Shown in pieces: positions 1 to 64,000 of a DNA stretch of 64,000 nt. The notes below the pieces were generated by a model, which saw nothing but the letters and a program-made list of their open reading frames with translations, had not been told where the DNA came from and searched no databases. Numbering within the stretch: position 1 is the first letter of the stretch; each line of letters opens with the position of its first letter. The DNA comes from an uncultured delta proteobacterium (GTDB lineage: Bacteria > Desulfobacterota > Binatia > JACPRU01). Location: the NCBI GenBank assembly GCA_963745025.1, contig CAVUWD010000016.1, positions 800,001-864,000 of the forward strand, written 5' to 3'. The translations under genes were made by a program, and so were the position numbers.

Positions 1-67
1 CCACCGCCTGGCGGTCACCTCCGGGCCCGATGCCGTCTCCGGGAAGGACGAGGATGTTCGGTTTCAT
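1..67 (-). CDS. leuB: 3-isopropylmalate dehydrogenase, N-terminus (runs off window)
   Basis: Manual translation MKPNILVLPGDGIGP.. (LeuB/IDH N-terminal motif); lies downstream of leuA. Confidence 0.8.
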   Translation of the reverse strand, partial: MKPNILVLPGDGIGPGGDRQAV

Positions 68-175
68 GATCGCAGACTGGGCTACCGGATACCGGATACC
101 GGTACCGGCTTCCGCAAGAGAGTTCACGGCGTCTTTGCGGTAGCCGGTAGTCGGAAGCCGGTAGCCTTCCTGTCC

Positions 176-1757
<1,582 letters not shown>

Positions 1758-1803
1758 GGTCTCTCTCCTCTTCTCGTCGTTGATGGCGGCTGTTCCTCGA
1801 AAC

Positions 1804-1837
1804 AAAAAAGCTACGGGGGAGAGCCGCCCGTAGCTTT
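1804..1837 (-). terminator. intrinsic terminator of the leu attenuator
   Basis: 11-bp stem AAAGCTACGGG/CCCGTAGCTTT with a T-run on the minus strand, ~50 bp upstream of leuA. Confidence 0.85.
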
Positions 1838-1885
1838 CGCCTCACCGGTCACGGGCGGGTTCTCCGCCCATGACGTCCTTCCGGC

Positions 1886-1981
1886 TTATCCGCTGACAGC
1901 GCGGTCGGACGCGACGGGCGGGAGGCTAAGCAGCCCTCCGAGCCCGAGAAGCAGCAATCCGATCGCCTTTCCGGTCCGCAT
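1886..1981 (-). promoter_or_regulatory. leucine-rich leader peptide (leuL-type attenuator), 31 aa
   Basis: MRTGKAIGLLLLGLGGLLSLPPVASDRAVSG* has 8 Leu, 4 of them in tandem; it precedes the terminator and leuA. Confidence 0.8.
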
Positions 1982-2016
1982 TTCGCATCCAGCATTACTG
2001 GCCTATGCGCGGCTTG

Positions 2017-2833
2017 TCAAGGAGAGGCGGCTCCGCTGCGGTTTACCAAGCTCGTGGGCCCGCGATTCACGCGGCGCAGACGCCGTGCGCGCCGCACGAG
2101 CCACCAAACGGGCCCGGAGACGAGGTACAAGGAGATCGAGGAGAAGAGCGCGAGCTGGGGCTCGGCGATCACCAGCTTGAACGCGACGATGATGGCGATC
2201 AGCAGCCAGAACGGCTGCCGGTTGTGCCAGTGGACGTCCTTGAAGCTGTAGTACGGAACCTCGCTCACCATCAGGCCCGCGAGCGAATAGATCAGCAGCA
2301 GCAGGATGATGTGCTTGTGCGTCGCGCCCTCGCCGCCGAAGAAGTAGTAGAGCAGCACGGTCGCAACGATCATGTCCGCCGCGGCGGGGATCGGCAGGCC
2401 GACGAAGGCCCGCTTCTCGACCGACTCGACCTGAACGTTGAACCGGGCCAGACGCAGCGCTCCGCAGGTCACGTAGAGCGAGGCGGCGAGCCAACCCCAC
2501 GTTGCCCATGGCTCGAGCGCCCACTTGTAGACCAGGATTCCCGGAGCGACACCGAACGCGACGAGATCGGAGAGCGAATCGTATTCGACGCCGAAGCGGC
2601 TGGCGGTTCGCGTCAGCCGCGCGATCCGGCCGTCGAGGCCATCGAACAGCGTGCGCGACGAGGATCATCACCGCGGCGAGCTCGTAGCGGTCGGCGAAAG
2701 TCGAGATCATCGAGTAGAATCCCGCGAAGAGCCCGCCGGTGGTGACCAGATTCGGCAGCAGGTAGACGCCGCGGCGAAGCGGGCTGTCGTACCCGCCGCG
2801 TCCGCCAAGCACGTGCAGCGGTTCTCTCGTCAT
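2017..2833 (-). CDS. pssA: CDP-diacylglycerol--serine O-phosphatidyltransferase (one frameshift)
   Basis: RRGVYLLPNLVT, CGALRLARFNVQ, FVGLPIPAAA; adjacent to psd. Confidence 0.9.
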
Positions 2834-3467
2834 ACGAGATACTCCGCGAGGATCCCCGAGCCCGCTCGCACCCGCTCTCCGACGCGAACGCAGATCCGCG
2901 CCGAACGCGAAACGTAGACGTCGACCCGCGAACCGAACATGATCAAGCCGAAGCGAGCACCCCGCTCCACCCGTTGCCCCGGACGCAGGCGGCAGATGAT
3001 GCGCCGCGCGAGCAAGCCAGCGATCTGAACGAGCACGAGCACTCGTCCGCGTTCATCGCGCAGCACCACCTCGTTGCGCTCGTTCTCGATCGAAGAACGC
3101 TCGTTGTGAACGCCGCGAGGAACCGCCCGGGGGTATGCCTCACCGACAGCACCTCGCCGGCAACGGGCGCACGGTTCACGTGCACGTTGAGCGGCGACAT
3201 GAAGATGCCGACGCGCTGAAACGCCTCGCCGGGAAGCGTCTCGGCATGAGCCTCAGCGTCGACGGCGACGACGCGGCCGTCGGCCGGCGACAAGACGCGA
3301 TCTTCGCCGATCGGAATGTCGCGCTCGGGATCGCGAAAGAACGCGGCAACCGCGAGCGTGAGAATGAGCATGCAGAACCCGACCCACCAGAAGCCGAGCA
3401 GGTTGGCGACGAACGTCGCCAACCCGAGCGGAATCACGAAGGGCAGGCCTTCCCGGGCGAATTTCAT
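2830..3467 (-). CDS. psd: phosphatidylserine decarboxylase proenzyme (frameshifted)
   Basis: FFRDPER, SPADG, IFMSPLNVHVNRAP, GLIMFGSRVDVY. Confidence 0.9.
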
Positions 3468-3535
3468 GGGCAAGAGCTACGGGCTACGGGCTTCGCGAAG
3501 CGACCGCGAAGGCTTTGCCTGTAGCCCGTAGCCCA

Positions 3536-4555
<1,020 letters not shown>

Positions 4556-4559
<4 letters not shown>

Positions 4560-5091
4560 GCCACCTTCTCTTTCGCCGGACGGGCCCCGTGCTCCGCCGG
4601 TCTCGGTTCCCGCGCACCATCGCCACACGACCCGTGCGCGCGATCTCCAGGATGCCGATCGGCTGTCAGCAGCTCGATCATCGCCGTCGATCTTCTCCTC
4701 GGCGCCGGTGACCTCGATGATGTACGACTTCGACGCGACGTCGATGATCTTCGCGCGGAAGATGTCGACGATGTTCATCACCTCGCCGCGCGTCCGCTCG
4801 TCCGCCGTCACCTTGATGAGCACGAGCTCGCGCTCGACGTGCGCCGCGCCCTTGAAGTCGATGACCTTGATGACGTGGACGAGCTTGTTGAGCTGCTTGG
4901 TGATCTGCTCGAGGACCTGATCGTCGCCGCGGGTGACGAGCGTGATGCGCGACACCGTCGGATCGAGCGGTTCGGCGACGCGACAGGCTCTCGATGTTGA
5001 AGCCGCGGCCGCTGAACAGCCCGGCGACACGGGCCAGCACGCCGAACTCGTTCTCGACGAGAACGGAAAGTGTATGCTGCTGTTTTGTCAA
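4556..5091 (-). CDS. ilvN: acetolactate synthase small (regulatory) subunit (frameshifted)
   Basis: [47 protein letters not shown]. Confidence 0.92.
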
Positions 5092-5109
5092 CCCTGGTCC
5101 GGAAGTCCT

Positions 5110-5364
5110 CTAGCGCGAAGCCGCCTGCACGGTCTTGACGACCTCACCTCGATGGGCGGCGAGGATCGCCATCATGCGATCCTTGCCAACGAGCTTGACC
5201 TTCTGAATGCGCTTCTTTTCCAATTCTTCTTCCGGGGTCAGGTAGTGTTTGTGGTTGAGCTTGTCGAGCTTCTTCTTGAGATCCTGGTGCTCCGCGTAGA
5301 GGCTTCTCAGCTCGGGCAGCTGGTCGGCCAGAGAAAGAATTTCTTCTTCTTCTCTCTTTTCCAT
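5110..5364 (-). CDS. DUF465/YdcH-family small protein
   Basis: 84-aa helical ORF with EH..L..KL..L..K.YLTPEEELEKKRIQK.KL..KD pattern; usual neighbour of tsaB/ilv genes. Confidence 0.75.
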   Translation of the reverse strand: MEKREEEEILSLADQLPELRSLYAEHQDLKKKLDKLNHKHYLTPEEELEKKRIQKVKLVGKDRMMAILAAHRGEVVKTVQAASR

Positions 5365-5397
5365 GTCCCTCTTCCCTCTTTCCGCGTTGTTTTGGAT

Positions 5398-6129
5398 TTA
5401 TGACACCGCGTTTTCCATTGTCAACGAGGCGCGTTGGAGGTTCCGCTCGGCCGCGGGGGCATGCACGTAGACGGGCAGCAGCGCCTCGACGCGATCGGCT
5501 TCGCCGCGCGCGAGCCGGCGCTGTCCGAGGAGCGCAACCACCCCTCCCCGCGGGTAGATCTCGCCGAACGAGGCGACTTCGACGCCCTCGCCGCGAAGCT
5601 CGGCGAAGACTGCGGGATAGCGCTCGGGTGCGTCCCCGACGACGAGCGAGCGCCCCTCGCCGCGAAGCGCTCCGACGACGCGCTGCGCTGCCGCCTCCGG
5701 CGACAGCACCAGGTCCTCGCAGACCCGCACCAGCTCGCGGCCCGACCGCCGAAAGATCGCCACGTAGGTCTCGCCGCGCCGCGCGTCGGTGACCGTCGCG
5801 ATCGTGGCGAAGTCGGTCGGCGCCGCCGTGGCCAGCGCCTCGAGCGTGCTGATTCCGGCGACGCGAGAGCGACCCGCAAACGCGATTCCCTTGGCGAAGC
5901 CCAGGCCCACTCGCAGGCCCGTGAAGGAGCCCGGCCCGGTCGAGATGGCGACTCCGTCGACTTCTCGGAGCCTCACCCCGCTTTGCTCGAGCACGCGTGC
6001 GACCAGGTCCGGGAGCCGCGCGGCGTGTCCGCTGCTCGAACGCTCGGCGATTTCGCCGAGGATGCGTTCGTCAAGGACGACGCCAACCGTGCTCACCGCA
6101 GTCGCCGTCTCGATGCCGAGGACGATCAT
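5398..6129 (-). CDS. tsaB: tRNA threonylcarbamoyladenosine biosynthesis protein TsaB
   Basis: MIVLGIETAT, GPGSFTGLRVG, DARRGETY. Confidence 0.92.
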   Translation of the reverse strand: MIVLGIETATAVSTVGVVLDERILGEIAERSSSGHAARLPDLVARVLEQSGVRLREVDGVAISTGPGSFTGLRVGLGFAKGIAFAGRSRVAGISTLEALATAAPTDFATIATVTDARRGETYVAIFRRSGRELVRVCEDLVLSPEAAAQRVVGALRGEGRSLVVGDAPERYPAVFAELRGEGVEVASFGEIYPRGGVVALLGQRRLARGEADRVEALLPVYVHAPAAERNLQRASLTMENAVS

Positions 6130-6223
6130 AAGGACGGCTTCCGACTTCCGGCTTCCGGCTTCCGGCAAAGCCTTCTTGGCGTCTTCTGCGGTAGCCGGCA
6201 GTCGGTAGCCGGTGGACTCTTGG

Positions 6224-7309
6224 TCACCCCTGAATCCACCTGTAAATGTCGTTGTACACCGCGAACAGCATCAAGCTGACCAGCAGGAAGAGACCGACCT
6301 GCTGCGCGACCTCGCGCACGCGCGCCTGCACGGGACGCCGCATGACCGCTTCGGTGGCGAAGAAGAACAGGTGTCCGCCGTCGAGCACGGGGATCGGCAA
6401 TAGATTCAGGACGCCGAGGTTCACGCCGAGGAACGCCATGAACTCGAGCAGGCTCTTGAGCCCGCTCTGCGCGCGCTCGCCCGCGATGCGGGCGATGGTG
6501 ATCGGTCCGCCGAGCTCATGCGCCGAGATCCTGCCTTGCGCCATCTTGACGAGCGAGAGCACGATCAGCTCGGAATAGAAGTAGACCTGCTTCGCCGCGA
6601 GCCAGGGAGCCTGGATCGCCGCCACGGCCTGGGTGTCCGCGGCTCGCTCGATGCCGATGCGGTACGCCTCCCCGACGGTTTCACCGAAGATGTTGAGGGT
6701 GGCTTGCTTCTCGGGGACGACCGTCACGTCGACGACCGCATCGCCGCGCTTCACCTTCAGCGCCATCGCATTGCCCTTGCTGCCGACGGTGTGCTCGACC
6801 AACTGGTCCCAGGTCGAGATCTCCTCGTCGTTCACGGAAAGGATCCGGTCATTGGCGAGGAGGCCGGCCTTCTCCGCGGGCAAACCATGGATGAGGGCTC
6901 CGACGGCCGGAAGATTCGATGGGACGGGGATCCCGTAAAACAGGGCGACGACCACCAAGCACGCCCAAGACGAGGCGAGATTCGAGAACGGCCCGGCGAA
7001 GACGATCGCAAACCGCTTGTAGAGCGGCTGTTGGGCGAAGGATCGCGCCTGATCGGCGACGTCTTCGCTCGCTTCGCCATCGTCGTCCTCGCCGAGCATC
7101 TTTACGTAACCGCCGAGCGGGACGAGGCTGACGACATATTCGGTCTCGCCGACGCGGGTGCCGACGATCTTCGGGCCGAAGCCGAGCGAGAAGCGAAGCA
7201 CCCGCACGCCCGAGGCCTTCGCGACCAGGAAATGGCCGAGCTCGTGGACGAAGATGAGAACGCCGAGCACGAGCACGGCGGCCAGGATGTAAACTACGAA
7301 AGTGCCCAT
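6224..7309 (-). CDS. rseP: RIP metalloprotease RseP
   Basis: HELGH, PLGGYVKM, PDZ region, NLLPIPVLDGG. Confidence 0.95.
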   Translation of the reverse strand: MGTFVVYILAAVLVLGVLIFVHELGHFLVAKASGVRVLRFSLGFGPKIVGTRVGETEYVVSLVPLGGYVKMLGEDDDGEASEDVADQARSFAQQPLYKRFAIVFAGPFSNLASSWACLVVVALFYGIPVPSNLPAVGALIHGLPAEKAGLLANDRILSVNDEEISTWDQLVEHTVGSKGNAMALKVKRGDAVVDVTVVPEKQATLNIFGETVGEAYRIGIERAADTQAVAAIQAPWLAAKQVYFYSELIVLSLVKMAQGRISAHELGGPITIARIAGERAQSGLKSLLEFMAFLGVNLGVLNLLPIPVLDGGHLFFFATEAVMRRPVQARVREVAQQVGLFLLVSLMLFAVYNDIYRWIQG

Positions 7310-7355
7310 CCGTTCCGAATCCCCCCGGTGCCGTCGTTTTGCAGCCGAAAAGCTG

Positions 7356-8174
7356 CTAGCCGCCGGCGCGTACAAAGTTCACGTAATAGTAGACCAAGAC
7401 CACGGGAAACACGAGGCTGTCGGTGCGGTCGAGCACGCCACCGTGTCCGGGCAGAAGCCAACCGGAATCCTGGGCCCCGAAGGCGCGCTTCAAGAGCGAC
7501 TCGCAGAGGTCGCCGAGCTGGGCCAGGAGCCCGGTCACGAGAGAAAGCAGGAGGACCTCTCCCCACGTCAACATCGGCAGCAGGAGCACCTTGACGATTC
7601 CGCCGGCCAAGACGTTCCCGCCAACCGCCCCGGCAGACCCCTCGAGGGTTTTCTTGGGGCTGACCGAAGGTATGAGCGGATGCTTTCCGAAAGATCGCCC
7701 GACGAAGTATCCGCCCGAGTCGCCCCCCATCGCCACGGCGAGCACGAAGAGCACCCATTTGGGGCCGCTGTCGGCTGGATTGACGCGCAGCCAGATGAAA
7801 TGCGGAATGAATGCGCCCGCATAGAGCGCACCGATGAGCACGTGACCGAGGCTCGTCACGGCTCCTGCCGGGTCATCGCCGACGATCAAGCAGCTGATCA
7901 AGCCGATCGTCACCACGGCCATAAGGCCGGCCACCACCACCATCGCGCTTTCCGGCGGATTGCCGGCCATGCCGACCGCGAGCAGCGCTCCGGAGATGAT
8001 GCCCAGCCGCCGCAGCGGCGGCCGCGTCGGGAACGCCATCTGAAAGTACTCGACCAACGCGACCAACGTGAAGAGTAGGACGACGCCGCGGAAGACGACG
8101 AAGGGTGCCCAAAACACCAGCCAGAGAAGGAAAGGAATCGCGACCGCCGCGGTCGCGAGTCTCGCCGGCAGCAT
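7356..8174 (-). CDS. cdsA: phosphatidate cytidylyltransferase
   Basis: SPKKTLEG, GDLCESLLKR, DSG..LPGHGGVLDR.DS. Confidence 0.93.
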   Translation of the reverse strand: MLPARLATAAVAIPFLLWLVFWAPFVVFRGVVLLFTLVALVEYFQMAFPTRPPLRRLGIISGALLAVGMAGNPPESAMVVVAGLMAVVTIGLISCLIVGDDPAGAVTSLGHVLIGALYAGAFIPHFIWLRVNPADSGPKWVLFVLAVAMGGDSGGYFVGRSFGKHPLIPSVSPKKTLEGSAGAVGGNVLAGGIVKVLLLPMLTWGEVLLLSLVTGLLAQLGDLCESLLKRAFGAQDSGWLLPGHGGVLDRTDSLVFPVVLVYYYVNFVRAGG

Positions 8175-8214
8175 CGCGGGTTCCCCGTCTTACGTCACGC
8201 GGCCGGTCGCGTCC

Positions 8215-8976
8215 CTAACGAGCCGCACCGATCCGCTCTCGGTCGATCTGCTCGTCGGTCAGACCGAACCGCCGCTCTCGGCCTTGGTAATGCGACAGCG
8301 CCGCGACGAACTCGGCCTCGCCGAAATCGGGCCAAAGGGTCGGCGTCACGAGGAGCTCCGAGTAGGCGATCTGCCAGAGCAAGAAGTTCGACACCCGCAT
8401 TTCACCGCTGGTGCGGATCAGCAGGTCGGGGTCGGGAATCCCTGCCGTCGAGAGATGCTCCGAGACGGTGGCCTCGCAGATTTCGTCGGGCTGAAGATTG
8501 CCCCGACGCACCTCGCGCGCCATCGCTCGCATGGCACTGGCGATCTCCTCCCGACCGCCGTAGCTGACCGCGAGGACCACGGTCATGCCGGTGTTGTTGC
8601 GGGTCGCCTCGATGTTGCGGCGCAGCGCCTCCTGAACCGCCCGTGGCAGGCGCTTCAGGTTACCGATCGCCAGCAGGCGGATCTGGTTCCGCATCATCTT
8701 GCCGAGCTCCGTCGCGAGGTATCGCCGGAGCAAGCTCATCAGCCCGTCGACCTCTTCGCGCGGCCGGCTCCAGTTCTCCGTCGAGAACGCGTAGAGCGAT
8801 AGATAGGGGATGCCGAGTCGGCGGGCCGTTTCGACGACGGCGCGCACCGCTTCCTTCCCGCGACGGTGCCCCTCGATACGTGGCAGTCCGCGGCCCCGGG
8901 CCCAACGCCCATTGCCGTCCATGATGATCGCGACGTGTCGGGGGAGGCGGTTGGAGTCGAGATCGACGAGAGACAT
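8215..8976 (-). CDS. uppS: undecaprenyl diphosphate synthase
   Basis: HVAIIMDGNGRWA, YAFSTENWSRP, IRTSGEMRVSNFLLWQIAYSE. Confidence 0.96.
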   Translation of the reverse strand: MSLVDLDSNRLPRHVAIIMDGNGRWARGRGLPRIEGHRRGKEAVRAVVETARRLGIPYLSLYAFSTENWSRPREEVDGLMSLLRRYLATELGKMMRNQIRLLAIGNLKRLPRAVQEALRRNIEATRNNTGMTVVLAVSYGGREEIASAMRAMAREVRRGNLQPDEICEATVSEHLSTAGIPDPDLLIRTSGEMRVSNFLLWQIAYSELLVTPTLWPDFGEAEFVAALSHYQGRERRFGLTDEQIDRERIGAAR

Positions 8977-9049
8977 AGGTGAGATTGGCTCCAGGTCGCC
9001 GGCTACCGCAAAGCCTTCGTGACGTCTTTTCTGGAGGTCGGTAGCCGGA

Positions 9050-9611
9050 TCAAACTGACAAAACCTCCTCCTCCTTGCTCTTGAGGACCTTGTCGACGCG
9101 CTCGAGATAGTCCTTGGTGGCCGCCTCGATCTTGTCGCGTGCGCGCCGGTTGTCGTCTTCGGTCAGCTCCTTCTCTTTGAGCATCTCCTTCAGCAATTCG
9201 AGTGCGTCATGGCGATGCGCCGCGCACCGACACGCGGAAATCCTCTGCCACCTTGTGCAGATGCCGGACGATCTCCTTGCGACGCTCGTCGGTCAATTCG
9301 GGAATCGGGATCCTCAGGATCTTGCCGTCGCTCATCGGATTCAGCCCGAGGTCCGATTGCTGGATCGCCTTCTCGATCGCGATCAGGGCCGTCTTGTCAA
9401 AGGGTTGTACGACGAGGAGCCGCGGCTCGGGAGCGGAGAGTGTGGCGAGCTGGATGAGCGGCGTCTTGGCGCCGTAGTAGTCCGCGTGAATGCCTTCGAG
9501 CAGCGCCGTGGACGCGCGGCCGGTCCGCGTGCGAGCCAGCTCGCGCCGGAACGCCGCGACCGTCTTCTCCATCTCTTTCTTGAGATCGTCGAGAACTTCC
9601 TGATCCGTCAT
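9050..9611 (-). CDS. frr: ribosome recycling factor (frameshifted)
   Basis: RTGRAS, LGLNPMSDG, IPIPELTDERRKE. Confidence 0.93.
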
Positions 9612-9621
9612 GATCGCCTCA

Positions 9622-10441
<820 letters not shown>

Positions 10442-10459
10442 CGACTCACTCTAACCTGT

Positions 10460-11068
10460 TCAAGCGCTCTCGCCCAACTGGAAACGTGCGAAGCGGCGAA
10501 CATTGATGTTCTCGCCGAGCTTGGCAATCGCCTCGCTGACCACGTCCTTGACGGTCCTCTCGGGATCGCGAATGAAGGGTTGCTCGAGGAGGCAGACGTC
10601 GGAGAGAAACTTGTCGACCTTGCCATCGACGATCTTCTCGATCACCTTCTCGGGCTTCCCCGAGCTCTTCGCCTGCGCGCGATAGATCTCGCGCTCCTGC
10701 TCAACGACCTCGGCCGGGACCTCCTCGCGGCGGACGTAGCGGGGCACGCCGGCGATGCCGCGGCGACCTGCATGGCCAGTTCCTTCACCAGGTTTTGGAA
10801 GTCGGGGGTCTTGGCGACGAAGTCGGTCTCGCAGTTGACCTCGACGAGCACGCCGATCTCTGCCGCCGGCGTGGATGTACGTCCCGACCAGCCCCTCGCT
10901 CGTCGCACGGCCTGCCTTCTTGGCCGCGGCCGCCAACCCCTTCTCGCGGAGCCAGCGCACGGCCTTCTCGAGGTCTCCGCTGGCCTCGGCAAGGGCCTTC
11001 TTGCAGTCCATGAAGCCCGCGCCGGTTTTCTCGCGGAGCTCCTTGACCGCTTCGGCTCGGATCTCCAT
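10460..11068 (-). CDS. tsf: translation elongation factor Ts (internal compensating indels)
   Basis: [50 protein letters not shown]. Confidence 0.95.
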
Positions 11069-11849
11069 CAGTGCGCTTCCCCCTCCACCGTGCTCGGGGC
11101 TGGCGATGGCTCCGCAGCCTCCTCGCCCTCTTCTTCGTCCTTGCCGCGGCTGCGCTCCTCTGCGAGCGCCTTGCCTTCGAGCACCGCGTCGGCGATCGCC
11201 GCCGCAGAACAGACGGATGGCGCGGATCGCATCGTCGTTGCCCGGGATCTTCTAGTCGATGAGATCGGGATCGCAGTTGGTGTCGACCACCGCGACCACG
11301 GGGATGGCCGAGCTTGTTCGCCTCGCGCACCGCGATCTCTTCCTTCTTCGGGTCGATCACGAACATCGCATCGGGGAGCTTGCTCATGTTCTTGATGCCG
11401 CCCAGCGCCGTGAGCAGCTTGTCGCGCTCCCGACGGATGCCGAGCATCTCCTTCTTGGTGAGCGCCTCGGCCATCTTCGGATCCTCGAGCATCTCTTCGA
11501 GCTTCTTCAGCCGATCGATCGACTGCTTGATGGTCTGGAAGTTGGTGAGCATGCCGCCGAGCCAGCGGTTGTTCACGTAGAACATGCCGCAGCGCTCGGC
11601 CTCTTCGCGGATGGCGTCCTGGGCCTGCTTCTTCGTGCCGACGAACATGAGGGTCCCGCCGTCGGCCACGACGTCGCGGACGAAGGTGTAGGCGTCGCGA
11701 AAGAGCTTCACCGTCTGCTGCAGGTCGATGATGTAGATGCCGTTGCGGGCCCCGAAGATGTACGGCTTCATCTTCGGGTTCCAGCGGCTCGTCTGGTGGC
11801 CGAAGTGCACTCCGGCCTCGAGCAGCTGCTTCATGGTCACTTCGGCCAT
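11068..11849 (-). CDS. rpsB: 30S ribosomal protein S2 (frameshifted near 3' end)
   Basis: [32 protein letters not shown]. Confidence 0.97.
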
Positions 11850-11985
11850 ACGGTCTCCTCGCGGGTTTTCTGCGGAATCACCTTAATCGAAGTAAAGTAT
11901 CAGAACGATCGCGGGGTTGCAACGCGAGGATCGGCTTCAGACAGGGACTTCGCGGCTGCCTTTGCTGTAGCCAGTAGTCGGCTCG

Positions 11986-13328
11986 TCACTGGTTCATCGA
12001 GGTCAGGAACTCCTGATTGTTCTTGGTGCCTTGCATCTTGTCGAGGAGGAACTCCATGGCCTCGACCGTGTTCAGCTGCGAGAGGAGCTTGCGCAGGATC
12101 CAGACGCGGTTCAGGGACGTCCCGCGGGAGCAGCAGCTCCTCCTTGCGCGTGCCGGAACGGTTGATGTCCATGGCCGGGAAGATGCGCTTGTCCATCAGC
12201 CGGCGGTCGAGGTGGATTTCCATGTTGCCGGTGCCCTTGAACTCCTCGAAGATGACCTCGTCCATGCGGCTGCCGGTGTCGACCAGCGCCGTGCCGATGA
12301 TGGTGAGGCTGACCCGCCGTCCTCGATGTTGCGCGCCGCGCCGAAGAACTTCTTCGGCTTGCGGAGCGCGTTCGAGTCGACGCCGCCGGAGAGGATCTTG
12401 CCGCTCGGCGGCACGACGGTGTTGTAGGCGCGCGCCAGGCGCGTGATCGAGTCGAGCAGGATGACGACGTCGTTGCCGTGCTCGACCAGACGCTTGGCCT
12501 TCTCGATCACCATCTCGGCGACCTGCACGTGGCGCGTCGGCGGCTCGTCGAAGGTCGAGCTCACCACCTCGCCCTCGACCGAGCGCTGCATGTCGGTCAC
12601 CTCTTCGGGACGCTCGTCGATCAGCAGCACGATCAGGATCGACGTCCTTGTGATTGGCGGTGATGCCGTGGGCGATGTTCTGCAGCATCATCGTCTTGCC
12701 GGTGCGCGGCGCCGCCACGATCAGGCCGCGCTGGCCCTTGCCGATCGGCGTGAGCAGATCGATCATGCGCGTGGTGTACTCCTCGGGATCGTGCTCGAGA
12801 TGCAGCTGCTCGTGCGGGTAGAGCGGCGTCAGGTTGTCGAAGAGGATCTTGTCGCGCGCCTTCTCCGGCTCCTCGTAGTTGATCGCCTCGACCTTGAGCA
12901 GCGCGAAGTAGCGCTCGCCCTCCTTCGGCGGGCGGATCTGTCCGGAGACGACGTCGCCGGTGCGCAGGTTGAAGCGGCGGATCTGGCTCGGCGAGACGTA
13001 GATGTCGTCGGGACCCGGCAGGTAGTTGTAGTCGGGCGCGCGCAGGAAACCGAAGCCGTCGGGCAGGATCTCGAGCACGCCTTCGCCGTAGATGAAGCCG
13101 TTCTGCTCCGTCTGCGCCTGGAGGATGGAGAAGATCAGCTCCTGCTTCCGCAAACTCGAAGCCGCCTTCGATGTCGAACTCCTTGGCAATCGCGGCGAGC
13201 TCGTGGATCTTCTTTTCCTTGAGCAGCTTCAGGTTGAGGCCTGCACCGCCTCCCGCCGCCGGCTCTTCGATCACGTCGGGCATGGGAGTGTTCTCCTCTT
13301 GAACGTTGTTGCGACGCTGTCGGGACAT
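11986..13328 (-). CDS. rho: transcription termination factor Rho (frameshifted)
   Basis: [63 protein letters not shown]. Confidence 0.96.
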
Positions 13329-13622
13329 CAAGTCTCCTGGAATCCGGCCGGGGATTGGCCAACTCGGACGACTGAGGGTCAGAGGAGCAGGAAATCTGCG
13401 GTGACCAGCGGAGTCAGATCGTTACGTAGTGAATCCCCGGAAAGCTGTCAACTCCGCTTTTCGGCGGGTCGTGGGTGATTTGGGCGACCGACGTCATGGA
13501 GGACAGGGACGGCTGCGGCATTGTCGGAATTGTTTTTCACAGTTGGCTTACGAGCGATGGAAGCAATTCCGGTAATGCCGCAACGTCCCCCTCACCATCT
13601 GTTCAGATCCCAAAATGACCCG

Positions 13623-14567
13623 CTAGCGTTTGCCGCTGCGCAGCTCTTCGAGGAGAGAGCGCATGTCGCGCGGCAGAGGAGCCTGCAGACGAACGAGCGT
13701 GCTCGTCACCGGGTGCGGGAAGCGGATCTCCGCGGCGTGCAGCGCTTGCCGCTGGAAGCTGCGGCCCGGCCCGCTCGCGGGAAGCGCTCTCCCCTTTCGA
13801 GTGCCGTAGAGGGGATCGGCGAGCACGGGATGACCCATCGCAGCCAGATGCACGCGAATCTGATGGGTCCGACCCGTCTCGGGCTCGAGGCGAAGAAGCG
13901 ACAGCGTCCCGAACGATTCGAGCACGGTGTAGCGCGTCCGCGCAGCGCGCGGCGAGCGACTGCGGATCGACATTCGCTTACGCTCGTGTGGATGGCGGCC
14001 GATCGCCCACTCGAGGGATCCCGCTGGAGCACGCGGCACGCCAAGGGAGATCGCCAGGTAGAGTTTCTGCACGCGCCGGTCGTGAAACGCCCGCGCCAAT
14101 GCTTCCTGCGCATGCGTTGTGCGCGCGACAAGCAGAATGCCGGAGGTCTCCTTGTCGAGCCGGTGAACGATTCCAGGCCGCTCCTCGGAGAGCGTGCGGG
14201 AGACGAGCTGGCGATGCAAGAGCGCGTTCACCACCGTGCCCCGCCACGCGCCAGGCGCGGGATGCACGACCATCCCGGCCGGCTTGTCCACGGCGAGCAC
14301 GTCGTCGTCCTCGTAGAGGATCTCGAGCGGTAGGTCTTCCGGCTCGGCGCGCGCGGGCGCCTCGGCCGGCGGGCGCACTTCGAGCGCCTCGCCGCCGGCG
14401 AGCGCGAAACCCGCCTTGCGCACCTTCCCGTCCACGCGAACGTGCCCGGCGTCGATCCAGCTCTTGGCCTGCGAGCGCGTTCGTGCCGCGCCGCTCGTCA
14501 CGAGAAAGACGTCGAGGCGAGTCGGCGCGGAGAGCGTAGGAACCCGCAGCGTGACCGGCTCGCTCAG
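13623..14567 (-). CDS. rluD: RluA/RluD-family pseudouridine synthase (start approximate)
   Basis: S4-like N-terminus RLDVFL, DKPAGMVVHP, GIVHRLDKETSG, TGRTHQIRVH, RQALHA. Confidence 0.88.
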   Translation of the reverse strand: MSEPVTLRVPTLSAPTRLDVFLVTSGAARTRSQAKSWIDAGHVRVDGKVRKAGFALAGGEALEVRPPAEAPARAEPEDLPLEILYEDDDVLAVDKPAGMVVHPAPGAWRGTVVNALLHRQLVSRTLSEERPGIVHRLDKETSGILLVARTTHAQEALARAFHDRRVQKLYLAISLGVPRAPAGSLEWAIGRHPHERKRMSIRSRSPRAARTRYTVLESFGTLSLLRLEPETGRTHQIRVHLAAMGHPVLADPLYGTRKGRALPASGPGRSFQRQALHAAEIRFPHPVTSTLVRLQAPLPRDMRSLLEELRSGKR

Positions 14568-15490
14568 ATCTTCAAGACCTCGCGGGCGCGCTCCGCGTCC
14601 CTGTGAATCTGTTCGACGAGCGCCTGCGGGGACGGGAAGCGCATCTCGCCCCGCAGCCGCCCCACGAGCGAGACGCGCAGCCGTTCGCCGTAGAGGTCGC
14701 CGTCGAAATCGAACAGATGCGCCTCGAGCGTGCGGCAGTGGCCTTGGCCGAAGGTTGGCTTCCGACCCACGTTCGCCACCCCGCTCCTCTGCTGCGCGCC
14801 CCATTCCACGCGCACCGCGTATACGCCGTCCGGCACGAGGATCGGCGAGCGCGAACGGACGTTGGCCGTCGGAAAGCCGAGGCCGCGTCCCCTGCGATCG
14901 CCGACGACGACGCGGCCTTCGACCGCGTAGGCCCGTCCGAGGAGTCGCGCCCCGAGCACCACGTCGCCCGCCGACAGACACTTTCGTACCTCGGTGCTGC
15001 TCACCGCGATTCCATCGACGGTGACCGGCCCGACGACTTCGACCTCGAAGCCAAATCGGCGTCCCGCGTCCTCTAGGGTGGCTGCGCTGCCGCCGCGCCC
15101 TCGCCCGAAGTTCACGCTGTGGCCGATGATCACCTTGACGACACCGAGGCGTCGCACGAGAACCCGTTCGACGAACTCGTCGGCTTCGAGCGCGGCGAAC
15201 GCGCGCGTGAAGTGCTGCAGGACTACCTTGGTGACACCCGCGTCACGCATCCGCGCGAGCCGTTCGCGCAACGGCGTCAGCGACGCCGGCGCTCGCTCCG
15301 GGAACAGCACCGCCGTGGGGTGCGGGAAGAACGTGATGACCACGCCGTCCCCATGACGCTCGGCCGCCTGGCGCACGACGCGTCCGAGAATTTCTTGGTG
15401 ACCGACGTGGACGCCATCGAAGTTGCCGAGCGTGGCGACCGGGGATTCGAGTCGGGCGCGAGACGCCTCGAGGTATCGAATGACTTGCAT
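14564..15490 (-). CDS. ribF: bifunctional riboflavin kinase/FAD synthetase
   Basis: GNFDGVHVGHQ, GRGLGFPTAN, LEAHLFDFDGDLYG. Confidence 0.95.
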   Translation of the reverse strand: MQVIRYLEASRARLESPVATLGNFDGVHVGHQEILGRVVRQAAERHGDGVVITFFPHPTAVLFPERAPASLTPLRERLARMRDAGVTKVVLQHFTRAFAALEADEFVERVLVRRLGVVKVIIGHSVNFGRGRGGSAATLEDAGRRFGFEVEVVGPVTVDGIAVSSTEVRKCLSAGDVVLGARLLGRAYAVEGRVVVGDRRGRGLGFPTANVRSRSPILVPDGVYAVRVEWGAQQRSGVANVGRKPTFGQGHCRTLEAHLFDFDGDLYGERLRVSLVGRLRGEMRFPSPQALVEQIHRDAERAREVLKI

Positions 15491-15517
15491 GAGGCGCGCG
15501 GGCGCGCCTGGCCCGCC

Positions 15518-16285
15518 TCAGGAGCTGAGCTCGGCGAGCTTCTGACGTCCCTTCTCGGCTTCCGGCGAAGCCCCGTGCTCGCTCACGAGCTTTTGCAGCA
15601 CCAGGCGCGCGTCGACCTTGTCGCCCAGCTCGGCGAAGGCCATCGCTTGCCGCAGCAGCGCCGCGGGCACTTTGTCGCCCTTCGGATAGCGCAGCAAGAC
15701 TTCGTTGAACTCCAAGATCGCCCGGTTGTAGTCGCGGTTCACGTAATAGGCCTCGCCGATCCAGTACTGGGCGTCGTCCGCGAGATCGGACTTCGGTGAC
15801 TTGCGGAGAAACTCGCGCAGCTTTTGGATCGCGCCGCCGTTGTCGCCACGACGCAGGAGATCGATGCCGTCGCGATATTCCGCCGGCGCCGATGGCGGAA
15901 CCGGCACGTTTGCCAGTTCGCCCTCCGGCCCGCTCGGAGTGGGAGCAACCGCGGCGGCGGTCTCAGTCCCCGCCGTCGTCGGAACCGTCGCGGCACCACG
16001 AGACTGCTCGACGGCCGCGATCCGCGCATCGAGGGCATCCAGCCGACGCATCAGATCGTCGAGCTTGCCTACCCCGGTGTTCTGATACTTGAGCGCCTCG
16101 AACTCGCCGCGCAACGAGTCGACGTCAACCTTCAGGCCGTCGACCATCGCCTTGGCGTCGGCCGCCTGCCTGCGCGCCTCGGTGACGTCGCCACGAACGA
16201 ATTGCACGTCGGCCTGAGTGGCGCATCCGAACGCCGCTGCGCCGAGCACCGCGAGCGCAAACCACTGCCGCTGAGCCGAGCGCAC
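15518..16285 (-). CDS. cpoB: Tol-Pal system protein YbgF/CpoB (TPR lipoprotein)
   Basis: Lipobox-like AAFGC, coiled coil, TPR AQYWIGEAYY..YPKGDKVPAAL; downstream of pal. Confidence 0.88.
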   Translation of the reverse strand: MRSAQRQWFALAVLGAAAFGCATQADVQFVRGDVTEARRQAADAKAMVDGLKVDVDSLRGEFEALKYQNTGVGKLDDLMRRLDALDARIAAVEQSRGAATVPTTAGTETAAAVAPTPSGPEGELANVPVPPSAPAEYRDGIDLLRRGDNGGAIQKLREFLRKSPKSDLADDAQYWIGEAYYVNRDYNRAILEFNEVLLRYPKGDKVPAALLRQAMAFAELGDKVDARLVLQKLVSEHGASPEAEKGRQKLAELSS

Positions 16286-16287
16286 GG

Positions 16288-16803
16288 TTATTGGAGCACG
16301 ACGGAGTGCGCGCGCCGATTCCGCGACCAGCACGCCTCGTTGTCCTCGCGGCAGAGCGGCAACTCCTCGCCGTAGCTGATCGTCGAGAGTCGATCGGACG
16401 CGGTGCCGAGCGAAACCAGATAATCCTTCACGGCCTTGGCCCGCTTGGCGCCGAGCGCGAGGTTGTATTCCACGGTGCCGCGATCGTCGCAGTGGCCCTC
16501 GATCTCTACCTTCGCCTTCGGATTGTCCTTCAGCCACTGGGCGTTCGCCTGGAGAACGGAGCGGTCCTCCTGCCTCAGGTCGTAGCGATCGTAGTCGAAA
16601 TGAACGTCCTGCAGCGGGCCGCCTTCGGAGGGTCCCATGCCCTTCTTGAAGTTCTCGAGGCTACCGCCTGCGAGTCCGCCCTGGCCCATGCCTTCGGCCT
16701 CGGCTCCGACGCTGGGCTTCTTCTTCGCCGGACAACCGGTCAGCAGCAACGCCACCATCGCCACCGCACACAGCGCGACCGATCGTTCCCGCACTCTCTT
16801 CAT
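16288..16803 (-). CDS. pal: peptidoglycan-associated lipoprotein
   Basis: LLTGC lipobox, VHFDYD, IEGHCDDRGTVEYNLALGAKRA, NRRA. Confidence 0.95.
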   Translation of the reverse strand: MKRVRERSVALCAVAMVALLLTGCPAKKKPSVGAEAEGMGQGGLAGGSLENFKKGMGPSEGGPLQDVHFDYDRYDLRQEDRSVLQANAQWLKDNPKAKVEIEGHCDDRGTVEYNLALGAKRAKAVKDYLVSLGTASDRLSTISYGEELPLCREDNEACWSRNRRAHSVVLQ

Positions 16804-16846
16804 TCTCACCCCCCAAGACCTGAATAATTCGCACTCGCGGCGCGGC

Positions 16847-18163
16847 TCACGGCAGCCGCAGAGACCAAGATGGGCTGGTATCATCTCCACCGGACCTGGT
16901 CAATTGAACCTGGTGCTCACCCGTGGTGTCAGCGAGAAACAGCGCGGGCCGACCGACGCGCGTGGAGCTGAACACCACGTAGCGGCCGTCGGGCGAGAAC
17001 GAAGGGTCCTCGTTGTTGCCCTGCCCGCCGGTGAGCTGCCGCACCTGATTCGTCTTCAAGCTCAGCGTGAAGACGTTGAAGCCCTGATCGCGGCTCACGT
17101 AGGTGATCAGATCGCCCTTCGGCGACCAGTTCGGCGACGTGTTGTAGCTACCCTGGGAGGTGATCCGTCGTGGCGCCGACCCGTCGGCGCCCATCACGTA
17201 GATCTGCGGCGAGCCGGTGCGCGCGGACACGAATGCGATCTGCCTTCCATCGGGCGACCATGTCGGCGAAACGTCGATCTCGGGACCGTTCGTGAGCTGC
17301 TTCAACACGCGCCCTTCACCGTCCAGAAGAAAGATGTCGGAGTTCCCGCCTCGCTCCAAGCTGATCGCGATCATCCGCCCGTCCGGTGACCAGCGGCCGC
17401 CGAGATTCAGCCCACGCGCGCTCGAGATCTTTTGCAGCGATCGCCCCGTCGCGTCGGCCCGGTAGAGGCTCGGGTTGCCGTCCATGAAGGAGGTGAAGAG
17501 CACCGTCGCCACGTCCGGGCTCCACGACGGTGCGATGTTGATCGTCCGATTGTTCGTCACCATCGACACGTCGAAGCCATCGACCGACATGACGAGGATC
17601 TCCTTGGCGCGCCCGCCGCGGCGCGATGCGAAGACGATCCTCGAGTCGAAGGGCCCGCGCTCTCCGGTGAGGTACTCCATCACCTTGTCCGCAAAGCGGC
17701 GCCCCATCTGCGGCAGCAGGTCGGCGTTGCCGCTGTAACGCTCACCCCCGACTTGAGAGCGTTGCGCGACGTCGAACAGGCGAGCCTCGACCGAGAGCGT
17801 GTTGCCCGATTGCGTCGCCGTCCCCTTGATGACCGCCTTGGCGCCGAGCACCGACCAGTTCGCGAAATTGATCTGCGATGGGTCGGCCGGCGTCGGCCCC
17901 TCGATGTAGGCCTTGGAATCGAGCACTCGGAAATACCCGGACAGCGACAAGTTACGCGCGACGACTTCGGCAAAGCGAGCACCCGCCTCCTTGCCTCCGC
18001 CGGTATCCGCCAGCGGCGAGACGGCGATCTCGAGCCGCGTCGCGCCCGGGCCGACGATGCGGCCTGTCACTTGGCCGTGCGCCGCCCCAACGCCAACCAT
18101 CCCCACCAACGCCGAAGCGACCAGACCGATCCACGAGCATCGCCGCAAGATTCCACCTCCCAT
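16847..18163 (-). CDS. tolB: Tol-Pal beta-propeller protein TolB
   Basis: TolB N-domain plus repeated P.WSPDG motifs; tol-pal context. Confidence 0.93.
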   Translation of the reverse strand: MGGGILRRCSWIGLVASALVGMVGVGAAHGQVTGRIVGPGATRLEIAVSPLADTGGGKEAGARFAEVVARNLSLSGYFRVLDSKAYIEGPTPADPSQINFANWSVLGAKAVIKGTATQSGNTLSVEARLFDVAQRSQVGGERYSGNADLLPQMGRRFADKVMEYLTGERGPFDSRIVFASRRGGRAKEILVMSVDGFDVSMVTNNRTINIAPSWSPDVATVLFTSFMDGNPSLYRADATGRSLQKISSARGLNLGGRWSPDGRMIAISLERGGNSDIFLLDGEGRVLKQLTNGPEIDVSPTWSPDGRQIAFVSARTGSPQIYVMGADGSAPRRITSQGSYNTSPNWSPKGDLITYVSRDQGFNVFTLSLKTNQVRQLTGGQGNNEDPSFSPDGRYVVFSSTRVGRPALFLADTTGEHQVQLTRSGGDDTSPSWSLRLP

Positions 18164-18206
18164 ACTGTGAATCGTTGCTCTAAAACACCATCGAAACAAG
18201 AAAGTC

Positions 18207-19136
18207 TCAGCCACCCGCCGCAAGCTGACCGGATACGAACTCGAGCGTGTAGTTGCCGAAGATCTGACGATATTTGTCCGGCGGCGCGGGGAGCGGGCTC
18301 GAGATGCTGATCGCGCGCATTACCGAACCGTCGAAGCTTGAATCGCCGGATTGATCCAGCACCCGCACATCGGTGATGTCACCGCCGTCTCCAATGCGAA
18401 AGCCGACCCGGATCGTCAGGTTCGGGTTCGCGCCCACCCACGTCCAGTTCTTCTTGATGATCGCTTCGACCTGATTCTTGTAGATGATGAAGTCGAGGCC
18501 CATGAGGACGCCCCCGCCGCCCCCGTCGCCGCCGGTGCCAAGCGCCGCTCCCTTGCCCTGCTCGACGCCGCCGAGGCCCGAGGCGTGCTTGCCGCTACCT
18601 TTCTCGCCGAGCTGGCGCACGGCGTCCTGGATCTCCTTATCGCGCGCGAGCTTGGCGAGCTCTGCTTTCGAAGGCTTGGGCTTCACCTCCGCGGGTGCGG
18701 GGTTCGGCTTCGGTGGCGGTGGCTTCCTTTCTTCGGGCTTTGGCTCGGGCTTCTTCGGCACGTCGGGCAGCTTGACGACCTTCTCCTCCGGTTTCGGCGG
18801 CTCGGGTTTTGGCTCCGGCCGTTTCTCTTCCGCCGTTTCCGGAGGGGGCACCGGCTTTGGCTCCTCCTTCGCAGCCGGAGCGGCCACGCCGCTCGGCGGC
18901 GCCTCGGGACGGATTTCTCCTTTTGGCAACCGCCCGCCGAGCGCGCTCGGATCGACGATCTTCACGGTATAGGCGACGACCGGCGGGGGCACGCGCATTA
19001 GGATCCCGCGTGGCCGGAGCGCCACCACCAAACCCGCCGCGAGGTGGAGGATCGCGGAGAGCACGACCATCCAGGGAAGCGCCGGTTCCGCCGTGCGATC
19101 CGCGATCCAGGCGTTCTGCCGCGGAGCTTCCTTCAC
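18207..19136 (-). CDS. tolA: TolA/TonB-family energy transducer
   Basis: N-terminal TM helix with S..LH, Pro/Lys/Glu-rich linker, TonB-C domain (SGDSSFDGSVMRAI..PLPAPP). Confidence 0.8.
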   Translation of the reverse strand: MKEAPRQNAWIADRTAEPALPWMVVLSAILHLAAGLVVALRPRGILMRVPPPVVAYTVKIVDPSALGGRLPKGEIRPEAPPSGVAAPAAKEEPKPVPPPETAEEKRPEPKPEPPKPEEKVVKLPDVPKKPEPKPEERKPPPPKPNPAPAEVKPKPSKAELAKLARDKEIQDAVRQLGEKGSGKHASGLGGVEQGKGAALGTGGDGGGGGVLMGLDFIIYKNQVEAIIKKNWTWVGANPNLTIRVGFRIGDGGDITDVRVLDQSGDSSFDGSVMRAISISSPLPAPPDKYRQIFGNYTLEFVSGQLAAGG

Positions 19137-19137
19137 G

Positions 19138-19240
19138 GATCGCTCCCGTTGGTCGCGATCCCGGCTCCGACCGAGCAGCGTGCGGAGCGAAGAGTTCGCA
19201 TTGTCGATCGCTCCCGTTGGTCGCGATTCGGCTTCGACCG
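19138..19240. repeat. two ~35-bp direct repeats GATCGCTCCCGTTGGTCGCGAT..CGGCT.CGACCG
   Basis: Copies at ~19138-19173 and ~19206-19240 in the tolR-tolA intergenic region. Confidence 0.75.
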
Positions 19241-19260
19241 GCGCATGCTACCGAGCTAGC

Positions 19261-19677
19261 TCATTTCTTCTCGGTTGGCAGCTCCGTGATCATCCCGAGG
19301 CTCTGCACGCCCGCACCCTTGACCGCCGCCATGACGCGCACCACTTCACCGTATGGAACCGAACGATCGGCCCGTAAAAAAACCTGCTTGTCCGGTTTCA
19401 GCCGGATCACCGCCTCGAGCTTGGAGCCGAGCTGGTCGATCGGGATCGCGTTGTCGTTCAGGTAGACCACGCCCTTCTTGTCGATCGTGACGACGAGCTG
19501 CTCCTCTTCTCCGGACAGCGCGCCCGCCTTCGCCTGCGGGAGCTCGACGGAAACCCCTTGCTGGAGAATCGGCGCGGTCACCATGAAGATGACGAGCAGC
19601 ACGAGCATTACGTCGACGAGCGGCACGACGTTGATCTGCGAGATGGAGGAGCTCTGCGATCGCGTCTCGAACGCCAT
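19261..19677 (-). CDS. tolR: TolR/ExbD
   Basis: INVVPLVDVMLVLLVIFMVTAP, LRADRSVPYGEVV. Confidence 0.93.
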   Translation of the reverse strand: MAFETRSQSSSISQINVVPLVDVMLVLLVIFMVTAPILQQGVSVELPQAKAGALSGEEEQLVVTIDKKGVVYLNDNAIPIDQLGSKLEAVIRLKPDKQVFLRADRSVPYGEVVRVMAAVKGAGVQSLGMITELPTEKK

Positions 19678-19753
19678 GGGAGATTCGGCTACCGACTACC
19701 GGCTACCGCGAAAGAAGCCAAGGAGTCCTCGCCGCAAGCCGATCGCCTCTTCA

Positions 19754-20464
19754 TCAAATGAAGTGCCTCTCCGCGATGTTCAAGAACTCCGCGGAAAAGT
19801 TCTCCATGTCGGCGGTGAGAACGCGGATCTCGCGCGCGAAGTGATTGAACGCGACGACCGCTGGAATCGCCGCCGCCAAGCCGACGGCGGTCGCGATCAA
19901 TGCCTCGGCGATCCCCGGCGCCACGGCTTGGATGCTCGAGGTCTGCGCCGTGGTGAGGCCGCGGAACGCTGTCATCACGCCCCATACGGTTCCGAACAGT
20001 CCGACGAACGGAGCCGTGGACGCCGTGGTGGCCAGGAAGGTGAGCGCCTTCTCGAGGCGGGTGACTTCCTGCGTGGTGGCGCGGCGCATCGCACGCTCGA
20101 CGTTTTCGATCCCGCCGAGCTCCGTGCTCTCCGGGTTTTCGCTCCACGTTCCCGACTTCTTCGAGCTCGTGCGCGTCAGACGTTGCAGCTCCTGATAACC
20201 GGAGCGAAACACGTGCGCCACGGGGCTCTGCTTGAGCTCGATGCTCGCGTTGTTGATGCCGGCGAGGTTCTTCGCTTCCCAGAAAATCTCCAGAAAGCGC
20301 TCGCTCTGTCGCCGCGCCGCTCGCAGCTGGCGAAACTTGAAGAGGATGACACCCAGACTGCCGATCGAGAAGCCGAGCAGGAGCAGCAGAGCGAGCTGAA
20401 CGACCGGGCTCGCGCCGAAAACGATGCTCGCCAGACCCTGCTGTTGCCCGATCGTCGGATTCAT
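19754..20464 (-). CDS. tolQ: TolQ/ExbB
   Basis: LATTASTAPFVGLFGTVWG, VAPGIAEALIATA.GL.AAIPAV. Confidence 0.94.
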   Translation of the reverse strand: MNPTIGQQQGLASIVFGASPVVQLALLLLLGFSIGSLGVILFKFRQLRAARRQSERFLEIFWEAKNLAGINNASIELKQSPVAHVFRSGYQELQRLTRTSSKKSGTWSENPESTELGGIENVERAMRRATTQEVTRLEKALTFLATTASTAPFVGLFGTVWGVMTAFRGLTTAQTSSIQAVAPGIAEALIATAVGLAAAIPAVVAFNHFAREIRVLTADMENFSAEFLNIAERHFI

Positions 20465-20623
20465 GCGCCTCGGTAGTACAACGATTCTAGCCAGTCAACG
20501 CGAGCTCGCGAAACACGCCAAATTTCGCCGTCGGCGCGCCTTGACGGTCCGATCGGGACGTGAAATATCGCAACCGGGCTTGCCGGCGGGGATTCGTCCG
20601 TTACTTCAACGAAGTCGAGAGGA

Positions 20624-21637
20624 ATGATGGGCGTTCGCGTAGGAATCAACGGCTTTGGACGCATCGGTCGAAACATCCTTCGCGTGTGCCTCGCAGCGAA
20701 ATCGGAACTCCAGTTCGTCGCCGTCAACGACATCACTGATGCCGAGACCCTCGCTCATCTGCTGAAATACGACTCGGTGCACGGAACGTTGCGCGAAGCC
20801 GTGCGCGCTGACGGCGACACGCTGCGCGTGGGCGAAACGCAGCTTCGGGTGCTCGCGGAGCGCGATCCGGCGAAGCTTCCGTGGAAAGAACTCGGCGTGG
20901 ATGTCGTGCTCGAGTGCAGCGGGCGTTTCACCAGCCGCGACGAAGCGGCCGTTCATCTGAAGGCGGGCGCGCGCAAGGTCCTGATCTCGGCGCCGGCGAA
21001 AAAGGCCGACGTAACGATTTGTTACGGCGTGAACCACGAGGCCTACGACGCCGCCAAGCACCAAGTGATCTCCAACGCGTCGTGCACCACGAACTGTCTT
21101 GCCCCCGTCGCCAAAGTCCTGCATGCGGGCTTCGGCATCCGTCACGGCCTGATGACCACGGTGCACGCCTACACCAACGATCAGCGGATTCTCGATCTGC
21201 CGCACGACGATCTCCGCCGCGCCCGCGCCGCTGCCCTCTCCATGATTCCCACGTCGACCGGCGCGGCAAAGGCCATCGGGCTCGTGCTGCCCGAGCTCGA
21301 TGGGAAGCTCGACGGCATGGCCGTGCGCGTGCCGCTACCGAACGTGTCGATTGTCGACCTCACCGCAACCGTCGAAAAATCGACGACTGCGGACGACGTC
21401 AACGCGGCGATGAAGCGCGCGGCCGAGGGTTCCTTGAAGGGTATCCTCGAATACTGCGACGCGCCGCTCGTGTCGCGCGACTTCAACGGCAACCCGTGCT
21501 CCGCGATTTTCGACGCGACCCTGACGAAGGTGTCGGGGGGGATGCTGGTCAAGGTCTTCGCCTGGTACGACAACGAGTGGGGCTTCTCGAATCGCATGCG
21601 GGACGTCGCCTCGATGATCGCTTCGTCGCTCCGTTAG
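20624..21637 (+). CDS. gap: type I glyceraldehyde-3-phosphate dehydrogenase
   Basis: [31 protein letters not shown]. Confidence 0.97.
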
Positions 21638-21667
21638 CCTCGGGAGGCGGACCGCCGTAGCGCACGA

Positions 21668-22849
21668 ATGGCCGCCCGTACGCTCGAGGAAGTGCCGGTC
21701 ACCGGCAAGCGCGTGTTCATCCGCGCGGACCTGAACGTACCGATCCGCGACGGACGAATCACCGACACCACACGCATCGACGAAGCCCTACAGTCGATCA
21801 AGTGGGTGATCGCCAACGGCGGCCGTCCGATCGTCGCGTCTCACCTCGGCCGCCCGAAGGGCAAGCGTGTCGCCGCGCTCAGCCTCGCGCCGGTCGCCGA
21901 GTATCTCGCCGAGGTGCTGCACGTCCGCGTGATCCTCGCCAAGGATTGCGTCGGCGACGAGACGCTCGCGCAGACCCGGGCGCTCGGCCCCCACGATCTG
22001 CTGCTGCTCGAGAATCTCCGCTTTCATGAGCAGGAGGAGGAGAACGAAGCTGGATTCTCGCAGGCGCTCGCCTCGCTCTGCGACGTGTACGTGAACGATG
22101 CGTTCGGCACGGCGCACCGCGCGCACGCCTCGACCGTGGGGATGGTCCGATTCGTGGCCAATCGGGCGATCGGCCTCCTGCTGCAGAAGGAAGTCGCCGC
22201 GCTCTCTCCGCTGCTCGGAAGCCCGGCCCGACCCTTCGTCGTCGTGCTGGGCGGCGCCAAGGTCTCCGACAAGATCGGCGTGATTCGCAATCTCCTCCCG
22301 CGCTGCGATTCGCTGCTGATCGGCGGCGCCATGGCCTACACGTTCCTGGCCGCTCAGGGCGTGGAGGTCGGCGACAGCTACGTCGTCACGGACGAGATCG
22401 GCGTCGAACGCGAGGTGCTCACCGAAGCCGCGCGCCGCAAGGTCGACGTCGTGCTTCCTGCAGATCACGTGATCGCGGTCGACATCGTGGCGAACGCGGC
22501 CCACCAGACGACGAGCGGCCCGGCGATCCCGCGCGGATGGAAAGGCGTCGACATCGGCCCCGCCACCGTGCGTCGATTCGGCGATCGCATCGCGCACGCC
22601 AAGACGATCTTCTGGAACGGGCCGCTCGGCGTCTTCGAGATCGAGCCGTTCGCTCGCGGAACGCTGGCGATCGCCACCGAGATTGCGCGCAGCGGCGCCT
22701 TCAGCGTGGTCGGCGGCGGCGACTCCGTCGCCGCCGTGATGCAATCGGGTCACGCCGAAGAAATCTCGCATATCTCGACCGGCGGCGGAGCTGCGCTCGA
22801 GTTCCTCGAGGGACGCGAGCTCCCCGGCCTAAAGGCGCTCGAGGGCTAG
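21668..22849 (+). CDS. pgk: phosphoglycerate kinase
   Basis: RADLNVP, SHLGRP, DAFGTAHRAHAS, GGAKVSDKI, ISTGGGA. Confidence 0.97.
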   Translation: MAARTLEEVPVTGKRVFIRADLNVPIRDGRITDTTRIDEALQSIKWVIANGGRPIVASHLGRPKGKRVAALSLAPVAEYLAEVLHVRVILAKDCVGDETLAQTRALGPHDLLLLENLRFHEQEEENEAGFSQALASLCDVYVNDAFGTAHRAHASTVGMVRFVANRAIGLLLQKEVAALSPLLGSPARPFVVVLGGAKVSDKIGVIRNLLPRCDSLLIGGAMAYTFLAAQGVEVGDSYVVTDEIGVEREVLTEAARRKVDVVLPADHVIAVDIVANAAHQTTSGPAIPRGWKGVDIGPATVRRFGDRIAHAKTIFWNGPLGVFEIEPFARGTLAIATEIARSGAFSVVGGGDSVAAVMQSGHAEEISHISTGGGAALEFLEGRELPGLKALEG

Positions 22850-22854
22850 TTCCC

Positions 22855-23616
22855 GTGCCGCGTCGAGCCGTGATCGCCGGCAACTGGAAGATGCACGGCA
22901 CCGTGGTCGAGACGCGCGCGCTCCTCCGCGGCCTGCGAGCGCGGCTCGCCGCGGAATCGGCGGACCGCGAGATCGTCGTCGCCCCGCCGTACACGGCGCT
23001 CGCAGCCGCGGCCGAGGAGCTTCGCGGCTCGGCCATCGACCTCGCGGCGCAGAACGTTCACTGGGAATCCAGCGGTGCATTCACGGGCGAGATCTCCGCG
23101 GCCATGCTGCTCGAAGCCGGGTGCCGTTGGGTGATCGTCGGCCATTCCGAGCGTCGCCAGCGCTTTGGCGAGACCGACGCCAACGTCAACCGCCGTGCGC
23201 GCGCCGCGCTGGCGGCCGGCCTCCGCCCGATCGTCTGCATCGGCGAGACTCTCGGCGACCGCGAGGCGAACCGCACGATCGACGTCGTCCGCGGTCAGGC
23301 CCGAGCCGCGTTGCTGGATCTCGGGGTGGCTGATATACAGACCCTTTGCATCGCCTACGAGCCGGTGTGGGCGATCGGTACCGGTCGGACGGCGACGCCC
23401 GACCAGGCCGAGGAGGTTCATGCCGAGGTGAGGAGGATCGTGGCGGAGGTGGCAGGCACGCAGACGGCGAACCGGTTGCGAATTCTCTATGGAGGGAGCG
23501 TCAAGCCCGACAACATCGACTCGCTGATGGCCGAACCAGACATCGATGGCGCGCTCGTCGGCGGCGCCAGCCTGGATGTCGAGTCGTTCGCGCGCATCGT
23601 CGAATTTCAGTCGTAG
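22855..23616 (+). CDS. tpiA: triosephosphate isomerase
   Basis: AGNWKM, GHSERR, AYEPVWAIGTG, LYGGSVK, LVGGASL. Confidence 0.97.
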   Translation: MPRRAVIAGNWKMHGTVVETRALLRGLRARLAAESADREIVVAPPYTALAAAAEELRGSAIDLAAQNVHWESSGAFTGEISAAMLLEAGCRWVIVGHSERRQRFGETDANVNRRARAALAAGLRPIVCIGETLGDREANRTIDVVRGQARAALLDLGVADIQTLCIAYEPVWAIGTGRTATPDQAEEVHAEVRRIVAEVAGTQTANRLRILYGGSVKPDNIDSLMAEPDIDGALVGGASLDVESFARIVEFQS

Positions 23617-23625
23617 GAGAGCCCG

Positions 23626-24033
23626 TTGATCACCGTCATCACCATCATCCATCTGGTCGCGTGCGTTTTCTTGATCCTCGTCGTGCTGCTGCAGACCGGC
23701 AAAGGCGCCGAGATGGGCGCCGTGTTCGGCGGCGGTGGCAGCTCGACGCTCTTCGGCGCGAGTGGAGCGGGAAACTTCCTCACCAAGCTGACGACCGGCA
23801 CCGCGATCGTCTTCTTCCTGACGTCTCTGACGCTTGCGTACAGCTCGATCGCGCGTACGCGGGGCACCGTGTTCGATCGCTCGCTGCCCGAGCCGCCGCC
23901 GCTCAATGTTCCGGCTACCGCGGACAACGGACCGGCGGCGGAGAACAAGGCGCCGCAGGCGGCTGCGCCAGCCGAGCCGGCTCCACAACCTGCGGCCCCG
24001 GCCCAAGGCGAATCCGCGCCGGCGACCCAGTGA
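23626..24033 (+). CDS. secG: preprotein translocase subunit SecG
   Basis: VLLQTGKGAEMGAVFGGG, NFLTKLT; tpiA-secG-tRNA-Leu synteny. Confidence 0.95.
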   Translation: MITVITIIHLVACVFLILVVLLQTGKGAEMGAVFGGGGSSTLFGASGAGNFLTKLTTGTAIVFFLTSLTLAYSSIARTRGTVFDRSLPEPPPLNVPATADNGPAAENKAPQAAAPAEPAPQPAAPAQGESAPATQ

Positions 24034-24040
24034 AGGCTTT

Positions 24041-24123
24041 GCGAGGATGGCGGAACGGCAGACGCGCTAGTTTGAGGGGCTAGTGGGGTAACACCCGTGG
24101 GGGTTCAAGTCCCCCTCCTCGCA
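24041..24123 (+). tRNA. tRNA-Leu(GAG), CCA not encoded
   Basis: Acceptor GCGAGGA/TCCTCGC+A, anticodon loop TT-GAG-GG, long variable arm, T-loop GGTTCAAGTCC. Confidence 0.95.
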
Positions 24124-24129
24124 CTTCGT

Positions 24130-24340
24130 AAGACCTCGAGTTTCTTTCTCCATGGGTCCAATTGGGGTCCAATTCGGGCCCAGTAGAGCCGGATCGCTAG
24201 CCCGCGCCAGGACGCTCAGCTCGTCGTCTCGCTCCTTGTCGTGGAGCCACCTCGCGTAGTGCTTGCGGAGCGTTGCGTAGGCCACGCCCGTCTGCTCCTC
24301 GAGGCGCTCGATCCGCACCCCGGCCTTCAGAGCCGCCCGG
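24130..24340 (-). pseudogene. tyrosine integrase C-terminal remnant
   Basis: ALKAGVRIERLEEQTGVAYATLRKHYARW (catalytic Tyr region), abutting the tRNA. Confidence 0.75.
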
Positions 24341-24368
24341 GCGCTGCGTGCGCGTGCAAGCCGCCGCA

Positions 24369-25640
24369 TCAGGTCAAAGAAGCGCCGCTGCCGCGCTTCG
24401 GGTTCTGATTGCGGAGTGGATCGCTGGGATCTGGCACACCGAGGAAATCGAACATGAGCGGCAGCCCCTCGGCGAGCGTTTCGTCGAGCAACAGCATCCG
24501 TCCGGCGATCTTGTCGCGGGCCGCGCGCGATGTGTCGTGCTCGGTGATGCCGAAGTAGCTTCGGAAGAACTCAAGGATCGGGAGTAGCGATACGGCCTTC
24601 CCGTGGGCGACGCCGTGCGCCTCGTAGACTGGGATCTCCCGCGCGCGGCAGCGCTCGGCAAACTCGAAACAGAGGCGGCTTTTCCCTGTCCCCGCTTCGG
24701 CAACCACGCCGACGACCTGCGCGTTTCCCCCAATGGCCTTCTCGAGAGCGGCCTCCAGAGCCGCCATCTCGCTCTGGCGGCCGACGAACTTCGAGAAGCC
24801 GCGCGCCCGTGACACCTCGAGGCGGGTGCGCATCCGACCCACTCCCTCGAGCTCGAAGACACCGACCGGCTGCGACAGACCACGCACCTCGTGCCGCCCG
24901 AGATCGCGCAGAGCGAAGAACCCTTGGCATATCTGAGCGGTCGCCTCCGCGAGATAGAGCCTGCCCGGCTCGGCGATCTGCTCCATCCGCGCCGCCAGGT
25001 TGGCCGTATGCCCGAGCGCCGTGTAGTCCATGCGGAGGTCGTCGCCGATCTTACCGACTACGACCTCTCCCGAGTTGAGACCCATCCGTACCGCGAAGCT
25101 GATCCCCTTGCCGATGCGCAGCTCGTCTGCGTAGTGGCGTAGCGCGTCGCGCAGGTGTAGTGCCGCGTAGCAAGCCCGCTGGGCGTGGTCTTCGTGTGCG
25201 ATCGGGGCACCGAACAGCGCCATGATGCCGTCGCCGCGATACTCGTTGACCGTGCCCTCGAAACGGTGAACACCTTCGGCCAGAATCTGAAAGAAACGAT
25301 CCATGATGCCGTGCCACTCCTCCGGGTCGAGCTCAGAGGCCAACTCCGTCGATCCTTTGACGTCGGCGAACAGGATCGTCACCTGCTTGCGCTCGCCTTC
25401 GAGGGAGCTGCGGGTGGTGAGGATCTTCTCGGCGAGATGTTTCGGGGTGTAGGAGCGGTGGTCCGGTGGCGCTCCTGGCTTCGCGACCTCAGCGAGCGGT
25501 TTCCCGCACTCGCCGCAGAACTTGATGCCGAGCGCGTTCTCGAAGCCGCATCTCGAGCACTTGACCTTCAGCACTGCCCCGCACTCACCGCAGAACTTTA
25601 TGCCGCTCGCGTTTTCGAAACCGCAGGATGGGCAGCGCAT
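24369..25640 (-). pseudogene. double zinc-ribbon/class III adenylate-guanylate cyclase/AAA ATPase protein, 3'-truncated
   Basis: MRCPSCGFEN..FCGECG x2, GERKQVTILFADVKGS, GDGIMALFGAP, Walker A EAGTGKS; stops within the ATPase domain. Confidence 0.85.
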
Positions 25641-25897
25641 GATTCTTGGCCCGAGGGCCGAGGCCGAGAGCTGATGCTCTCGAATAGACCCTTGGTGCGC
25701 TGCGCTTCAAGGGTGGTTGATCAGTAGTAAGGTCACCAGTCGGCTGGCAAGCCAACGAGATTCACCCTTAAACCGTTTGGCGAAGCTCGCCGGCGCCATC
25801 TTTTACGCAACTCGTGTCGATTCGTGACCCAACGTTGTCGGAGGCTGCAATCAGCTTGCGACCGGACGCTGGAAGAAACCGTCGAGGATGCCATGAG

Positions 25898-25975
25898 GAT
25901 AGCTGGGATAAGCGGCCGAGTTGTAGAGCCTCAATATCCGACGCTGCCCAAACACGAGACGCCCCGTTTCTACGG
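25898..25975 (+). repeat. 80-bp island repeat, copy 1
   Basis: GATAGCTGGGATAAGCGGCCGA..AGCCTCAATATCCGACGCTGCCCAAACACGAGACGCCCCGTTTCTACGG. Confidence 0.95.
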
Positions 25976-26163
25976 CCCACGGAAAGGGGAGCCCGCCCCT
26001 TGTAGGATGTTGATTCCGAGCGGGGTGAGCTCGTCGTCGGCGATGGCGTCTGCACCCATGAGAAAGCTGAGGTACTCGTGCGGTCCAGGGATCACCGCTT
26101 ACCTCCGTTGCAGCGGACGGCGCAGATGAAACCCGCCGCGCTTCGTCTGCCCTGCTGCCGAGC

Positions 26164-27489
26164 TCACTCCACTGCAAAGAGACGCCATTCCCCCGGGATA
26201 CCCTTGAGCGTACGGGTGCCGTGCTCGCGAAAGTCGAGGCCGGACCCTGCGACGAGATCCTTGACCGTGCTCGACACCAGGATCTCGCCCGGTGCGGCCT
26301 CCGCCATCACGCGCGCGCCAGTATGGACGGCGATGCCGGCAATCTTGTCGTCGACGCGCTCGCACTCTCCCGTGTGGAGGCCAATGCGGGTCTCGATACC
26401 GAGACTTCGCACGGCGTCGCGGATGCTCTTGGCACAGCGGATGGCGCGCGCGGGACCGTCGAAGGTCGCGAGGAAGCCGTCGCCGGCGGTGTCGACCTCA
26501 CGCCCTCGGTGGTGCTCGAGCTCATGGCGAACGATCGCGTGGTGGCGACCGAGGAGATCGCGCCACGCGCGGTCGCCCAGCGCTATCGCTCGCTCGGTCG
26601 AGCCAACAATGTCGGTGAAGAGGACGGTGGCGAGCACCCGTTCCACGTCGACGGTCGAGCGCGAGCCAGTCAGGAATTGTTGGATCTCGGCGACCAGCGC
26701 AGCGGTGTCACCCATCCACGGAGGGTGCTCGTCGCCGGGCAGCTCGACGTAGCGCGCCATCGGGATATCGCGCGCGAGCGCGCGTCCTGCCTGAACGGGG
26801 ATCAGCTGGTCGCCGGCGCGATGGACCACGAGGGTCGGTACCTGGAGCGTGCGCGCGACCGGCCGGACGTCGATCTCCGCCAGCCATGCCAGGTGCGCCG
26901 CGCCGGCACGTGGACTCACGCACATGCGCTCGTAGCGGCCCATGAACCTGCGGGCGCGTGCGTCGTCCCTCGCCGCGGGGACCATCAGATCGATGGTCGT
27001 ACCCTGTCCCCACGCGGTCGCTAGCGCGTGGCGGATCTTATCGATCGCCTTCCAAGAGTCGACACCTTCGGGATAGTCGAACGCCGCGGACGCCCGCGCG
27101 AACGTCGCGTAAAGGACGAGCGCCCGAACGCGCTGGGGATAGGTCGCCGCGAAGAGCATGGAAAGGGCGCCGCCTTCGGAGAATCCCATGACCGCCGCCC
27201 GCTCCGATCCCGCCGCCGCCAGGACGGCTCTGAGGTCGTCCATGCGCTCCTCGAGCGTCGAGTCGCCGACGTCGCGATCCGAGAGCCCCGTGCCACGCTT
27301 GTCGAAGAGGATCACGCGGCTGAAGGCCGCGAGCCTCCGCACCCAGTCGCCGTAGAGCGGATCCTCCCACGCGAAGTCGACGTTCGAGATCCAGCCCGGG
27401 ACGACGACGAAGTCGAGCGGCCCGTCGCCGACGACTTGGTAGGCAATGCTGATGTCGCCGCTCTTGGCGTAGCGGGTCTCGGGGCGCAT
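26164..27489 (-). CDS. alpha/beta-hydrolase + class III cyclase fusion (LipJ-like)
   Basis: TRYAKSGDISIAYQVVGDGP, GFSEGG, ERVLATVLFTDIVGST, GDGFLATFDGP, IGLHTGECE. Confidence 0.9.
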   Translation of the reverse strand: MRPETRYAKSGDISIAYQVVGDGPLDFVVVPGWISNVDFAWEDPLYGDWVRRLAAFSRVILFDKRGTGLSDRDVGDSTLEERMDDLRAVLAAAGSERAAVMGFSEGGALSMLFAATYPQRVRALVLYATFARASAAFDYPEGVDSWKAIDKIRHALATAWGQGTTIDLMVPAARDDARARRFMGRYERMCVSPRAGAAHLAWLAEIDVRPVARTLQVPTLVVHRAGDQLIPVQAGRALARDIPMARYVELPGDEHPPWMGDTAALVAEIQQFLTGSRSTVDVERVLATVLFTDIVGSTERAIALGDRAWRDLLGRHHAIVRHELEHHRGREVDTAGDGFLATFDGPARAIRCAKSIRDAVRSLGIETRIGLHTGECERVDDKIAGIAVHTGARVMAEAAPGEILVSSTVKDLVAGSGLDFREHGTRTLKGIPGEWRLFAVE

Positions 27490-27808
27490 CGATATAGCTT
27501 AGCGCAGTCGCCGGCGGAGAACACCCCGAAGTACCGCCCGCATGACGGCCGAACGAGTGGCCGCTCAGCTGCGGCTGCGCCGAATGCTACCACGATCGAG
27601 AATCATCGCTCCCTCGTTTCTCGAGGGCGGATCGGTTCGCGGGTCGGGTGCCCCGGAAGGTGGATTCTGAACCGCGTGATTGCCGTCCGCAAAGTAGGCG
27701 ACCAGAGTATAGGTCTCTGCCCAACCGGGGCCGCACTCGATTGCTCGGATTGCCAACGCCAGATGGCGCAACGCCGTTAAAACGTTAAAGCCCTCAAGAA
27801 CTCAAGAG

Positions 27809-27888
27809 GATAGCTGGGATAAGCGGCCGACTGACGTAAAGCCTCAATATCCGACGCTGCCCAAACACGAGACGCCCCGTTTCTACGG
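27809..27888 (+). repeat. 80-bp island repeat, copy 2
   Basis: Identical to copy 5 over 80 bp. Confidence 0.97.
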
Positions 27889-28343
27889 CGTTTCGCGACT
27901 TCGGAAAGAGCTTGCCGCAGCGGTAGTCCTAGCCCGAGGAGCATCCGTGGAGCCGCGTCGGCGGGACGGCACGCTACAGTCGTGCAGGTGATCGGAACGA
28001 CCACCGTGGATCTGGTCCTACCCGGCATGGACCATCTCCCGAGCCTCTCGCAGACTCCCTTCGAGAGGAACCGGTCGCGCATCCGCTGACACGCCTCTCG
28101 ACCGTCAACCTGTAGACAGCGGTTCCCAAATCCGCCGCTCGTACTGGGGGCGCTGTGGGAAAAACCCGAGTGTCAGCCCACGGCCGATCGAAACCAGCGT
28201 GCCCTGCTTCCCGATAGGGCCTCCTCCCGGGGGGCCTGTTCCGGTGGCCGCTCGCTTCTCACGGGCGCTGCCGTAGCGCTTGGGCGCGCCAGCCGTTTGA
28301 TCGCCCGCGGCGGCCAAGGCACGATGGTTCTTGAGGTCACGGG

Positions 28344-29600
28344 ATGCTCGACGTTGCGATTACCGGGGTTGGCGTTCTCTCCGCGATCGGCCTTTCGGCG
28401 GAGGAGTTCCATCGCCAGCTGATGGCCGATGCTTCTGGGATTCGCCGAGCACCGTGGGCGGCGGACGTCGAGGGTGCTGCTGCTTGGCTGGCCACAGCCG
28501 CCGGGTTCGTGCCGCGCGACTGGATGGACGAGCGCGTCGAGGCGGGCACCGATCTCTTCACCCAGTTCGCCCTGGCCGCAACGGAGCAGGCGGTCCGGCA
28601 GGCGTGCCTCGGCGAGATCGATCCGCTTCGCACCGGAGTGGTCCACGGCACCAGCATCGGCGGCGCGCGGGCGTTGATGAAGGCGCAGTACCTCTTGGAC
28701 AGCCAGGGGCCGCGAGCGGTCCCGCGCAAGACCGAGATCCAGATGTACCCGAACATGGCGGCGGCACAGATCGCCATGCGCTACGGCCTTCACGGTCCGA
28801 GCCTGACCGTGACCACGGCGTGCGCGGCGTCGCTCGATGCGCTCGGTAACGCCGCCCGGCTGCTCGACGCGGGCCATGCGGACGTGTTGATCGCCGGCGG
28901 CACCGACGGCGGCACCAGCCTCGCGGGCGGCCGAGCCGATGGCGATTTCGTTCCCGCCACCTTCCACACGAGCAGGCTCTACGGCATGACGGCGCGCTCG
29001 GAAGATCCGCGGCGGGCCATGCTGCCGTTCGACGTCAAGCGGCATGGGATCGTGCTCGGGGAGGGCTCGGCGATGTTCATTCTCGAGCGGGGCGAGCACG
29101 CGCGCAGGCGCGGCGCTCGCGTGCTCGGATACCTGCGGGGATACGGCGCGCTCGCCGACGCCTACCATCCCTCCGCGCCGGACCCGAGCGGCAAATGGGA
29201 GGCTCGGGCGATGCAGCTCGCGCTCGCCGACGCCGGGATCGTGGCGGGAGAGGTCGACGCGCTGATCGCCCACGCAACCGGCACGCCGAAAGGTGATACC
29301 GCCGAGATTCGCGCGATCAACCACGTACACGGCGGCCGCTCGAAGCCGCTGCCGGTGGCCTCGATCAAAGGCCATATCGGTCACAGCGGAGCCGCTTCGG
29401 GGGCGATGGCCGTTGTGACCGGCCTGCTCGGCATGGCGGAGGGCCGCTTCACGCACACGTCCAACACCGACGAGCCCGATCCCGAAGCGCGGTTCGACGT
29501 GGTGATCGGACGGCCGAGGATGATCGAATACGCAACTCTTCAGGTGAACGCCTTCGGCTTCGGCGGCCAGAACGCCTCGATGATCGTGACTCGCGACTGA
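28344..29600 (+). CDS. FabF-like beta-ketoacyl synthase
   Basis: TACAAS (Cys), AHATGT and KGHIGHSG (His-His), NAFGFGGQNA. Confidence 0.9.
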   Translation: MLDVAITGVGVLSAIGLSAEEFHRQLMADASGIRRAPWAADVEGAAAWLATAAGFVPRDWMDERVEAGTDLFTQFALAATEQAVRQACLGEIDPLRTGVVHGTSIGGARALMKAQYLLDSQGPRAVPRKTEIQMYPNMAAAQIAMRYGLHGPSLTVTTACAASLDALGNAARLLDAGHADVLIAGGTDGGTSLAGGRADGDFVPATFHTSRLYGMTARSEDPRRAMLPFDVKRHGIVLGEGSAMFILERGEHARRRGARVLGYLRGYGALADAYHPSAPDPSGKWEARAMQLALADAGIVAGEVDALIAHATGTPKGDTAEIRAINHVHGGRSKPLPVASIKGHIGHSGAASGAMAVVTGLLGMAEGRFTHTSNTDEPDPEARFDVVIGRPRMIEYATLQVNAFGFGGQNASMIVTRD

Positions 29601-29684
29601 CGCGTGTGCGAGCCGCACCAGGCCCTCGGCTGGCGGCGTCGTCTCCGTCATGGGCGCGGGTTCTTGCGGCGGCGCGACGGCCGG

Positions 29685-29960
29685 TCAACCATGACGATAC
29701 CCATAGAGCCACCGAGCCGTCCCCTCTCCGGTGTTCCGCACCGAATGCCGGGCATGCGCCGGGATGAGGACCTCTTCGCCGACCGCCGAAACGATGGTCC
29801 GCCCGTCGATCTGCATCTCGAGCTCGCCCGAGACGAGCATCACGAGCTCGTCGGTCGCGTGCACGAAGTCCTCCCAGCGCTGCCCCGGCCGATCCGCCCA
29901 GAGGCCGCACGAGAAGCCGCGCGCCTCCCAGTCCCGTGCGACGGACGCACGGCGCCTCGG
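29685..29960 (-). pseudogene. cupin-domain protein, start codon not found
   Basis: Manual translation WEARGFSCGLW..WEDFVHATDELVMLVSGELE..IPAHARHSVRN..WLYGY. Confidence 0.65.
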
Positions 29961-29991
29961 CGCGGCAAGGAGAGTCGTAACGCCCTCTGGC

Positions 29992-30432
29992 TCACGGCTT
30001 CGGCTCAGGAGCGGTAAGATCCACGATCAGCAGCCAGGGCGAGCTCCCCGTATACGCGGCGAACGTGCCGGCGATCTTCGTTCCGGACGGCGCACCCCCG
30101 AGGCGGTCGACGTCCTCCGGCGCTCCCCGGATGGCGAACGACTGCGCCATGACCCGGGAGAGGTAACGATCGAACCCGGTTTCGCCGGGCGTCCCGTAAC
30201 GCGTGATCAGTAAAGTGTGCCGCCGACCCTGCGCGGTGATGTCGATCCGATCCAGGATCTCGGCGTCTTCGGGGGCGCGATCGAGGTAGCCTTCGATGAC
30301 GTAGAGGGACGGGCGCCGGAAGTCGGGGAGCGACGCCGAAAAGGCGAAGGAAATCGTGTGGCCTGCGCCGAGGAGACAGGCCGCGAGGAGCATGCCGGGG
30401 ACGCGCGGAATAGTCCGTTTCGTCGTGAACAT
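29992..30432 (-). CDS. hypothetical exported protein
   Basis: ORF with signal-like N-terminus MLLAACLLGAG; no family recognised. Confidence 0.5.
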   Translation of the reverse strand: MFTTKRTIPRVPGMLLAACLLGAGHTISFAFSASLPDFRRPSLYVIEGYLDRAPEDAEILDRIDITAQGRRHTLLITRYGTPGETGFDRYLSRVMAQSFAIRGAPEDVDRLGGAPSGTKIAGTFAAYTGSSPWLLIVDLTAPEPKP

Positions 30433-30469
30433 GGACAGATGGCCTCCGCTGAGTTGAATACCGAACACG

Positions 30470-30525
30470 CGGCGGCAGAATTTCCGGCCCTCCCGATTCT
30501 CGCTACCGCAGGATGAGCATCGCAT
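30470..30525 (-). pseudogene. zinc-ribbon cyclase N-terminal stub
   Basis: MRCSSCGSENREGRKFC matches the starts of the 25640 and 39153 ORFs. Confidence 0.65.
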
Positions 30526-30779
30526 TGAAGGACAGCTTGCCTCAGCAGGCGATAGTCCCTGCGGGTAGTTTCGCGCAAGCGCGCGGCGGTTCCGACGAAG
30601 GCCCCTCACGGAGAGGAGCGGCAGGCCTCATCAGAACCTACCTGCTTTTCACTCATGAAGGACAGGAAGCGCGAGTCGCGTCTTACCTATAGACGACGCA
30701 GTCAGGCGGACACAGCGGCTCGGCACAAACGGTAAAGCGCGATCGGTCGAACCGACCCGCAGCTTGCACGGAATTCTTG

Positions 30780-31181
30780 GGCAAAGAGGACGTGCAGCGG
30801 GCGCCAGCGGCGCAGCTTCAGGCCGGTGGCGATGGCCTCGCGGATGATCGCCGCTACGGTTTTCCAGTCGAGCTCGAAATGCGCGGCCACCTCCGCCGAC
30901 GAGAGCTTGCGGGCGAGCAGCGCCACGGCGCGGGCCAGAGAGGTCGTCACGCGGGCCCAGCGCGGCGCCCACGGCAGCGCCGAGCGCGCACACGGTAGGG
31001 CCGGTAGACGAGGATGAGCGGCCAGTCCCGCAGCGGCTCGCCTGGCCACAGCCGCTGCACCGCAGCCGCCGCCGGCCGAGGCGCGCGATCTTGACCACGA
31101 TCACCTCGCTCTCCTCGCGCACCGCCACCATCGATGGGCCTTGAGGCCCAACCCCTTCCTGATACACGTCTCCACCAGCAC
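30780..31181 (-). mobile_element. ISL3-family transposase fragment
   Basis: RLRCSGCG zinc finger, LPWAPRWARVT..LA, VAAHFELDWKTV. Confidence 0.7.
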
Positions 31182-31331
31182 CGCACCGCCCCTCCTCTCG
31201 TTTTCGACAACGAGAGAATACCAAGGGCGGGTTGGTGGCCTTAGCTGAAGGTCGCGTTGACACGTTCGCCCATTTGAATGTGGTTCGGTCCACGGCGCAT
31301 ACTTCCGTCCCTCGAGAGGGGGTGCACCACG

Positions 31332-33071
31332 ATGAAGATCAAAGCACTGGGGCATGTGGTGTTGCGGGTGACCGACCGCGAGCGCGCCGAGCGCTTTTAT
31401 GGCGGCCTGCTCGGACTGCCGCTCTGTGGACCTACCCCGGTTTCGTAGACGGTTACGGGCTTGGGTTGAGCCCCCGCTCTTGATCCTCTTCTTCACGTCG
31501 ATGAAATCGATCTTGGTTTTCTAAGGGGAGCCTGAGGGGGATTTTTCCCCGGAGTGCAGACGATGCGGGTTGTACCAGCCTTCGATGAACTGGAACACCG
31601 CGATGCGCGCCTCGACCTGCGAGCGGAAGCGGTTGCGATCGAGAAGCTCGCACTCGAGCGTGGCGAAGAAGCTCTCGCACATCGCGTTGTCGTACGCGTC
31701 GCCGACCGATCCCATCGAGGGCCGCACGCCGGCTTCCCCGCAGCGTTTACCGAAGGCGACCGAGGTGTACTGGCAGCCCTGATCGGAGTGATGGATCACC
31801 TCGTTCGGCCGCCGCTGGAACAGCGCCATGTCGAGGGCCTGGAGAACGAGCTCGGTCCGCAGATGGGTCTCCATCGCCCAGCCGATGACTCTGCGGCTCC
31901 ACGCATCGAGAACGACGGCGAGATAGAGGAAGCCCGTCCACGTCGGGATGTAGGTGATGTCAGCGATCCAGAGACGATTCGGAACCGCGGCGACGAAGTT
32001 GCGGGAAACCAGGTCCGGCGCGGGTCGCGCGTCACGGTCGCGCACCGTCGTGAACGTCCCCTTTCGCCGCGTCACGCCTTGCAAGCCACCACGTCGCATG
32101 AGACGAGCGACTCGCTTGCGGCCCACAAGCGTCCCTCGATCGCCGAGTTCGGCGTGCATCCGCGGAGCGCCGTAGGTCCCTTGGGACCAATGATGGATCT
32201 CGCGGATCTGCGCCTCGATTGCACGGTCGGTCTTCTCGCGCTCCGACATCGGACGCTGCGCCCGTGCCCAGTACCCACTGGCGGAGACGCCCAGCGTGCG
32301 GCACATCGTGGCGGTTCGGTGCATGGCCTGGTGCCTCTTCACGAACTCGAACGCCGCGACGACGTCGAGCCGGTCTCCTGCGCAAACCAGGCCGCGGCTT
32401 TTTTCAGGATCTCCTTCTCTTCGCGCAGCACCCGATTCTCACGTCGAAGCCGGTTCAGCTCCTCTCGCTCATCGGTCGTCAGCCCATCGCTGCGCCGGCC
32501 CTCGTCGCGATCGAATTGTCGTACCCAGTTTCCAATCGCCTGCGCCGAAGGCTCAAACTGTCGAGACAGCTCCTCGGGTGTCTTGCCTGCGCGCACCATT
32601 TCGACCATCCGCCGGCGGTACTCCAACGGGTACGGTCGATGACTCTTGGGCATCGTGAACTCCTTTCTCCGCCGGGGTACTCCCCCAAGCGGTCAGGTGT
32701 CCACGAAACCGGGGTAACTCCACTGCGCACGCCTCGACGAGGGCGGCCTCAAGATGGCGTTCTTCACGCTCGGCAACCACCACGACTTTGCCGTGATGGA
32801 AGTGACCGGTGGGGGCAGCAGCCGCAGCCAGTCTGCGGTCGGCTTGGATCACGTCGCGTTCAAGATCGGCACCACGATGGATGAACTGCGTGAAGCCAAG
32901 GCCAAACTGGACGCCGCGGGCATCACGACGACAGCGGAAGATCATGAGGTCACCAAGTCGCTGTACTTCGCGGACCCCGATGGCAACGGCATCGAGGTCT
33001 ACGTCGATGCATCCGATGCGTGGCGCCGGGAGCCGCAGCGCGTGGCGCAAGCGAGGCCGCTCGAGATATAG
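31332..33071 (+). pseudogene. VOC/glyoxalase-family gene interrupted by IS3
   Basis: MKIKALGHVVLRVTDRERAERFYGGLLGLPLC joins ARLDEGGLKMAFFTLGNHHD..GLDHVAF..LYFADPDGNGIE once the IS is removed. Confidence 0.85.
31427..32722 (-). mobile_element. IS3-family insertion sequence (1296 bp; orfA 32339-32653, orfB 31521-32342)
   Basis: Terminal IRs TGGACCTACCCCGGTTTCGTAGAC / TGGAGTTACCCCGGTTTCGTGGAC, 3-bp TSD CTG, A6G slippery site, DDE motifs WIADITY, HHSDQGCQY, DNAMCESFF. Confidence 0.95.
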
Positions 33072-33214
33072 AACTCAAGAGAAGAGTTTCGGCCACTGGG
33101 CGCGGACCAGCGAGGACATCATGTGACTCCCGTCCCGCTCTACACGGTCGCCTTGCCCTGCTCTCTGCGAACGGGGCCGCTCGGTGCCGCGGAAACAAAG
33201 TTCTCCTCTGCGAA

Positions 33215-33517
33215 CTACGTCGCGAGAACAGCTTTTAGCAACCCGCCAAGAATCAGCAGGACACCGACGACCATGAGTAGGTGTCCGTAGCGCACCAGCC
33301 GCACCTCTTGGTCGTCGAGTCGAGCATCGACCCGATCTGCGTCAGCGGTCAGCCCGTTCGCACGTAGCTGTTCTGCGTGCACCCGGGACGCCGTCATCAT
33401 CCTGCGCCATGAGAACATCGATGGGAGCCAGTCGTACCCGCGGAACACGATGCCGATCACCAGAAACGCGAGCCCCGCGGGGACCAGCGTCGACGTCGCC
33501 TGGTAGAAGGTGTGCAT
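33215..33517 (-). CDS. small hypothetical membrane protein
   Basis: 100-aa ORF with two hydrophobic segments. Confidence 0.45.
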   Translation of the reverse strand: MHTFYQATSTLVPAGLAFLVIGIVFRGYDWLPSMFSWRRMMTASRVHAEQLRANGLTADADRVDARLDDQEVRLVRYGHLLMVVGVLLILGGLLKAVLAT

Positions 33518-33619
33518 TAACCCGTACTGCGAGACTCGCCTTCAGCACCGCCATCCGGTCGTTTGCTGCGGCGTCGGGGATAGATTCTTTCTATGTATCT
33601 TCTTTGCGTTTTGCGAGGA

Positions 33620-33793
33620 TTCTGTGGGGCAATTTTGAGCCTCACGGAATCCCGCTGCCTCCGCCGCGGCTGGAGAGTCGAAGTAGACGCGGTTCTTCAG
33701 CGAGACCTTGCCGTAGTCCGGGCAATCGGGGCCGAAGGCTTCGATACGCGCGACCTGAAGGACGCACAGGCGCTGCTGGAGGAGCTGCGGTAG
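33620..33793. pseudogene. abutting stubs: Ada-like metal-binding tail (-) and cyclase/TPR C-terminus (+)
   Basis: PDCPDY..NRVYFDSPAAAEAAGFREAQNCP (-); EGFDTRDLKDAQALLEELR* (+). Confidence 0.6.
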
Positions 33794-33837
33794 AGGATGG
33801 TCGATCGGAGGTACGTGATCGAGGTCGAGTGGCGTGA

Positions 33838-33960
33838 TCACGCCGCTTTCGCTTTCATCCTGTTGACCTTGCCCTCCTGCTGGACGCCGTCCATGAAGGC
33901 GATGCCGGCGCGGACGAGCGGCAGCAGGTGCGCGCCGTCGAGGGTCGCCATCGCGCCTGC
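33838..33960 (-). mobile_element. IS256-family transposase C-terminal stub
   Basis: LDGAHLLPLVRAGIAFMDGVQQ..KAA*. Confidence 0.55.
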
Positions 33961-34178
33961 GCCATGTCCAGGAGCTTGTAGGCCATCAAGAGCCCCTTCG
34001 TGCGGGAGCCGGCGCCCTTCGTATTGGGGATTGAGGCGCCGAATCGTTCCTATCCCCCAGCCTTACGGGCGCGGCTACGCAGCGAACCAAGCTGACCCAC
34101 TACCGCTAAGCTTCATTTGGTCTCGTGTCGCGACCCGAGTAGTGTCGGTCTTGATTGAGCGATCGGGTCAAACTGCGC

Positions 34179-34832
34179 ATGATTTTCGATTGGCTCCGAC
34201 AGTGGTTGAGCGCGGTAAAGCCGACGACCAAGGTGTGGGTCGATGATGCTGCCAAGTGGCGCGGTGTGTGCGACGAGATTGCCGCTGCTCACACACAAGG
34301 GGCAACAGTGGTTGTCATCGCCCATTTCAACAGCATCTTAACTGCGCTCGAGGCCGCTCTGCGAGATCGTTCGATCGCTTTTGCGCCTTCCTCTTCGCTC
34401 GAGTTGTCGTCGTTAAACCAGTCGCTCGCAGGCCCTGCGATTTTGGTCGTCCAGTCGCAGAACATCCGGCCGCGCTTGGGCAACGCGTCTCGATCCCACG
34501 TCGCGCGCATCGTTTTCGTCGTGGTCGAGCGCTATCCGACCCCTGAGCGCGACGAGACTCTGCTCAAGACCGTCGCTTCGCTGGGGAGCGGCTGCGAGGT
34601 GGTCTATCACCTCGCGTTGAGCGATCCGCTCCTGAAGGAGTTCAATACCGAAAAGATCCAGACGCTCCTCCAGTTTTTGGGCGTCAGCCAAGATGAGTCC
34701 CTGCAGAGCTCGATCGTCACCAACGCCATTCGCAATGCGCAAAAGCAGATCGCGCAGAAGGTCCCTCGCGAAGTATCGGCGAGCTCTCCCGAGGAGTGGT
34801 TCAAAACGAACCTGCCACGCGGATACCAGTAG
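34179..34832 (+). CDS. hypothetical protein resembling the SecA C-terminal region
   Basis: ERYP..RDE, YHLALSDPLLKEF, LGVSQDESLQSSIVTNAIRNAQKQI resemble SecA S(L)ED.L..F and .AIE.AQKKVE. Confidence 0.55.
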   Translation: MIFDWLRQWLSAVKPTTKVWVDDAAKWRGVCDEIAAAHTQGATVVVIAHFNSILTALEAALRDRSIAFAPSSSLELSSLNQSLAGPAILVVQSQNIRPRLGNASRSHVARIVFVVVERYPTPERDETLLKTVASLGSGCEVVYHLALSDPLLKEFNTEKIQTLLQFLGVSQDESLQSSIVTNAIRNAQKQIAQKVPREVSASSPEEWFKTNLPRGYQ

Positions 34833-35020
34833 GGCATCGTCGAAGTCAAAATGATCGTCTAGGTAGGGCGATGCGTATCGACCCAAGTGCACCAACCAAC
34901 ACTTTTCTGCAGCTCGTCGCGGGCGTGCCGGCATCGGGTCGATCGTCCGGAGGACACCGCTCGCTTCCGGGCGGCGATCCTCACGGCCGCCCCCGAGAGC
35001 GCCTGAGCGGAGCGTCAACG

Positions 35021-35305
35021 TCAGGCGTGGATCGGCGGCCGACGGCCCCGCCATGCGCCGTCGACCTCGAGCTGCGCCGCGACGCGCGAGAGCAGGTCCT
35101 CGCGACCGAACGCGGCGACGAGCTGGACGCCGATCGGCAGCCCGTCGTCGCTCCAATGGAGCGGCAACGAGATCGCCGGCTGCCCGGTGACGTTGAACGG
35201 AATGGTGAAGCGCAGCAGCTCGCCGGCCCGCTGCCAGGCGACGAGCGGCTGGCCCGGAACGGGACGATGCTCGCCGAGGCGCGGCGGCGGCCCGGTGAGC
35301 GGGTG
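35021..35305 (-). pseudogene. amidase C-terminal fragment
   Basis: FTIPFNVTGQPAISLP..GLPIGVQLVAAFGREDLL. Confidence 0.8.
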
Positions 35306-35360
35306 AGGAGAACGCCGGCGGGGATGCCAGAGCCCGAGCGGCGACCAGAAGAGCGATTGC

Positions 35361-35419
35361 AGCCTCAATATCTGACGCTGCCCAAACACGAGACGCCCCG
35401 TTTCTACGGGGCGCATAAG
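35361..35419 (+). repeat. 80-bp island repeat, copy 3 (right part only, plus GGCGCATAAG)
   Basis: AGCCTCAATATCTGACGCTGCCCAAACACGAGACGCCCCGTTTCTACGGGGCGCATAAG. Confidence 0.92.
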
Positions 35420-35549
35420 CGGGCCTCCTTGGCGTGCCCCTCGCGTCGAATCACTTCGGCGGCGTAGCGCCTCTAGCCGATTTCCGAAGCACGTACAAGA
35501 ACGCGGATCCTCGCTCTGGGCTCAGCGCGGCCCGGCGAACGCGGGATTC

Positions 35550-36171
35550 GCCAGTGCACCATGTAGATCTGGTTCTCGACCGCGCGCGCCTGGGCACAAT
35601 GCCGGACGCGCCAGAAGCCGTGCTCCGTCAGCGTGAACGATGGGCAGAGGACGACGGCGACGCCCTGCTCCGCGTAGCTCGAGGCACACTCGGGGATCTC
35701 CGCCTCGTAGCAGATGGCGACGCCCACGCGCGCGGAGCCGAGACCGACCGCCTCGAGCCGCTCCCCCTCCCCGCTTCCCCACGCGGACTCCGCCGGGAAG
35801 ATGTGGGTCTTCGCGTGCGTGTGAACCCGCCCGCCCGACTCGAAAAGGTGCGCGACGTTGAGCGTCTGGCCACCCTGGCGCACCAGGTGGGAGCCGGCGA
35901 GGATCGCCTGGCCGCGTGAGTGCGCCTCGGCGGCGAAGAGCGCGCGGTACTCTTCGGTGAAGGTATCGATGCGCGGGAGGTCCGCGAGCGGAGCCTCGCG
36001 CCATCCCGGGAGGGCCGTGAAAAGCTCGATCGTGAAGAGCTCCGGGAAGACCGCGAGGTCCGCGTCACGGGCGCCGTCGAGAAGCGTGCGGACACGGGCG
36101 GCGAAGTCCGCGAAGCCCCGGACGGGCCGGAGCGCGAGCTGACAGGCGGCGACCGAGAGCGGGCGAGCCAT
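35550..36171 (-). pseudogene. carbon-nitrogen hydrolase (nitrilase superfamily), 3'-truncated
   Basis: VFPELF (Glu), HAKTHIFP (Lys), ICYEAEIPE (Cys), ARAVENQIY, after which similarity is lost. Confidence 0.8.
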
Positions 36172-36399
36172 CGGCAAACCTCGGTGGATCTAAAGCACGG
36201 CCCGCCCCGCGGCGACAAGCGGGGACGTTCATAACCTTCGTGACCATCGTTGACCCGAGGCTCGCGCCCGAGATCGAACCGCGATCACGTTTTCGCAAGA
36301 CCTCCCGGTGCACGACCCCGATGGCAGGGTCTGGGTACAGCGGCGATGGCGCGGGGCGCGTCAGTCCGCGAAGGCGGCGCGCGCGGGCCGCTCTGGGCT

Positions 36400-37920
36400 T
36401 CACTCGATCAGGACGGGGCTCGTTCCCAGCTGCAGGGTCACCTCTTGATTCAGGACCGCTTTCGTCTCTGGGCGAAACGCGCTTGCGTACTCCGTGATCT
36501 GAGCCCCGGACTCGTAAGGTGGGATCAGCTCCGTCACGGTCACCTGCGGAGCGTCACCCACGTTGATCGTCACACTTCGACTCTCACCCACGTCGTCGAA
36601 ATAGTCCCACCACGCGACATGAACGGCCGCACCTGACCCGGTCTTCGTGAACTTGTATATGTATACCTGATCCGCCCCCTCGCTCACCTTCTGGATACTC
36701 TCCCAGTCCGAGTCGCCCAGCCTCTCGACGAGCTTCTTTAAGGTATAGTACGAGAGTTTCTTGATCCCGTCGCCAGGGTCAGGGCAGGGAAGCTCCACGG
36801 CGGGGTCACACGCGTCCGCGGTCGGGATTCCGTTGTACATCAACCCGTTATGGCTGAACGTCCCGTGGATCTCCGTATCCTCCCGAATGGTGCCCCACAT
36901 GATGCGCTGGACGTCATTGGCCACATGATACACCGCACGCTTGATCAGGTACTCCGCCTGCTGCGCTTCGGTTTGGAGTTCGTCGAGCCCCTTCAGCCCA
37001 CCCGCCAACTTGTCCGTCCCCGAATGCGTCGCGCCTGCCTTGATAATGATTGGTTTGCCCGAGAAGCCGTTGTTCGCCAGCAGCTGCCGGTAGAACTCCA
37101 CGGTCTTGCCTCTCACGTTCTCGCGGTACAACTGGTACGTGTTGAAGTTGTGGTAGTCGAAGAAATCAAACCGACCATCCGCCCGATGCTGCTTCAAGAA
37201 GAACAACGCCTGGTTGTAGTAGGCCTCGTACACCGCGTCGGGACAGATCGATCCCGGACCGCCGAACACGATCTTGGCGTCCGGGTCGAGCCCTTTGATG
37301 ACGTCGTGCGACACCTCCAGAAGCCGCGCGTACTCGCGCCCGGCCTGCTTCGCGCACGCCTTATCAATGACGTCGCCACACCAGGCCAGCAGCTGCAGAT
37401 CGGAATGCTCGTTGTCTATGCTCCAGTATCGGACCTTCCAGTCCGGGCGCCTCGAATTGACGTAGGTGACCAGGGCCTTCAGGTAGTCCTCGTACGCTAG
37501 GTACGAAGAGGGGCCATCGGGCACGTACTTACCCGCTGCCGAACCGCTCTGGACGAGCCTACCATCGGTGAACTTGTAACGAGACTCCACGTTGATGACG
37601 AACCAGGCGTTCTGCGCCTCATCCGTGTATGCGCGGAGCTTGTCCTCGATCGGCCTGAAGTCGTACGAGACCTTCTTGCCGCTCTTGTTCTCGATGACGC
37701 GCCGCGACAGGTGATCCGAGATCCACGTCGCGCCCAGATCGCTGAGCCAAGCGCTCGTGCTCGCGCCGCTGCTGTCGAACGCGTCGTTGATGCCCCAGGG
37801 AACGTCGAGGGGCGGTGAGGGTTGGGACGCGGATGATCTCGGAAGCCAGAGGAGGGCAATCACAAGGCTGAGTACCATCCGTCGCGCGAGCGGGGACACG
37901 CCGATTGCACGGTGAGTCAT
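36400..37920 (-). CDS. secreted glycoside-hydrolase-like (clan GH-A TIM barrel) protein
   Basis: Signal peptide, YWSIDNE, IKGLDPDAKIVFGG, FDFFDYHNF, KLSYYTLK. Confidence 0.6.
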   Translation of the reverse strand: MTHRAIGVSPLARRMVLSLVIALLWLPRSSASQPSPPLDVPWGINDAFDSSGASTSAWLSDLGATWISDHLSRRVIENKSGKKVSYDFRPIEDKLRAYTDEAQNAWFVINVESRYKFTDGRLVQSGSAAGKYVPDGPSSYLAYEDYLKALVTYVNSRRPDWKVRYWSIDNEHSDLQLLAWCGDVIDKACAKQAGREYARLLEVSHDVIKGLDPDAKIVFGGPGSICPDAVYEAYYNQALFFLKQHRADGRFDFFDYHNFNTYQLYRENVRGKTVEFYRQLLANNGFSGKPIIIKAGATHSGTDKLAGGLKGLDELQTEAQQAEYLIKRAVYHVANDVQRIMWGTIREDTEIHGTFSHNGLMYNGIPTADACDPAVELPCPDPGDGIKKLSYYTLKKLVERLGDSDWESIQKVSEGADQVYIYKFTKTGSGAAVHVAWWDYFDDVGESRSVTINVGDAPQVTVTELIPPYESGAQITEYASAFRPETKAVLNQEVTLQLGTSPVLIE

Positions 37921-38219
37921 GGACACACCTCCCCTGCCGGAGCCAGGTGATCATCGCGCCGCCCATGGCGGGCTCCACGAAGCCTGAACCCGCGGCCTGC
38001 GGATTGAGTCATGCTCGTGCTAATCACACTGCACTGCGAAGAGGAAGAGAAAAACGCCGGCGCCTCCGAACCTCGATCACGTTCGAGGCGAAAATGCCCC
38101 GACCAAGGTTAGGACCGTCCCCCTCTCCCCCGGCGCTGGCGCGTGCTTGGCGCGGCTGGCTGGACAGTGGTCGAGTCCCGGATGGAGCTCGCGCGAACTC
38201 GAGCCTCGTCTCGTCCGAG

Positions 38220-38314
38220 GAGTAGCTGGGATAAGCGGCCGACTGACGTAAGGCCTCGACTATCTGGGCACGCTGCCCAAACACGAGACGCCCCGTTTCT
38301 ACGGGGCGCATAAG
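38220..38314 (+). repeat. 80-bp island repeat, copy 4 (small indels, plus GGCGCATAAG)
   Basis: TAGCTGGGATAAGCGGCCGACTGACGTAA..CGCTGCCCAAACACGAGACGCCCCGTTTCTACGGGGCGCATAAG. Confidence 0.92.
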
Positions 38315-38382
38315 GCACCTGTCCACCAAAATCTTGGCGCCGGGCGGGCGAATCGCCCCCCGCCCGCGTCGGGCCGCCCGGC

Positions 38383-38679
38383 TCAGCGGGCGGCCCCCCC
38401 GGGTGCGGACGCTGCCTGCGAGCCAGAGTGCAGAGAATATCCCGCCCCTCGCCTGAGACTCCGTGCCGCTCGGCCGTATCTCGAATCGACTGCCGCGAAG
38501 TCGAAGAATCCCGTCGCCTCGCGGCGGCGGCCGCACGGGCGCAGGGCGCGGACCGTTGCGGCCGCGATACCGAGGTGAGAGAGGATCTTCCTGATCACCG
38601 CCGGATCCTCGATGGTGGCGAGTAGACGCAGCCGCCCGCCGCACTCGGGGCAGGCAAGAACGTCGATCTCGAAGGTCCG
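38383..38679 (-). mobile_element. IS91-family (rolling-circle) transposase C-terminal remnant
   Basis: RTFEIDVLACPECGGRLRLLATIEDPAVIRKILSHLG. Confidence 0.75.
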
Positions 38680-39153
38680 CTAGCAGGCGCGGCGGGCATG
38701 GTCTTCGTGCGCGATCGGTGCGCCGAAGATCGCCATGATGCCGTCGCCGGTAAACTTGTCGACCGTGCCTTCGAAACGATGCACACCATCGGAGAGAATC
38801 TGGAAGAAGCGGTCCATGATCCGATACCAGTCCTCCGGGTCCACCTTCTCGCCGAGATCCATCGAGCCCTTCACGTCAGCGAAGAGCACGGTCACCTGCT
38901 TGCGCTCGCCTTCGAGGGCGGCGCGGGAGGTGAGGATCTTTTCGGCGAGGTGACGAGGAGTATAGCTTCGGGGCTCAGGCGCAGAAGGTCGCGACCGGGT
39001 TTCCGCTGCCGGCTTTCCGCACCGATTGCAGAACTTTACGCTAGGTGGGAGCTCAGCTCCGCACTGCCCACAGACGAGGGATAAGCGCGCTCCGCACTCG
39101 AAGCAGAATCTCGAATCGGCAGGATTCTCGAACGCGCAACTCGGGCACCGCAT
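38680..39153 (-). pseudogene. zinc-ribbon/cyclase N-terminal fragment
   Basis: MRCPSCAFEN..GERKQVTVLFADVKGS..HEDHARRAC*; paralogue of 24369-25640. Confidence 0.85.
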
Positions 39154-39397
39154 CGATCAGTCTTCTCAGGACATCTGGGCGAAGGGACCGTAACCCCGGG
39201 GGCCGGCGACGCGCAAGCGACCACGACGGGGAAACCGGATAACCAGCAGACGCAGACGACGAAGGTCTCCGCGACGATCCGGCTCGGAGTGCAGAGTTAG
39301 ACCGTAAGGGGCACCTCGTCGCGGCCGGCAGCGGCTAGTCAACAGTGCGCATCGTCCAGAGCCGCCCGGGTGGCCGTGAATCCATCGCCTGCTTCCG

Positions 39398-39682
39398 TTA
39401 CGAAGCGGCGGTGGAAGAAGCGACGACCGGCCAGCCGTTCTCGAGGCACGCGACCGTGGCAGTCATCCCTGCTAAGCCGGCACCGACGACTGCGATATGT
39501 TGTCCTTCGCTCAGCCTGCCGGTTCGCAAGAGCGCCCAGACGAGGTTCAAGGCGCGTAGCTGCTGCGAGGCGAAGGTCACCTGGCGCGCGAAGTTGCCAA
39601 GGGCGAAGACGTTGCGCAGCGCTGGCACTTCCATCGAACGAATCAGCTTCTGCGATACTGCGCTCGGAGCGGAAGTAGCCAT
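39398..39682 (-). pseudogene. FAD-dependent oxidoreductase N-terminal fragment
   Basis: VTFASQQLRALNL..HIAVVGAGLAGMTA Rossmann motif. Confidence 0.55.
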
Positions 39683-40059
39683 CAGTTTCGGCTGCCGAAC
39701 GTCGCGACGTCCCGTCTCCGGCAATGGCCGATGCCCGGCGAGAAGGCGAGGGCGCGCGTCGTGTACGAGCTACCTACGACCTGGCTCGAGTGTCCGATAC
39801 CGAACGCCCTACCAGGCGGGAAACTCTCCGTCCGACGGGTGGCCGTGAAGGGCTCGAAAGCTACATAACGATCGATCTCGGACGCTACGGATTCCTCCTT
39901 ACCGCCCGCTTTTACGGTGATCGTGCGCTGGCGCAGCCTCACGGAGAACTACCGCATGCGACCGCGCCCGGAGGAGATCCTGGCGCAGATTCGCGACTGA
40001 GGTGAGGCTGAGCTTTCCTCACGCGCACGAGGTCGATGATCCCGGCGGATTGCGTGCGC

Positions 40060-42366
40060 TCAGATGTCGATCGGAGGAGGCGCGAAAGCCCGCACGAGCG
40101 GCAGTGCGCCGTCGAAGCGCTCGAGTTGCACCAGCGCGTGCTGACCGGAGCAGCCCTGCGACAGGCGGGAGGCGCCGCGGTCACGTGTCAGAACGTTTGG
40201 GTTGCCGTGCACGCACATGGCGATCTCGGCGCTGCTGTCGTCGGGATCGAACCAGGCGCCGGTCGAGAGCTGTACCACGCCGGGACGCACGTCGGTCGAG
40301 ACCACCGCTCCCGCCAGGCAGCTGCCGCGGTCGTTGAAGAGCCGCACGACGTCACCATCGACGATGTGGCGCGCCTCGGCATCGGTCGGATGCAGGCGCA
40401 CCGGTTCCCGCCCGCGCACCTTGGCCGCCTGGCTGTAGGGCCCGAGGTCGAGCTGGCCGTGCAGGCGCGTTGCCGGGTTATTGGCCACCAGGGCCAGCGG
40501 GAAGCGCGCCGCTCGCGGCGAGCCGAGCCATTCATCGCTCTCCATCCAGGTCGGATGTCCGGGGCAGTCGTCGTAGGCGAAGCTGGCGACGCGTTCGGAG
40601 AAGAGCTCGATCTTGCCACTGGGCGTGCGCAGCGGATGGGCCTCGGGATCGGCGCGAAAGGTGTCGAAGAGCACGCGCTCGGCTTCGAGATCGGGCATCT
40701 CGAGCGACCCGGCGGCCCAGAAGTCCTCGAAGGAGGGCGCCTCGATGCCGGCTTTGCGGAGCGCGCCTTGGAGCTCGGTGTAGAGGTGTTGCAACCAGGC
40801 CCGCTCGTCGCGGCCCTCGGTGAAGGCGTCCGCCACGCCGAGTCGCTCGGCCAATCCCTCGAGGATGTCGTGATCGCTCAACGCTCCGCCGACGCGAGGG
40901 ACGGACTGATGCATGGCGATGATGCGGGCATCGGCGCGACCCGAGCCGATGTCGTTGCGCTCGAAGGTAGTGGTGGCGGGGAAGACCAGATCGGCATGGC
41001 GGGCCATCGGCGTCCAGTACGGCTCGTGCACGATGATGGTCTCGGGCCGCGCCAGAGCGCGGCGCAGGCGGTTGAGATCCTGGTGGTGATGAAACGGGTT
41101 GCCGCCGGCCCAGTACACCAACCGGATGTCGGGATAGGTGTGGGGCGCGCCGTCGTAGTCGAAGGACTCGCCCGGCTGGAGCAGGAGGTCGGCGATGCGC
41201 GCCACGGGGATGAACGAGCGCACCGGGTTCTTCCCTGCGGGAACCGACGGCAGCGCCACCGACGGACTCGCGCTGCCGAGGTCGCCCATCGAGCCGTAGC
41301 CGTGCCCGAAGCCGCCGCCGGGCAGACCGATCTGACCCAGGAGCGCCGCCAGAGCGATGGCGGCCCACACCGGCTGCTCGCCGTGCTCGGCCCGTTGGAG
41401 CGAGTACGACACCGTGATCAGGGTGCGAGACGCCGCCATCCGCCGCGCCAGGGCTCGCAGGTCGTCGGCCGCGATCCCCGAGCGTGCCTCGGCCCATTCG
41501 GGGCTCTTCGCCACGCCGTCGGGCTCGCCGAGGACGTAGGCGATGAAGTGATTCGCGCCGTGGCAGTAGCGCTCGAGGAACTGCGCATCGTGCAGACCTT
41601 CGGTGATGAGCACGTGCGCGAGCCCCAGCATCACCGCGACATCGCTCAGAGGAACGAGTGGGTACCATCGCGCCTCGGCCTCGGCGACGACGTCGTCGCG
41701 CAGTGGGCTGAAGACCGCGATCTCCATCCCGCGGCGGCGCCCGTCGGCGAGATGGTGGCGGATGCCGTGCCGCGCCATGCCGCCGGGCGCGACGAAGGTA
41801 TTCTTGATCGGGATGCCGCCGAAGGCGACGAGGAGCTCGGTGTGTCGGGCCACCATCGTCCACGACGTGGCCTGGCGGAACACCACCCCGGCACTGCCGA
41901 CCACGTGCGGCAGCAACACGATCGAGGCACCGATGCTGTAGCTGTTGCGCGACGAGGTGAAGCCACCGATGAGATTGAGGAAGCGGTGCAGTTGGCGCTG
42001 GCTGTGGTGGAAAAGCCCGGCGCTGGCCCAGCCGTAGGAGCCGGCGAAGATCGCCTCGTTGCCGTGGGCGGAGATGACGCGCTCGAGCTCGCCTGCGGCG
42101 CGATCCCAGGCCTCGTCCCAGGAGAGCGTGACGAAGGAGTCGTTGCCTCGGTCGCGCGAGGAACCAGGGCCGCGTTCGAGCCAGCCGCGTCGCGCCACCG
42201 GCTGCTCGATGCGGGCGGCGTGCCGCACGCTGCCGGGCAGGTTGCGCAGCAGCGGGGATGGGTCGGGATCGTGCAGCGGATGCACGGCGGCGACCTCGCC
42301 GTCGTCGACGACGACGGTGAAACCTCCCCAGTGCGAGCTGTGCGTCAGTGTCTGTGACAAGGGCAA
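40060..42366 (-). CDS. molybdopterin oxidoreductase, DMSO reductase/BisC-TorA type, no Tat signal seen
   Basis: HSSHWG, GSYGWASAG, YWAGGNPFHHHQD, ADLVFPATTTFER, LRTPSGKIELFS, GNPNVLT. Confidence 0.9.
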   Translation of the reverse strand: MPLSQTLTHSSHWGGFTVVVDDGEVAAVHPLHDPDPSPLLRNLPGSVRHAARIEQPVARRGWLERGPGSSRDRGNDSFVTLSWDEAWDRAAGELERVISAHGNEAIFAGSYGWASAGLFHHSQRQLHRFLNLIGGFTSSRNSYSIGASIVLLPHVVGSAGVVFRQATSWTMVARHTELLVAFGGIPIKNTFVAPGGMARHGIRHHLADGRRRGMEIAVFSPLRDDVVAEAEARWYPLVPLSDVAVMLGLAHVLITEGLHDAQFLERYCHGANHFIAYVLGEPDGVAKSPEWAEARSGIAADDLRALARRMAASRTLITVSYSLQRAEHGEQPVWAAIALAALLGQIGLPGGGFGHGYGSMGDLGSASPSVALPSVPAGKNPVRSFIPVARIADLLLQPGESFDYDGAPHTYPDIRLVYWAGGNPFHHHQDLNRLRRALARPETIIVHEPYWTPMARHADLVFPATTTFERNDIGSGRADARIIAMHQSVPRVGGALSDHDILEGLAERLGVADAFTEGRDERAWLQHLYTELQGALRKAGIEAPSFEDFWAAGSLEMPDLEAERVLFDTFRADPEAHPLRTPSGKIELFSERVASFAYDDCPGHPTWMESDEWLGSPRAARFPLALVANNPATRLHGQLDLGPYSQAAKVRGREPVRLHPTDAEARHIVDGDVVRLFNDRGSCLAGAVVSTDVRPGVVQLSTGAWFDPDDSSAEIAMCVHGNPNVLTRDRGASRLSQGCSGQHALVQLERFDGALPLVRAFAPPPIDI

Positions 42367-42569
42367 GGTCCTCTCGCCGACTTCATACGGCAGAACCCGA
42401 TGACAGTCACGCTTGGACAGGAGCGAAATCAGCTATGCGGGGCTCGCTCGCTTGCGACTCACGACTCTTCGATCTCGATCGCTTCTTCGGGGCAGTTGGC
42501 CCGTGCCAGACGGGCCTTGGACTCGAGCCCCGCCGGCACGGTTTCGTCTGGAATGAGGCAGTGGCTGGG

Positions 42570-42649
42570 GATAGCTGGGATAAGCGGCCGACTGACGTAA
42601 AGCCTCAATATCCGACGCTGCCCAAACACGAGACGCCCCGTTTCTACGG
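42570..42649 (+). repeat. 80-bp island repeat, copy 5
   Basis: Identical to copy 2. Confidence 0.97.
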
Positions 42650-42699
42650 GCCCATTTCGGGCCCACGAAAAGCCAAGGGGCCGCATCCTGAGGATGCAA

Positions 42700-42743
42700 C
42701 CCCCCGGGGCCGGACTCGAACCAGCGACCATCCGGTTAACAGC
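42700..42743 (-). other. 3' half of tRNA-Asn(GTT), att-site remnant
   Basis: GCTGTTAACCGGATGGTCGCTGGTTCGAGTCCGGCCCCGGGGG gives anticodon loop and T-arm; no 5' half. Confidence 0.75.
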
Positions 42744-42900
42744 GGCTTCCCGGTCGAGACTCGCCCCAACTAGCTCCGACTCACTTCAAGAAACATGGTC
42801 GCTTTCCGTTGCTTTCACGCGAGAGCTAGGGCCGCGTTTTGGAGTGAGTCGGGAAGAGTTCACGGACAGAAGACGGACACGTCCCCTCTCCTCACTCGTG

Positions 42901-43404
42901 TCAGGTGCTAGGTCGAGCGGGCTGCTTCTCCAGCACGACCACCGGAATCTCGCGCCTAGTCTTCTTCTGGTAGTCCCGATAGGGAGGAGCCATCTGCGCC
43001 ATCTGGTCCCAGAGTTGCTCACGCTCTTTGCCCGTCGCCACACGGGCGCGGACGGTGAAGTGCTCCCTCGCGACTTGTACCTCGGCCGTTGGGTTGGCAA
43101 GCAGGTTCAGATACCAACTCGATTGCGTATCGGCCCCGCCCTTGGACCCGATGATGACGTAGGCATCACCCGCCGTGCCATAAAACAGCGGCGACGTGCG
43201 CTTCTCGCCGGAGCGCCGCCCGATCGTCGTGAGCAACAGGCAGGGCACGAGGCCGGGGACGCCGGCGATCGTCGCATCAAACATATGCCCTTCGGCTCCT
43301 CCACTTTCGCGATAAACCCGCAGGTGCTCAGCAACCCAGTCCGGCGGTCCCTTGCCTGCCTTTAGGTCGCGATTCCCTTGATCGACGTCGAATTTACTCA
43401 TCAT
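42901..43404 (-). CDS. deazaflavin (F420)-dependent nitroreductase family protein
   Basis: LLLTTIGRRSGEKRTSPL, GSKGG, WYLNLLANP, YQKKTRREIPVVVL. Confidence 0.88.
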   Translation of the reverse strand: MMSKFDVDQGNRDLKAGKGPPDWVAEHLRVYRESGGAEGHMFDATIAGVPGLVPCLLLTTIGRRSGEKRTSPLFYGTAGDAYVIIGSKGGADTQSSWYLNLLANPTAEVQVAREHFTVRARVATGKEREQLWDQMAQMAPPYRDYQKKTRREIPVVVLEKQPARPST

Positions 43405-43787
43405 CACTTCTTCCTCAATATCGCTCTGTGGTCTCGCTACTCGAGCGAGGTGTTACACCCTGGGTTTCGGTGGGCGCAACCGTTGTTTCTTAGCGGCCGA
43501 ATCCGACTTCTTCCTTCCCCGGTTTGCAACCGGAAGTGCCAGGTACCTAGGTCAGGCTTGGTGAGGCTTGGTGGGGTTCGGCTGGCCATCGTGGGCGATC
43601 GACCTTTTCCGCCGAGCCGCGGAAGCGCGCCGGCTGCCCAGCCTCGCCGGAGCCCTATAGCGCGCGCTTTGCTTGCCCCGTTTCGCGAGCAGAGATCTAC
43701 AACTGAGCGCAATCGGCGGGACGCAGGACCCGTGGAATCCACCACGATTCGTTGTAGTTCGTTGCAAGTCGCTGGCGATGGACGGCT

Positions 43788-43812
43788 CTTAAAATCCCCT
43801 CGGGGGGTAACT
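43788..43812 (+). other. tRNA-Leu(TAA) fragment, att-site remnant cut by repeat copy 6
   Basis: CTTAAAA-TCCCC-TCGGGGGGTAACT resembles an anticodon loop, 3' stem and variable arm. Confidence 0.5.
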
Positions 43813-43911
43813 CCGTAGACAGGGGCGTCTCTAAAAACCGGAGTCTCGAAGGACGGGGGTAGCGTCTGATATCGCCGCGTTACGTCAACCAGGCCGCTTA
43901 TCCCGGCTATC
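43813..43911 (-). repeat. island repeat, copy 6 (divergent, 99 bp)
   Basis: CCGTAGACAGGGGCGTCTC..GCGTCTGATATCGCCGCGTTACGTCAACCAGGCCGCTTATCCCGGCTATC. Confidence 0.8.
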
Positions 43912-44340
43912 CTCAACTGCCCTATCGTTGTCTGTCCAGAGTCGATCTTCGCGAGCTCCAAAGCATCCGCCTCGCTCGAGTGGATGTAGCGACCGTAGTG
44001 CTTCTTGAGCGTGCTCTCGGCGACGCCCGTTTGCTCTGAAACCCATGTCAGGTTCACACCCCTCGTCAGCGCCACGCTCACGTACGTGTCCTTCGTCGCG
44101 TAGAGGTCGCGAAGACGAAGCCCGAGCAAGCGCTGCGCGTCACAGAAGAACCGGTAAAAGTTGGCCTGGTTGATCGGCCCGCCGAGAGTATTTTTGAAGA
44201 GATACTCGTCGGCACTCGGGTGCAGCTGGACGAGCGGCTTCAGGATCTCGACATTGCGGGGGATCAGCCTTACCGTCCTCGCCGCCGATGGCGTCTTTGG
44301 CGCGTTCTCTTCGCCGAGCGAGCGCGATGTTTCGACCCTT
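43912..44340 (-). pseudogene. tyrosine integrase C-terminal remnant
   Basis: APKTPSAARTVRL, YLFKN, LRDLYATKDTYVS, VSEQTGVAESTLKKHYGRYI. Confidence 0.8.
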
Positions 44341-44382
44341 AAGGAGCGGGCAACGGGTCCCGCCCGTTGTGAGAACCGGACC

Positions 44383-44859
44383 CTACGGGCTCGTGGGATC
44401 TCCGCGTGCTACCGCATCTTCGCCTGCTACCGCTGCCGCGCCGTCAGCGACGAAGGGCGACGTGAAGATTCCGGCAAAGTAGTTGTCGACCTCGGTCCCG
44501 CTGGAGAGGGCGTAATACACCGGATCCGCACGAACGCGTGTGAACTTCTTCCTGGCAAAACCGGTCTCGTCGGTCGTGATCGTACCGAGGTTGCTGGAGG
44601 GGCCCGCTTGACGGCAGCTCCCCGTCGAGATGACCTCGAAGACCTGCCACGTGCTGCTCGGCCTTCCGTGCGTGATCTTCACAATCACCTTTGTCGTACC
44701 CTTCTGGATCACCTTGCCCACCCTTGCGCCGGTGCAGGTGAGAGACCCCGTGTCGTCCACCAAAGGCTTTATCTCCCTCGCATCCGACGCCGGCACCCAG
44801 CTGAGAAGAGCCAGGCCGACAGCCGTGACTACCACGGCACTGGACCATTTGTTGCGCAT
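44383..44859 (-). CDS. hypothetical exported protein
   Basis: Signal peptide MRNKWSSAVVVTAVGLALLSWVPASDA; RBS upstream. Confidence 0.5.
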   Translation of the reverse strand: MRNKWSSAVVVTAVGLALLSWVPASDAREIKPLVDDTGSLTCTGARVGKVIQKGTTKVIVKITHGRPSSTWQVFEVISTGSCRQAGPSSNLGTITTDETGFARKKFTRVRADPVYYALSSGTEVDNYFAGIFTSPFVADGAAAVAGEDAVARGDPTSP

Positions 44860-44949
44860 CGAATTCCCCTCCTCTTCAGAGAGTAGTTCCGGGAACCGGG
44901 TGACGTAGTCTATCATCATGTATCGAGCATACGTAGACGGCAAGTTTTT

Positions 44950-45803
44950 TCGCTTTGACGGCTATCCTCGTCCACGCACGCCGCCGTCTTCGCTAGGACT
45001 GGCGGTAAGCGATAGGCATTGCAGGTCACCAACGTCCCTAAACGTAGCTTGGTGGTGACTGCAGACAACGCGGGCATCAGTGCCCAAACATCAAAGCAAT
45101 TCCGTCGCTCCGATTGAGCGTCCCACAACAAATGATCCGACGCCCACAGCGCGGTGAAGCCCAAACGCTCCGCTTCCTTGGCGAGGTGACCCCATAGCGT
45201 CGCTGCGGTAGAAAGGCGCCTCCTCGTTGACGAATGCCACGAAGCGCAGCGTACGTGCCGGATTCGCCTCCTTGAGCAGGCGTGCGAGCTCGAGCATGGC
45301 TGCGACCTCCGAGCCGTTGTCGTTCGCTCCGCGACGCTTCTGACCACGGGCGTGGAGAAGAGCCAGATCGCCTCCGGCGGCCGGAGCGTCGGCATTTCGC
45401 AGTAGTACGTGTTCAACAACACCAGCCCTTCCACGCGCTCGGGGTGGGCCAGTGCTCAGTCGATGGCCGGCGGGCCCGAGGCGTCGTGCGCGACGAGGAC
45501 GACCGGCCCGAGCTTCAGTTGTGTGATGACGGCGTCGAGGTCGCCGACTTGATTGTCGGTGGTGTAAGGGTAACCGGGCGGTTTATCCGAATTGCCCCAC
45601 CCCAGAAAATCAAATGCCACGACCCGGCGCGGCGGCGAGAGGTGGGCGAGCAGACGATCGTAGAGGTGCAAGTTGTCCGGGAACCCGTGCATCACAACGA
45701 TCGTCGGCTCCGCCCCCGGGTAGTCTCGAACGTAGATCCGGTGTTGGTCCCGCCGTACAAAAGTCTCTTCGTAGACCATCGTTCCCTTTGGAAGGAAAGT
45801 CAC
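44950..45803 (-). pseudogene. chimera of alpha/beta-hydrolase, M28 peptidase and LLM oxidoreductase fragments
   Basis: MHGFPDN..AHDASGP; AMLELARLL..LRFVAFVNEEAPF; AERLGFTALWASDH..LRLGTLVTC..PPVLAK. Confidence 0.75.
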
Positions 45804-45957
45804 CGAACTATTGATCGAGCTGCGGGGGTCAAGCGGCGCTGCGATGGAGTCCGCATGCTCTCTGCCCCGTCCCTTGGATCCACGCTAGTGATCCAGTACA
45901 TCAATCGCCCAGCGGCTTCTCTTCGTCGTGCGAGCGTTCGCGGGCACGATGTGCGAT

Positions 45958-46500
45958 TCACAACCCGAGTTCCTTCGCCACCTGCTCGGCGCGGATCGGC
46001 GCGCCGATCTCCGTGAAGAGGCGATGCGCCTCGCGGAGCTCGCGCTGGCGGGTGGCGTCATCGCCGCTCAGCCGCGCGAGCTCGGCACGCTCGACGTGAA
46101 GGAACGGCTCGTAGCTCTTCGCGCCAGACATCTCGAGCCAGGCGTCGGCTTCGGCGAGCGCGACCTCGATCTCTCTCGTCGCCTGAAGGCCCTGGATCTC
46201 ACGGAGAGCGCGGATCCGGGTGAGCAGAGCCGAGAATTCCCAGAGTCGGGAGCCGAGCCGGCGGCCGACGGCGGTCGCTTCCGCTGCGAGAGCCAGGGCC
46301 CTTTCGCGATCGCCGAGACCGAGCTGCGCTGCCGCCATTCGTTCGTCTCGGGCGGCGCTCACGGTCTCAGCGCGGAAGTGGCGGCGACGTTCACCCACGC
46401 GGTCGCGGCGGTGCTGGTGGCAAATGTACTCGAGGATCCCGAGCGGCAGATGGTCGAGGCGATCTGCAAGGCGCGGCGCGAAGGCCGATGTCTCCAGCCG
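45958..46500 (-). pseudogene. cyclase/ATPase/TPR protein C-terminal fragment
   Basis: SYEPFLHVERAELARLSGDDATRQRELREAHRLFTEIGAPIRAEQVAKELGL*. Confidence 0.7.
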
Positions 46501-46555
46501 CTCAATCCATCTATCCCCCCACAACGCCTGCCGATCGGCGTATAGTGAGGAAATC

Positions 46556-47416
46556 ATGCGCCAGGTATTGGCACTGGCTCTCATCTGCGTAGTGGTCACG
46601 GTCGCTACGGATGCGATCTCCCGCAGCAGTCTATCGCGCGCTCTATGGCCTCTGGTGGAGGCTCCGGCAGATGGCGCGGTCGTGGCCCTCCCTCTGACGA
46701 TTCGTTGGGAGGGGCCGCAGTAGCTGTACGTCACATTGATCGGTCGTGACGGCCGCGAAGATCTCGGGCTCAGGCAAAATCCGACCGAGATCGGCGTCGA
46801 GCATTTTCCGCGACCCGGTCAGTATCGGATCGAGCTGCGCTCGCCGTTCTTGGGACGATGGAGCGCCACGGAGCGGCGCTTTCTTGTGCCTTCATCTGCA
46901 ATGTCGCCTAACCTGCCGGCAACGAAGGAGGCGGTGGACAACCAGAACCAGCAAATCGAGGATCGGATTTCGGCCGCAAATCAGTCGCGGCGCCAGCAGG
47001 ACATCACAAACTCGGAGAATGCCGCCCTGTACGAAGAGAACGCCAATCTACGGGAAGAAAGCGCCAATTTGCGAGAGGAGAACCGCAACCTTGCCACGAG
47101 CCTCCAAGACTTGCGGAACCTTCAAACGCAAACAATCGCTCGGCTCGACGCGATCGAAGCGCAGCACAGCGAGCTGGAGCGCCAGTACCGCGAAGCGCTG
47201 GAGGAAAACCAGTCGCTCCGCGCCCGCATCGCAAGCATCCCCGATTGCACCACCTGGGGGTATGTGTCGTATCAGCGCGGCGTCCGGTTCGTGATGCTGG
47301 TCAGCGACAGCCGCGGTGGGGTCTTTCACGACCAGCTTCAATGCGAGGCGACCCGGCGCGTTGATCTGACCGCCGCCTCGCAGTGTATCTGTGTCGGCAG
47401 CCCATGGCAGCGCTGA
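46556..47416 (+). pseudogene. exported coiled-coil hypothetical protein with in-frame TAG at 46721
   Basis: Signal peptide MRQVLALALICVVV; the frame continues after TAG; (L)REENxxL heptads; Cys-rich tail. Confidence 0.5.
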
Positions 47417-47742
47417 TGTCAGGGAACCGGGGTATTCCCGGAGGTTCTGATCCAACTGGAATTCGTGATCAGGTGTCCACGTCTGATGCGACGCTCACCA
47501 CGCTGATTATGGGAAAGCAAAAAAGGCGTCGAACGCCTCGGGCCGGAGGGGGCTCCCCATCCCGGCTCCAAACCCGGAGCCTTCCGTACGCGAGCTCACG
47601 GCCCTAGACGACGAGATAATGCCGAATCAGTCATCCCCTCACCCAGCCAAAAGAGCGTGGCGAGCAGAAAGTACGTGGCGGCCGCCAAAACGCGTGCAAC
47701 CCCAAGGAAGAGGGTCTGTTGGGAAGCAGTAGGAGGTGCGCC

Positions 47743-47907
47743 ATGACTCTCCAGGAACAGCAAAACGTCCAGTACAAGTGCCTGTTCTGTAAGGGAAAGT
47801 TCGGGAGCGCACAGGACCTGCGCGAGCACCCGTGCCAGGCGCGCCAGGGCGCGATGTCGGGACAGCGGCTGCAGAAGAAGGCGCCGCGTCGCGAGCAGAA
47901 GCACTGA
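47743..47907 (+). CDS. 54-aa putative zinc-finger microprotein
   Basis: AGGAGG RBS; YKCLFCKGKFGSAQDLREHPC. Confidence 0.55.
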   Translation: MTLQEQQNVQYKCLFCKGKFGSAQDLREHPCQARQGAMSGQRLQKKAPRREQKH

Positions 47908-48224
47908 GCCATCGGATTCAGCCGACGGAGTGGGCGAGCTCGGAGCTCAACGCATCGACCTCCCCAATGCGCTCGATCGCCACAGCGGCTCCCATGCTCG
48001 CTCCGATCACGGTGGCTCGAAAAGCGCCGAGCACCCGCACGGCGCTTTTCGCGGCCGCCAACACCGCGAAGGCTCTCGTCTGCGGTGATCGTGACGATCT
48101 CCCGTTCGACCGCAGCCAGCTGCTCCCGCGTGCAGGATCTGGTCGGCGAAGATCGGCATGAGGATTGCTCGAGGGTGCTCGGCGTGGCTATGGTCGAGCC
48201 TCCCAACGGACGGAGGAGGTCTAG

Positions 48225-48598
48225 ATGATCGGATACGTGACGCTCGGAACCAACGACCTCGCAGCGCGCGGCCAAGTTCTACGACGCGCTGCTCGCGCGA
48301 GCTCGGCGCCAAGCGCGCGATGGAGACTCGAGACCTTCATCGCCTGGGGCATCGGCGCCGAGCACGCCGATGGTCTCGGTGATCAAGCCGTTCGACGGCA
48401 AGCCCGCGACGGTCGGCAACGGCGTGATGGTCGCGCTCGCGGCGAGTCAGCAAGGCGCAGGTCGACGCGATCCACACGAAGGCGCTCGCGCTCGGCGGCA
48501 AGGACGAGGGCGCGCCCGGCCCGCGCGGCGACGGCTTCTACGCCGGCTACTTCCGCGACCTCGACGGCAACAAGCTGAACGCGTTCTTCATGGGCTAG
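48225..48598 (+). CDS. VOC/glyoxalase-family protein (frameshifted)
   Basis: MIGYVTLGTNDL, KPFDGKPATVGNGVMVAL, FYAGYFRDLDGNKLNAF. Confidence 0.8.
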
Positions 48599-48820
48599 CG
48601 CGCCGACGAGAAGCAGCCTCTGGAGTCGCTGTTCGCTCCACCATTGTTTTGCCGGCGATCGGGGTCATTTCCAGACGGGCGCGAGGTGTTGGGGATAGCG
48701 AAAGCTCGGCGCAGGCGCGATGTCACTAAAGAGGCCAGCTCTCTTGCTGAGCACGTTCAGGCCCGAATTTCGCCTTCTTCTCCATGTAAGGAGTACTTCC
48801 AGCCATCCGGAGTGTGACTC

Positions 48821-50017
48821 ATGAACACGAAACCGTTCGTATTCAACCTGTCCGGCGTCGTCTTCCTCCTCTGCCTAGCCGCGGCCACGCGCAGCGAGCG
48901 GGCGGAGGCCGAGTCGAAGGTCATGCCTGTCAGGATCGGCGCCGTCTACAACCTCTCCGGCGCCCAGGCTTCGCTGGGACAGCCGTCGCTCAACGGGGCG
49001 ATCCTTGCCGTGGAGCAGCTCAACGCTCGCGGCGGGCTGCTCGGCCGCCGCGTCGAGCTGGTCTCCGTCGACGGCCGGACAGATCCCGCGCTGATCGCCG
49101 AAGAGACCAAGCAACTCGTCCACAGCCCCGGGATGTCGGCGATAACCGGCCTCAGCGACACGAACCTGGTCCTCGCGGCCGCGCCCGTCGCCGAGAAGGC
49201 CCGCATGGTCTTTCTCACCTCGGGGGCGACCTCGCCGCGGGTGACGCTCGAGTTTCCGAACTACTACTTCATGGCCTGCTTCGGGGACAATACGCAGGCG
49301 GCCGCTGGCGCCGAGTACGCCTACTCGGTGCTCGGCGCGAAGACGGCCTACCTGCTCTTCGACGACACGACGGACTACACGGTCCTGCTGGCCGGCTACT
49401 TCAAAGATCGCTATCTGCAGCTCGGCGGCCAGATCGTCGGCGAGGATACGTACACTGGCGGGGCGGCGGACTTCTCCGCGCAGATCGCGAAGATCAAGGC
49501 GCTCGAGACGCCGCCCGACATGCTGTACGTCTCGTCGGGCCCAGACGAGATCGGCACCCTCGTTAAACAGCTCCGCGACGCAGGGGTCGGCGAGCCTGTC
49601 TTCGGCGGCGACGGCTACGACACGCCTCTGCTTCTGAAGATCGCCGGCGAGGCGGCGAACGGTGTCTACTTCACGACCCACGCCCTCTTCGACCCGACGC
49701 AGGCGACTCCGCTAGCAAAGCAGTTCATCGATGGGTATCAGGCGCGGTTCGGCACGCCGCCCGAGAGCTCCTTTGCGGGCCTTGGCTACGACGCGCTCAA
49801 TCTGGTGGCCGCCGCGATCGACCGCGCGGGCTCGGCGAAGCAGAAGGTGATCCGCGGCGCGCTCGAGGCGACGCGGGACTTTGCGGGCGTCACCGGCACC
49901 ATCAGCTTCGCACCGGGTCTTCACATTCCCGAGAAGCAGGTGACGATCGTCCACATCACAGGCGGCGCGCTGACGCTTGCGGCGATACTAGCTCCGCAGG
50001 AGGTGCCGGCGCCCTGA
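48821..50017 (+). CDS. branched-chain amino acid-type ABC substrate-binding protein (no permeases adjacent)
   Basis: Signal peptide, IGAVYNLSG, NARGGLLGRRVELV, DFSAQIAKIK, LGYDA, FAGVTGTISF. Confidence 0.88.
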   Translation: MNTKPFVFNLSGVVFLLCLAAATRSERAEAESKVMPVRIGAVYNLSGAQASLGQPSLNGAILAVEQLNARGGLLGRRVELVSVDGRTDPALIAEETKQLVHSPGMSAITGLSDTNLVLAAAPVAEKARMVFLTSGATSPRVTLEFPNYYFMACFGDNTQAAAGAEYAYSVLGAKTAYLLFDDTTDYTVLLAGYFKDRYLQLGGQIVGEDTYTGGAADFSAQIAKIKALETPPDMLYVSSGPDEIGTLVKQLRDAGVGEPVFGGDGYDTPLLLKIAGEAANGVYFTTHALFDPTQATPLAKQFIDGYQARFGTPPESSFAGLGYDALNLVAAAIDRAGSAKQKVIRGALEATRDFAGVTGTISFAPGLHIPEKQVTIVHITGGALTLAAILAPQEVPAP

Positions 50018-50414
50018 GCTCGGCGTCAACGAGCGAGATCTGTCCGTCGACGATCCAGCCATCTGGCGGTCGCCGTCATCCCTGAGACGCTAGGCGACCG
50101 CCCCCGACACCCACGCCAAGGTGATGTAGAAGAGCTTCATTCCTCGAAACCGTGCCGTCCTTCCATTGCCAACGATGGCGGCAATCGGCGATTGCTCGAA
50201 AATGGCACCGGGCACAGTCGGCCCATTCTTCAAATTCGGTCAGGTTATGCGGCGCAATAACTCTGATCAAAACGGTAGGAGGAATTCCGATCGTACATCC
50301 TTCGGAAGCTGGGCCGGGCGCAGAGCGCGAGCTTCTTGGGTCACGTCGACGTGGTCCTCTCGCTCGCGGCGACGCGTGAGGCGTCTGAGGGCCCGGGTGA
50401 CTGGTCGACACGTT

Positions 50415-50563
50415 CGAGAGCATCGAAGCGGCGATATTCGAGGCCGCGCTTCGAGATGAGCCACGTGCTGCCGCCGCTTACGTAGGCCAAGGCGCCGAAG
50501 CCGTCGTATTTCAGCTAGAACAGCCATCGTGGGTGGTCGAACGGCTGGCGGAATCGCGCGAGC
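50415..50563 (-). pseudogene. ATP-dependent DNA ligase N-terminal stub with internal stop
   Basis: QPFDHPRWLF*LKYDGF (motif I ExKYDG). Confidence 0.6.
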
Positions 50564-50777
50564 TGCAAGAAATCCAAGGATACCTCAACGGGATGCTTCT
50601 CAACCGTGAAGTGGGGCAGCGACCTCAAAGCCCGTCGCCTGTTCAACCAAGTAGACCTGTTGGCCGCGACACATCTGGTTCGCCGGAAAGCCAACGGCCG
50701 TCGGTGCTGCGGAATCTCCGCGGTGCGGATCGTGTTCGGTGCCGGGATTGTGCTTTTGCGCCGAGCAAGGAGGTATC

Positions 50778-50942
50778 ATGACACACAGCCGTATAGGTGA
50801 CTTTGTTTTTGCTCGCGCTGATGTGGTTGATGAGCTTCACGCAGAGGGTAAAGATGACGCGGAGATCGCGCGGACACTGAGCATAGATGCGGACCAAGTT
50901 TTGCTGATTCGTACGCGACACCGCGTAGACGATCTCGATTGA
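50778..50942 (+). CDS. small hypothetical (HTH-like) protein
   Basis: AGGAGG RBS; ELHAEGKDDAEIARTLSI. Confidence 0.45.
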   Translation: MTHSRIGDFVFARADVVDELHAEGKDDAEIARTLSIDADQVLLIRTRHRVDDLD

Positions 50943-50977
50943 AGGAGCGCCAACCGACGGCCGCGCGTCACTTCATC

Positions 50978-51665
50978 TAGTCCTGAAATAAGCGCCAAGG
51001 AAATCGCTTGGTAGCGATTGGGGCTATTGGCGCGCACGCGACCGTCTGTGGACGGTGATTCATAGAGGTTTGCCTCGGTGCGTGTAGCGAATCTGACGTC
51101 GAAGTGCACTGAGCAAGGTTCGGCGGTTTTCTTCGGACGAGCGTCATCATCCGGTCGTGGTCGTCGCGGCCGGCGAGGAGGCTGGGAAGGCGCTCCGGAG
51201 CTCGCCCTACACTTGTAGCCGCGCGTGCGCGGTACGGATCTCGGGCAGGTAGCGATGCGAGCCAGCAAGCCGCACCATCAGCCGCCGCCCCTTCTTCAAC
51301 ACCTTGGCCGCGACGTAAACGAAGTGGCGGCGGAATCGCTTCCACTCCCAGCGCACGACCTCCGAGGGGAGCGCGAGCTGGGCGATCCACTTCCCGAGGT
51401 TCCAAGCCAGCCGAGCGATTTGCAGCCAGGCCGAGTTGCCCTGAAACTCCGCCACCGGCATGCGCCATCCGGCGATCCCCTTGCCAAATTGCTCGATGGT
51501 GTTTTCCTGATCGCACCGCTGGTAGGTCACGTCGACGATCTCGTGCGCCGTGTAGGAGCGCGGCAGGTTGCTCAGCACCAGCCGGTAGCGGAAGTACTCG
51601 AACAGCGCCCCCTGGCCGTCTTTCTCCTCGATGCGGATGCGCCGCACGATCATCCGACAGGGGGA
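50978..51665 (-). mobile_element. IS1380-family remnant (transposase C-terminus and right end)
   Basis: YRLVLSNL..YQRCDQENTIEQ..FQGNSAWLQIARLAWNL..FRRHFVYVAAKV. Confidence 0.75.
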
Positions 51666-51994
51666 GTCGAGCCCCTGAGGCTGGTCACTGCTGTCCAAAT
51701 TAGCTCTGAAACGGTCCCCAGGGCTCGCATAAACTCTTGAAATCATGAGTCTTCGCTGGTGTCGTCTCCGTCCAGGTCTCCCGGGCGTTTTGCTGCTGTC
51801 CAAAATGCCAACGATAGGCATGTCGTTTGCCCGGGTCCCTGAGCCGCCTTCGGAAAACGGCCCCAGAAGCGCCTTGCGGCTGAAAAATGTGCGGAATCCC
51901 GAGGTTGGCGCTGGAGTCGGTCTCGATCGCGTCGATCTCCAGAAAGCTATCTTGGACAAGAGTGGGTGTGGCCTGGAGCTCATACAGGAACCAG

Positions 51995-52843
51995 CTAAAT
52001 ACGACCGAGAAAAGCCATCATTGCATTCAGCACCGGTGTCTGACCTTGGTCCTGGAGATGCAGAAGATGACCAACTCCGTCGATCGGGGCGAATTGCACA
52101 TTGCTGAAATTCTGTCGCAGCCAGGAAATTTCATCATCTGTCATGACCGCGCCGAGCTTGGGTTCCCCTCGTAGGAACAGGACAGGACAATCGATCTTCG
52201 CCAAGATCTGTTTGTAGTCATACCCCTTAGTGAAGCTCTCGAAATCGTGTAGCAGCACAGTAAAGAAGGTGGGATCGAGCTGCCACAGACAGCCGGCGAA
52301 GAATAAGATCCATCCGCTGGTTATGCCGGAATAATCTTTGTATGCTTCGGCCAGTGCCAGGGAGAGTGCTTGTTCTGATTGCGCCGATTGCCTCAGGCGC
52401 AGCCAGAGACCGAACATGTCCCGGCTCGAATCGATGATTCTCTTGTAGTTCTCCAGGGTCAAAGGCGAATCCTCGATGATGAGGGCTTTCGATTTGTCCG
52501 GGCATCGCGCAGCTACCATGAGCGCAATGACGCCGCCGATCGAGTGTCCCACGAGCACCGCTGGCGCGTGCAACCGGCTTACGAATTCCGCGTCGTCCTC
52601 TACGAAATCCTCGAGCCGATACTTCCCCGGCACCCATCCTGATCGGCCATTTCCCCGCAAATCCAATGCATAGACGCGCCAGCGTTGTCCCAAGCTCGGA
52701 ATGAGAGACAGATATTCTTGCCAGCGCCAAGCGCCACCATGCAGCATGACCAATGGTTTGCCCGAGGTAGAGCCGTGGTCCAGATAATTCAGCTTCACCG
52801 CCTTCGCGGTGAAAATTCTTTCCCGTGGCATGTGCGTCGCCAT
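51995..52843 (-). CDS. alpha/beta-fold hydrolase
   Basis: LVMLHGG, DLRGNGRS, GHSIGG, GVGHLLH; lower GC than host genes. Confidence 0.85.
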   Translation of the reverse strand: MATHMPRERIFTAKAVKLNYLDHGSTSGKPLVMLHGGAWRWQEYLSLIPSLGQRWRVYALDLRGNGRSGWVPGKYRLEDFVEDDAEFVSRLHAPAVLVGHSIGGVIALMVAARCPDKSKALIIEDSPLTLENYKRIIDSSRDMFGLWLRLRQSAQSEQALSLALAEAYKDYSGITSGWILFFAGCLWQLDPTFFTVLLHDFESFTKGYDYKQILAKIDCPVLFLRGEPKLGAVMTDDEISWLRQNFSNVQFAPIDGVGHLLHLQDQGQTPVLNAMMAFLGRI

Positions 52844-52948
52844 GGCTATCAACTCTGCCGCACGGAATAGCTAGTACAACTGATTCGCACAACGGGAATC
52901 GGTCGAGGTCCGATATGTTTCGGAAGTCGTTTTAATCTCAACTGCCGC

Positions 52949-53030
52949 CCGTAGAAACGGGGGCGTCTCGTGTTTGGGCAGCGTCGGATATTGAGGCTTT
53001 AAGTTAACTCCGCCGCTTATCCCTGCTAAC
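52949..53030 (-). repeat. 80-bp island repeat, copy 7
   Basis: CCGTAGAAACGGGGGCGTCTCGTGTTTGGGCAGCGTCGGATATTGAGGCTTTAAGTTAACTCCGCCGCTTATCCCTGCTA. Confidence 0.92.
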
Positions 53031-53135
53031 GCGGACCTTCGGCCGCAACCAAGGCGGGCTGGCGCCCGCGGGTGGTGCGCTTGATGTGAGCGGAGTGCTT
53101 CCACCGAGGTCGCCGGCTGGGCTTTCATGCCGGCC

Positions 53136-53955
53136 ATGGAAACGTTCGCCGCCAAGCACGCAGCCAAGATCCGGGGCATGCTGTCTTGCTTCGATCGGAT
53201 GCTTTTTCGCGGATACCTGCCGCTGATGAGCGGCTTCGCGATGGCCGACTTCCTGAGGAGCAAACAGGTCGACCGCTGGAAGCTCAAACCCTTCCTGCTC
53301 GAGCAGGCGGAACGGATCAAGAAGCACGCTGGCGTGATGGCCTCGGCAGCGGGGCGGCCCTACCAGTACCTGAGCGAGCCAACGAGAAAGGAGATCTGGC
53401 TCGAAAGATCGCCGAGCGAGACGGCGTCCGCGAGGGATTCGTCTGCGTGTTTTCGGTCGTCGAGCCGTGTCGGACGTTCTCGCTGGCGTGGAAGGAGAAC
53501 AAGACGTGGATCCACCCGGCCAAGCGCAAGTGCCTGCAGCTCTACTACTACTTCATGGACCGCCAGCTCGGGCTCATCCACGTCAAGGTCCAGACCTGGT
53601 TCCCGTTTCCCATCCAGGTCTATGTGAATGGCCACGAGTGGCTCGCGCGCCGACTCGACCGCCACGGGCTGAAGTACCGCAAGGCCGATAACGCCTTTGT
53701 GCATGTCGACGACCCGGTGCGCGCCCAGAGGCTGGCCGACGGATTCGCCAGTGTCGACTGGGTGCGCGTCCTGGGCCGCTACGCCCGAGAGGTCAATCCA
53801 CTCCTGCGCGGCCTGCTCTCGCCCATGCAGTACTACTGGGTCACGTCGCAGGCCGAGTACTCGACCGACGTCCTGTTCCGCAGCCGAGCCGACCTCGAGG
53901 AGCTGATGCCCCGGCTCCTGCAGTACTCGACCCTCTACTTCGAGGCACGTGATTT
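53136..53955 (+). pseudogene. uncharacterised mobile-element protein (possibly rolling-circle Rep-like), frameshifted and 3'-truncated
   Basis: GMLSCFDRMLFRG, VEPCRTF, KCLQLYYYFMD..LG..HVKVQTWFPF.IQVYVNGHEWLA, DNAF, QAEYSTDVLF. Confidence 0.6.
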
Positions 53956-54019
53956 GGTGACCTGTCGTTGCCGCCATAGTTGTGCCCCCATTGGACGTTC
54001 TCGCAACGCACCGCTTTTC

Positions 54020-56701
54020 CTAGGCCTGTCCCTTCAGTCGTTCGAGTCGCTTCTCGGCCTCGGCCACTTGCGGCCGAAGCTCATCGTCGCAGTCCTTCCA
54101 GAGCTCGAGGAACCGCGAGTAGTGGAAGATCGCCTTGTCACGGTTTCCAAGCTTCTCGTAGATCTCGGCGCGCCGCAGGTGAGACGGTGCGAGGTAGACT
54201 CGGTCATACAGCATCGACTCCTCGAGCGACGTGTACCAGGGGAGCGCGTCTTGGTCGCGACCCACGGCACGCAGCAGCTCGGCGCGCAGGTAACGGTCGT
54301 AGGGCCGAGAGAAGAACGCCGACCGGAACGGCGTCTCCCAGGCGATCTCGAGCCGAGTCTGTTCGAGAATGGCGAGGGCTTCGGCCGGCTTTCCGTCGAG
54401 CTGCGCCGCCTGTGCGCGCAAGCTTCCGGCGAGAGCGCGAGCGACGGCGGCAACGGTCGGTGATTCGACGGGTCGCTCGAGCTCTTCGGCGCTACGGAGC
54501 GCGCCATCGCGCTCCCCGAGACGGATGCTGAGAATCCCGAGGAGATAGGAGCGCAGTTGAGCGTGAATGCTGTCGTGGGGCGAGAACCAGTCTTCGGTCG
54601 CCTCGCTTACAGGGCTGGCAGGGGGGCTCCAGCGAGTCACCTCGTCGCGAAACTTCTCGAGCTCCACCCGCGGAAGCGGAAGAAATGGTGAGGCAGCGAG
54701 GAGCGCTCGGTATTCGAGTCCGATGCTCGGATCGAGATTTGCCGCGGCCTCGAGCTCGGCTTGTGCTGCGTTCCAATGCCCTTTCGTGAGAGCGAGGTGA
54801 GCGAGCTGGACGTGGCCGGTCGTCCGCACGGTCGAGGAACGGACGGGCTCGGTCATCAGCCGCGCGAGCGCCTCGCTGGCAGGCGCATTGTGCAGCATCT
54901 GAGCGAGTGGGGCGCCTCCGAGAGCGAAGTCGCTCGCCCGCCGGAGCTCGGCGACGATCCGTTCCTGACTCGCCTTGTCGCCGAATTGGAACGCTTGCAA
55001 CGTCCGAATGACCAGGGCGTAGTCGCTTCGCGAGTCGAGGGCGAGGTAGCGCCCGATCGACGATGAAAGCGCCGTCCATTTCTCTTCGGCTTCGTCGAGC
55101 TGACAGCTGAAGATCACCGCGTCGAGGCGTCCGGGATCGAGCGAAAGCTCGTGCTCAACCACGTCGCGAGCTTCCATGACGGAGCGGCCCCGGAAGGGAT
55201 TTTCAACCGCCAGCGTCCAACTGAGAACTAACCACGCTTCCCAATCGTCTCGGTAAGCGGCCAGGGTCTCGCGGGCACGACGTTCGGTAGCGTCGATGTG
55301 TCCGTTGATCCAGTCCGAGACCATCTCGACTAGGAGACGATCATGCTCCGACAAGCGATCTTTGAGGCGGATCGCCTGCGCGATGGCATGGCGCGACGCC
55401 TCGGTTTGCTGGGTATATCCCCCAAGCATGTAGGAAAGGCGGTAGTGGGCGAAGGCGAAATCAGGGTCGGCGGCGACGGCGCGGCGATAGGCTTCGATGG
55501 CCTCGGCGATTCGCCCGGCGCGAAAAGCGCTCTCGCCCTCTAAGAAGGACCTCAAGGCGGGAAACGAGTGCGTGGTCAACGCCGCCACGCGTGCAAGCTG
55601 CTCTCCGGGCCGACTCAAGCGACCGGCGAGAAGCTGGGCCGCCAGCTGGTCGACAAGGTCGAGAAGGTGACTCGTTTCGCCCTCGGCGTTCGCCTTCGTC
55701 ACGACGAGCGCTTTCTCGGCATCGTAAATCGATGCCTCGAGCTGCAAACGACCGGAGATCTCCAGGACGCTGCCGAGTACGAAGAGACCTGCGCCGAAAT
55801 GCTTGGCGACTCGCTGTCCGTGTTCGGGGTCGAGCGTCCAGCCGCCTTCGCGCTTGATGAAGCTCAGCAGCGAGTGCGGGTCCACCTGCCGGAGCTCCTC
55901 GGCGCCGTCGAGCTTGGTGCTGAGGAGTGTGACCATCCCTTCGGCGAGGTAGCCGAGATCCTTCCCGCCGCTCACGGAGAACGGGAAAACGGCCACGGCG
56001 GTTGGCGAGGCAGGCGGGAGATGCTCGGCCGATTTCAGACCCGCGACGTAGCGAGAGACGACCGGATAGCTGGCGACGATCCCGAGGAGCGCAAGTCCAA
56101 CCCCAAGGAGCCAGGCGCGGCGGCGCGGCTTCTCTTCGCGTTCCGCGGATACGCGCGCAGCGGGCTCGGTGGCTGCTCCCTGCTGGCCGTTCCCCACCAG
56201 CGCATAGACTCGGATCGGGCGGTTGACGTTCTTCAGGCTCTTCTCGCCGAGAAAGGTCGCGCGAATCTCGGGATGATTGCGAATGTCGTCGTAGACCCTT
56301 TCGGAGATGCACACGCCGCCGGGCTCCGCCAGCGCGTGAATCCGCGAGGCGATGTTGACTCCGTCCCCGATGATTCCCCCATTCGACACGACCACGTCGC
56401 CGATGTGAATTCCGATCCTCAGGCGTAGATCGGTGTCGTCGCGAAGCGCTTCCTGAATCTCGCGCGCACAGCTCACCGCCTCGACCGCGCTGTCGAAGCT
56501 CGAGAGGCTGCCGTCGCCCACGTGCTCGATGAGCTTGCCGTTGAACTTCGGGACCAGCCGACCGAGAAGCTCGCGGCTCCGTTCGAGCACCTGCCGCGCC
56601 CGCTGCTCGTCCTCGCCCATGAGGGCCGTGTAGGCCGCGATGTCGGTGAACATGATCGCGGCGAGCTTTCGGGTTTCGGTGGGCGTTGCTGGAATCGGCA
56701 A
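54020..56701 (-). CDS. class III adenylate/guanylate cyclase with TM helix, TolB-N-like and TPR domains
   Basis: RKLAAIMFTDIAAYT, GDG, RIGIHIGDV, GDGVNIASRI, AVAVFPF, TPRs. Confidence 0.88.
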   Translation of the reverse strand: MPIPATPTETRKLAAIMFTDIAAYTALMGEDEQRARQVLERSRELLGRLVPKFNGKLIEHVGDGSLSSFDSAVEAVSCAREIQEALRDDTDLRLRIGIHIGDVVVSNGGIIGDGVNIASRIHALAEPGGVCISERVYDDIRNHPEIRATFLGEKSLKNVNRPIRVYALVGNGQQGAATEPAARVSAEREEKPRRRAWLLGVGLALLGIVASYPVVSRYVAGLKSAEHLPPASPTAVAVFPFSVSGGKDLGYLAEGMVTLLSTKLDGAEELRQVDPHSLLSFIKREGGWTLDPEHGQRVAKHFGAGLFVLGSVLEISGRLQLEASIYDAEKALVVTKANAEGETSHLLDLVDQLAAQLLAGRLSRPGEQLARVAALTTHSFPALRSFLEGESAFRAGRIAEAIEAYRRAVAADPDFAFAHYRLSYMLGGYTQQTEASRHAIAQAIRLKDRLSEHDRLLVEMVSDWINGHIDATERRARETLAAYRDDWEAWLVLSWTLAVENPFRGRSVMEARDVVEHELSLDPGRLDAVIFSCQLDEAEEKWTALSSSIGRYLALDSRSDYALVIRTLQAFQFGDKASQERIVAELRRASDFALGGAPLAQMLHNAPASEALARLMTEPVRSSTVRTTGHVQLAHLALTKGHWNAAQAELEAAANLDPSIGLEYRALLAASPFLPLPRVELEKFRDEVTRWSPPASPVSEATEDWFSPHDSIHAQLRSYLLGILSIRLGERDGALRSAEELERPVESPTVAAVARALAGSLRAQAAQLDGKPAEALAILEQTRLEIAWETPFRSAFFSRPYDRYLRAELLRAVGRDQDALPWYTSLEESMLYDRVYLAPSHLRRAEIYEKLGNRDKAIFHYSRFLELWKDCDDELRPQVAEAEKRLERLKGQA

Positions 56702-56767
56702 GAGACCAGGCCTTCACGATCTTGACGTGGCCGACCTCACTTTTCGAGCGGCCGCAGGATGAGCAGA

Positions 56768-56935
56768 TCACAGGTGGAGCTCCTGCGCGACCTGCTCCGC
56801 GCGGATCGGCGCCCCGATCTCGAGGAACAGGCGGTGCGCCTCGCGGAGCTCGCGCTGGCGGGTGGAGTCGTCGCCGGTCAGGCGGGCGAGCTCGGCGCGC
56901 TCGACGTGGAGGACCGGCTCGTAGCTCTTCGCCCT
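56768..56935 (-). pseudogene. cyclase/TPR C-terminal stub
   Basis: KSYEPVLHVERAELARLTGDDSTRQRELREAHRLF, a near copy of the 45958 stub. Confidence 0.7.
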
Positions 56936-57246
56936 CGAGCGCGGAGATCCACGAAGGGGCCACAAACCGCTTTCGAGGTCAACCGCACCCGTTGGACGCG
57001 ATCGCTCCGCCGCTCGTGTGCCGCTACCTCTTCAGAAGCCCAACTCAGCCGCTGGTGACCACTCTTTGTGCACGCCGAAAAGATGCACGCGGCGGTCAGT
57101 CTTTCGTCATGCCAAGCTGAGTGTGCGCGGAGCGTTTTCAGGAACGGTCCAACATTCACCCGGGCGTTTCTAAAACGCTATGCGTTCCCTTGCGAATTGA
57201 CTTGCGTTACCGATAGTACGTTGCTCGACCTAAGGAAGGAAATTAC

Positions 57247-58497
57247 ATGAAGGCTCGAATCTCACCACTACTTCCCGAACAATTTGGCCCTCTCCAAGGG
57301 CTTCGTATCCTTTCCACTGGTAGTCTCATCGCGCAGCCCTATGCGGCGACGCTGGCAGCGGAGATGGGAGCTGAGGTCATCCAAGTTGAACGCCCAGGTG
57401 AGGGCGACGCCGCCTGGCGCCATTTAGGCCGACAACTGCCGACGATAGACGGCAAAGGAAAAATTGCCACCACCTGGATTCAAGAACGCCGTAACGAGTT
57501 CTATATAGCCCTGGATATGAGCAAACCCGACGGCAAAGACCTCTTCCTTCGTTTAGTCAAGTGCTGCGATATATGGATGGAAAGCTCAAAACCGGGCTCC
57601 TACAGCAAGTGGGGGCTTGCCGATGACGTTGTTCTACAAGCAAATCCTCAAATTGTCATTACACATGTGTCTGGATACGGGCAGAGTGGCCATCCAGACT
57701 ATCTGGGACGCGCCTCCTACGACATGATTGGGCAGGCCTTCGGCGGTCTTATGCATCAGACCGGGTTTCCCGACCCAGCCCCACCCGTCCGGGCCAACCC
57801 GTGGACTGCGGATTACATTACCGCGTCGTTCTGCCTGTGGTCCTCACTCGCTGGCTATATCTACGCCCAGCGCACGGGCAAAGGTCAGGCCATTGATGTC
57901 TCACAATTTGAGGCAATTCACCGCCTCCTCTCTGGCACGATGGTCGAGTATTTTGCCGATGGCTTCGTCCGTGGTCGGTCGGGAAACAAAGCAACGGCGT
58001 TCCAACCCTATGACGCGTTCCAGGCTCAGGATGGGTGGGTCGTCATCGGTGCCGTCGGGCTTGCGGTCTTTTCGCGCGTCTGTACCCTCTTAGGATTAGA
58101 CCCCAAAGATCCCAAATGGCAAGTCGCTTGTACAGATATCAATTCATCGGAGGGAATCGAATTTGATGCGCTGCTGCGGGGGTGGGTCGCCGAGCGTCCA
58201 GTCAAAGAAGTCGTCGAGATCATGAACGCTGCGCAAGTCGCGTGTTGTCGAATCATGACGGCGAAAGACATGGCGGAAGATCCGCACTACCAAGCCCGCA
58301 ACGTTCATGTCGAATGGGAGGATGGGCAAGCGGGAAAAGTCAAAGGCACCGGAATTACACCGAGGTTCTCACTCACTCCCGGAAAAATCTGGCGTGGATC
58401 AGTCCCCGTCGGGCACGACAATGATAAAATTTACAAACATTTGGCAGGACTGACCGAGCAGGACCTTGCACGACTCAAAGAAGCGGGAGTCATTTAG
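57247..58497 (+). CDS. class III CoA-transferase (CaiB/BaiF family)
   Basis: GPLQGLRIL, LAAEMGAEVIQVE, SGYGQSG, YDMIGQAFGG, ADY. Confidence 0.9.
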   Translation: MKARISPLLPEQFGPLQGLRILSTGSLIAQPYAATLAAEMGAEVIQVERPGEGDAAWRHLGRQLPTIDGKGKIATTWIQERRNEFYIALDMSKPDGKDLFLRLVKCCDIWMESSKPGSYSKWGLADDVVLQANPQIVITHVSGYGQSGHPDYLGRASYDMIGQAFGGLMHQTGFPDPAPPVRANPWTADYITASFCLWSSLAGYIYAQRTGKGQAIDVSQFEAIHRLLSGTMVEYFADGFVRGRSGNKATAFQPYDAFQAQDGWVVIGAVGLAVFSRVCTLLGLDPKDPKWQVACTDINSSEGIEFDALLRGWVAERPVKEVVEIMNAAQVACCRIMTAKDMAEDPHYQARNVHVEWEDGQAGKVKGTGITPRFSLTPGKIWRGSVPVGHDNDKIYKHLAGLTEQDLARLKEAGVI

Positions 58498-58636
58498 TCG
58501 AACATGACTGAAGCAACCTAGAATCCCCAGTTGTACGAAGGCAGGAGTGCTAAGTGCGCCTTACCACTCAACAGTGCCTCTCGGTCGCTACTCTGGCTTC
58601 CGACGCCCTATTTCCGCCGCGAATGTCGCCGCTTCT

Positions 58637-59554
58637 CTATCGAAATTCCGGAGCGACTTCTTCGGCGAACAGCCGAACGTTCGCCGGGACGTCTTCCGGT
58701 TCGCATACCCAGCTGATTACGACGGTCCGAACGCCGGCATCGACGTACTGCCGGATTCGTTTGCGGCAGTCTTCCGGCGTGCCGGACAGCGTGTACTTCG
58801 CCGCGAGACTCGAAAAATCCTGCGCGTAGTTCCGCCCGAGCGTTTGCGCCGCCTGGTCGATCGCGTCCTCGCGATTCGCGGAAATCGAACCGAAGATGTA
58901 CAGGCCCGTCCGAACGTCATTCCCCTCGCGACCGAGCTCTCTGCGAAACTGCCGAATCTTGCCGACGCTCTCGTGGACCATCTCCGGCGTGTACATGTAC
59001 GGAAGCCATCCGTCGCCGTACTTCGCTGCACGGCGCATCGCCGGCTCCTTGCGGCCTGCCACCCAAATCGGCGGAAGCGGCTTCTGCGCAGGCGGCGGGG
59101 CCAGCGTCACTCCGGTGAATCGCGAGTAGCGGCCCTCGAAACTGACGCTCTGCTCGGTCCACACCTTCGTGATGACCTCGAGCGCTTCGTTCGCGCGTGA
59201 GCCGCGCTCCTTCACGGGAACGCCGCATGCCTCGAATTCCTTCGGAAATTCGCCGCCGATGCCGATCCCCATGTGGTAACGGCCACCGGAAGCGACATCG
59301 AGCACCGACGTCTGTTTTGCCAACACCATCGGGTTGTACAGCGGCAGCAGCACCACCGAGCTCATGAGCCTGATCTTGGTCGTGACACCGGCGGCGACCG
59401 AAAGGCCGATCAGCGAGTTACCGGTCGGGCCGTGAAACATCATGTGCTCGCCGCAGCCGAGGTAGTCGTAATCGAGCACCTCGGCATTCAGGGCGAACTC
59501 GGCGATACCTTTCACCGAAGGGAGGGTGACTCCAAATTCGACGCGGTCCATCAT
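58637..59554 (-). CDS. LLM-class flavin/F420-dependent oxidoreductase
   Basis: GEH, PMVLAKQTSVLDVASGGR, PPIWVAG, RRAAKYGDGW. Confidence 0.9.
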   Translation of the reverse strand: MMDRVEFGVTLPSVKGIAEFALNAEVLDYDYLGCGEHMMFHGPTGNSLIGLSVAAGVTTKIRLMSSVVLLPLYNPMVLAKQTSVLDVASGGRYHMGIGIGGEFPKEFEACGVPVKERGSRANEALEVITKVWTEQSVSFEGRYSRFTGVTLAPPPAQKPLPPIWVAGRKEPAMRRAAKYGDGWLPYMYTPEMVHESVGKIRQFRRELGREGNDVRTGLYIFGSISANREDAIDQAAQTLGRNYAQDFSSLAAKYTLSGTPEDCRKRIRQYVDAGVRTVVISWVCEPEDVPANVRLFAEEVAPEFR

Positions 59555-59705
59555 CAGGCCCCGAGAATCCTACCGCGCCGTCGGGAGGTTTCGCCAGATG
59601 TCCCGGACCAGGGTTCGTTGCCCGCGCTTAGGCTGCTACACGGCGCCGAGCTACACAGACCTAAGATCTTCTGCAGCTCGCCGCTCGCGGGCGGGGTCAT
59701 CTGGG

Positions 59706-59772
59706 CAAAAAAAGAAGGGCGAGCGACCGAGAGGACGGTAAAGTCCTCTCGGTCGTGAAGGCTGTGTCGCCC
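59706..59772 (-). terminator. strong hairpin with T-run (intrinsic terminator-like)
   Basis: 13-bp perfect stem CGACCGAGAGGAC/GTCCTCTCGGTCG; T7 run on the minus strand. Confidence 0.6.
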
Positions 59773-60136
59773 CTGGCCGCATAACAGCCCCCTTGAACCC
59801 TTCCTCGGTTATCAGGAGTCCGGTCTCGCACTGTCGGCGCGAAAACACGGCCGGTAGCCGCGGATGAAGCAACGAGAATGCCTGCGTAGCAGGTATCGTG
59901 GACCGCAATACCCGTCGAGGGAGGACGCGTACCCGATGCCGTTGACGATGACCGGCGGGAGCAGCTCCGCCCGCATTTCTTGCAGCGCGCCCCGATCGCG
60001 TAGAAGATCGCGCGCATGACCAAACTTCGCACGCAGCCGCTGTCAGGGCGGGGCGATCTCGACGTGACAAAGCAAAGCTACGTAGAGGCCGTCCGTGGCG
60101 GATGACAGCGCACGCAGGCGCCGGAATGGTGCCGCG

Positions 60137-60330
60137 ATGGAGTTTACCGCGACCCAGCTCGACGCCATCAACCACGCGACGGGGAACCTGCAGCTCATCG
60201 CCTGCGCGGGCTCCGGGAAAACGGAGGTCGTTGCCCGCCGGGTGGCTCAGCTGCTCGGCAAAGGCGCGAAGGGTGGTCTCGGACCGGCCAACATCGTCGC
60301 CTTCACGTTCACCGAGAAGGCCGCCGCTGA
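60137..60330 (+). pseudogene. UvrD-like helicase N-terminal stub
   Basis: MEFTATQLDAI..IACAGSGKTEV..IVAFTFTEKAAAE. Confidence 0.8.
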
Positions 60331-60767
60331 GCACGGCTGCGATACACGAAACGGCGATCCTCACTCGCGAAGTCACTACGCGCTCCCCGCCGCTTGTCAC
60401 GACGATCCGCCAGCGAGGGGTGAAGGCATCGCTTTCGCGATCAGGAATCAAATCATCCCAGAGCGCAGGTATTTCGGACAAGCGCAGGACGTACTCTCGA
60501 TCGGCCATGGCTTCGCAGTACCTCCGTTCGGCTCCCCAATACCTCATAGCCAAATCGGGGAAGCTTCGCCTCCGATTTACAACCAGATGCGCCATACTCC
60601 CCTCGTCTTCGACGAGGCCCGCCGCTCCTCACCCGCCGGCCTAATCGCCGGACCTGAGCGGCATTTCGTCGCTTCAAATTGGACCCACAGGGTCCAATTC
60701 GGGACCTTTCGCCCCCGTTTACGACCGCCGCCGTCCTGAAAAGCCTTGATTTTTCGGAGCGACGGGC

Positions 60768-60794
60768 GGGTTCAAGTCCCCCTCCTCGCACTTC
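60768..60794 (+). repeat. attR: duplicated tRNA-Leu 3' end
   Basis: 27/27 identity with 24101-24127. Confidence 0.92.
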
Positions 60795-60939
60795 CAAGTC
60801 CTCGGTTTTACTCGACCGATCAGAGGCACCGGGGACAGATCCGCCGGACCGGGGACAGATCTCGTCTTTATCGGTCCCAACGAACAACCTCGGCCGCCTC
60901 CCCGGCAAAGCCGGGGGGACTCTCCGGATGGACTCGCGG

Positions 60940-61116
60940 GCGTACGGGGTGAAACCGGAGAACAGCTACCGGGTCACACTCGAGCGGGGACGGCTCAGGT
61001 GGACGGCCAGCGACGGCGGGACGGTTCGGGTGTACACGAAGGAGCCCGAGACCAGCTGGTGGATGCGCTTGAAAGCCGATGCGCTGGGCATCCTGCCGAT
61101 CCATTCGATCCTGTGA
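60940..61116 (+). pseudogene. phospholipase D (ClsC-like) C-terminal stub
   Basis: PENSYRVTL..LRW..YTKEPETSWWMRL..LPIHSIL*. Confidence 0.55.
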
Positions 61117-61258
61117 GGTCCGATAGGCAGGATAACCCTGGGAAGTGACGGAGCATCCCCCCTTCTCGGACGCGGCCGCCCTTCCCCTGGTCGCCCCGGC
61201 TGACGCGGCTCCCTTCTTGGGACGCCGGCGATGGCTCGTCCCAACAAGAGCGAACGAT

Positions 61259-61729
61259 TCAATCGCCGGAATCGCGACGTCGAGTTCGCCCCGCGACGAT
61301 CGCGTCGGCCTGCGATCGAATGATGTTCTGCAGGATGGCCGTCAGGGCCGCCGCGGTCATCGACATCATCAGTACGCCGTTGGCCGCTTCGAGCGGACCG
61401 AGCAGCTTCCACTCCTGCTTCATCACGACGTCGCCGTAGCCGAGCGACGTGAAGTTCACCGCCGAGTGGTAGATCGCCGGATAGAGCTCCTCGAACTCGC
61501 CCAGCCAGACGAACAGGCACCCCCACAGCGCGATCTGAAGCACGTTGGCGATCATCATCGCCAGCATGGAAACGGCCAGCGGCCGGATCGCTTTCAGCCA
61601 GCCGGTGCGGCTCGGGTCGTGGTCGGTCTGCCGGGCGCAATACCGGACGCACCAGAAGACGACCGCGACCTGCACGATGAGGCAGAGCAGCATGGCAGGC
61701 ACACCGACGACGAGGTTCCTGAGCGTCAT
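61259..61729 (-). CDS. potassium-channel-family (Ion_trans_2) protein
   Basis: YHSAVNFTSLGYGDVV..LGPLEAANG. Confidence 0.85.
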   Translation of the reverse strand: MTLRNLVVGVPAMLLCLIVQVAVVFWCVRYCARQTDHDPSRTGWLKAIRPLAVSMLAMMIANVLQIALWGCLFVWLGEFEELYPAIYHSAVNFTSLGYGDVVMKQEWKLLGPLEAANGVLMMSMTAAALTAILQNIIRSQADAIVAGRTRRRDSGD

Positions 61730-62772
61730 GTCGTTTCCTCCTGTTGCCGGTGCAGCACGGGAGCTCCGGGTGGATGGCCGGGACGGAAGCGCTCGAGCAG
61801 CCGGATCGTGCTCCACGCGTAGAGCGCGACGCCCACGAAGAGGCAGACGCGCATGACGGAGCCCTCGACGACGCTCTTGCCGCTGGCGCTGTCTTCGATC
61901 GCCGGGCCGAGCAGCAGGAAGGTGGTGATCAGCGCGTTGCTCCAGAACGGCGGCCGCCACTTCGTGCGCCGGACACCGAACATCGCCGAACCGATCCACA
62001 GGGCCGCCGCCATCAGCCACAGCATCAGCATCCAGAGGCTGGGCCAGATGGACAGTCCCGTCCACACGGCCGCCGCAACCGCGGCGCCCATCAGCGTTGC
62101 ACCGACGAGCTCGCGGCCGGCCGAACGCGCGTCGGTCTCGCCGGCCTGCTGCGCGAGCGCAACGGTCTTCATCACCGCGGCGAGATAGAACGACGGATCG
62201 GTCAGCGCGAGGACGAAGACGGGCATGACGATCAGCGTGGCACGCAGTGCGATCCAGGCGGCTTCGTCCGGCGAGGGGCGCGCCGCGCCGCCAGCCGCTG
62301 CAGCCGGCGCCGGCGGATCGGGGAACAGCGAGTGGGAAACGGCGCTCACCAGCACGCCGACACCGACGCCAACCGCGAGCGTCACGCTGAGCTGTCCGAC
62401 CAGCGCCTGCTCCGCGACGCCGGCCACCGGGATCAGCGCGAACGACAGCACGAGGATCGCGGTCAGCGGATTGCCGCTGGTCAAGCCGACGAAGAAGATC
62501 GAGTGGAGCACGACTGCCGTCATCAACACGGCGGCAAACGCATAGTGCTCGAGCAGTGGGACCATCACGATCCCCATCGCCACCAGCACCGCGAACAGCA
62601 GCGCGACGACGAGGCCTTTGACGAGCGGCAGCGGTGGACCCGGTCTGCTCAGCACGAGCACCGACATCACGCAGACGACGTACGGAACGGGCAGCGCCAT
62701 CCCGTACGCGACGAGAACGGCAAGGCCGAGCCCGATCGCCAGTCGCAGAGCCGCCTTGTCGCCCCGATTCAC
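61726..62772 (-). CDS. DUF2955-family inner membrane protein
   Basis: Polytopic membrane ORF (LRLAIGLGLA..) directly downstream of a HlyD gene, the usual DUF2955 context. Confidence 0.7.
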   Translation of the reverse strand: MNRGDKAALRLAIGLGLAVLVAYGMALPVPYVVCVMSVLVLSRPGPPLPLVKGLVVALLFAVLVAMGIVMVPLLEHYAFAAVLMTAVVLHSIFFVGLTSGNPLTAILVLSFALIPVAGVAEQALVGQLSVTLAVGVGVGVLVSAVSHSLFPDPPAPAAAAGGAARPSPDEAAWIALRATLIVMPVFVLALTDPSFYLAAVMKTVALAQQAGETDARSAGRELVGATLMGAAVAAAVWTGLSIWPSLWMLMLWLMAAALWIGSAMFGVRRTKWRPPFWSNALITTFLLLGPAIEDSASGKSVVEGSVMRVCLFVGVALYAWSTIRLLERFRPGHPPGAPVLHRQQEETT

Positions 62773-62781
62773 GGCTCGCTC

Positions 62782-63930
62782 TCAGTAGAGGTAGGTCAGC
62801 CAGCTCGCGACGCGGATGTAGATCGCGCCGAGCAGGTTCATCACCGGGTTCCCGGTCGCGTAGACGAGGACCTCGGCCTGGCCGCCGACGCGCGCGATCT
62901 TCAGGCGCGGGATCTCGTCCGGGTCGAATTCGATCGAGACCGGAATGCGCTGGGCCTGCCGCAGCCAGTCGCGGTCGTTCTGCACCGTCGGCAGCGAGCC
63001 CGACGACGACGGCTGGCCGCTGTCCACGCCGCGGCCCACGCTGCGGACGCGGCCGCTCAGCACCTCGCCGGGAAGCACGTCGAGGACGATCGCGGCTTCG
63101 TCGCCGACGTCGATGTGGCCGAGGTTGTTCTCGGTCATGTCGGCGGTGATCCACAGGTCGTGGGTGGCGATCAGCGTCATCACCGGCGCGCCGGCCTGGA
63201 CGAAATGTCCGACGTCGGTGCGCAGGTCGGTGACCATGCCGCGCGCCGGGGCGAGCACACGGGTGTTCTTGCCGGGGCGAGCACGCGGGTGTTGGCGAGG
63301 TCGAGCTCGGCCTTTTCGAGCGCGGCGCGAGCGGCCTTGATCTGTGCGTTGTCGTCACCGGCTTCGCCGGCAGCTTCCAGCGCCGCTCGCAGCTCGGCCT
63401 CGCTTCCGCGAACCTTGCTGCGCGCCTCCTCGCGCGTCGCCTGCGCGATCTCGAGGCGGCGCACCGAGATCGCGCCGGGATCCTCCCTGTACAGCCGCTC
63501 CTGACGCTCGGCGTCGCGCTCGGCCATGTCGCGATTGGCTTCGGCCGCCTCGAGCGCCGCGCGCGCTCCTTCGACACCGGCGCGGGCTGCATCGACGGAG
63601 TGGCGCGCGGTGGCGTAGCTCGCGCGGGCGCTCTGAAGAGCGATCTCGTACGGCCGGGGATCGATGTCGAACAGCGGCTGACCGGTCTGCACTTCGTCGT
63701 TGTCGCGGATGTGGACCTTGACGACGTTGCCCGCCACTTCGGCGGCGACCGGCACCACGAATGCCTGGATGCGCGCCTGAGACGTGCACGGCGTCAGCCG
63801 GTCGCCGACGATGTACAGGACGAGGCTCGTCACGATGAGCACGGCGAGAACGATGGCGCCCTTGCGGGTGCCGCTGCCGGCTTCGGAATCGACCGGCTGA
63901 GAAGGCGTCGAATCAGCTGTCGTCGTTCAT
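62782..63930 (-). CDS. HlyD/EmrA-family membrane fusion protein (frameshifted by a 26-bp duplication)
   Basis: DRLTP.TSQARIQAFVVPVAAEVAG, LFDIDP, ADMTENNLG, WLRQAQRIPV. Confidence 0.85.
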
Positions 63931-64000
63931 GGTGTGTCCGTCGGCGGTTGCGGTTGGGGATCGTCGGTAGCTGGCGGGAGCGGAGCGTCGAGCAGCCGCT

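What the first reader, a model, noticed from the sequence alone, without database searches (positions are those of the whole stretch)
25898..53030. Seven-copy ~80-bp non-coding element punctuating the island: candidate undescribed gene-shuffling/mobile system
Seen: the consensus GATAGCTGGGATAAGCGGCCGACTGACGTAAAGCCTCAATATCCGACGCTGCCCAAACACGAGACGCCCCGTTTCTACGG occurs at 25898, 27809, 35361 (partial), 38220 and 42570 on the + strand, and at 43813 (divergent, 99 bp) and 52949 on the - strand. Copies 2 and 5 are identical. No copy was noticed in the 24 kb of housekeeping DNA or beyond attR. The element has sharp ends, no terminal inverted repeats, no evident target duplication, and 1-9 kb spacing. 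It does not fit a CRISPR array, integron attC, classical MITE or REP. Inference: it is a recombination site or minimal non-autonomous element that marks junctions between unrelated DNA blocks and may have helped build this mosaic island.
Basis: partly seen in the sequence, partly recalled or inferred. Interest (0 to 1): 0.88.

Follow-up and report, generated by a model that had tools for sequence, protein, structure and literature searches.

The report
Miniature IS91-family transposon end repeat
The repeated 84-base element is real, but it is the tail end (the replication-origin end) of a rolling-circle IS91/ISCR-type jumping gene that survives mostly as solitary mini-copies, so it is a new member of a known kind of gene-shuffling element rather than an undescribed system.

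Summary
All seven copies are at the stated places. Copies 2 and 5 are identical. Ends are sharp, with no terminal inverted repeats and no target duplication (0 of 24 full copies).

The element is not confined to this island. The genome holds 36 BLAST copies and 59 profile hits, mostly in co-oriented clusters. It also occurs in 2 of 7 other genomes of the family, in 0 of 33 genomes of other families, and in 18 of 21 matched metagenome contigs.

Copy 4 gives the identity. Its inner side runs into the C-terminal tail of an ISCR/IS91-type transposase (window 38383-38679). The order tail, then spacer, then element recurs in four loci of this genome and two of a related one. One of those still has the whole, frameshifted transposase. 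An intact integrase plus IS91 transposase element in that relative ends in a similar terminus, though the match is weak (nhmmer E 0.015).

So the element is the oriIS end. The solitary 84-bp copies resemble the right-end miniature fragments shown for IS801. This is a new member of a known family and of moderate interest.

The parts
25895..25975 (+). Copy 1, solitary 81-bp element with a 3-nt shorter centre. Its outer (GAGGATAGC) end faces the start of the cyclase fragment gene 24369-25640(-).
   Evidence: gene domains
27806..27888 (+). Copy 2, solitary full-length element, identical to copy 5.
35361..35409 (+). Copy 3, inner (3') half only. The outer half is replaced by unrelated sequence.
38217..38304 (+). 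Copy 4, the 'long form'. The element is still joined to the interior of its parent IS.
38305..38679 (-). Remnant of the parent IS next to copy 4: a spacer plus ORF 38383-38679(-). The ORF encodes the C-terminal tail of an ISCR/IS91-type transposase (RTFEIDVLACPECGG...ILSHLG). It is cut at 38680, where it is fused to a cyclase gene fragment (38680-39156, -).
   Evidence: ORFs; NF052416 E 1.1e-8, profile 452-503 of 509, far below the curated cut-off; same unit at other loci
42567..42649 (+). Copy 5, solitary, identical to copy 2 over 81 nt.
43813..43916 (-). Copy 6, divergent copy with a partly duplicated tail.
52949..53031 (-). Copy 7, solitary copy with a diverged outer end.
39836..39919 (+). 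Eighth, strongly diverged relative of the element. It keeps GGACGCT and CCCGCTTTTACGG.
   Evidence: alignment; similar short repeats at C11:240180, C3:9405; below the nhmmer threshold

Best explanation
The 84-bp element is the origin end (oriIS, the end downstream of the transposase gene) of an IS91/ISCR-family insertion sequence. This family moves by rolling-circle, single-strand transposition using an HUH 'Y2' transposase. In this lineage the complete element carries a tyrosine-recombinase gene directly upstream of the transposase gene. Read as the reverse complement (E'), the layout is: integrase, transposase, a spacer of about 80-350 nt, then E' ending in ...GCTTATCCCAGCTATCCTC, then the flanking DNA. 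That much is shown by linkage and homology. The following is inferred. Most copies are solitary 'miniature' right-end fragments. They would be made when transposition starts at the origin end and stops early at a terminator-like site 84 nt inside, at ...TTTCTACGG. This is the process shown experimentally for IS801. Such copies would be moved in trans by a transposase that is absent from, or not assembled in, this genome. On the element's strand both ends follow a ..GG dinucleotide (GAGG|ATAGC... at the outer end and ...CTACGG| at the inner end). That would fit one nuclease cutting both ends. Later events could then explain why copies sit at junctions of unrelated blocks and truncated genes: homologous recombination between near-identical copies, one-ended transposition carrying neighbouring DNA along, and deletions.
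For: 1. Linkage to a transposase.
- Window ORF 38383-38679(-) beside copy 4 matches the last about 50 positions of the ISCR clade Ia transposase model (E 1.1e-8).
- The order tail, then E' on one strand recurs at C17:53490-53933 and C11:263168-263573. C6:522586-522920 keeps part of the same unit. It recurs again at G006:C23.
- In G006:C3 a diverged element lies downstream of three frames that together cover the ISCR model at positions 22-164, 171-358 and 436-507 (E 8.6e-38, 1.1e-22, 1.6e-17), plus Y2_Tnp and Zn_Tnp_IS91.

2. Element and spacer diverge together in three lineages. This argues that they are one unit.

3. An intact relative.
- G006:C6 has an integrase (292 aa) followed by an IS91 transposase (408 aa; Y2_Tnp 2.8e-50, Zn_Tnp_IS91 1.8e-28).
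- About 357 nt downstream there is a terminus GCGCTTATGCCATCTATCCTC, resembling the outer end of E' in the expected place and orientation. The sequence match itself is weak (nhmmer E 0.015).

4. Family traits are met.
- No inverted repeats and no target duplication in 24 of 24 copies.
- Conserved bases abut the outer end: G at -2 in 46 of 47 distinct junctions and A at -1 in 36 of 47.
- The size matches the 82 bp of the IS91 right end reported as sufficient (PMC13181058, passages read).

5. Precedent for miniatures. IS801 right-end fragments of 229, 360 and 679 nt transpose and end at a fixed tetranucleotide (PMC3189936, passages read).

6. The inner end is the same in 52 distinct junctions from several genomes and metagenomes.

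7. The same gene pair, integrase plus IS91 transposase, is annotated in rhizobial plasmids.
Against: - No intact transposase lies next to any copy in this genome. The only Y2_Tnp hit is a 145-aa fragment far from any copy.
- No empty site was found among 77 full-length hits, so insertion as an 84-bp unit is not shown.
- The left (terIS) end of the parent element was not identified.
- The conserved bases next to the outer end are only 2-3 nt and do not match the CTTG/GTTC targets of the studied family members.
- The two palindromes are weak. DNA folding of a solitary copy is no better than shuffles (z +0.38 and +0.43). An alignment of 27 versions gives no compensatory pair.
- All matches to the ISCR and IS91 NCBIfam models are below their curated cut-offs.
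- Several copies share the same outer flank but have different inner flanks. Simple insertion plus cargo transport does not predict that.
Confidence: 0.72

Rival explanations
1. The element is an attachment or recombination site for the tyrosine recombinase encoded beside it. Cassettes would be shuffled by site-specific recombination between copies, in an integron-like way, and the transposase remnant would be incidental.
For: - An integrase gene lies on the same strand just upstream of the transposase tail and E' at C11:263.7-264.3k. It also lies near copies in C17, C19, C20 and C16:634k: 5 of 12 recombinase loci are within 4 kb of a profile hit.
- Flanks are mosaic. The same outer flank occurs with different centres and inner flanks.
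- Clusters are co-oriented: 8 of 8 on C17, 7 of 7 on C4, 4 of 4 on C6.
- A precedent exists. An integrase moves the ISCR2-sul2 unit through att sites, one of which overlaps the proposed terIS (PMC9376610, passages read).
Against: - No integron integrase is present.
- The centre between the two arms varies in length by 1-3 nt and is 11-14 nt long. That is unlike a tyrosine-recombinase core.
- Partial copies break at five different positions.
- Truncated genes abut both ends.
- The same integrase-transposase pair is a normal IS91-subgroup layout, so the linkage needs no special role.
- The mosaic flanks can arise by ordinary homologous recombination between 95-100% identical repeats.
Confidence: 0.12
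2. The element is an independent interspersed repeat, of the REP/REPIN or other structured type, that merely serves as the preferred insertion target of the IS91-like element. On this view it is not part of the IS.
For: - IS91-family elements insert with the origin end next to a specific short target.
- In long-form copies a strong hairpin (GCGCCCCGTTTCTACGGGGCGC) spans the boundary between spacer and element.
- Two Y1_Tnp genes exist in the genome.
Against: - Spacer and element co-diverge in three lineages.
- The intact relative in G006:C6 has only the outer 40 nt of the element at its end, where an IS terminus should be.
- Copies are clustered in accessory regions rather than spread through intergenic DNA.
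- The Y1 genes are far from any copy.
Confidence: 0.08
3. The element is a cis-regulatory module or small RNA gene, such as an outward promoter or a terminator, that is shared by many genes.
For: - As E' it lies roughly 110-410 bp upstream of a co-oriented predicted gene at roughly half of the copies. This rests on my own crude GC3-based gene calls.
- ISCR1 carries outward promoters in its oriIS end (PMC13393415, passages read).
Against: - No Rfam family matches.
- No sigma-70-like promoter or terminator was found in 25500-28200.
- Neighbouring genes are unrelated and often truncated.
- Near-identity over 84 nt with sharp ends is typical of mobile DNA.
- An outward promoter would be a side effect of the IS end, not a rival identity.
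Confidence: 0.04

Closest known systems
oriIS (right) end of IS91-family and ISCR elements (IS91, IS801, IS1294, ISCR1/2/8)
   Same: It lies downstream of an HUH Y2 transposase gene. It has no inverted repeats and no target duplication. It is a sharply defined outer end abutting variable DNA. About 80 bp is sufficient in IS91. The family is associated with mosaic regions and gene capture (PMC13181058 and PMC13393415, passages read).
   Different: I could not compare the sequence with published ori ends, because figures and ISfinder were not available. The bases next to the end (..GA / GAGG on the element strand) are not CTTG/GTTC. The palindromes are weak. The transposase scores below the curated ISCR and IS91 cut-offs, so this is a distant lineage. 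The parent carries an integrase gene.
Miniature right-end fragments of IS801 (Bardaji et al. 2011, PMC3189936)
   Same: Both are continuous fragments that keep the right end and stop at one fixed internal point. Both are non-autonomous and lack inverted repeats and duplications.
   Different: The element here is 84 bp, against 229-679 nt. Dozens of copies are fixed in the genome and in relatives, whereas the 360-nt and 679-nt IS801 fragments had no resident copies in strain 1448A. Mobility is not shown here.
IS91-subgroup elements with an upstream tyrosine recombinase (for example on Rhizobium sp. CCGE531 plasmid pRCCGE531b, NZ_CP032687.1)
   Same: A 292-aa integrase gene sits directly upstream of an IS91 transposase of about 400 aa. 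The protein identity is 43-46%.
   Different: The terminus motif of the element was not found in that record. The host phylum is different.
Integron attC sites and cassette arrays
   Same: Both are short, imperfectly palindromic sites with variable centres that separate co-oriented blocks.
   Different: No IntI is present. I saw no RYYYAAC/GTTRRRY boxes (motifs recalled from memory, checked by eye only). Blocks are 1-10 kb and often hold truncated genes. The element is linked to an HUH transposase.
REP/REPIN elements with RAYT (Y1) transposases
   Same: Both are short non-coding repeats tied to an HUH enzyme.
   Different: Copies here are clustered in accessory DNA and are not paired inverted REPs. 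The Y1 genes are not near any copy.

Membership tests
IS91/ISCR family (parent element) | An HUH Y2 transposase (Zn_Tnp_IS91 + Y2_Tnp) is encoded next to the end, with the ori end downstream of the gene. | tested here: met
   In G006:C3, Zn_Tnp_IS91 (2.2e-18), Y2_Tnp (2.4e-11) and the tail lie upstream of a diverged element, with two frameshifts. The window and three other G000 loci keep only the C-terminal tail. No intact gene lies beside any copy in G000.
IS91/ISCR family (parent element) | No terminal inverted repeats; two different ends. | tested here: met
   The ends GAGGATAGC... and ...TTTCTACGG are not inverted repeats of each other.
IS91/ISCR family (parent element) | No target-site duplication. 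| tested here: met
   No shared flanking repeat of 5 nt or more in 24 of 24 full copies. Caveat: no empty site is available for comparison.
IS91/ISCR family (parent element) | A conserved target tetranucleotide abuts the ori end. | tested here: inconclusive
   Across 47 distinct outer junctions, G is at -2 in 46, A at -1 in 36, and -3 is not C in 45. Only 2-3 positions are conserved, and they differ from CTTG/GTTC.
IS91/ISCR family (parent element) | Subterminal imperfect palindromes in the ori end. | tested here: inconclusive
   Two imperfect palindromes are visible and appear in minimum-energy folds. However, z is +0.38 for a solitary copy and no pair covaries in 27 versions.
IS91/ISCR family (parent element) | A terIS end with a palindrome and cleavage site upstream of the transposase gene. 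| tested here: inconclusive
   I read the left side of the G006:C3 copy. Its end could not be placed from a single copy.
IS91/ISCR family (parent element) | Rolling-circle transposition with single-stranded circular intermediates. | not testable with these tools
   The read laying gave only 150-290-nt low-depth contigs.
IS801-type miniature right-end fragments | A continuous piece of the right end that stops at one fixed internal site resembling the left end or the target. | tested here: inconclusive
   The inner end is the same in 52 distinct junctions, and both ends follow ..GG on the element strand. The left end of the parent is unknown, so the resemblance cannot be checked.
Integron (attC + IntI) | An integron integrase is present in the genome. 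| tested here: not met
   TIGR02249 gave 17 partial matches, 0 over the cut-off. The control genomes ring at the same low level.
REP/REPIN-RAYT | A Y1 transposase is flanked by or associated with the repeats, and the repeats are dispersed through intergenic DNA. | tested here: not met
   The two Y1_Tnp hits (C13:188500, C11:419866) are not near any copy. Copies are clustered.

The most novel reading that the evidence does not exclude
The 84-bp origin modules may still be active. They would be moved in trans and, through one-ended rolling-circle events, possibly helped by the linked tyrosine recombinase, would pick up and re-deal neighbouring gene pieces. That would build co-oriented cassette-like arrays. 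It would be an ISCR-driven counterpart of integron arrays in an uncultured environmental lineage, with the shortest self-sufficient IS91-type unit yet seen.
Probability: 0.18. Interest if true: 0.6.

Novelty: new member of a known kind. Interest (0 to 1): 0.35.

Why it matters
- It replaces an 'unknown shuffling system' with a concrete, testable identity. The island and several other accessory regions of this genome are peppered with origin-end relics of an IS91/ISCR-type element.
- This family is best known for capturing resistance and virulence genes in clinical and plant-pathogenic bacteria. Here it is seen at high copy number in an uncultured 'delta proteobacterium' lineage. That label comes from the record title.
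- An 84-bp unit with both ends fixed would mark out a minimal origin-plus-stop module for this subgroup.
- In practice the repeat breaks assemblies (two contig ends) and marks synteny breakpoints. Annotators of related metagenome genomes should mask it and name it.

Tried and rejected
- Rfam at gathering thresholds found only the tRNA. ARAGORN found only tRNA-Leu.
- Integron reading: rejected.
- IS200/IS605 or RAYT reading: two Y1 genes, both far from any copy.
- IS110 reading: seven hits, none adjacent to a copy.
- Protein-coding reading: two frames of E' are open, but the 1-nt and 3-nt length differences between copies exclude it.
- Single crossover point: rejected, because partial copies break at different positions.
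- Empty sites: none within G000, none in the relatives for three solitary chromosomal copies, and none among 77 hits in all the DNA I held.
- The island is not syntenic in G001 or G006.
- Promoter and terminator scan of 25500-28200: 0 and 0.
- Sequencing runs: no RNA holder was listed, and the best DNA holder carries 0.21 of the sampled words. Laying four runs gave only short low-depth contigs and no supported joint at an element end. This says nothing either way.
- GC-skew test for strand bias: E lies on the strand with positive 100-kb skew in 9 of 35 copies, that is on the negative-skew strand in 26 of 35. Counted by independent loci the split is about even and the skews are small, so this is inconclusive.
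- Covariation: none.
- PLSDB plasmids: no DNA match to the element plus spacer.
- Terminus motif in the Rhizobium IS91 record: no match.
- Metagenome contig L063, which carries the short GGCGCATAAGG extension: no transposase downstream.
- The intact IS91 genes of G001 (L093, L098) and G006:C7 (L092) have no element downstream.
- Supplementary files and figures of the papers were not seen. Figure 1 and the Supplementary Data of PMC13181058, and Figure 2 of PMC3189936, may hold end sequences that bear on the ori/ter comparison.
- ISfinder could not be searched.
- On whether this is in print: (IS91, oriIS, terIS) returned 19 papers. One search ('IS91 family', MITE) returned 9 papers, of which only PMC3189936 describes miniature IS91-family fragments.

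Full report
**1. Observation**

The 80-mer of the finding matches exactly at 27809-27888 and 42570-42649, with no match in 100 shuffles. Repeat finding and alignment recover the remaining copies:
- 25895-25975 (+)
- 35361-35409 (+), inner half only
- 38217-38304 (+)
- 43813-43916 (-), divergent
- 52949-53031 (-)

A profile built from nine diverse copies finds exactly these seven in the window and none outside 25894-53028. An eighth, far more diverged relative sits at about 39836-39919.

In an alignment of 26 genomic copies, both ends are sharp: GAGGATAGC... and ...TTTCTACGG. There are no terminal inverted repeats. None of 24 full copies has a flanking direct repeat of 5 nt or more. The centre differs in length by 1 and 3 nt between copies, so the element is not coding, even though two frames of the reverse complement are open.

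**2. Distribution**

The window is G000:C16:800001-864000. The genome holds:
- 36 BLAST matches with E <= 1.3e-4, out of 40 rows listed
- 59 profile hits at E <= 0.01, 43 of them near full length

The high-scoring copies are clustered and co-oriented:
- 8 of 8 on contig C17
- 7 of 7 on C4
- 4 of 4 on C6
- 3 of 3 on C11
- 5 against 2 in the window

Two contigs end in a copy, so the count is probably an underestimate.

Elsewhere:
- The element is in 3 of 41 related genomes searched, counting G000. G001 (same genus) has 9 matches and G006 (another genus of the family) has 3. It is in none of 33 genomes from other families of the class.
- The order holds only the same eight genomes.
- A scan of 185,579 species' genomes hit one MAG, titled 'uncultured delta proteobacterium'.
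- A metagenome scan gave 21 contigs. By inspection, 18 carry the element and 3 are chance matches.
- Variants there include three contigs in which the outer arm is replaced by a GCCCATCTTCATGGGC-type hairpin (diverged and partial in L054), one internal deletion, and one truncated tail.

**3. The element marks breakpoints**

- Homology between the inner flank of C6:480419 and an element-free gene at C13:479139 starts within 1 nt of the element's end. A second case (C11:246956 against C16:495888) starts within about 8 nt.
- For the solitary chromosomal copy at C16:1103534, 93% synteny with G001 stops 31 nt before the outer end. The other flank maps elsewhere.
- Genes of a hugely expanded zinc-ribbon / adenylate-cyclase / AAA_16 / TPR family abut copies at several different codons.
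- Some copies share one flank but not the other.
- Partial copies break at five different positions.
- No empty site was found anywhere.

**4. Identity**

About ten copies continue past the inner end with GGCGCATAAGG... For five of them the shared sequence extends 200-390 nt.

In the window this stretch contains ORF 38383-38679(-). Its product begins RTFEIDVLACPECGGRLRLLATIEDPAVIRKILSHLG and is fused at 38680 to a cyclase fragment. It matches the C-terminal 50 positions of NCBIfam 'ISCR element clade Ia family transposase' (E 1.1e-8). That score is far below the model's cut-off, as expected for a tail alone.

The order tail, spacer, reverse-complemented element (E') on one strand recurs at these loci:
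- C17:53490-53933 and C11:263168-263573
- C6:522586-522920, which keeps part of the same unit
- G006:C23
- G006:C3

In G006:C3 a diverged element (about 60% identical) is preceded by three frames carrying Zn_Tnp_IS91, Y2_Tnp and the tail. Together they cover positions 22-507 of the 509-position ISCR model, with two frameshifts.

Element and spacer diverge in step in three lineages, which argues that they are one unit.

In G006:C6 there is an intact pair: a 292-aa tyrosine recombinase and a 408-aa IS91 transposase (Y2_Tnp 2.8e-50). About 357 nt downstream lies ...TTATGTCAACATGGGGCGCTTATGCCATCTATCCTC. This resembles the outer 40 nt of E' (...TTACGTCAGTCGGCCGCTTATCCCAGCTATCCTC). The statistical support is weak (nhmmer E 0.015 over 21 loci), but it sits in the expected place and orientation.

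That transposase is 43-46% identical to proteins annotated 'IS91 family transposase' that lie beside a 'tyrosine-type recombinase/integrase' on rhizobial plasmids.

In G000 the integrase survives next to the tail at C11, with a DNA polymerase III beta-like gene upstream. The transposase body is gone. The only Y2_Tnp hit in the genome is a 145-aa fragment elsewhere.

**5. What the literature says** (passages read, not whole papers)

- PMC13181058: IS91-family elements have two different ends, oriIS and terIS. They make no target duplication and insert next to a tetranucleotide that abuts oriIS. The oriIS of IS91 and IS801 has two imperfect subterminal palindromes. The last 82 bp of IS91 suffice as the right end.
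- PMC13393415: in ISCRs, terIS lies upstream of the transposase gene and oriIS downstream. ISCR1 has outward promoters in its oriIS end.
- PMC3189936: in Pseudomonas syringae pv. phaseolicola 1448A, 26% of IS801 events move miniature right-end fragments (229, 360, 679 nt) that stop at a tetranucleotide like the left end. Most resident IS801 fragments look like products of rearrangement.
- PMC9376610: an island integrase can move the ISCR2-sul2 unit through att sites, one of which overlaps the proposed terIS.

**6. Mechanism proposed**

Shown: the element is the end downstream of an IS91/ISCR-type transposase gene, and it has the family's hallmarks.

Inferred: the solitary 84-bp copies are miniature right-end fragments. 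They would arise when rolling-circle transposition starts at the outer end and stops at an internal site 84 nt in.

Consistent with this:
- The inner end is identical in 52 distinct junctions from several genomes.
- On the element strand both ends follow GG (GAGG|ATAGC, CTACGG|).
- Next to the outer end, G is at -2 in 46 of 47 distinct junctions and A is at -1 in 36 of 47.

Copies could then become junctions of unrelated blocks in three ways: recombination between near-identical copies, one-ended events that carry neighbouring DNA, and deletions.

Points against or untested:
- There are no empty sites.
- No transposase is at hand in this genome.
- The left end of the parent is unknown.
- The palindromes are weak: z is +0.38 and +0.43 for a solitary copy, -2.05 for the long form and -3.02 for G006:C3.
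- No pair covaries.
- The conserved flank bases do not match CTTG/GTTC.

**7. Rivals**

- A recombination site for the linked integrase remains possible (about 0.12).
- An independent repeat used as the IS's target is less likely (about 0.08), because of the co-divergence and the G006:C6 terminus.
- A purely regulatory identity is unlikely (about 0.04). An outward promoter could still be a side property.

**8. Verdict**

It belongs to the IS91/ISCR family rather than to an undescribed system. I rate it a new member of a known kind, of moderate interest (0.35). The bolder reading, active mini-origins building cassette-like arrays, is not excluded (about 0.18).

Noticed in passing
G000:C17:43115-45476 (L070:3115-5476); also C11:263747-266082 and C6:498552-500886: A 499-aa DNA polymerase III beta (sliding clamp)-like gene (TIGR00663 E 8.5e-44) lies directly upstream of the IS-linked tyrosine recombinase. 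It recurs at three loci: 93-96% identical at C11 and only 34% at C6. A clamp homologue travelling with an integrase/IS91 remnant is unexplained.
   Followed up: partly
window 24369-25640(-), 26164-27489(-), 38680-39156(-), 54020-56701(-); many loci in G000, G001, G006: There is a very large paralogous family of adenylate/guanylate cyclase proteins with double zinc ribbon, AAA_16 and TPR parts. The first 1.3 kb of the window gene has dozens of matches at 66-87% in each of G001 and G006. Several copies in the island are fragments.
   Followed up: partly
window 24041-24124 and 60763-60794: tRNA-Leu(GAG) and a 32-nt direct repeat of its 3' end (30 of 32 identical) lie 36.7 kb downstream. This fits an island integrated at the tRNA. 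No integrase was found among the 20 ORFs in 24369-60595 that I scanned.
   Followed up: partly
window 31421-32728: An IS3-family insertion sequence: an rve/HTH_21 transposase ORF at 31521-32342(-), bounded by 45-nt imperfect inverted repeats at 31421-31465 and 32684-32728 (73% complementary).
   Followed up: partly
window 51207-51983(-): C-terminal fragment of a DDE_Tnp_1_4 transposase (profile 298-431 of 435), another IS relic in the island.
   Followed up: no
window 95-167, 3497-3533, 6150-6218, 8999-9051, 19686-19741: A second short repeat rich in GGTAGCCGG / CGGCTACCG units recurs in both orientations in the housekeeping part of the window (repeat finder D17, I1, I5, I10). I did not examine its nature.
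   Followed up: no
metagenome loci L050, L052, L054: These copies have the outer arm replaced by a different perfect hairpin (GCCCATCTTCATGGGC in L050 and L052, diverged and partial in L054), preceded by TTGACAG in L050 and L052. This suggests modular exchange at the outer end.
   Followed up: no
L042:3897-3935 (G001:C1) versus G000:C16:1103534-1103618: At the orthologous cyclase fragment, G001 carries a different subfamily tail (...CGCCCGTTTTTACGG) in the opposite orientation to the G000 copy, within about 40 nt of the same point in the gene. This could be independent hits or a local inversion.
   Followed up: partly
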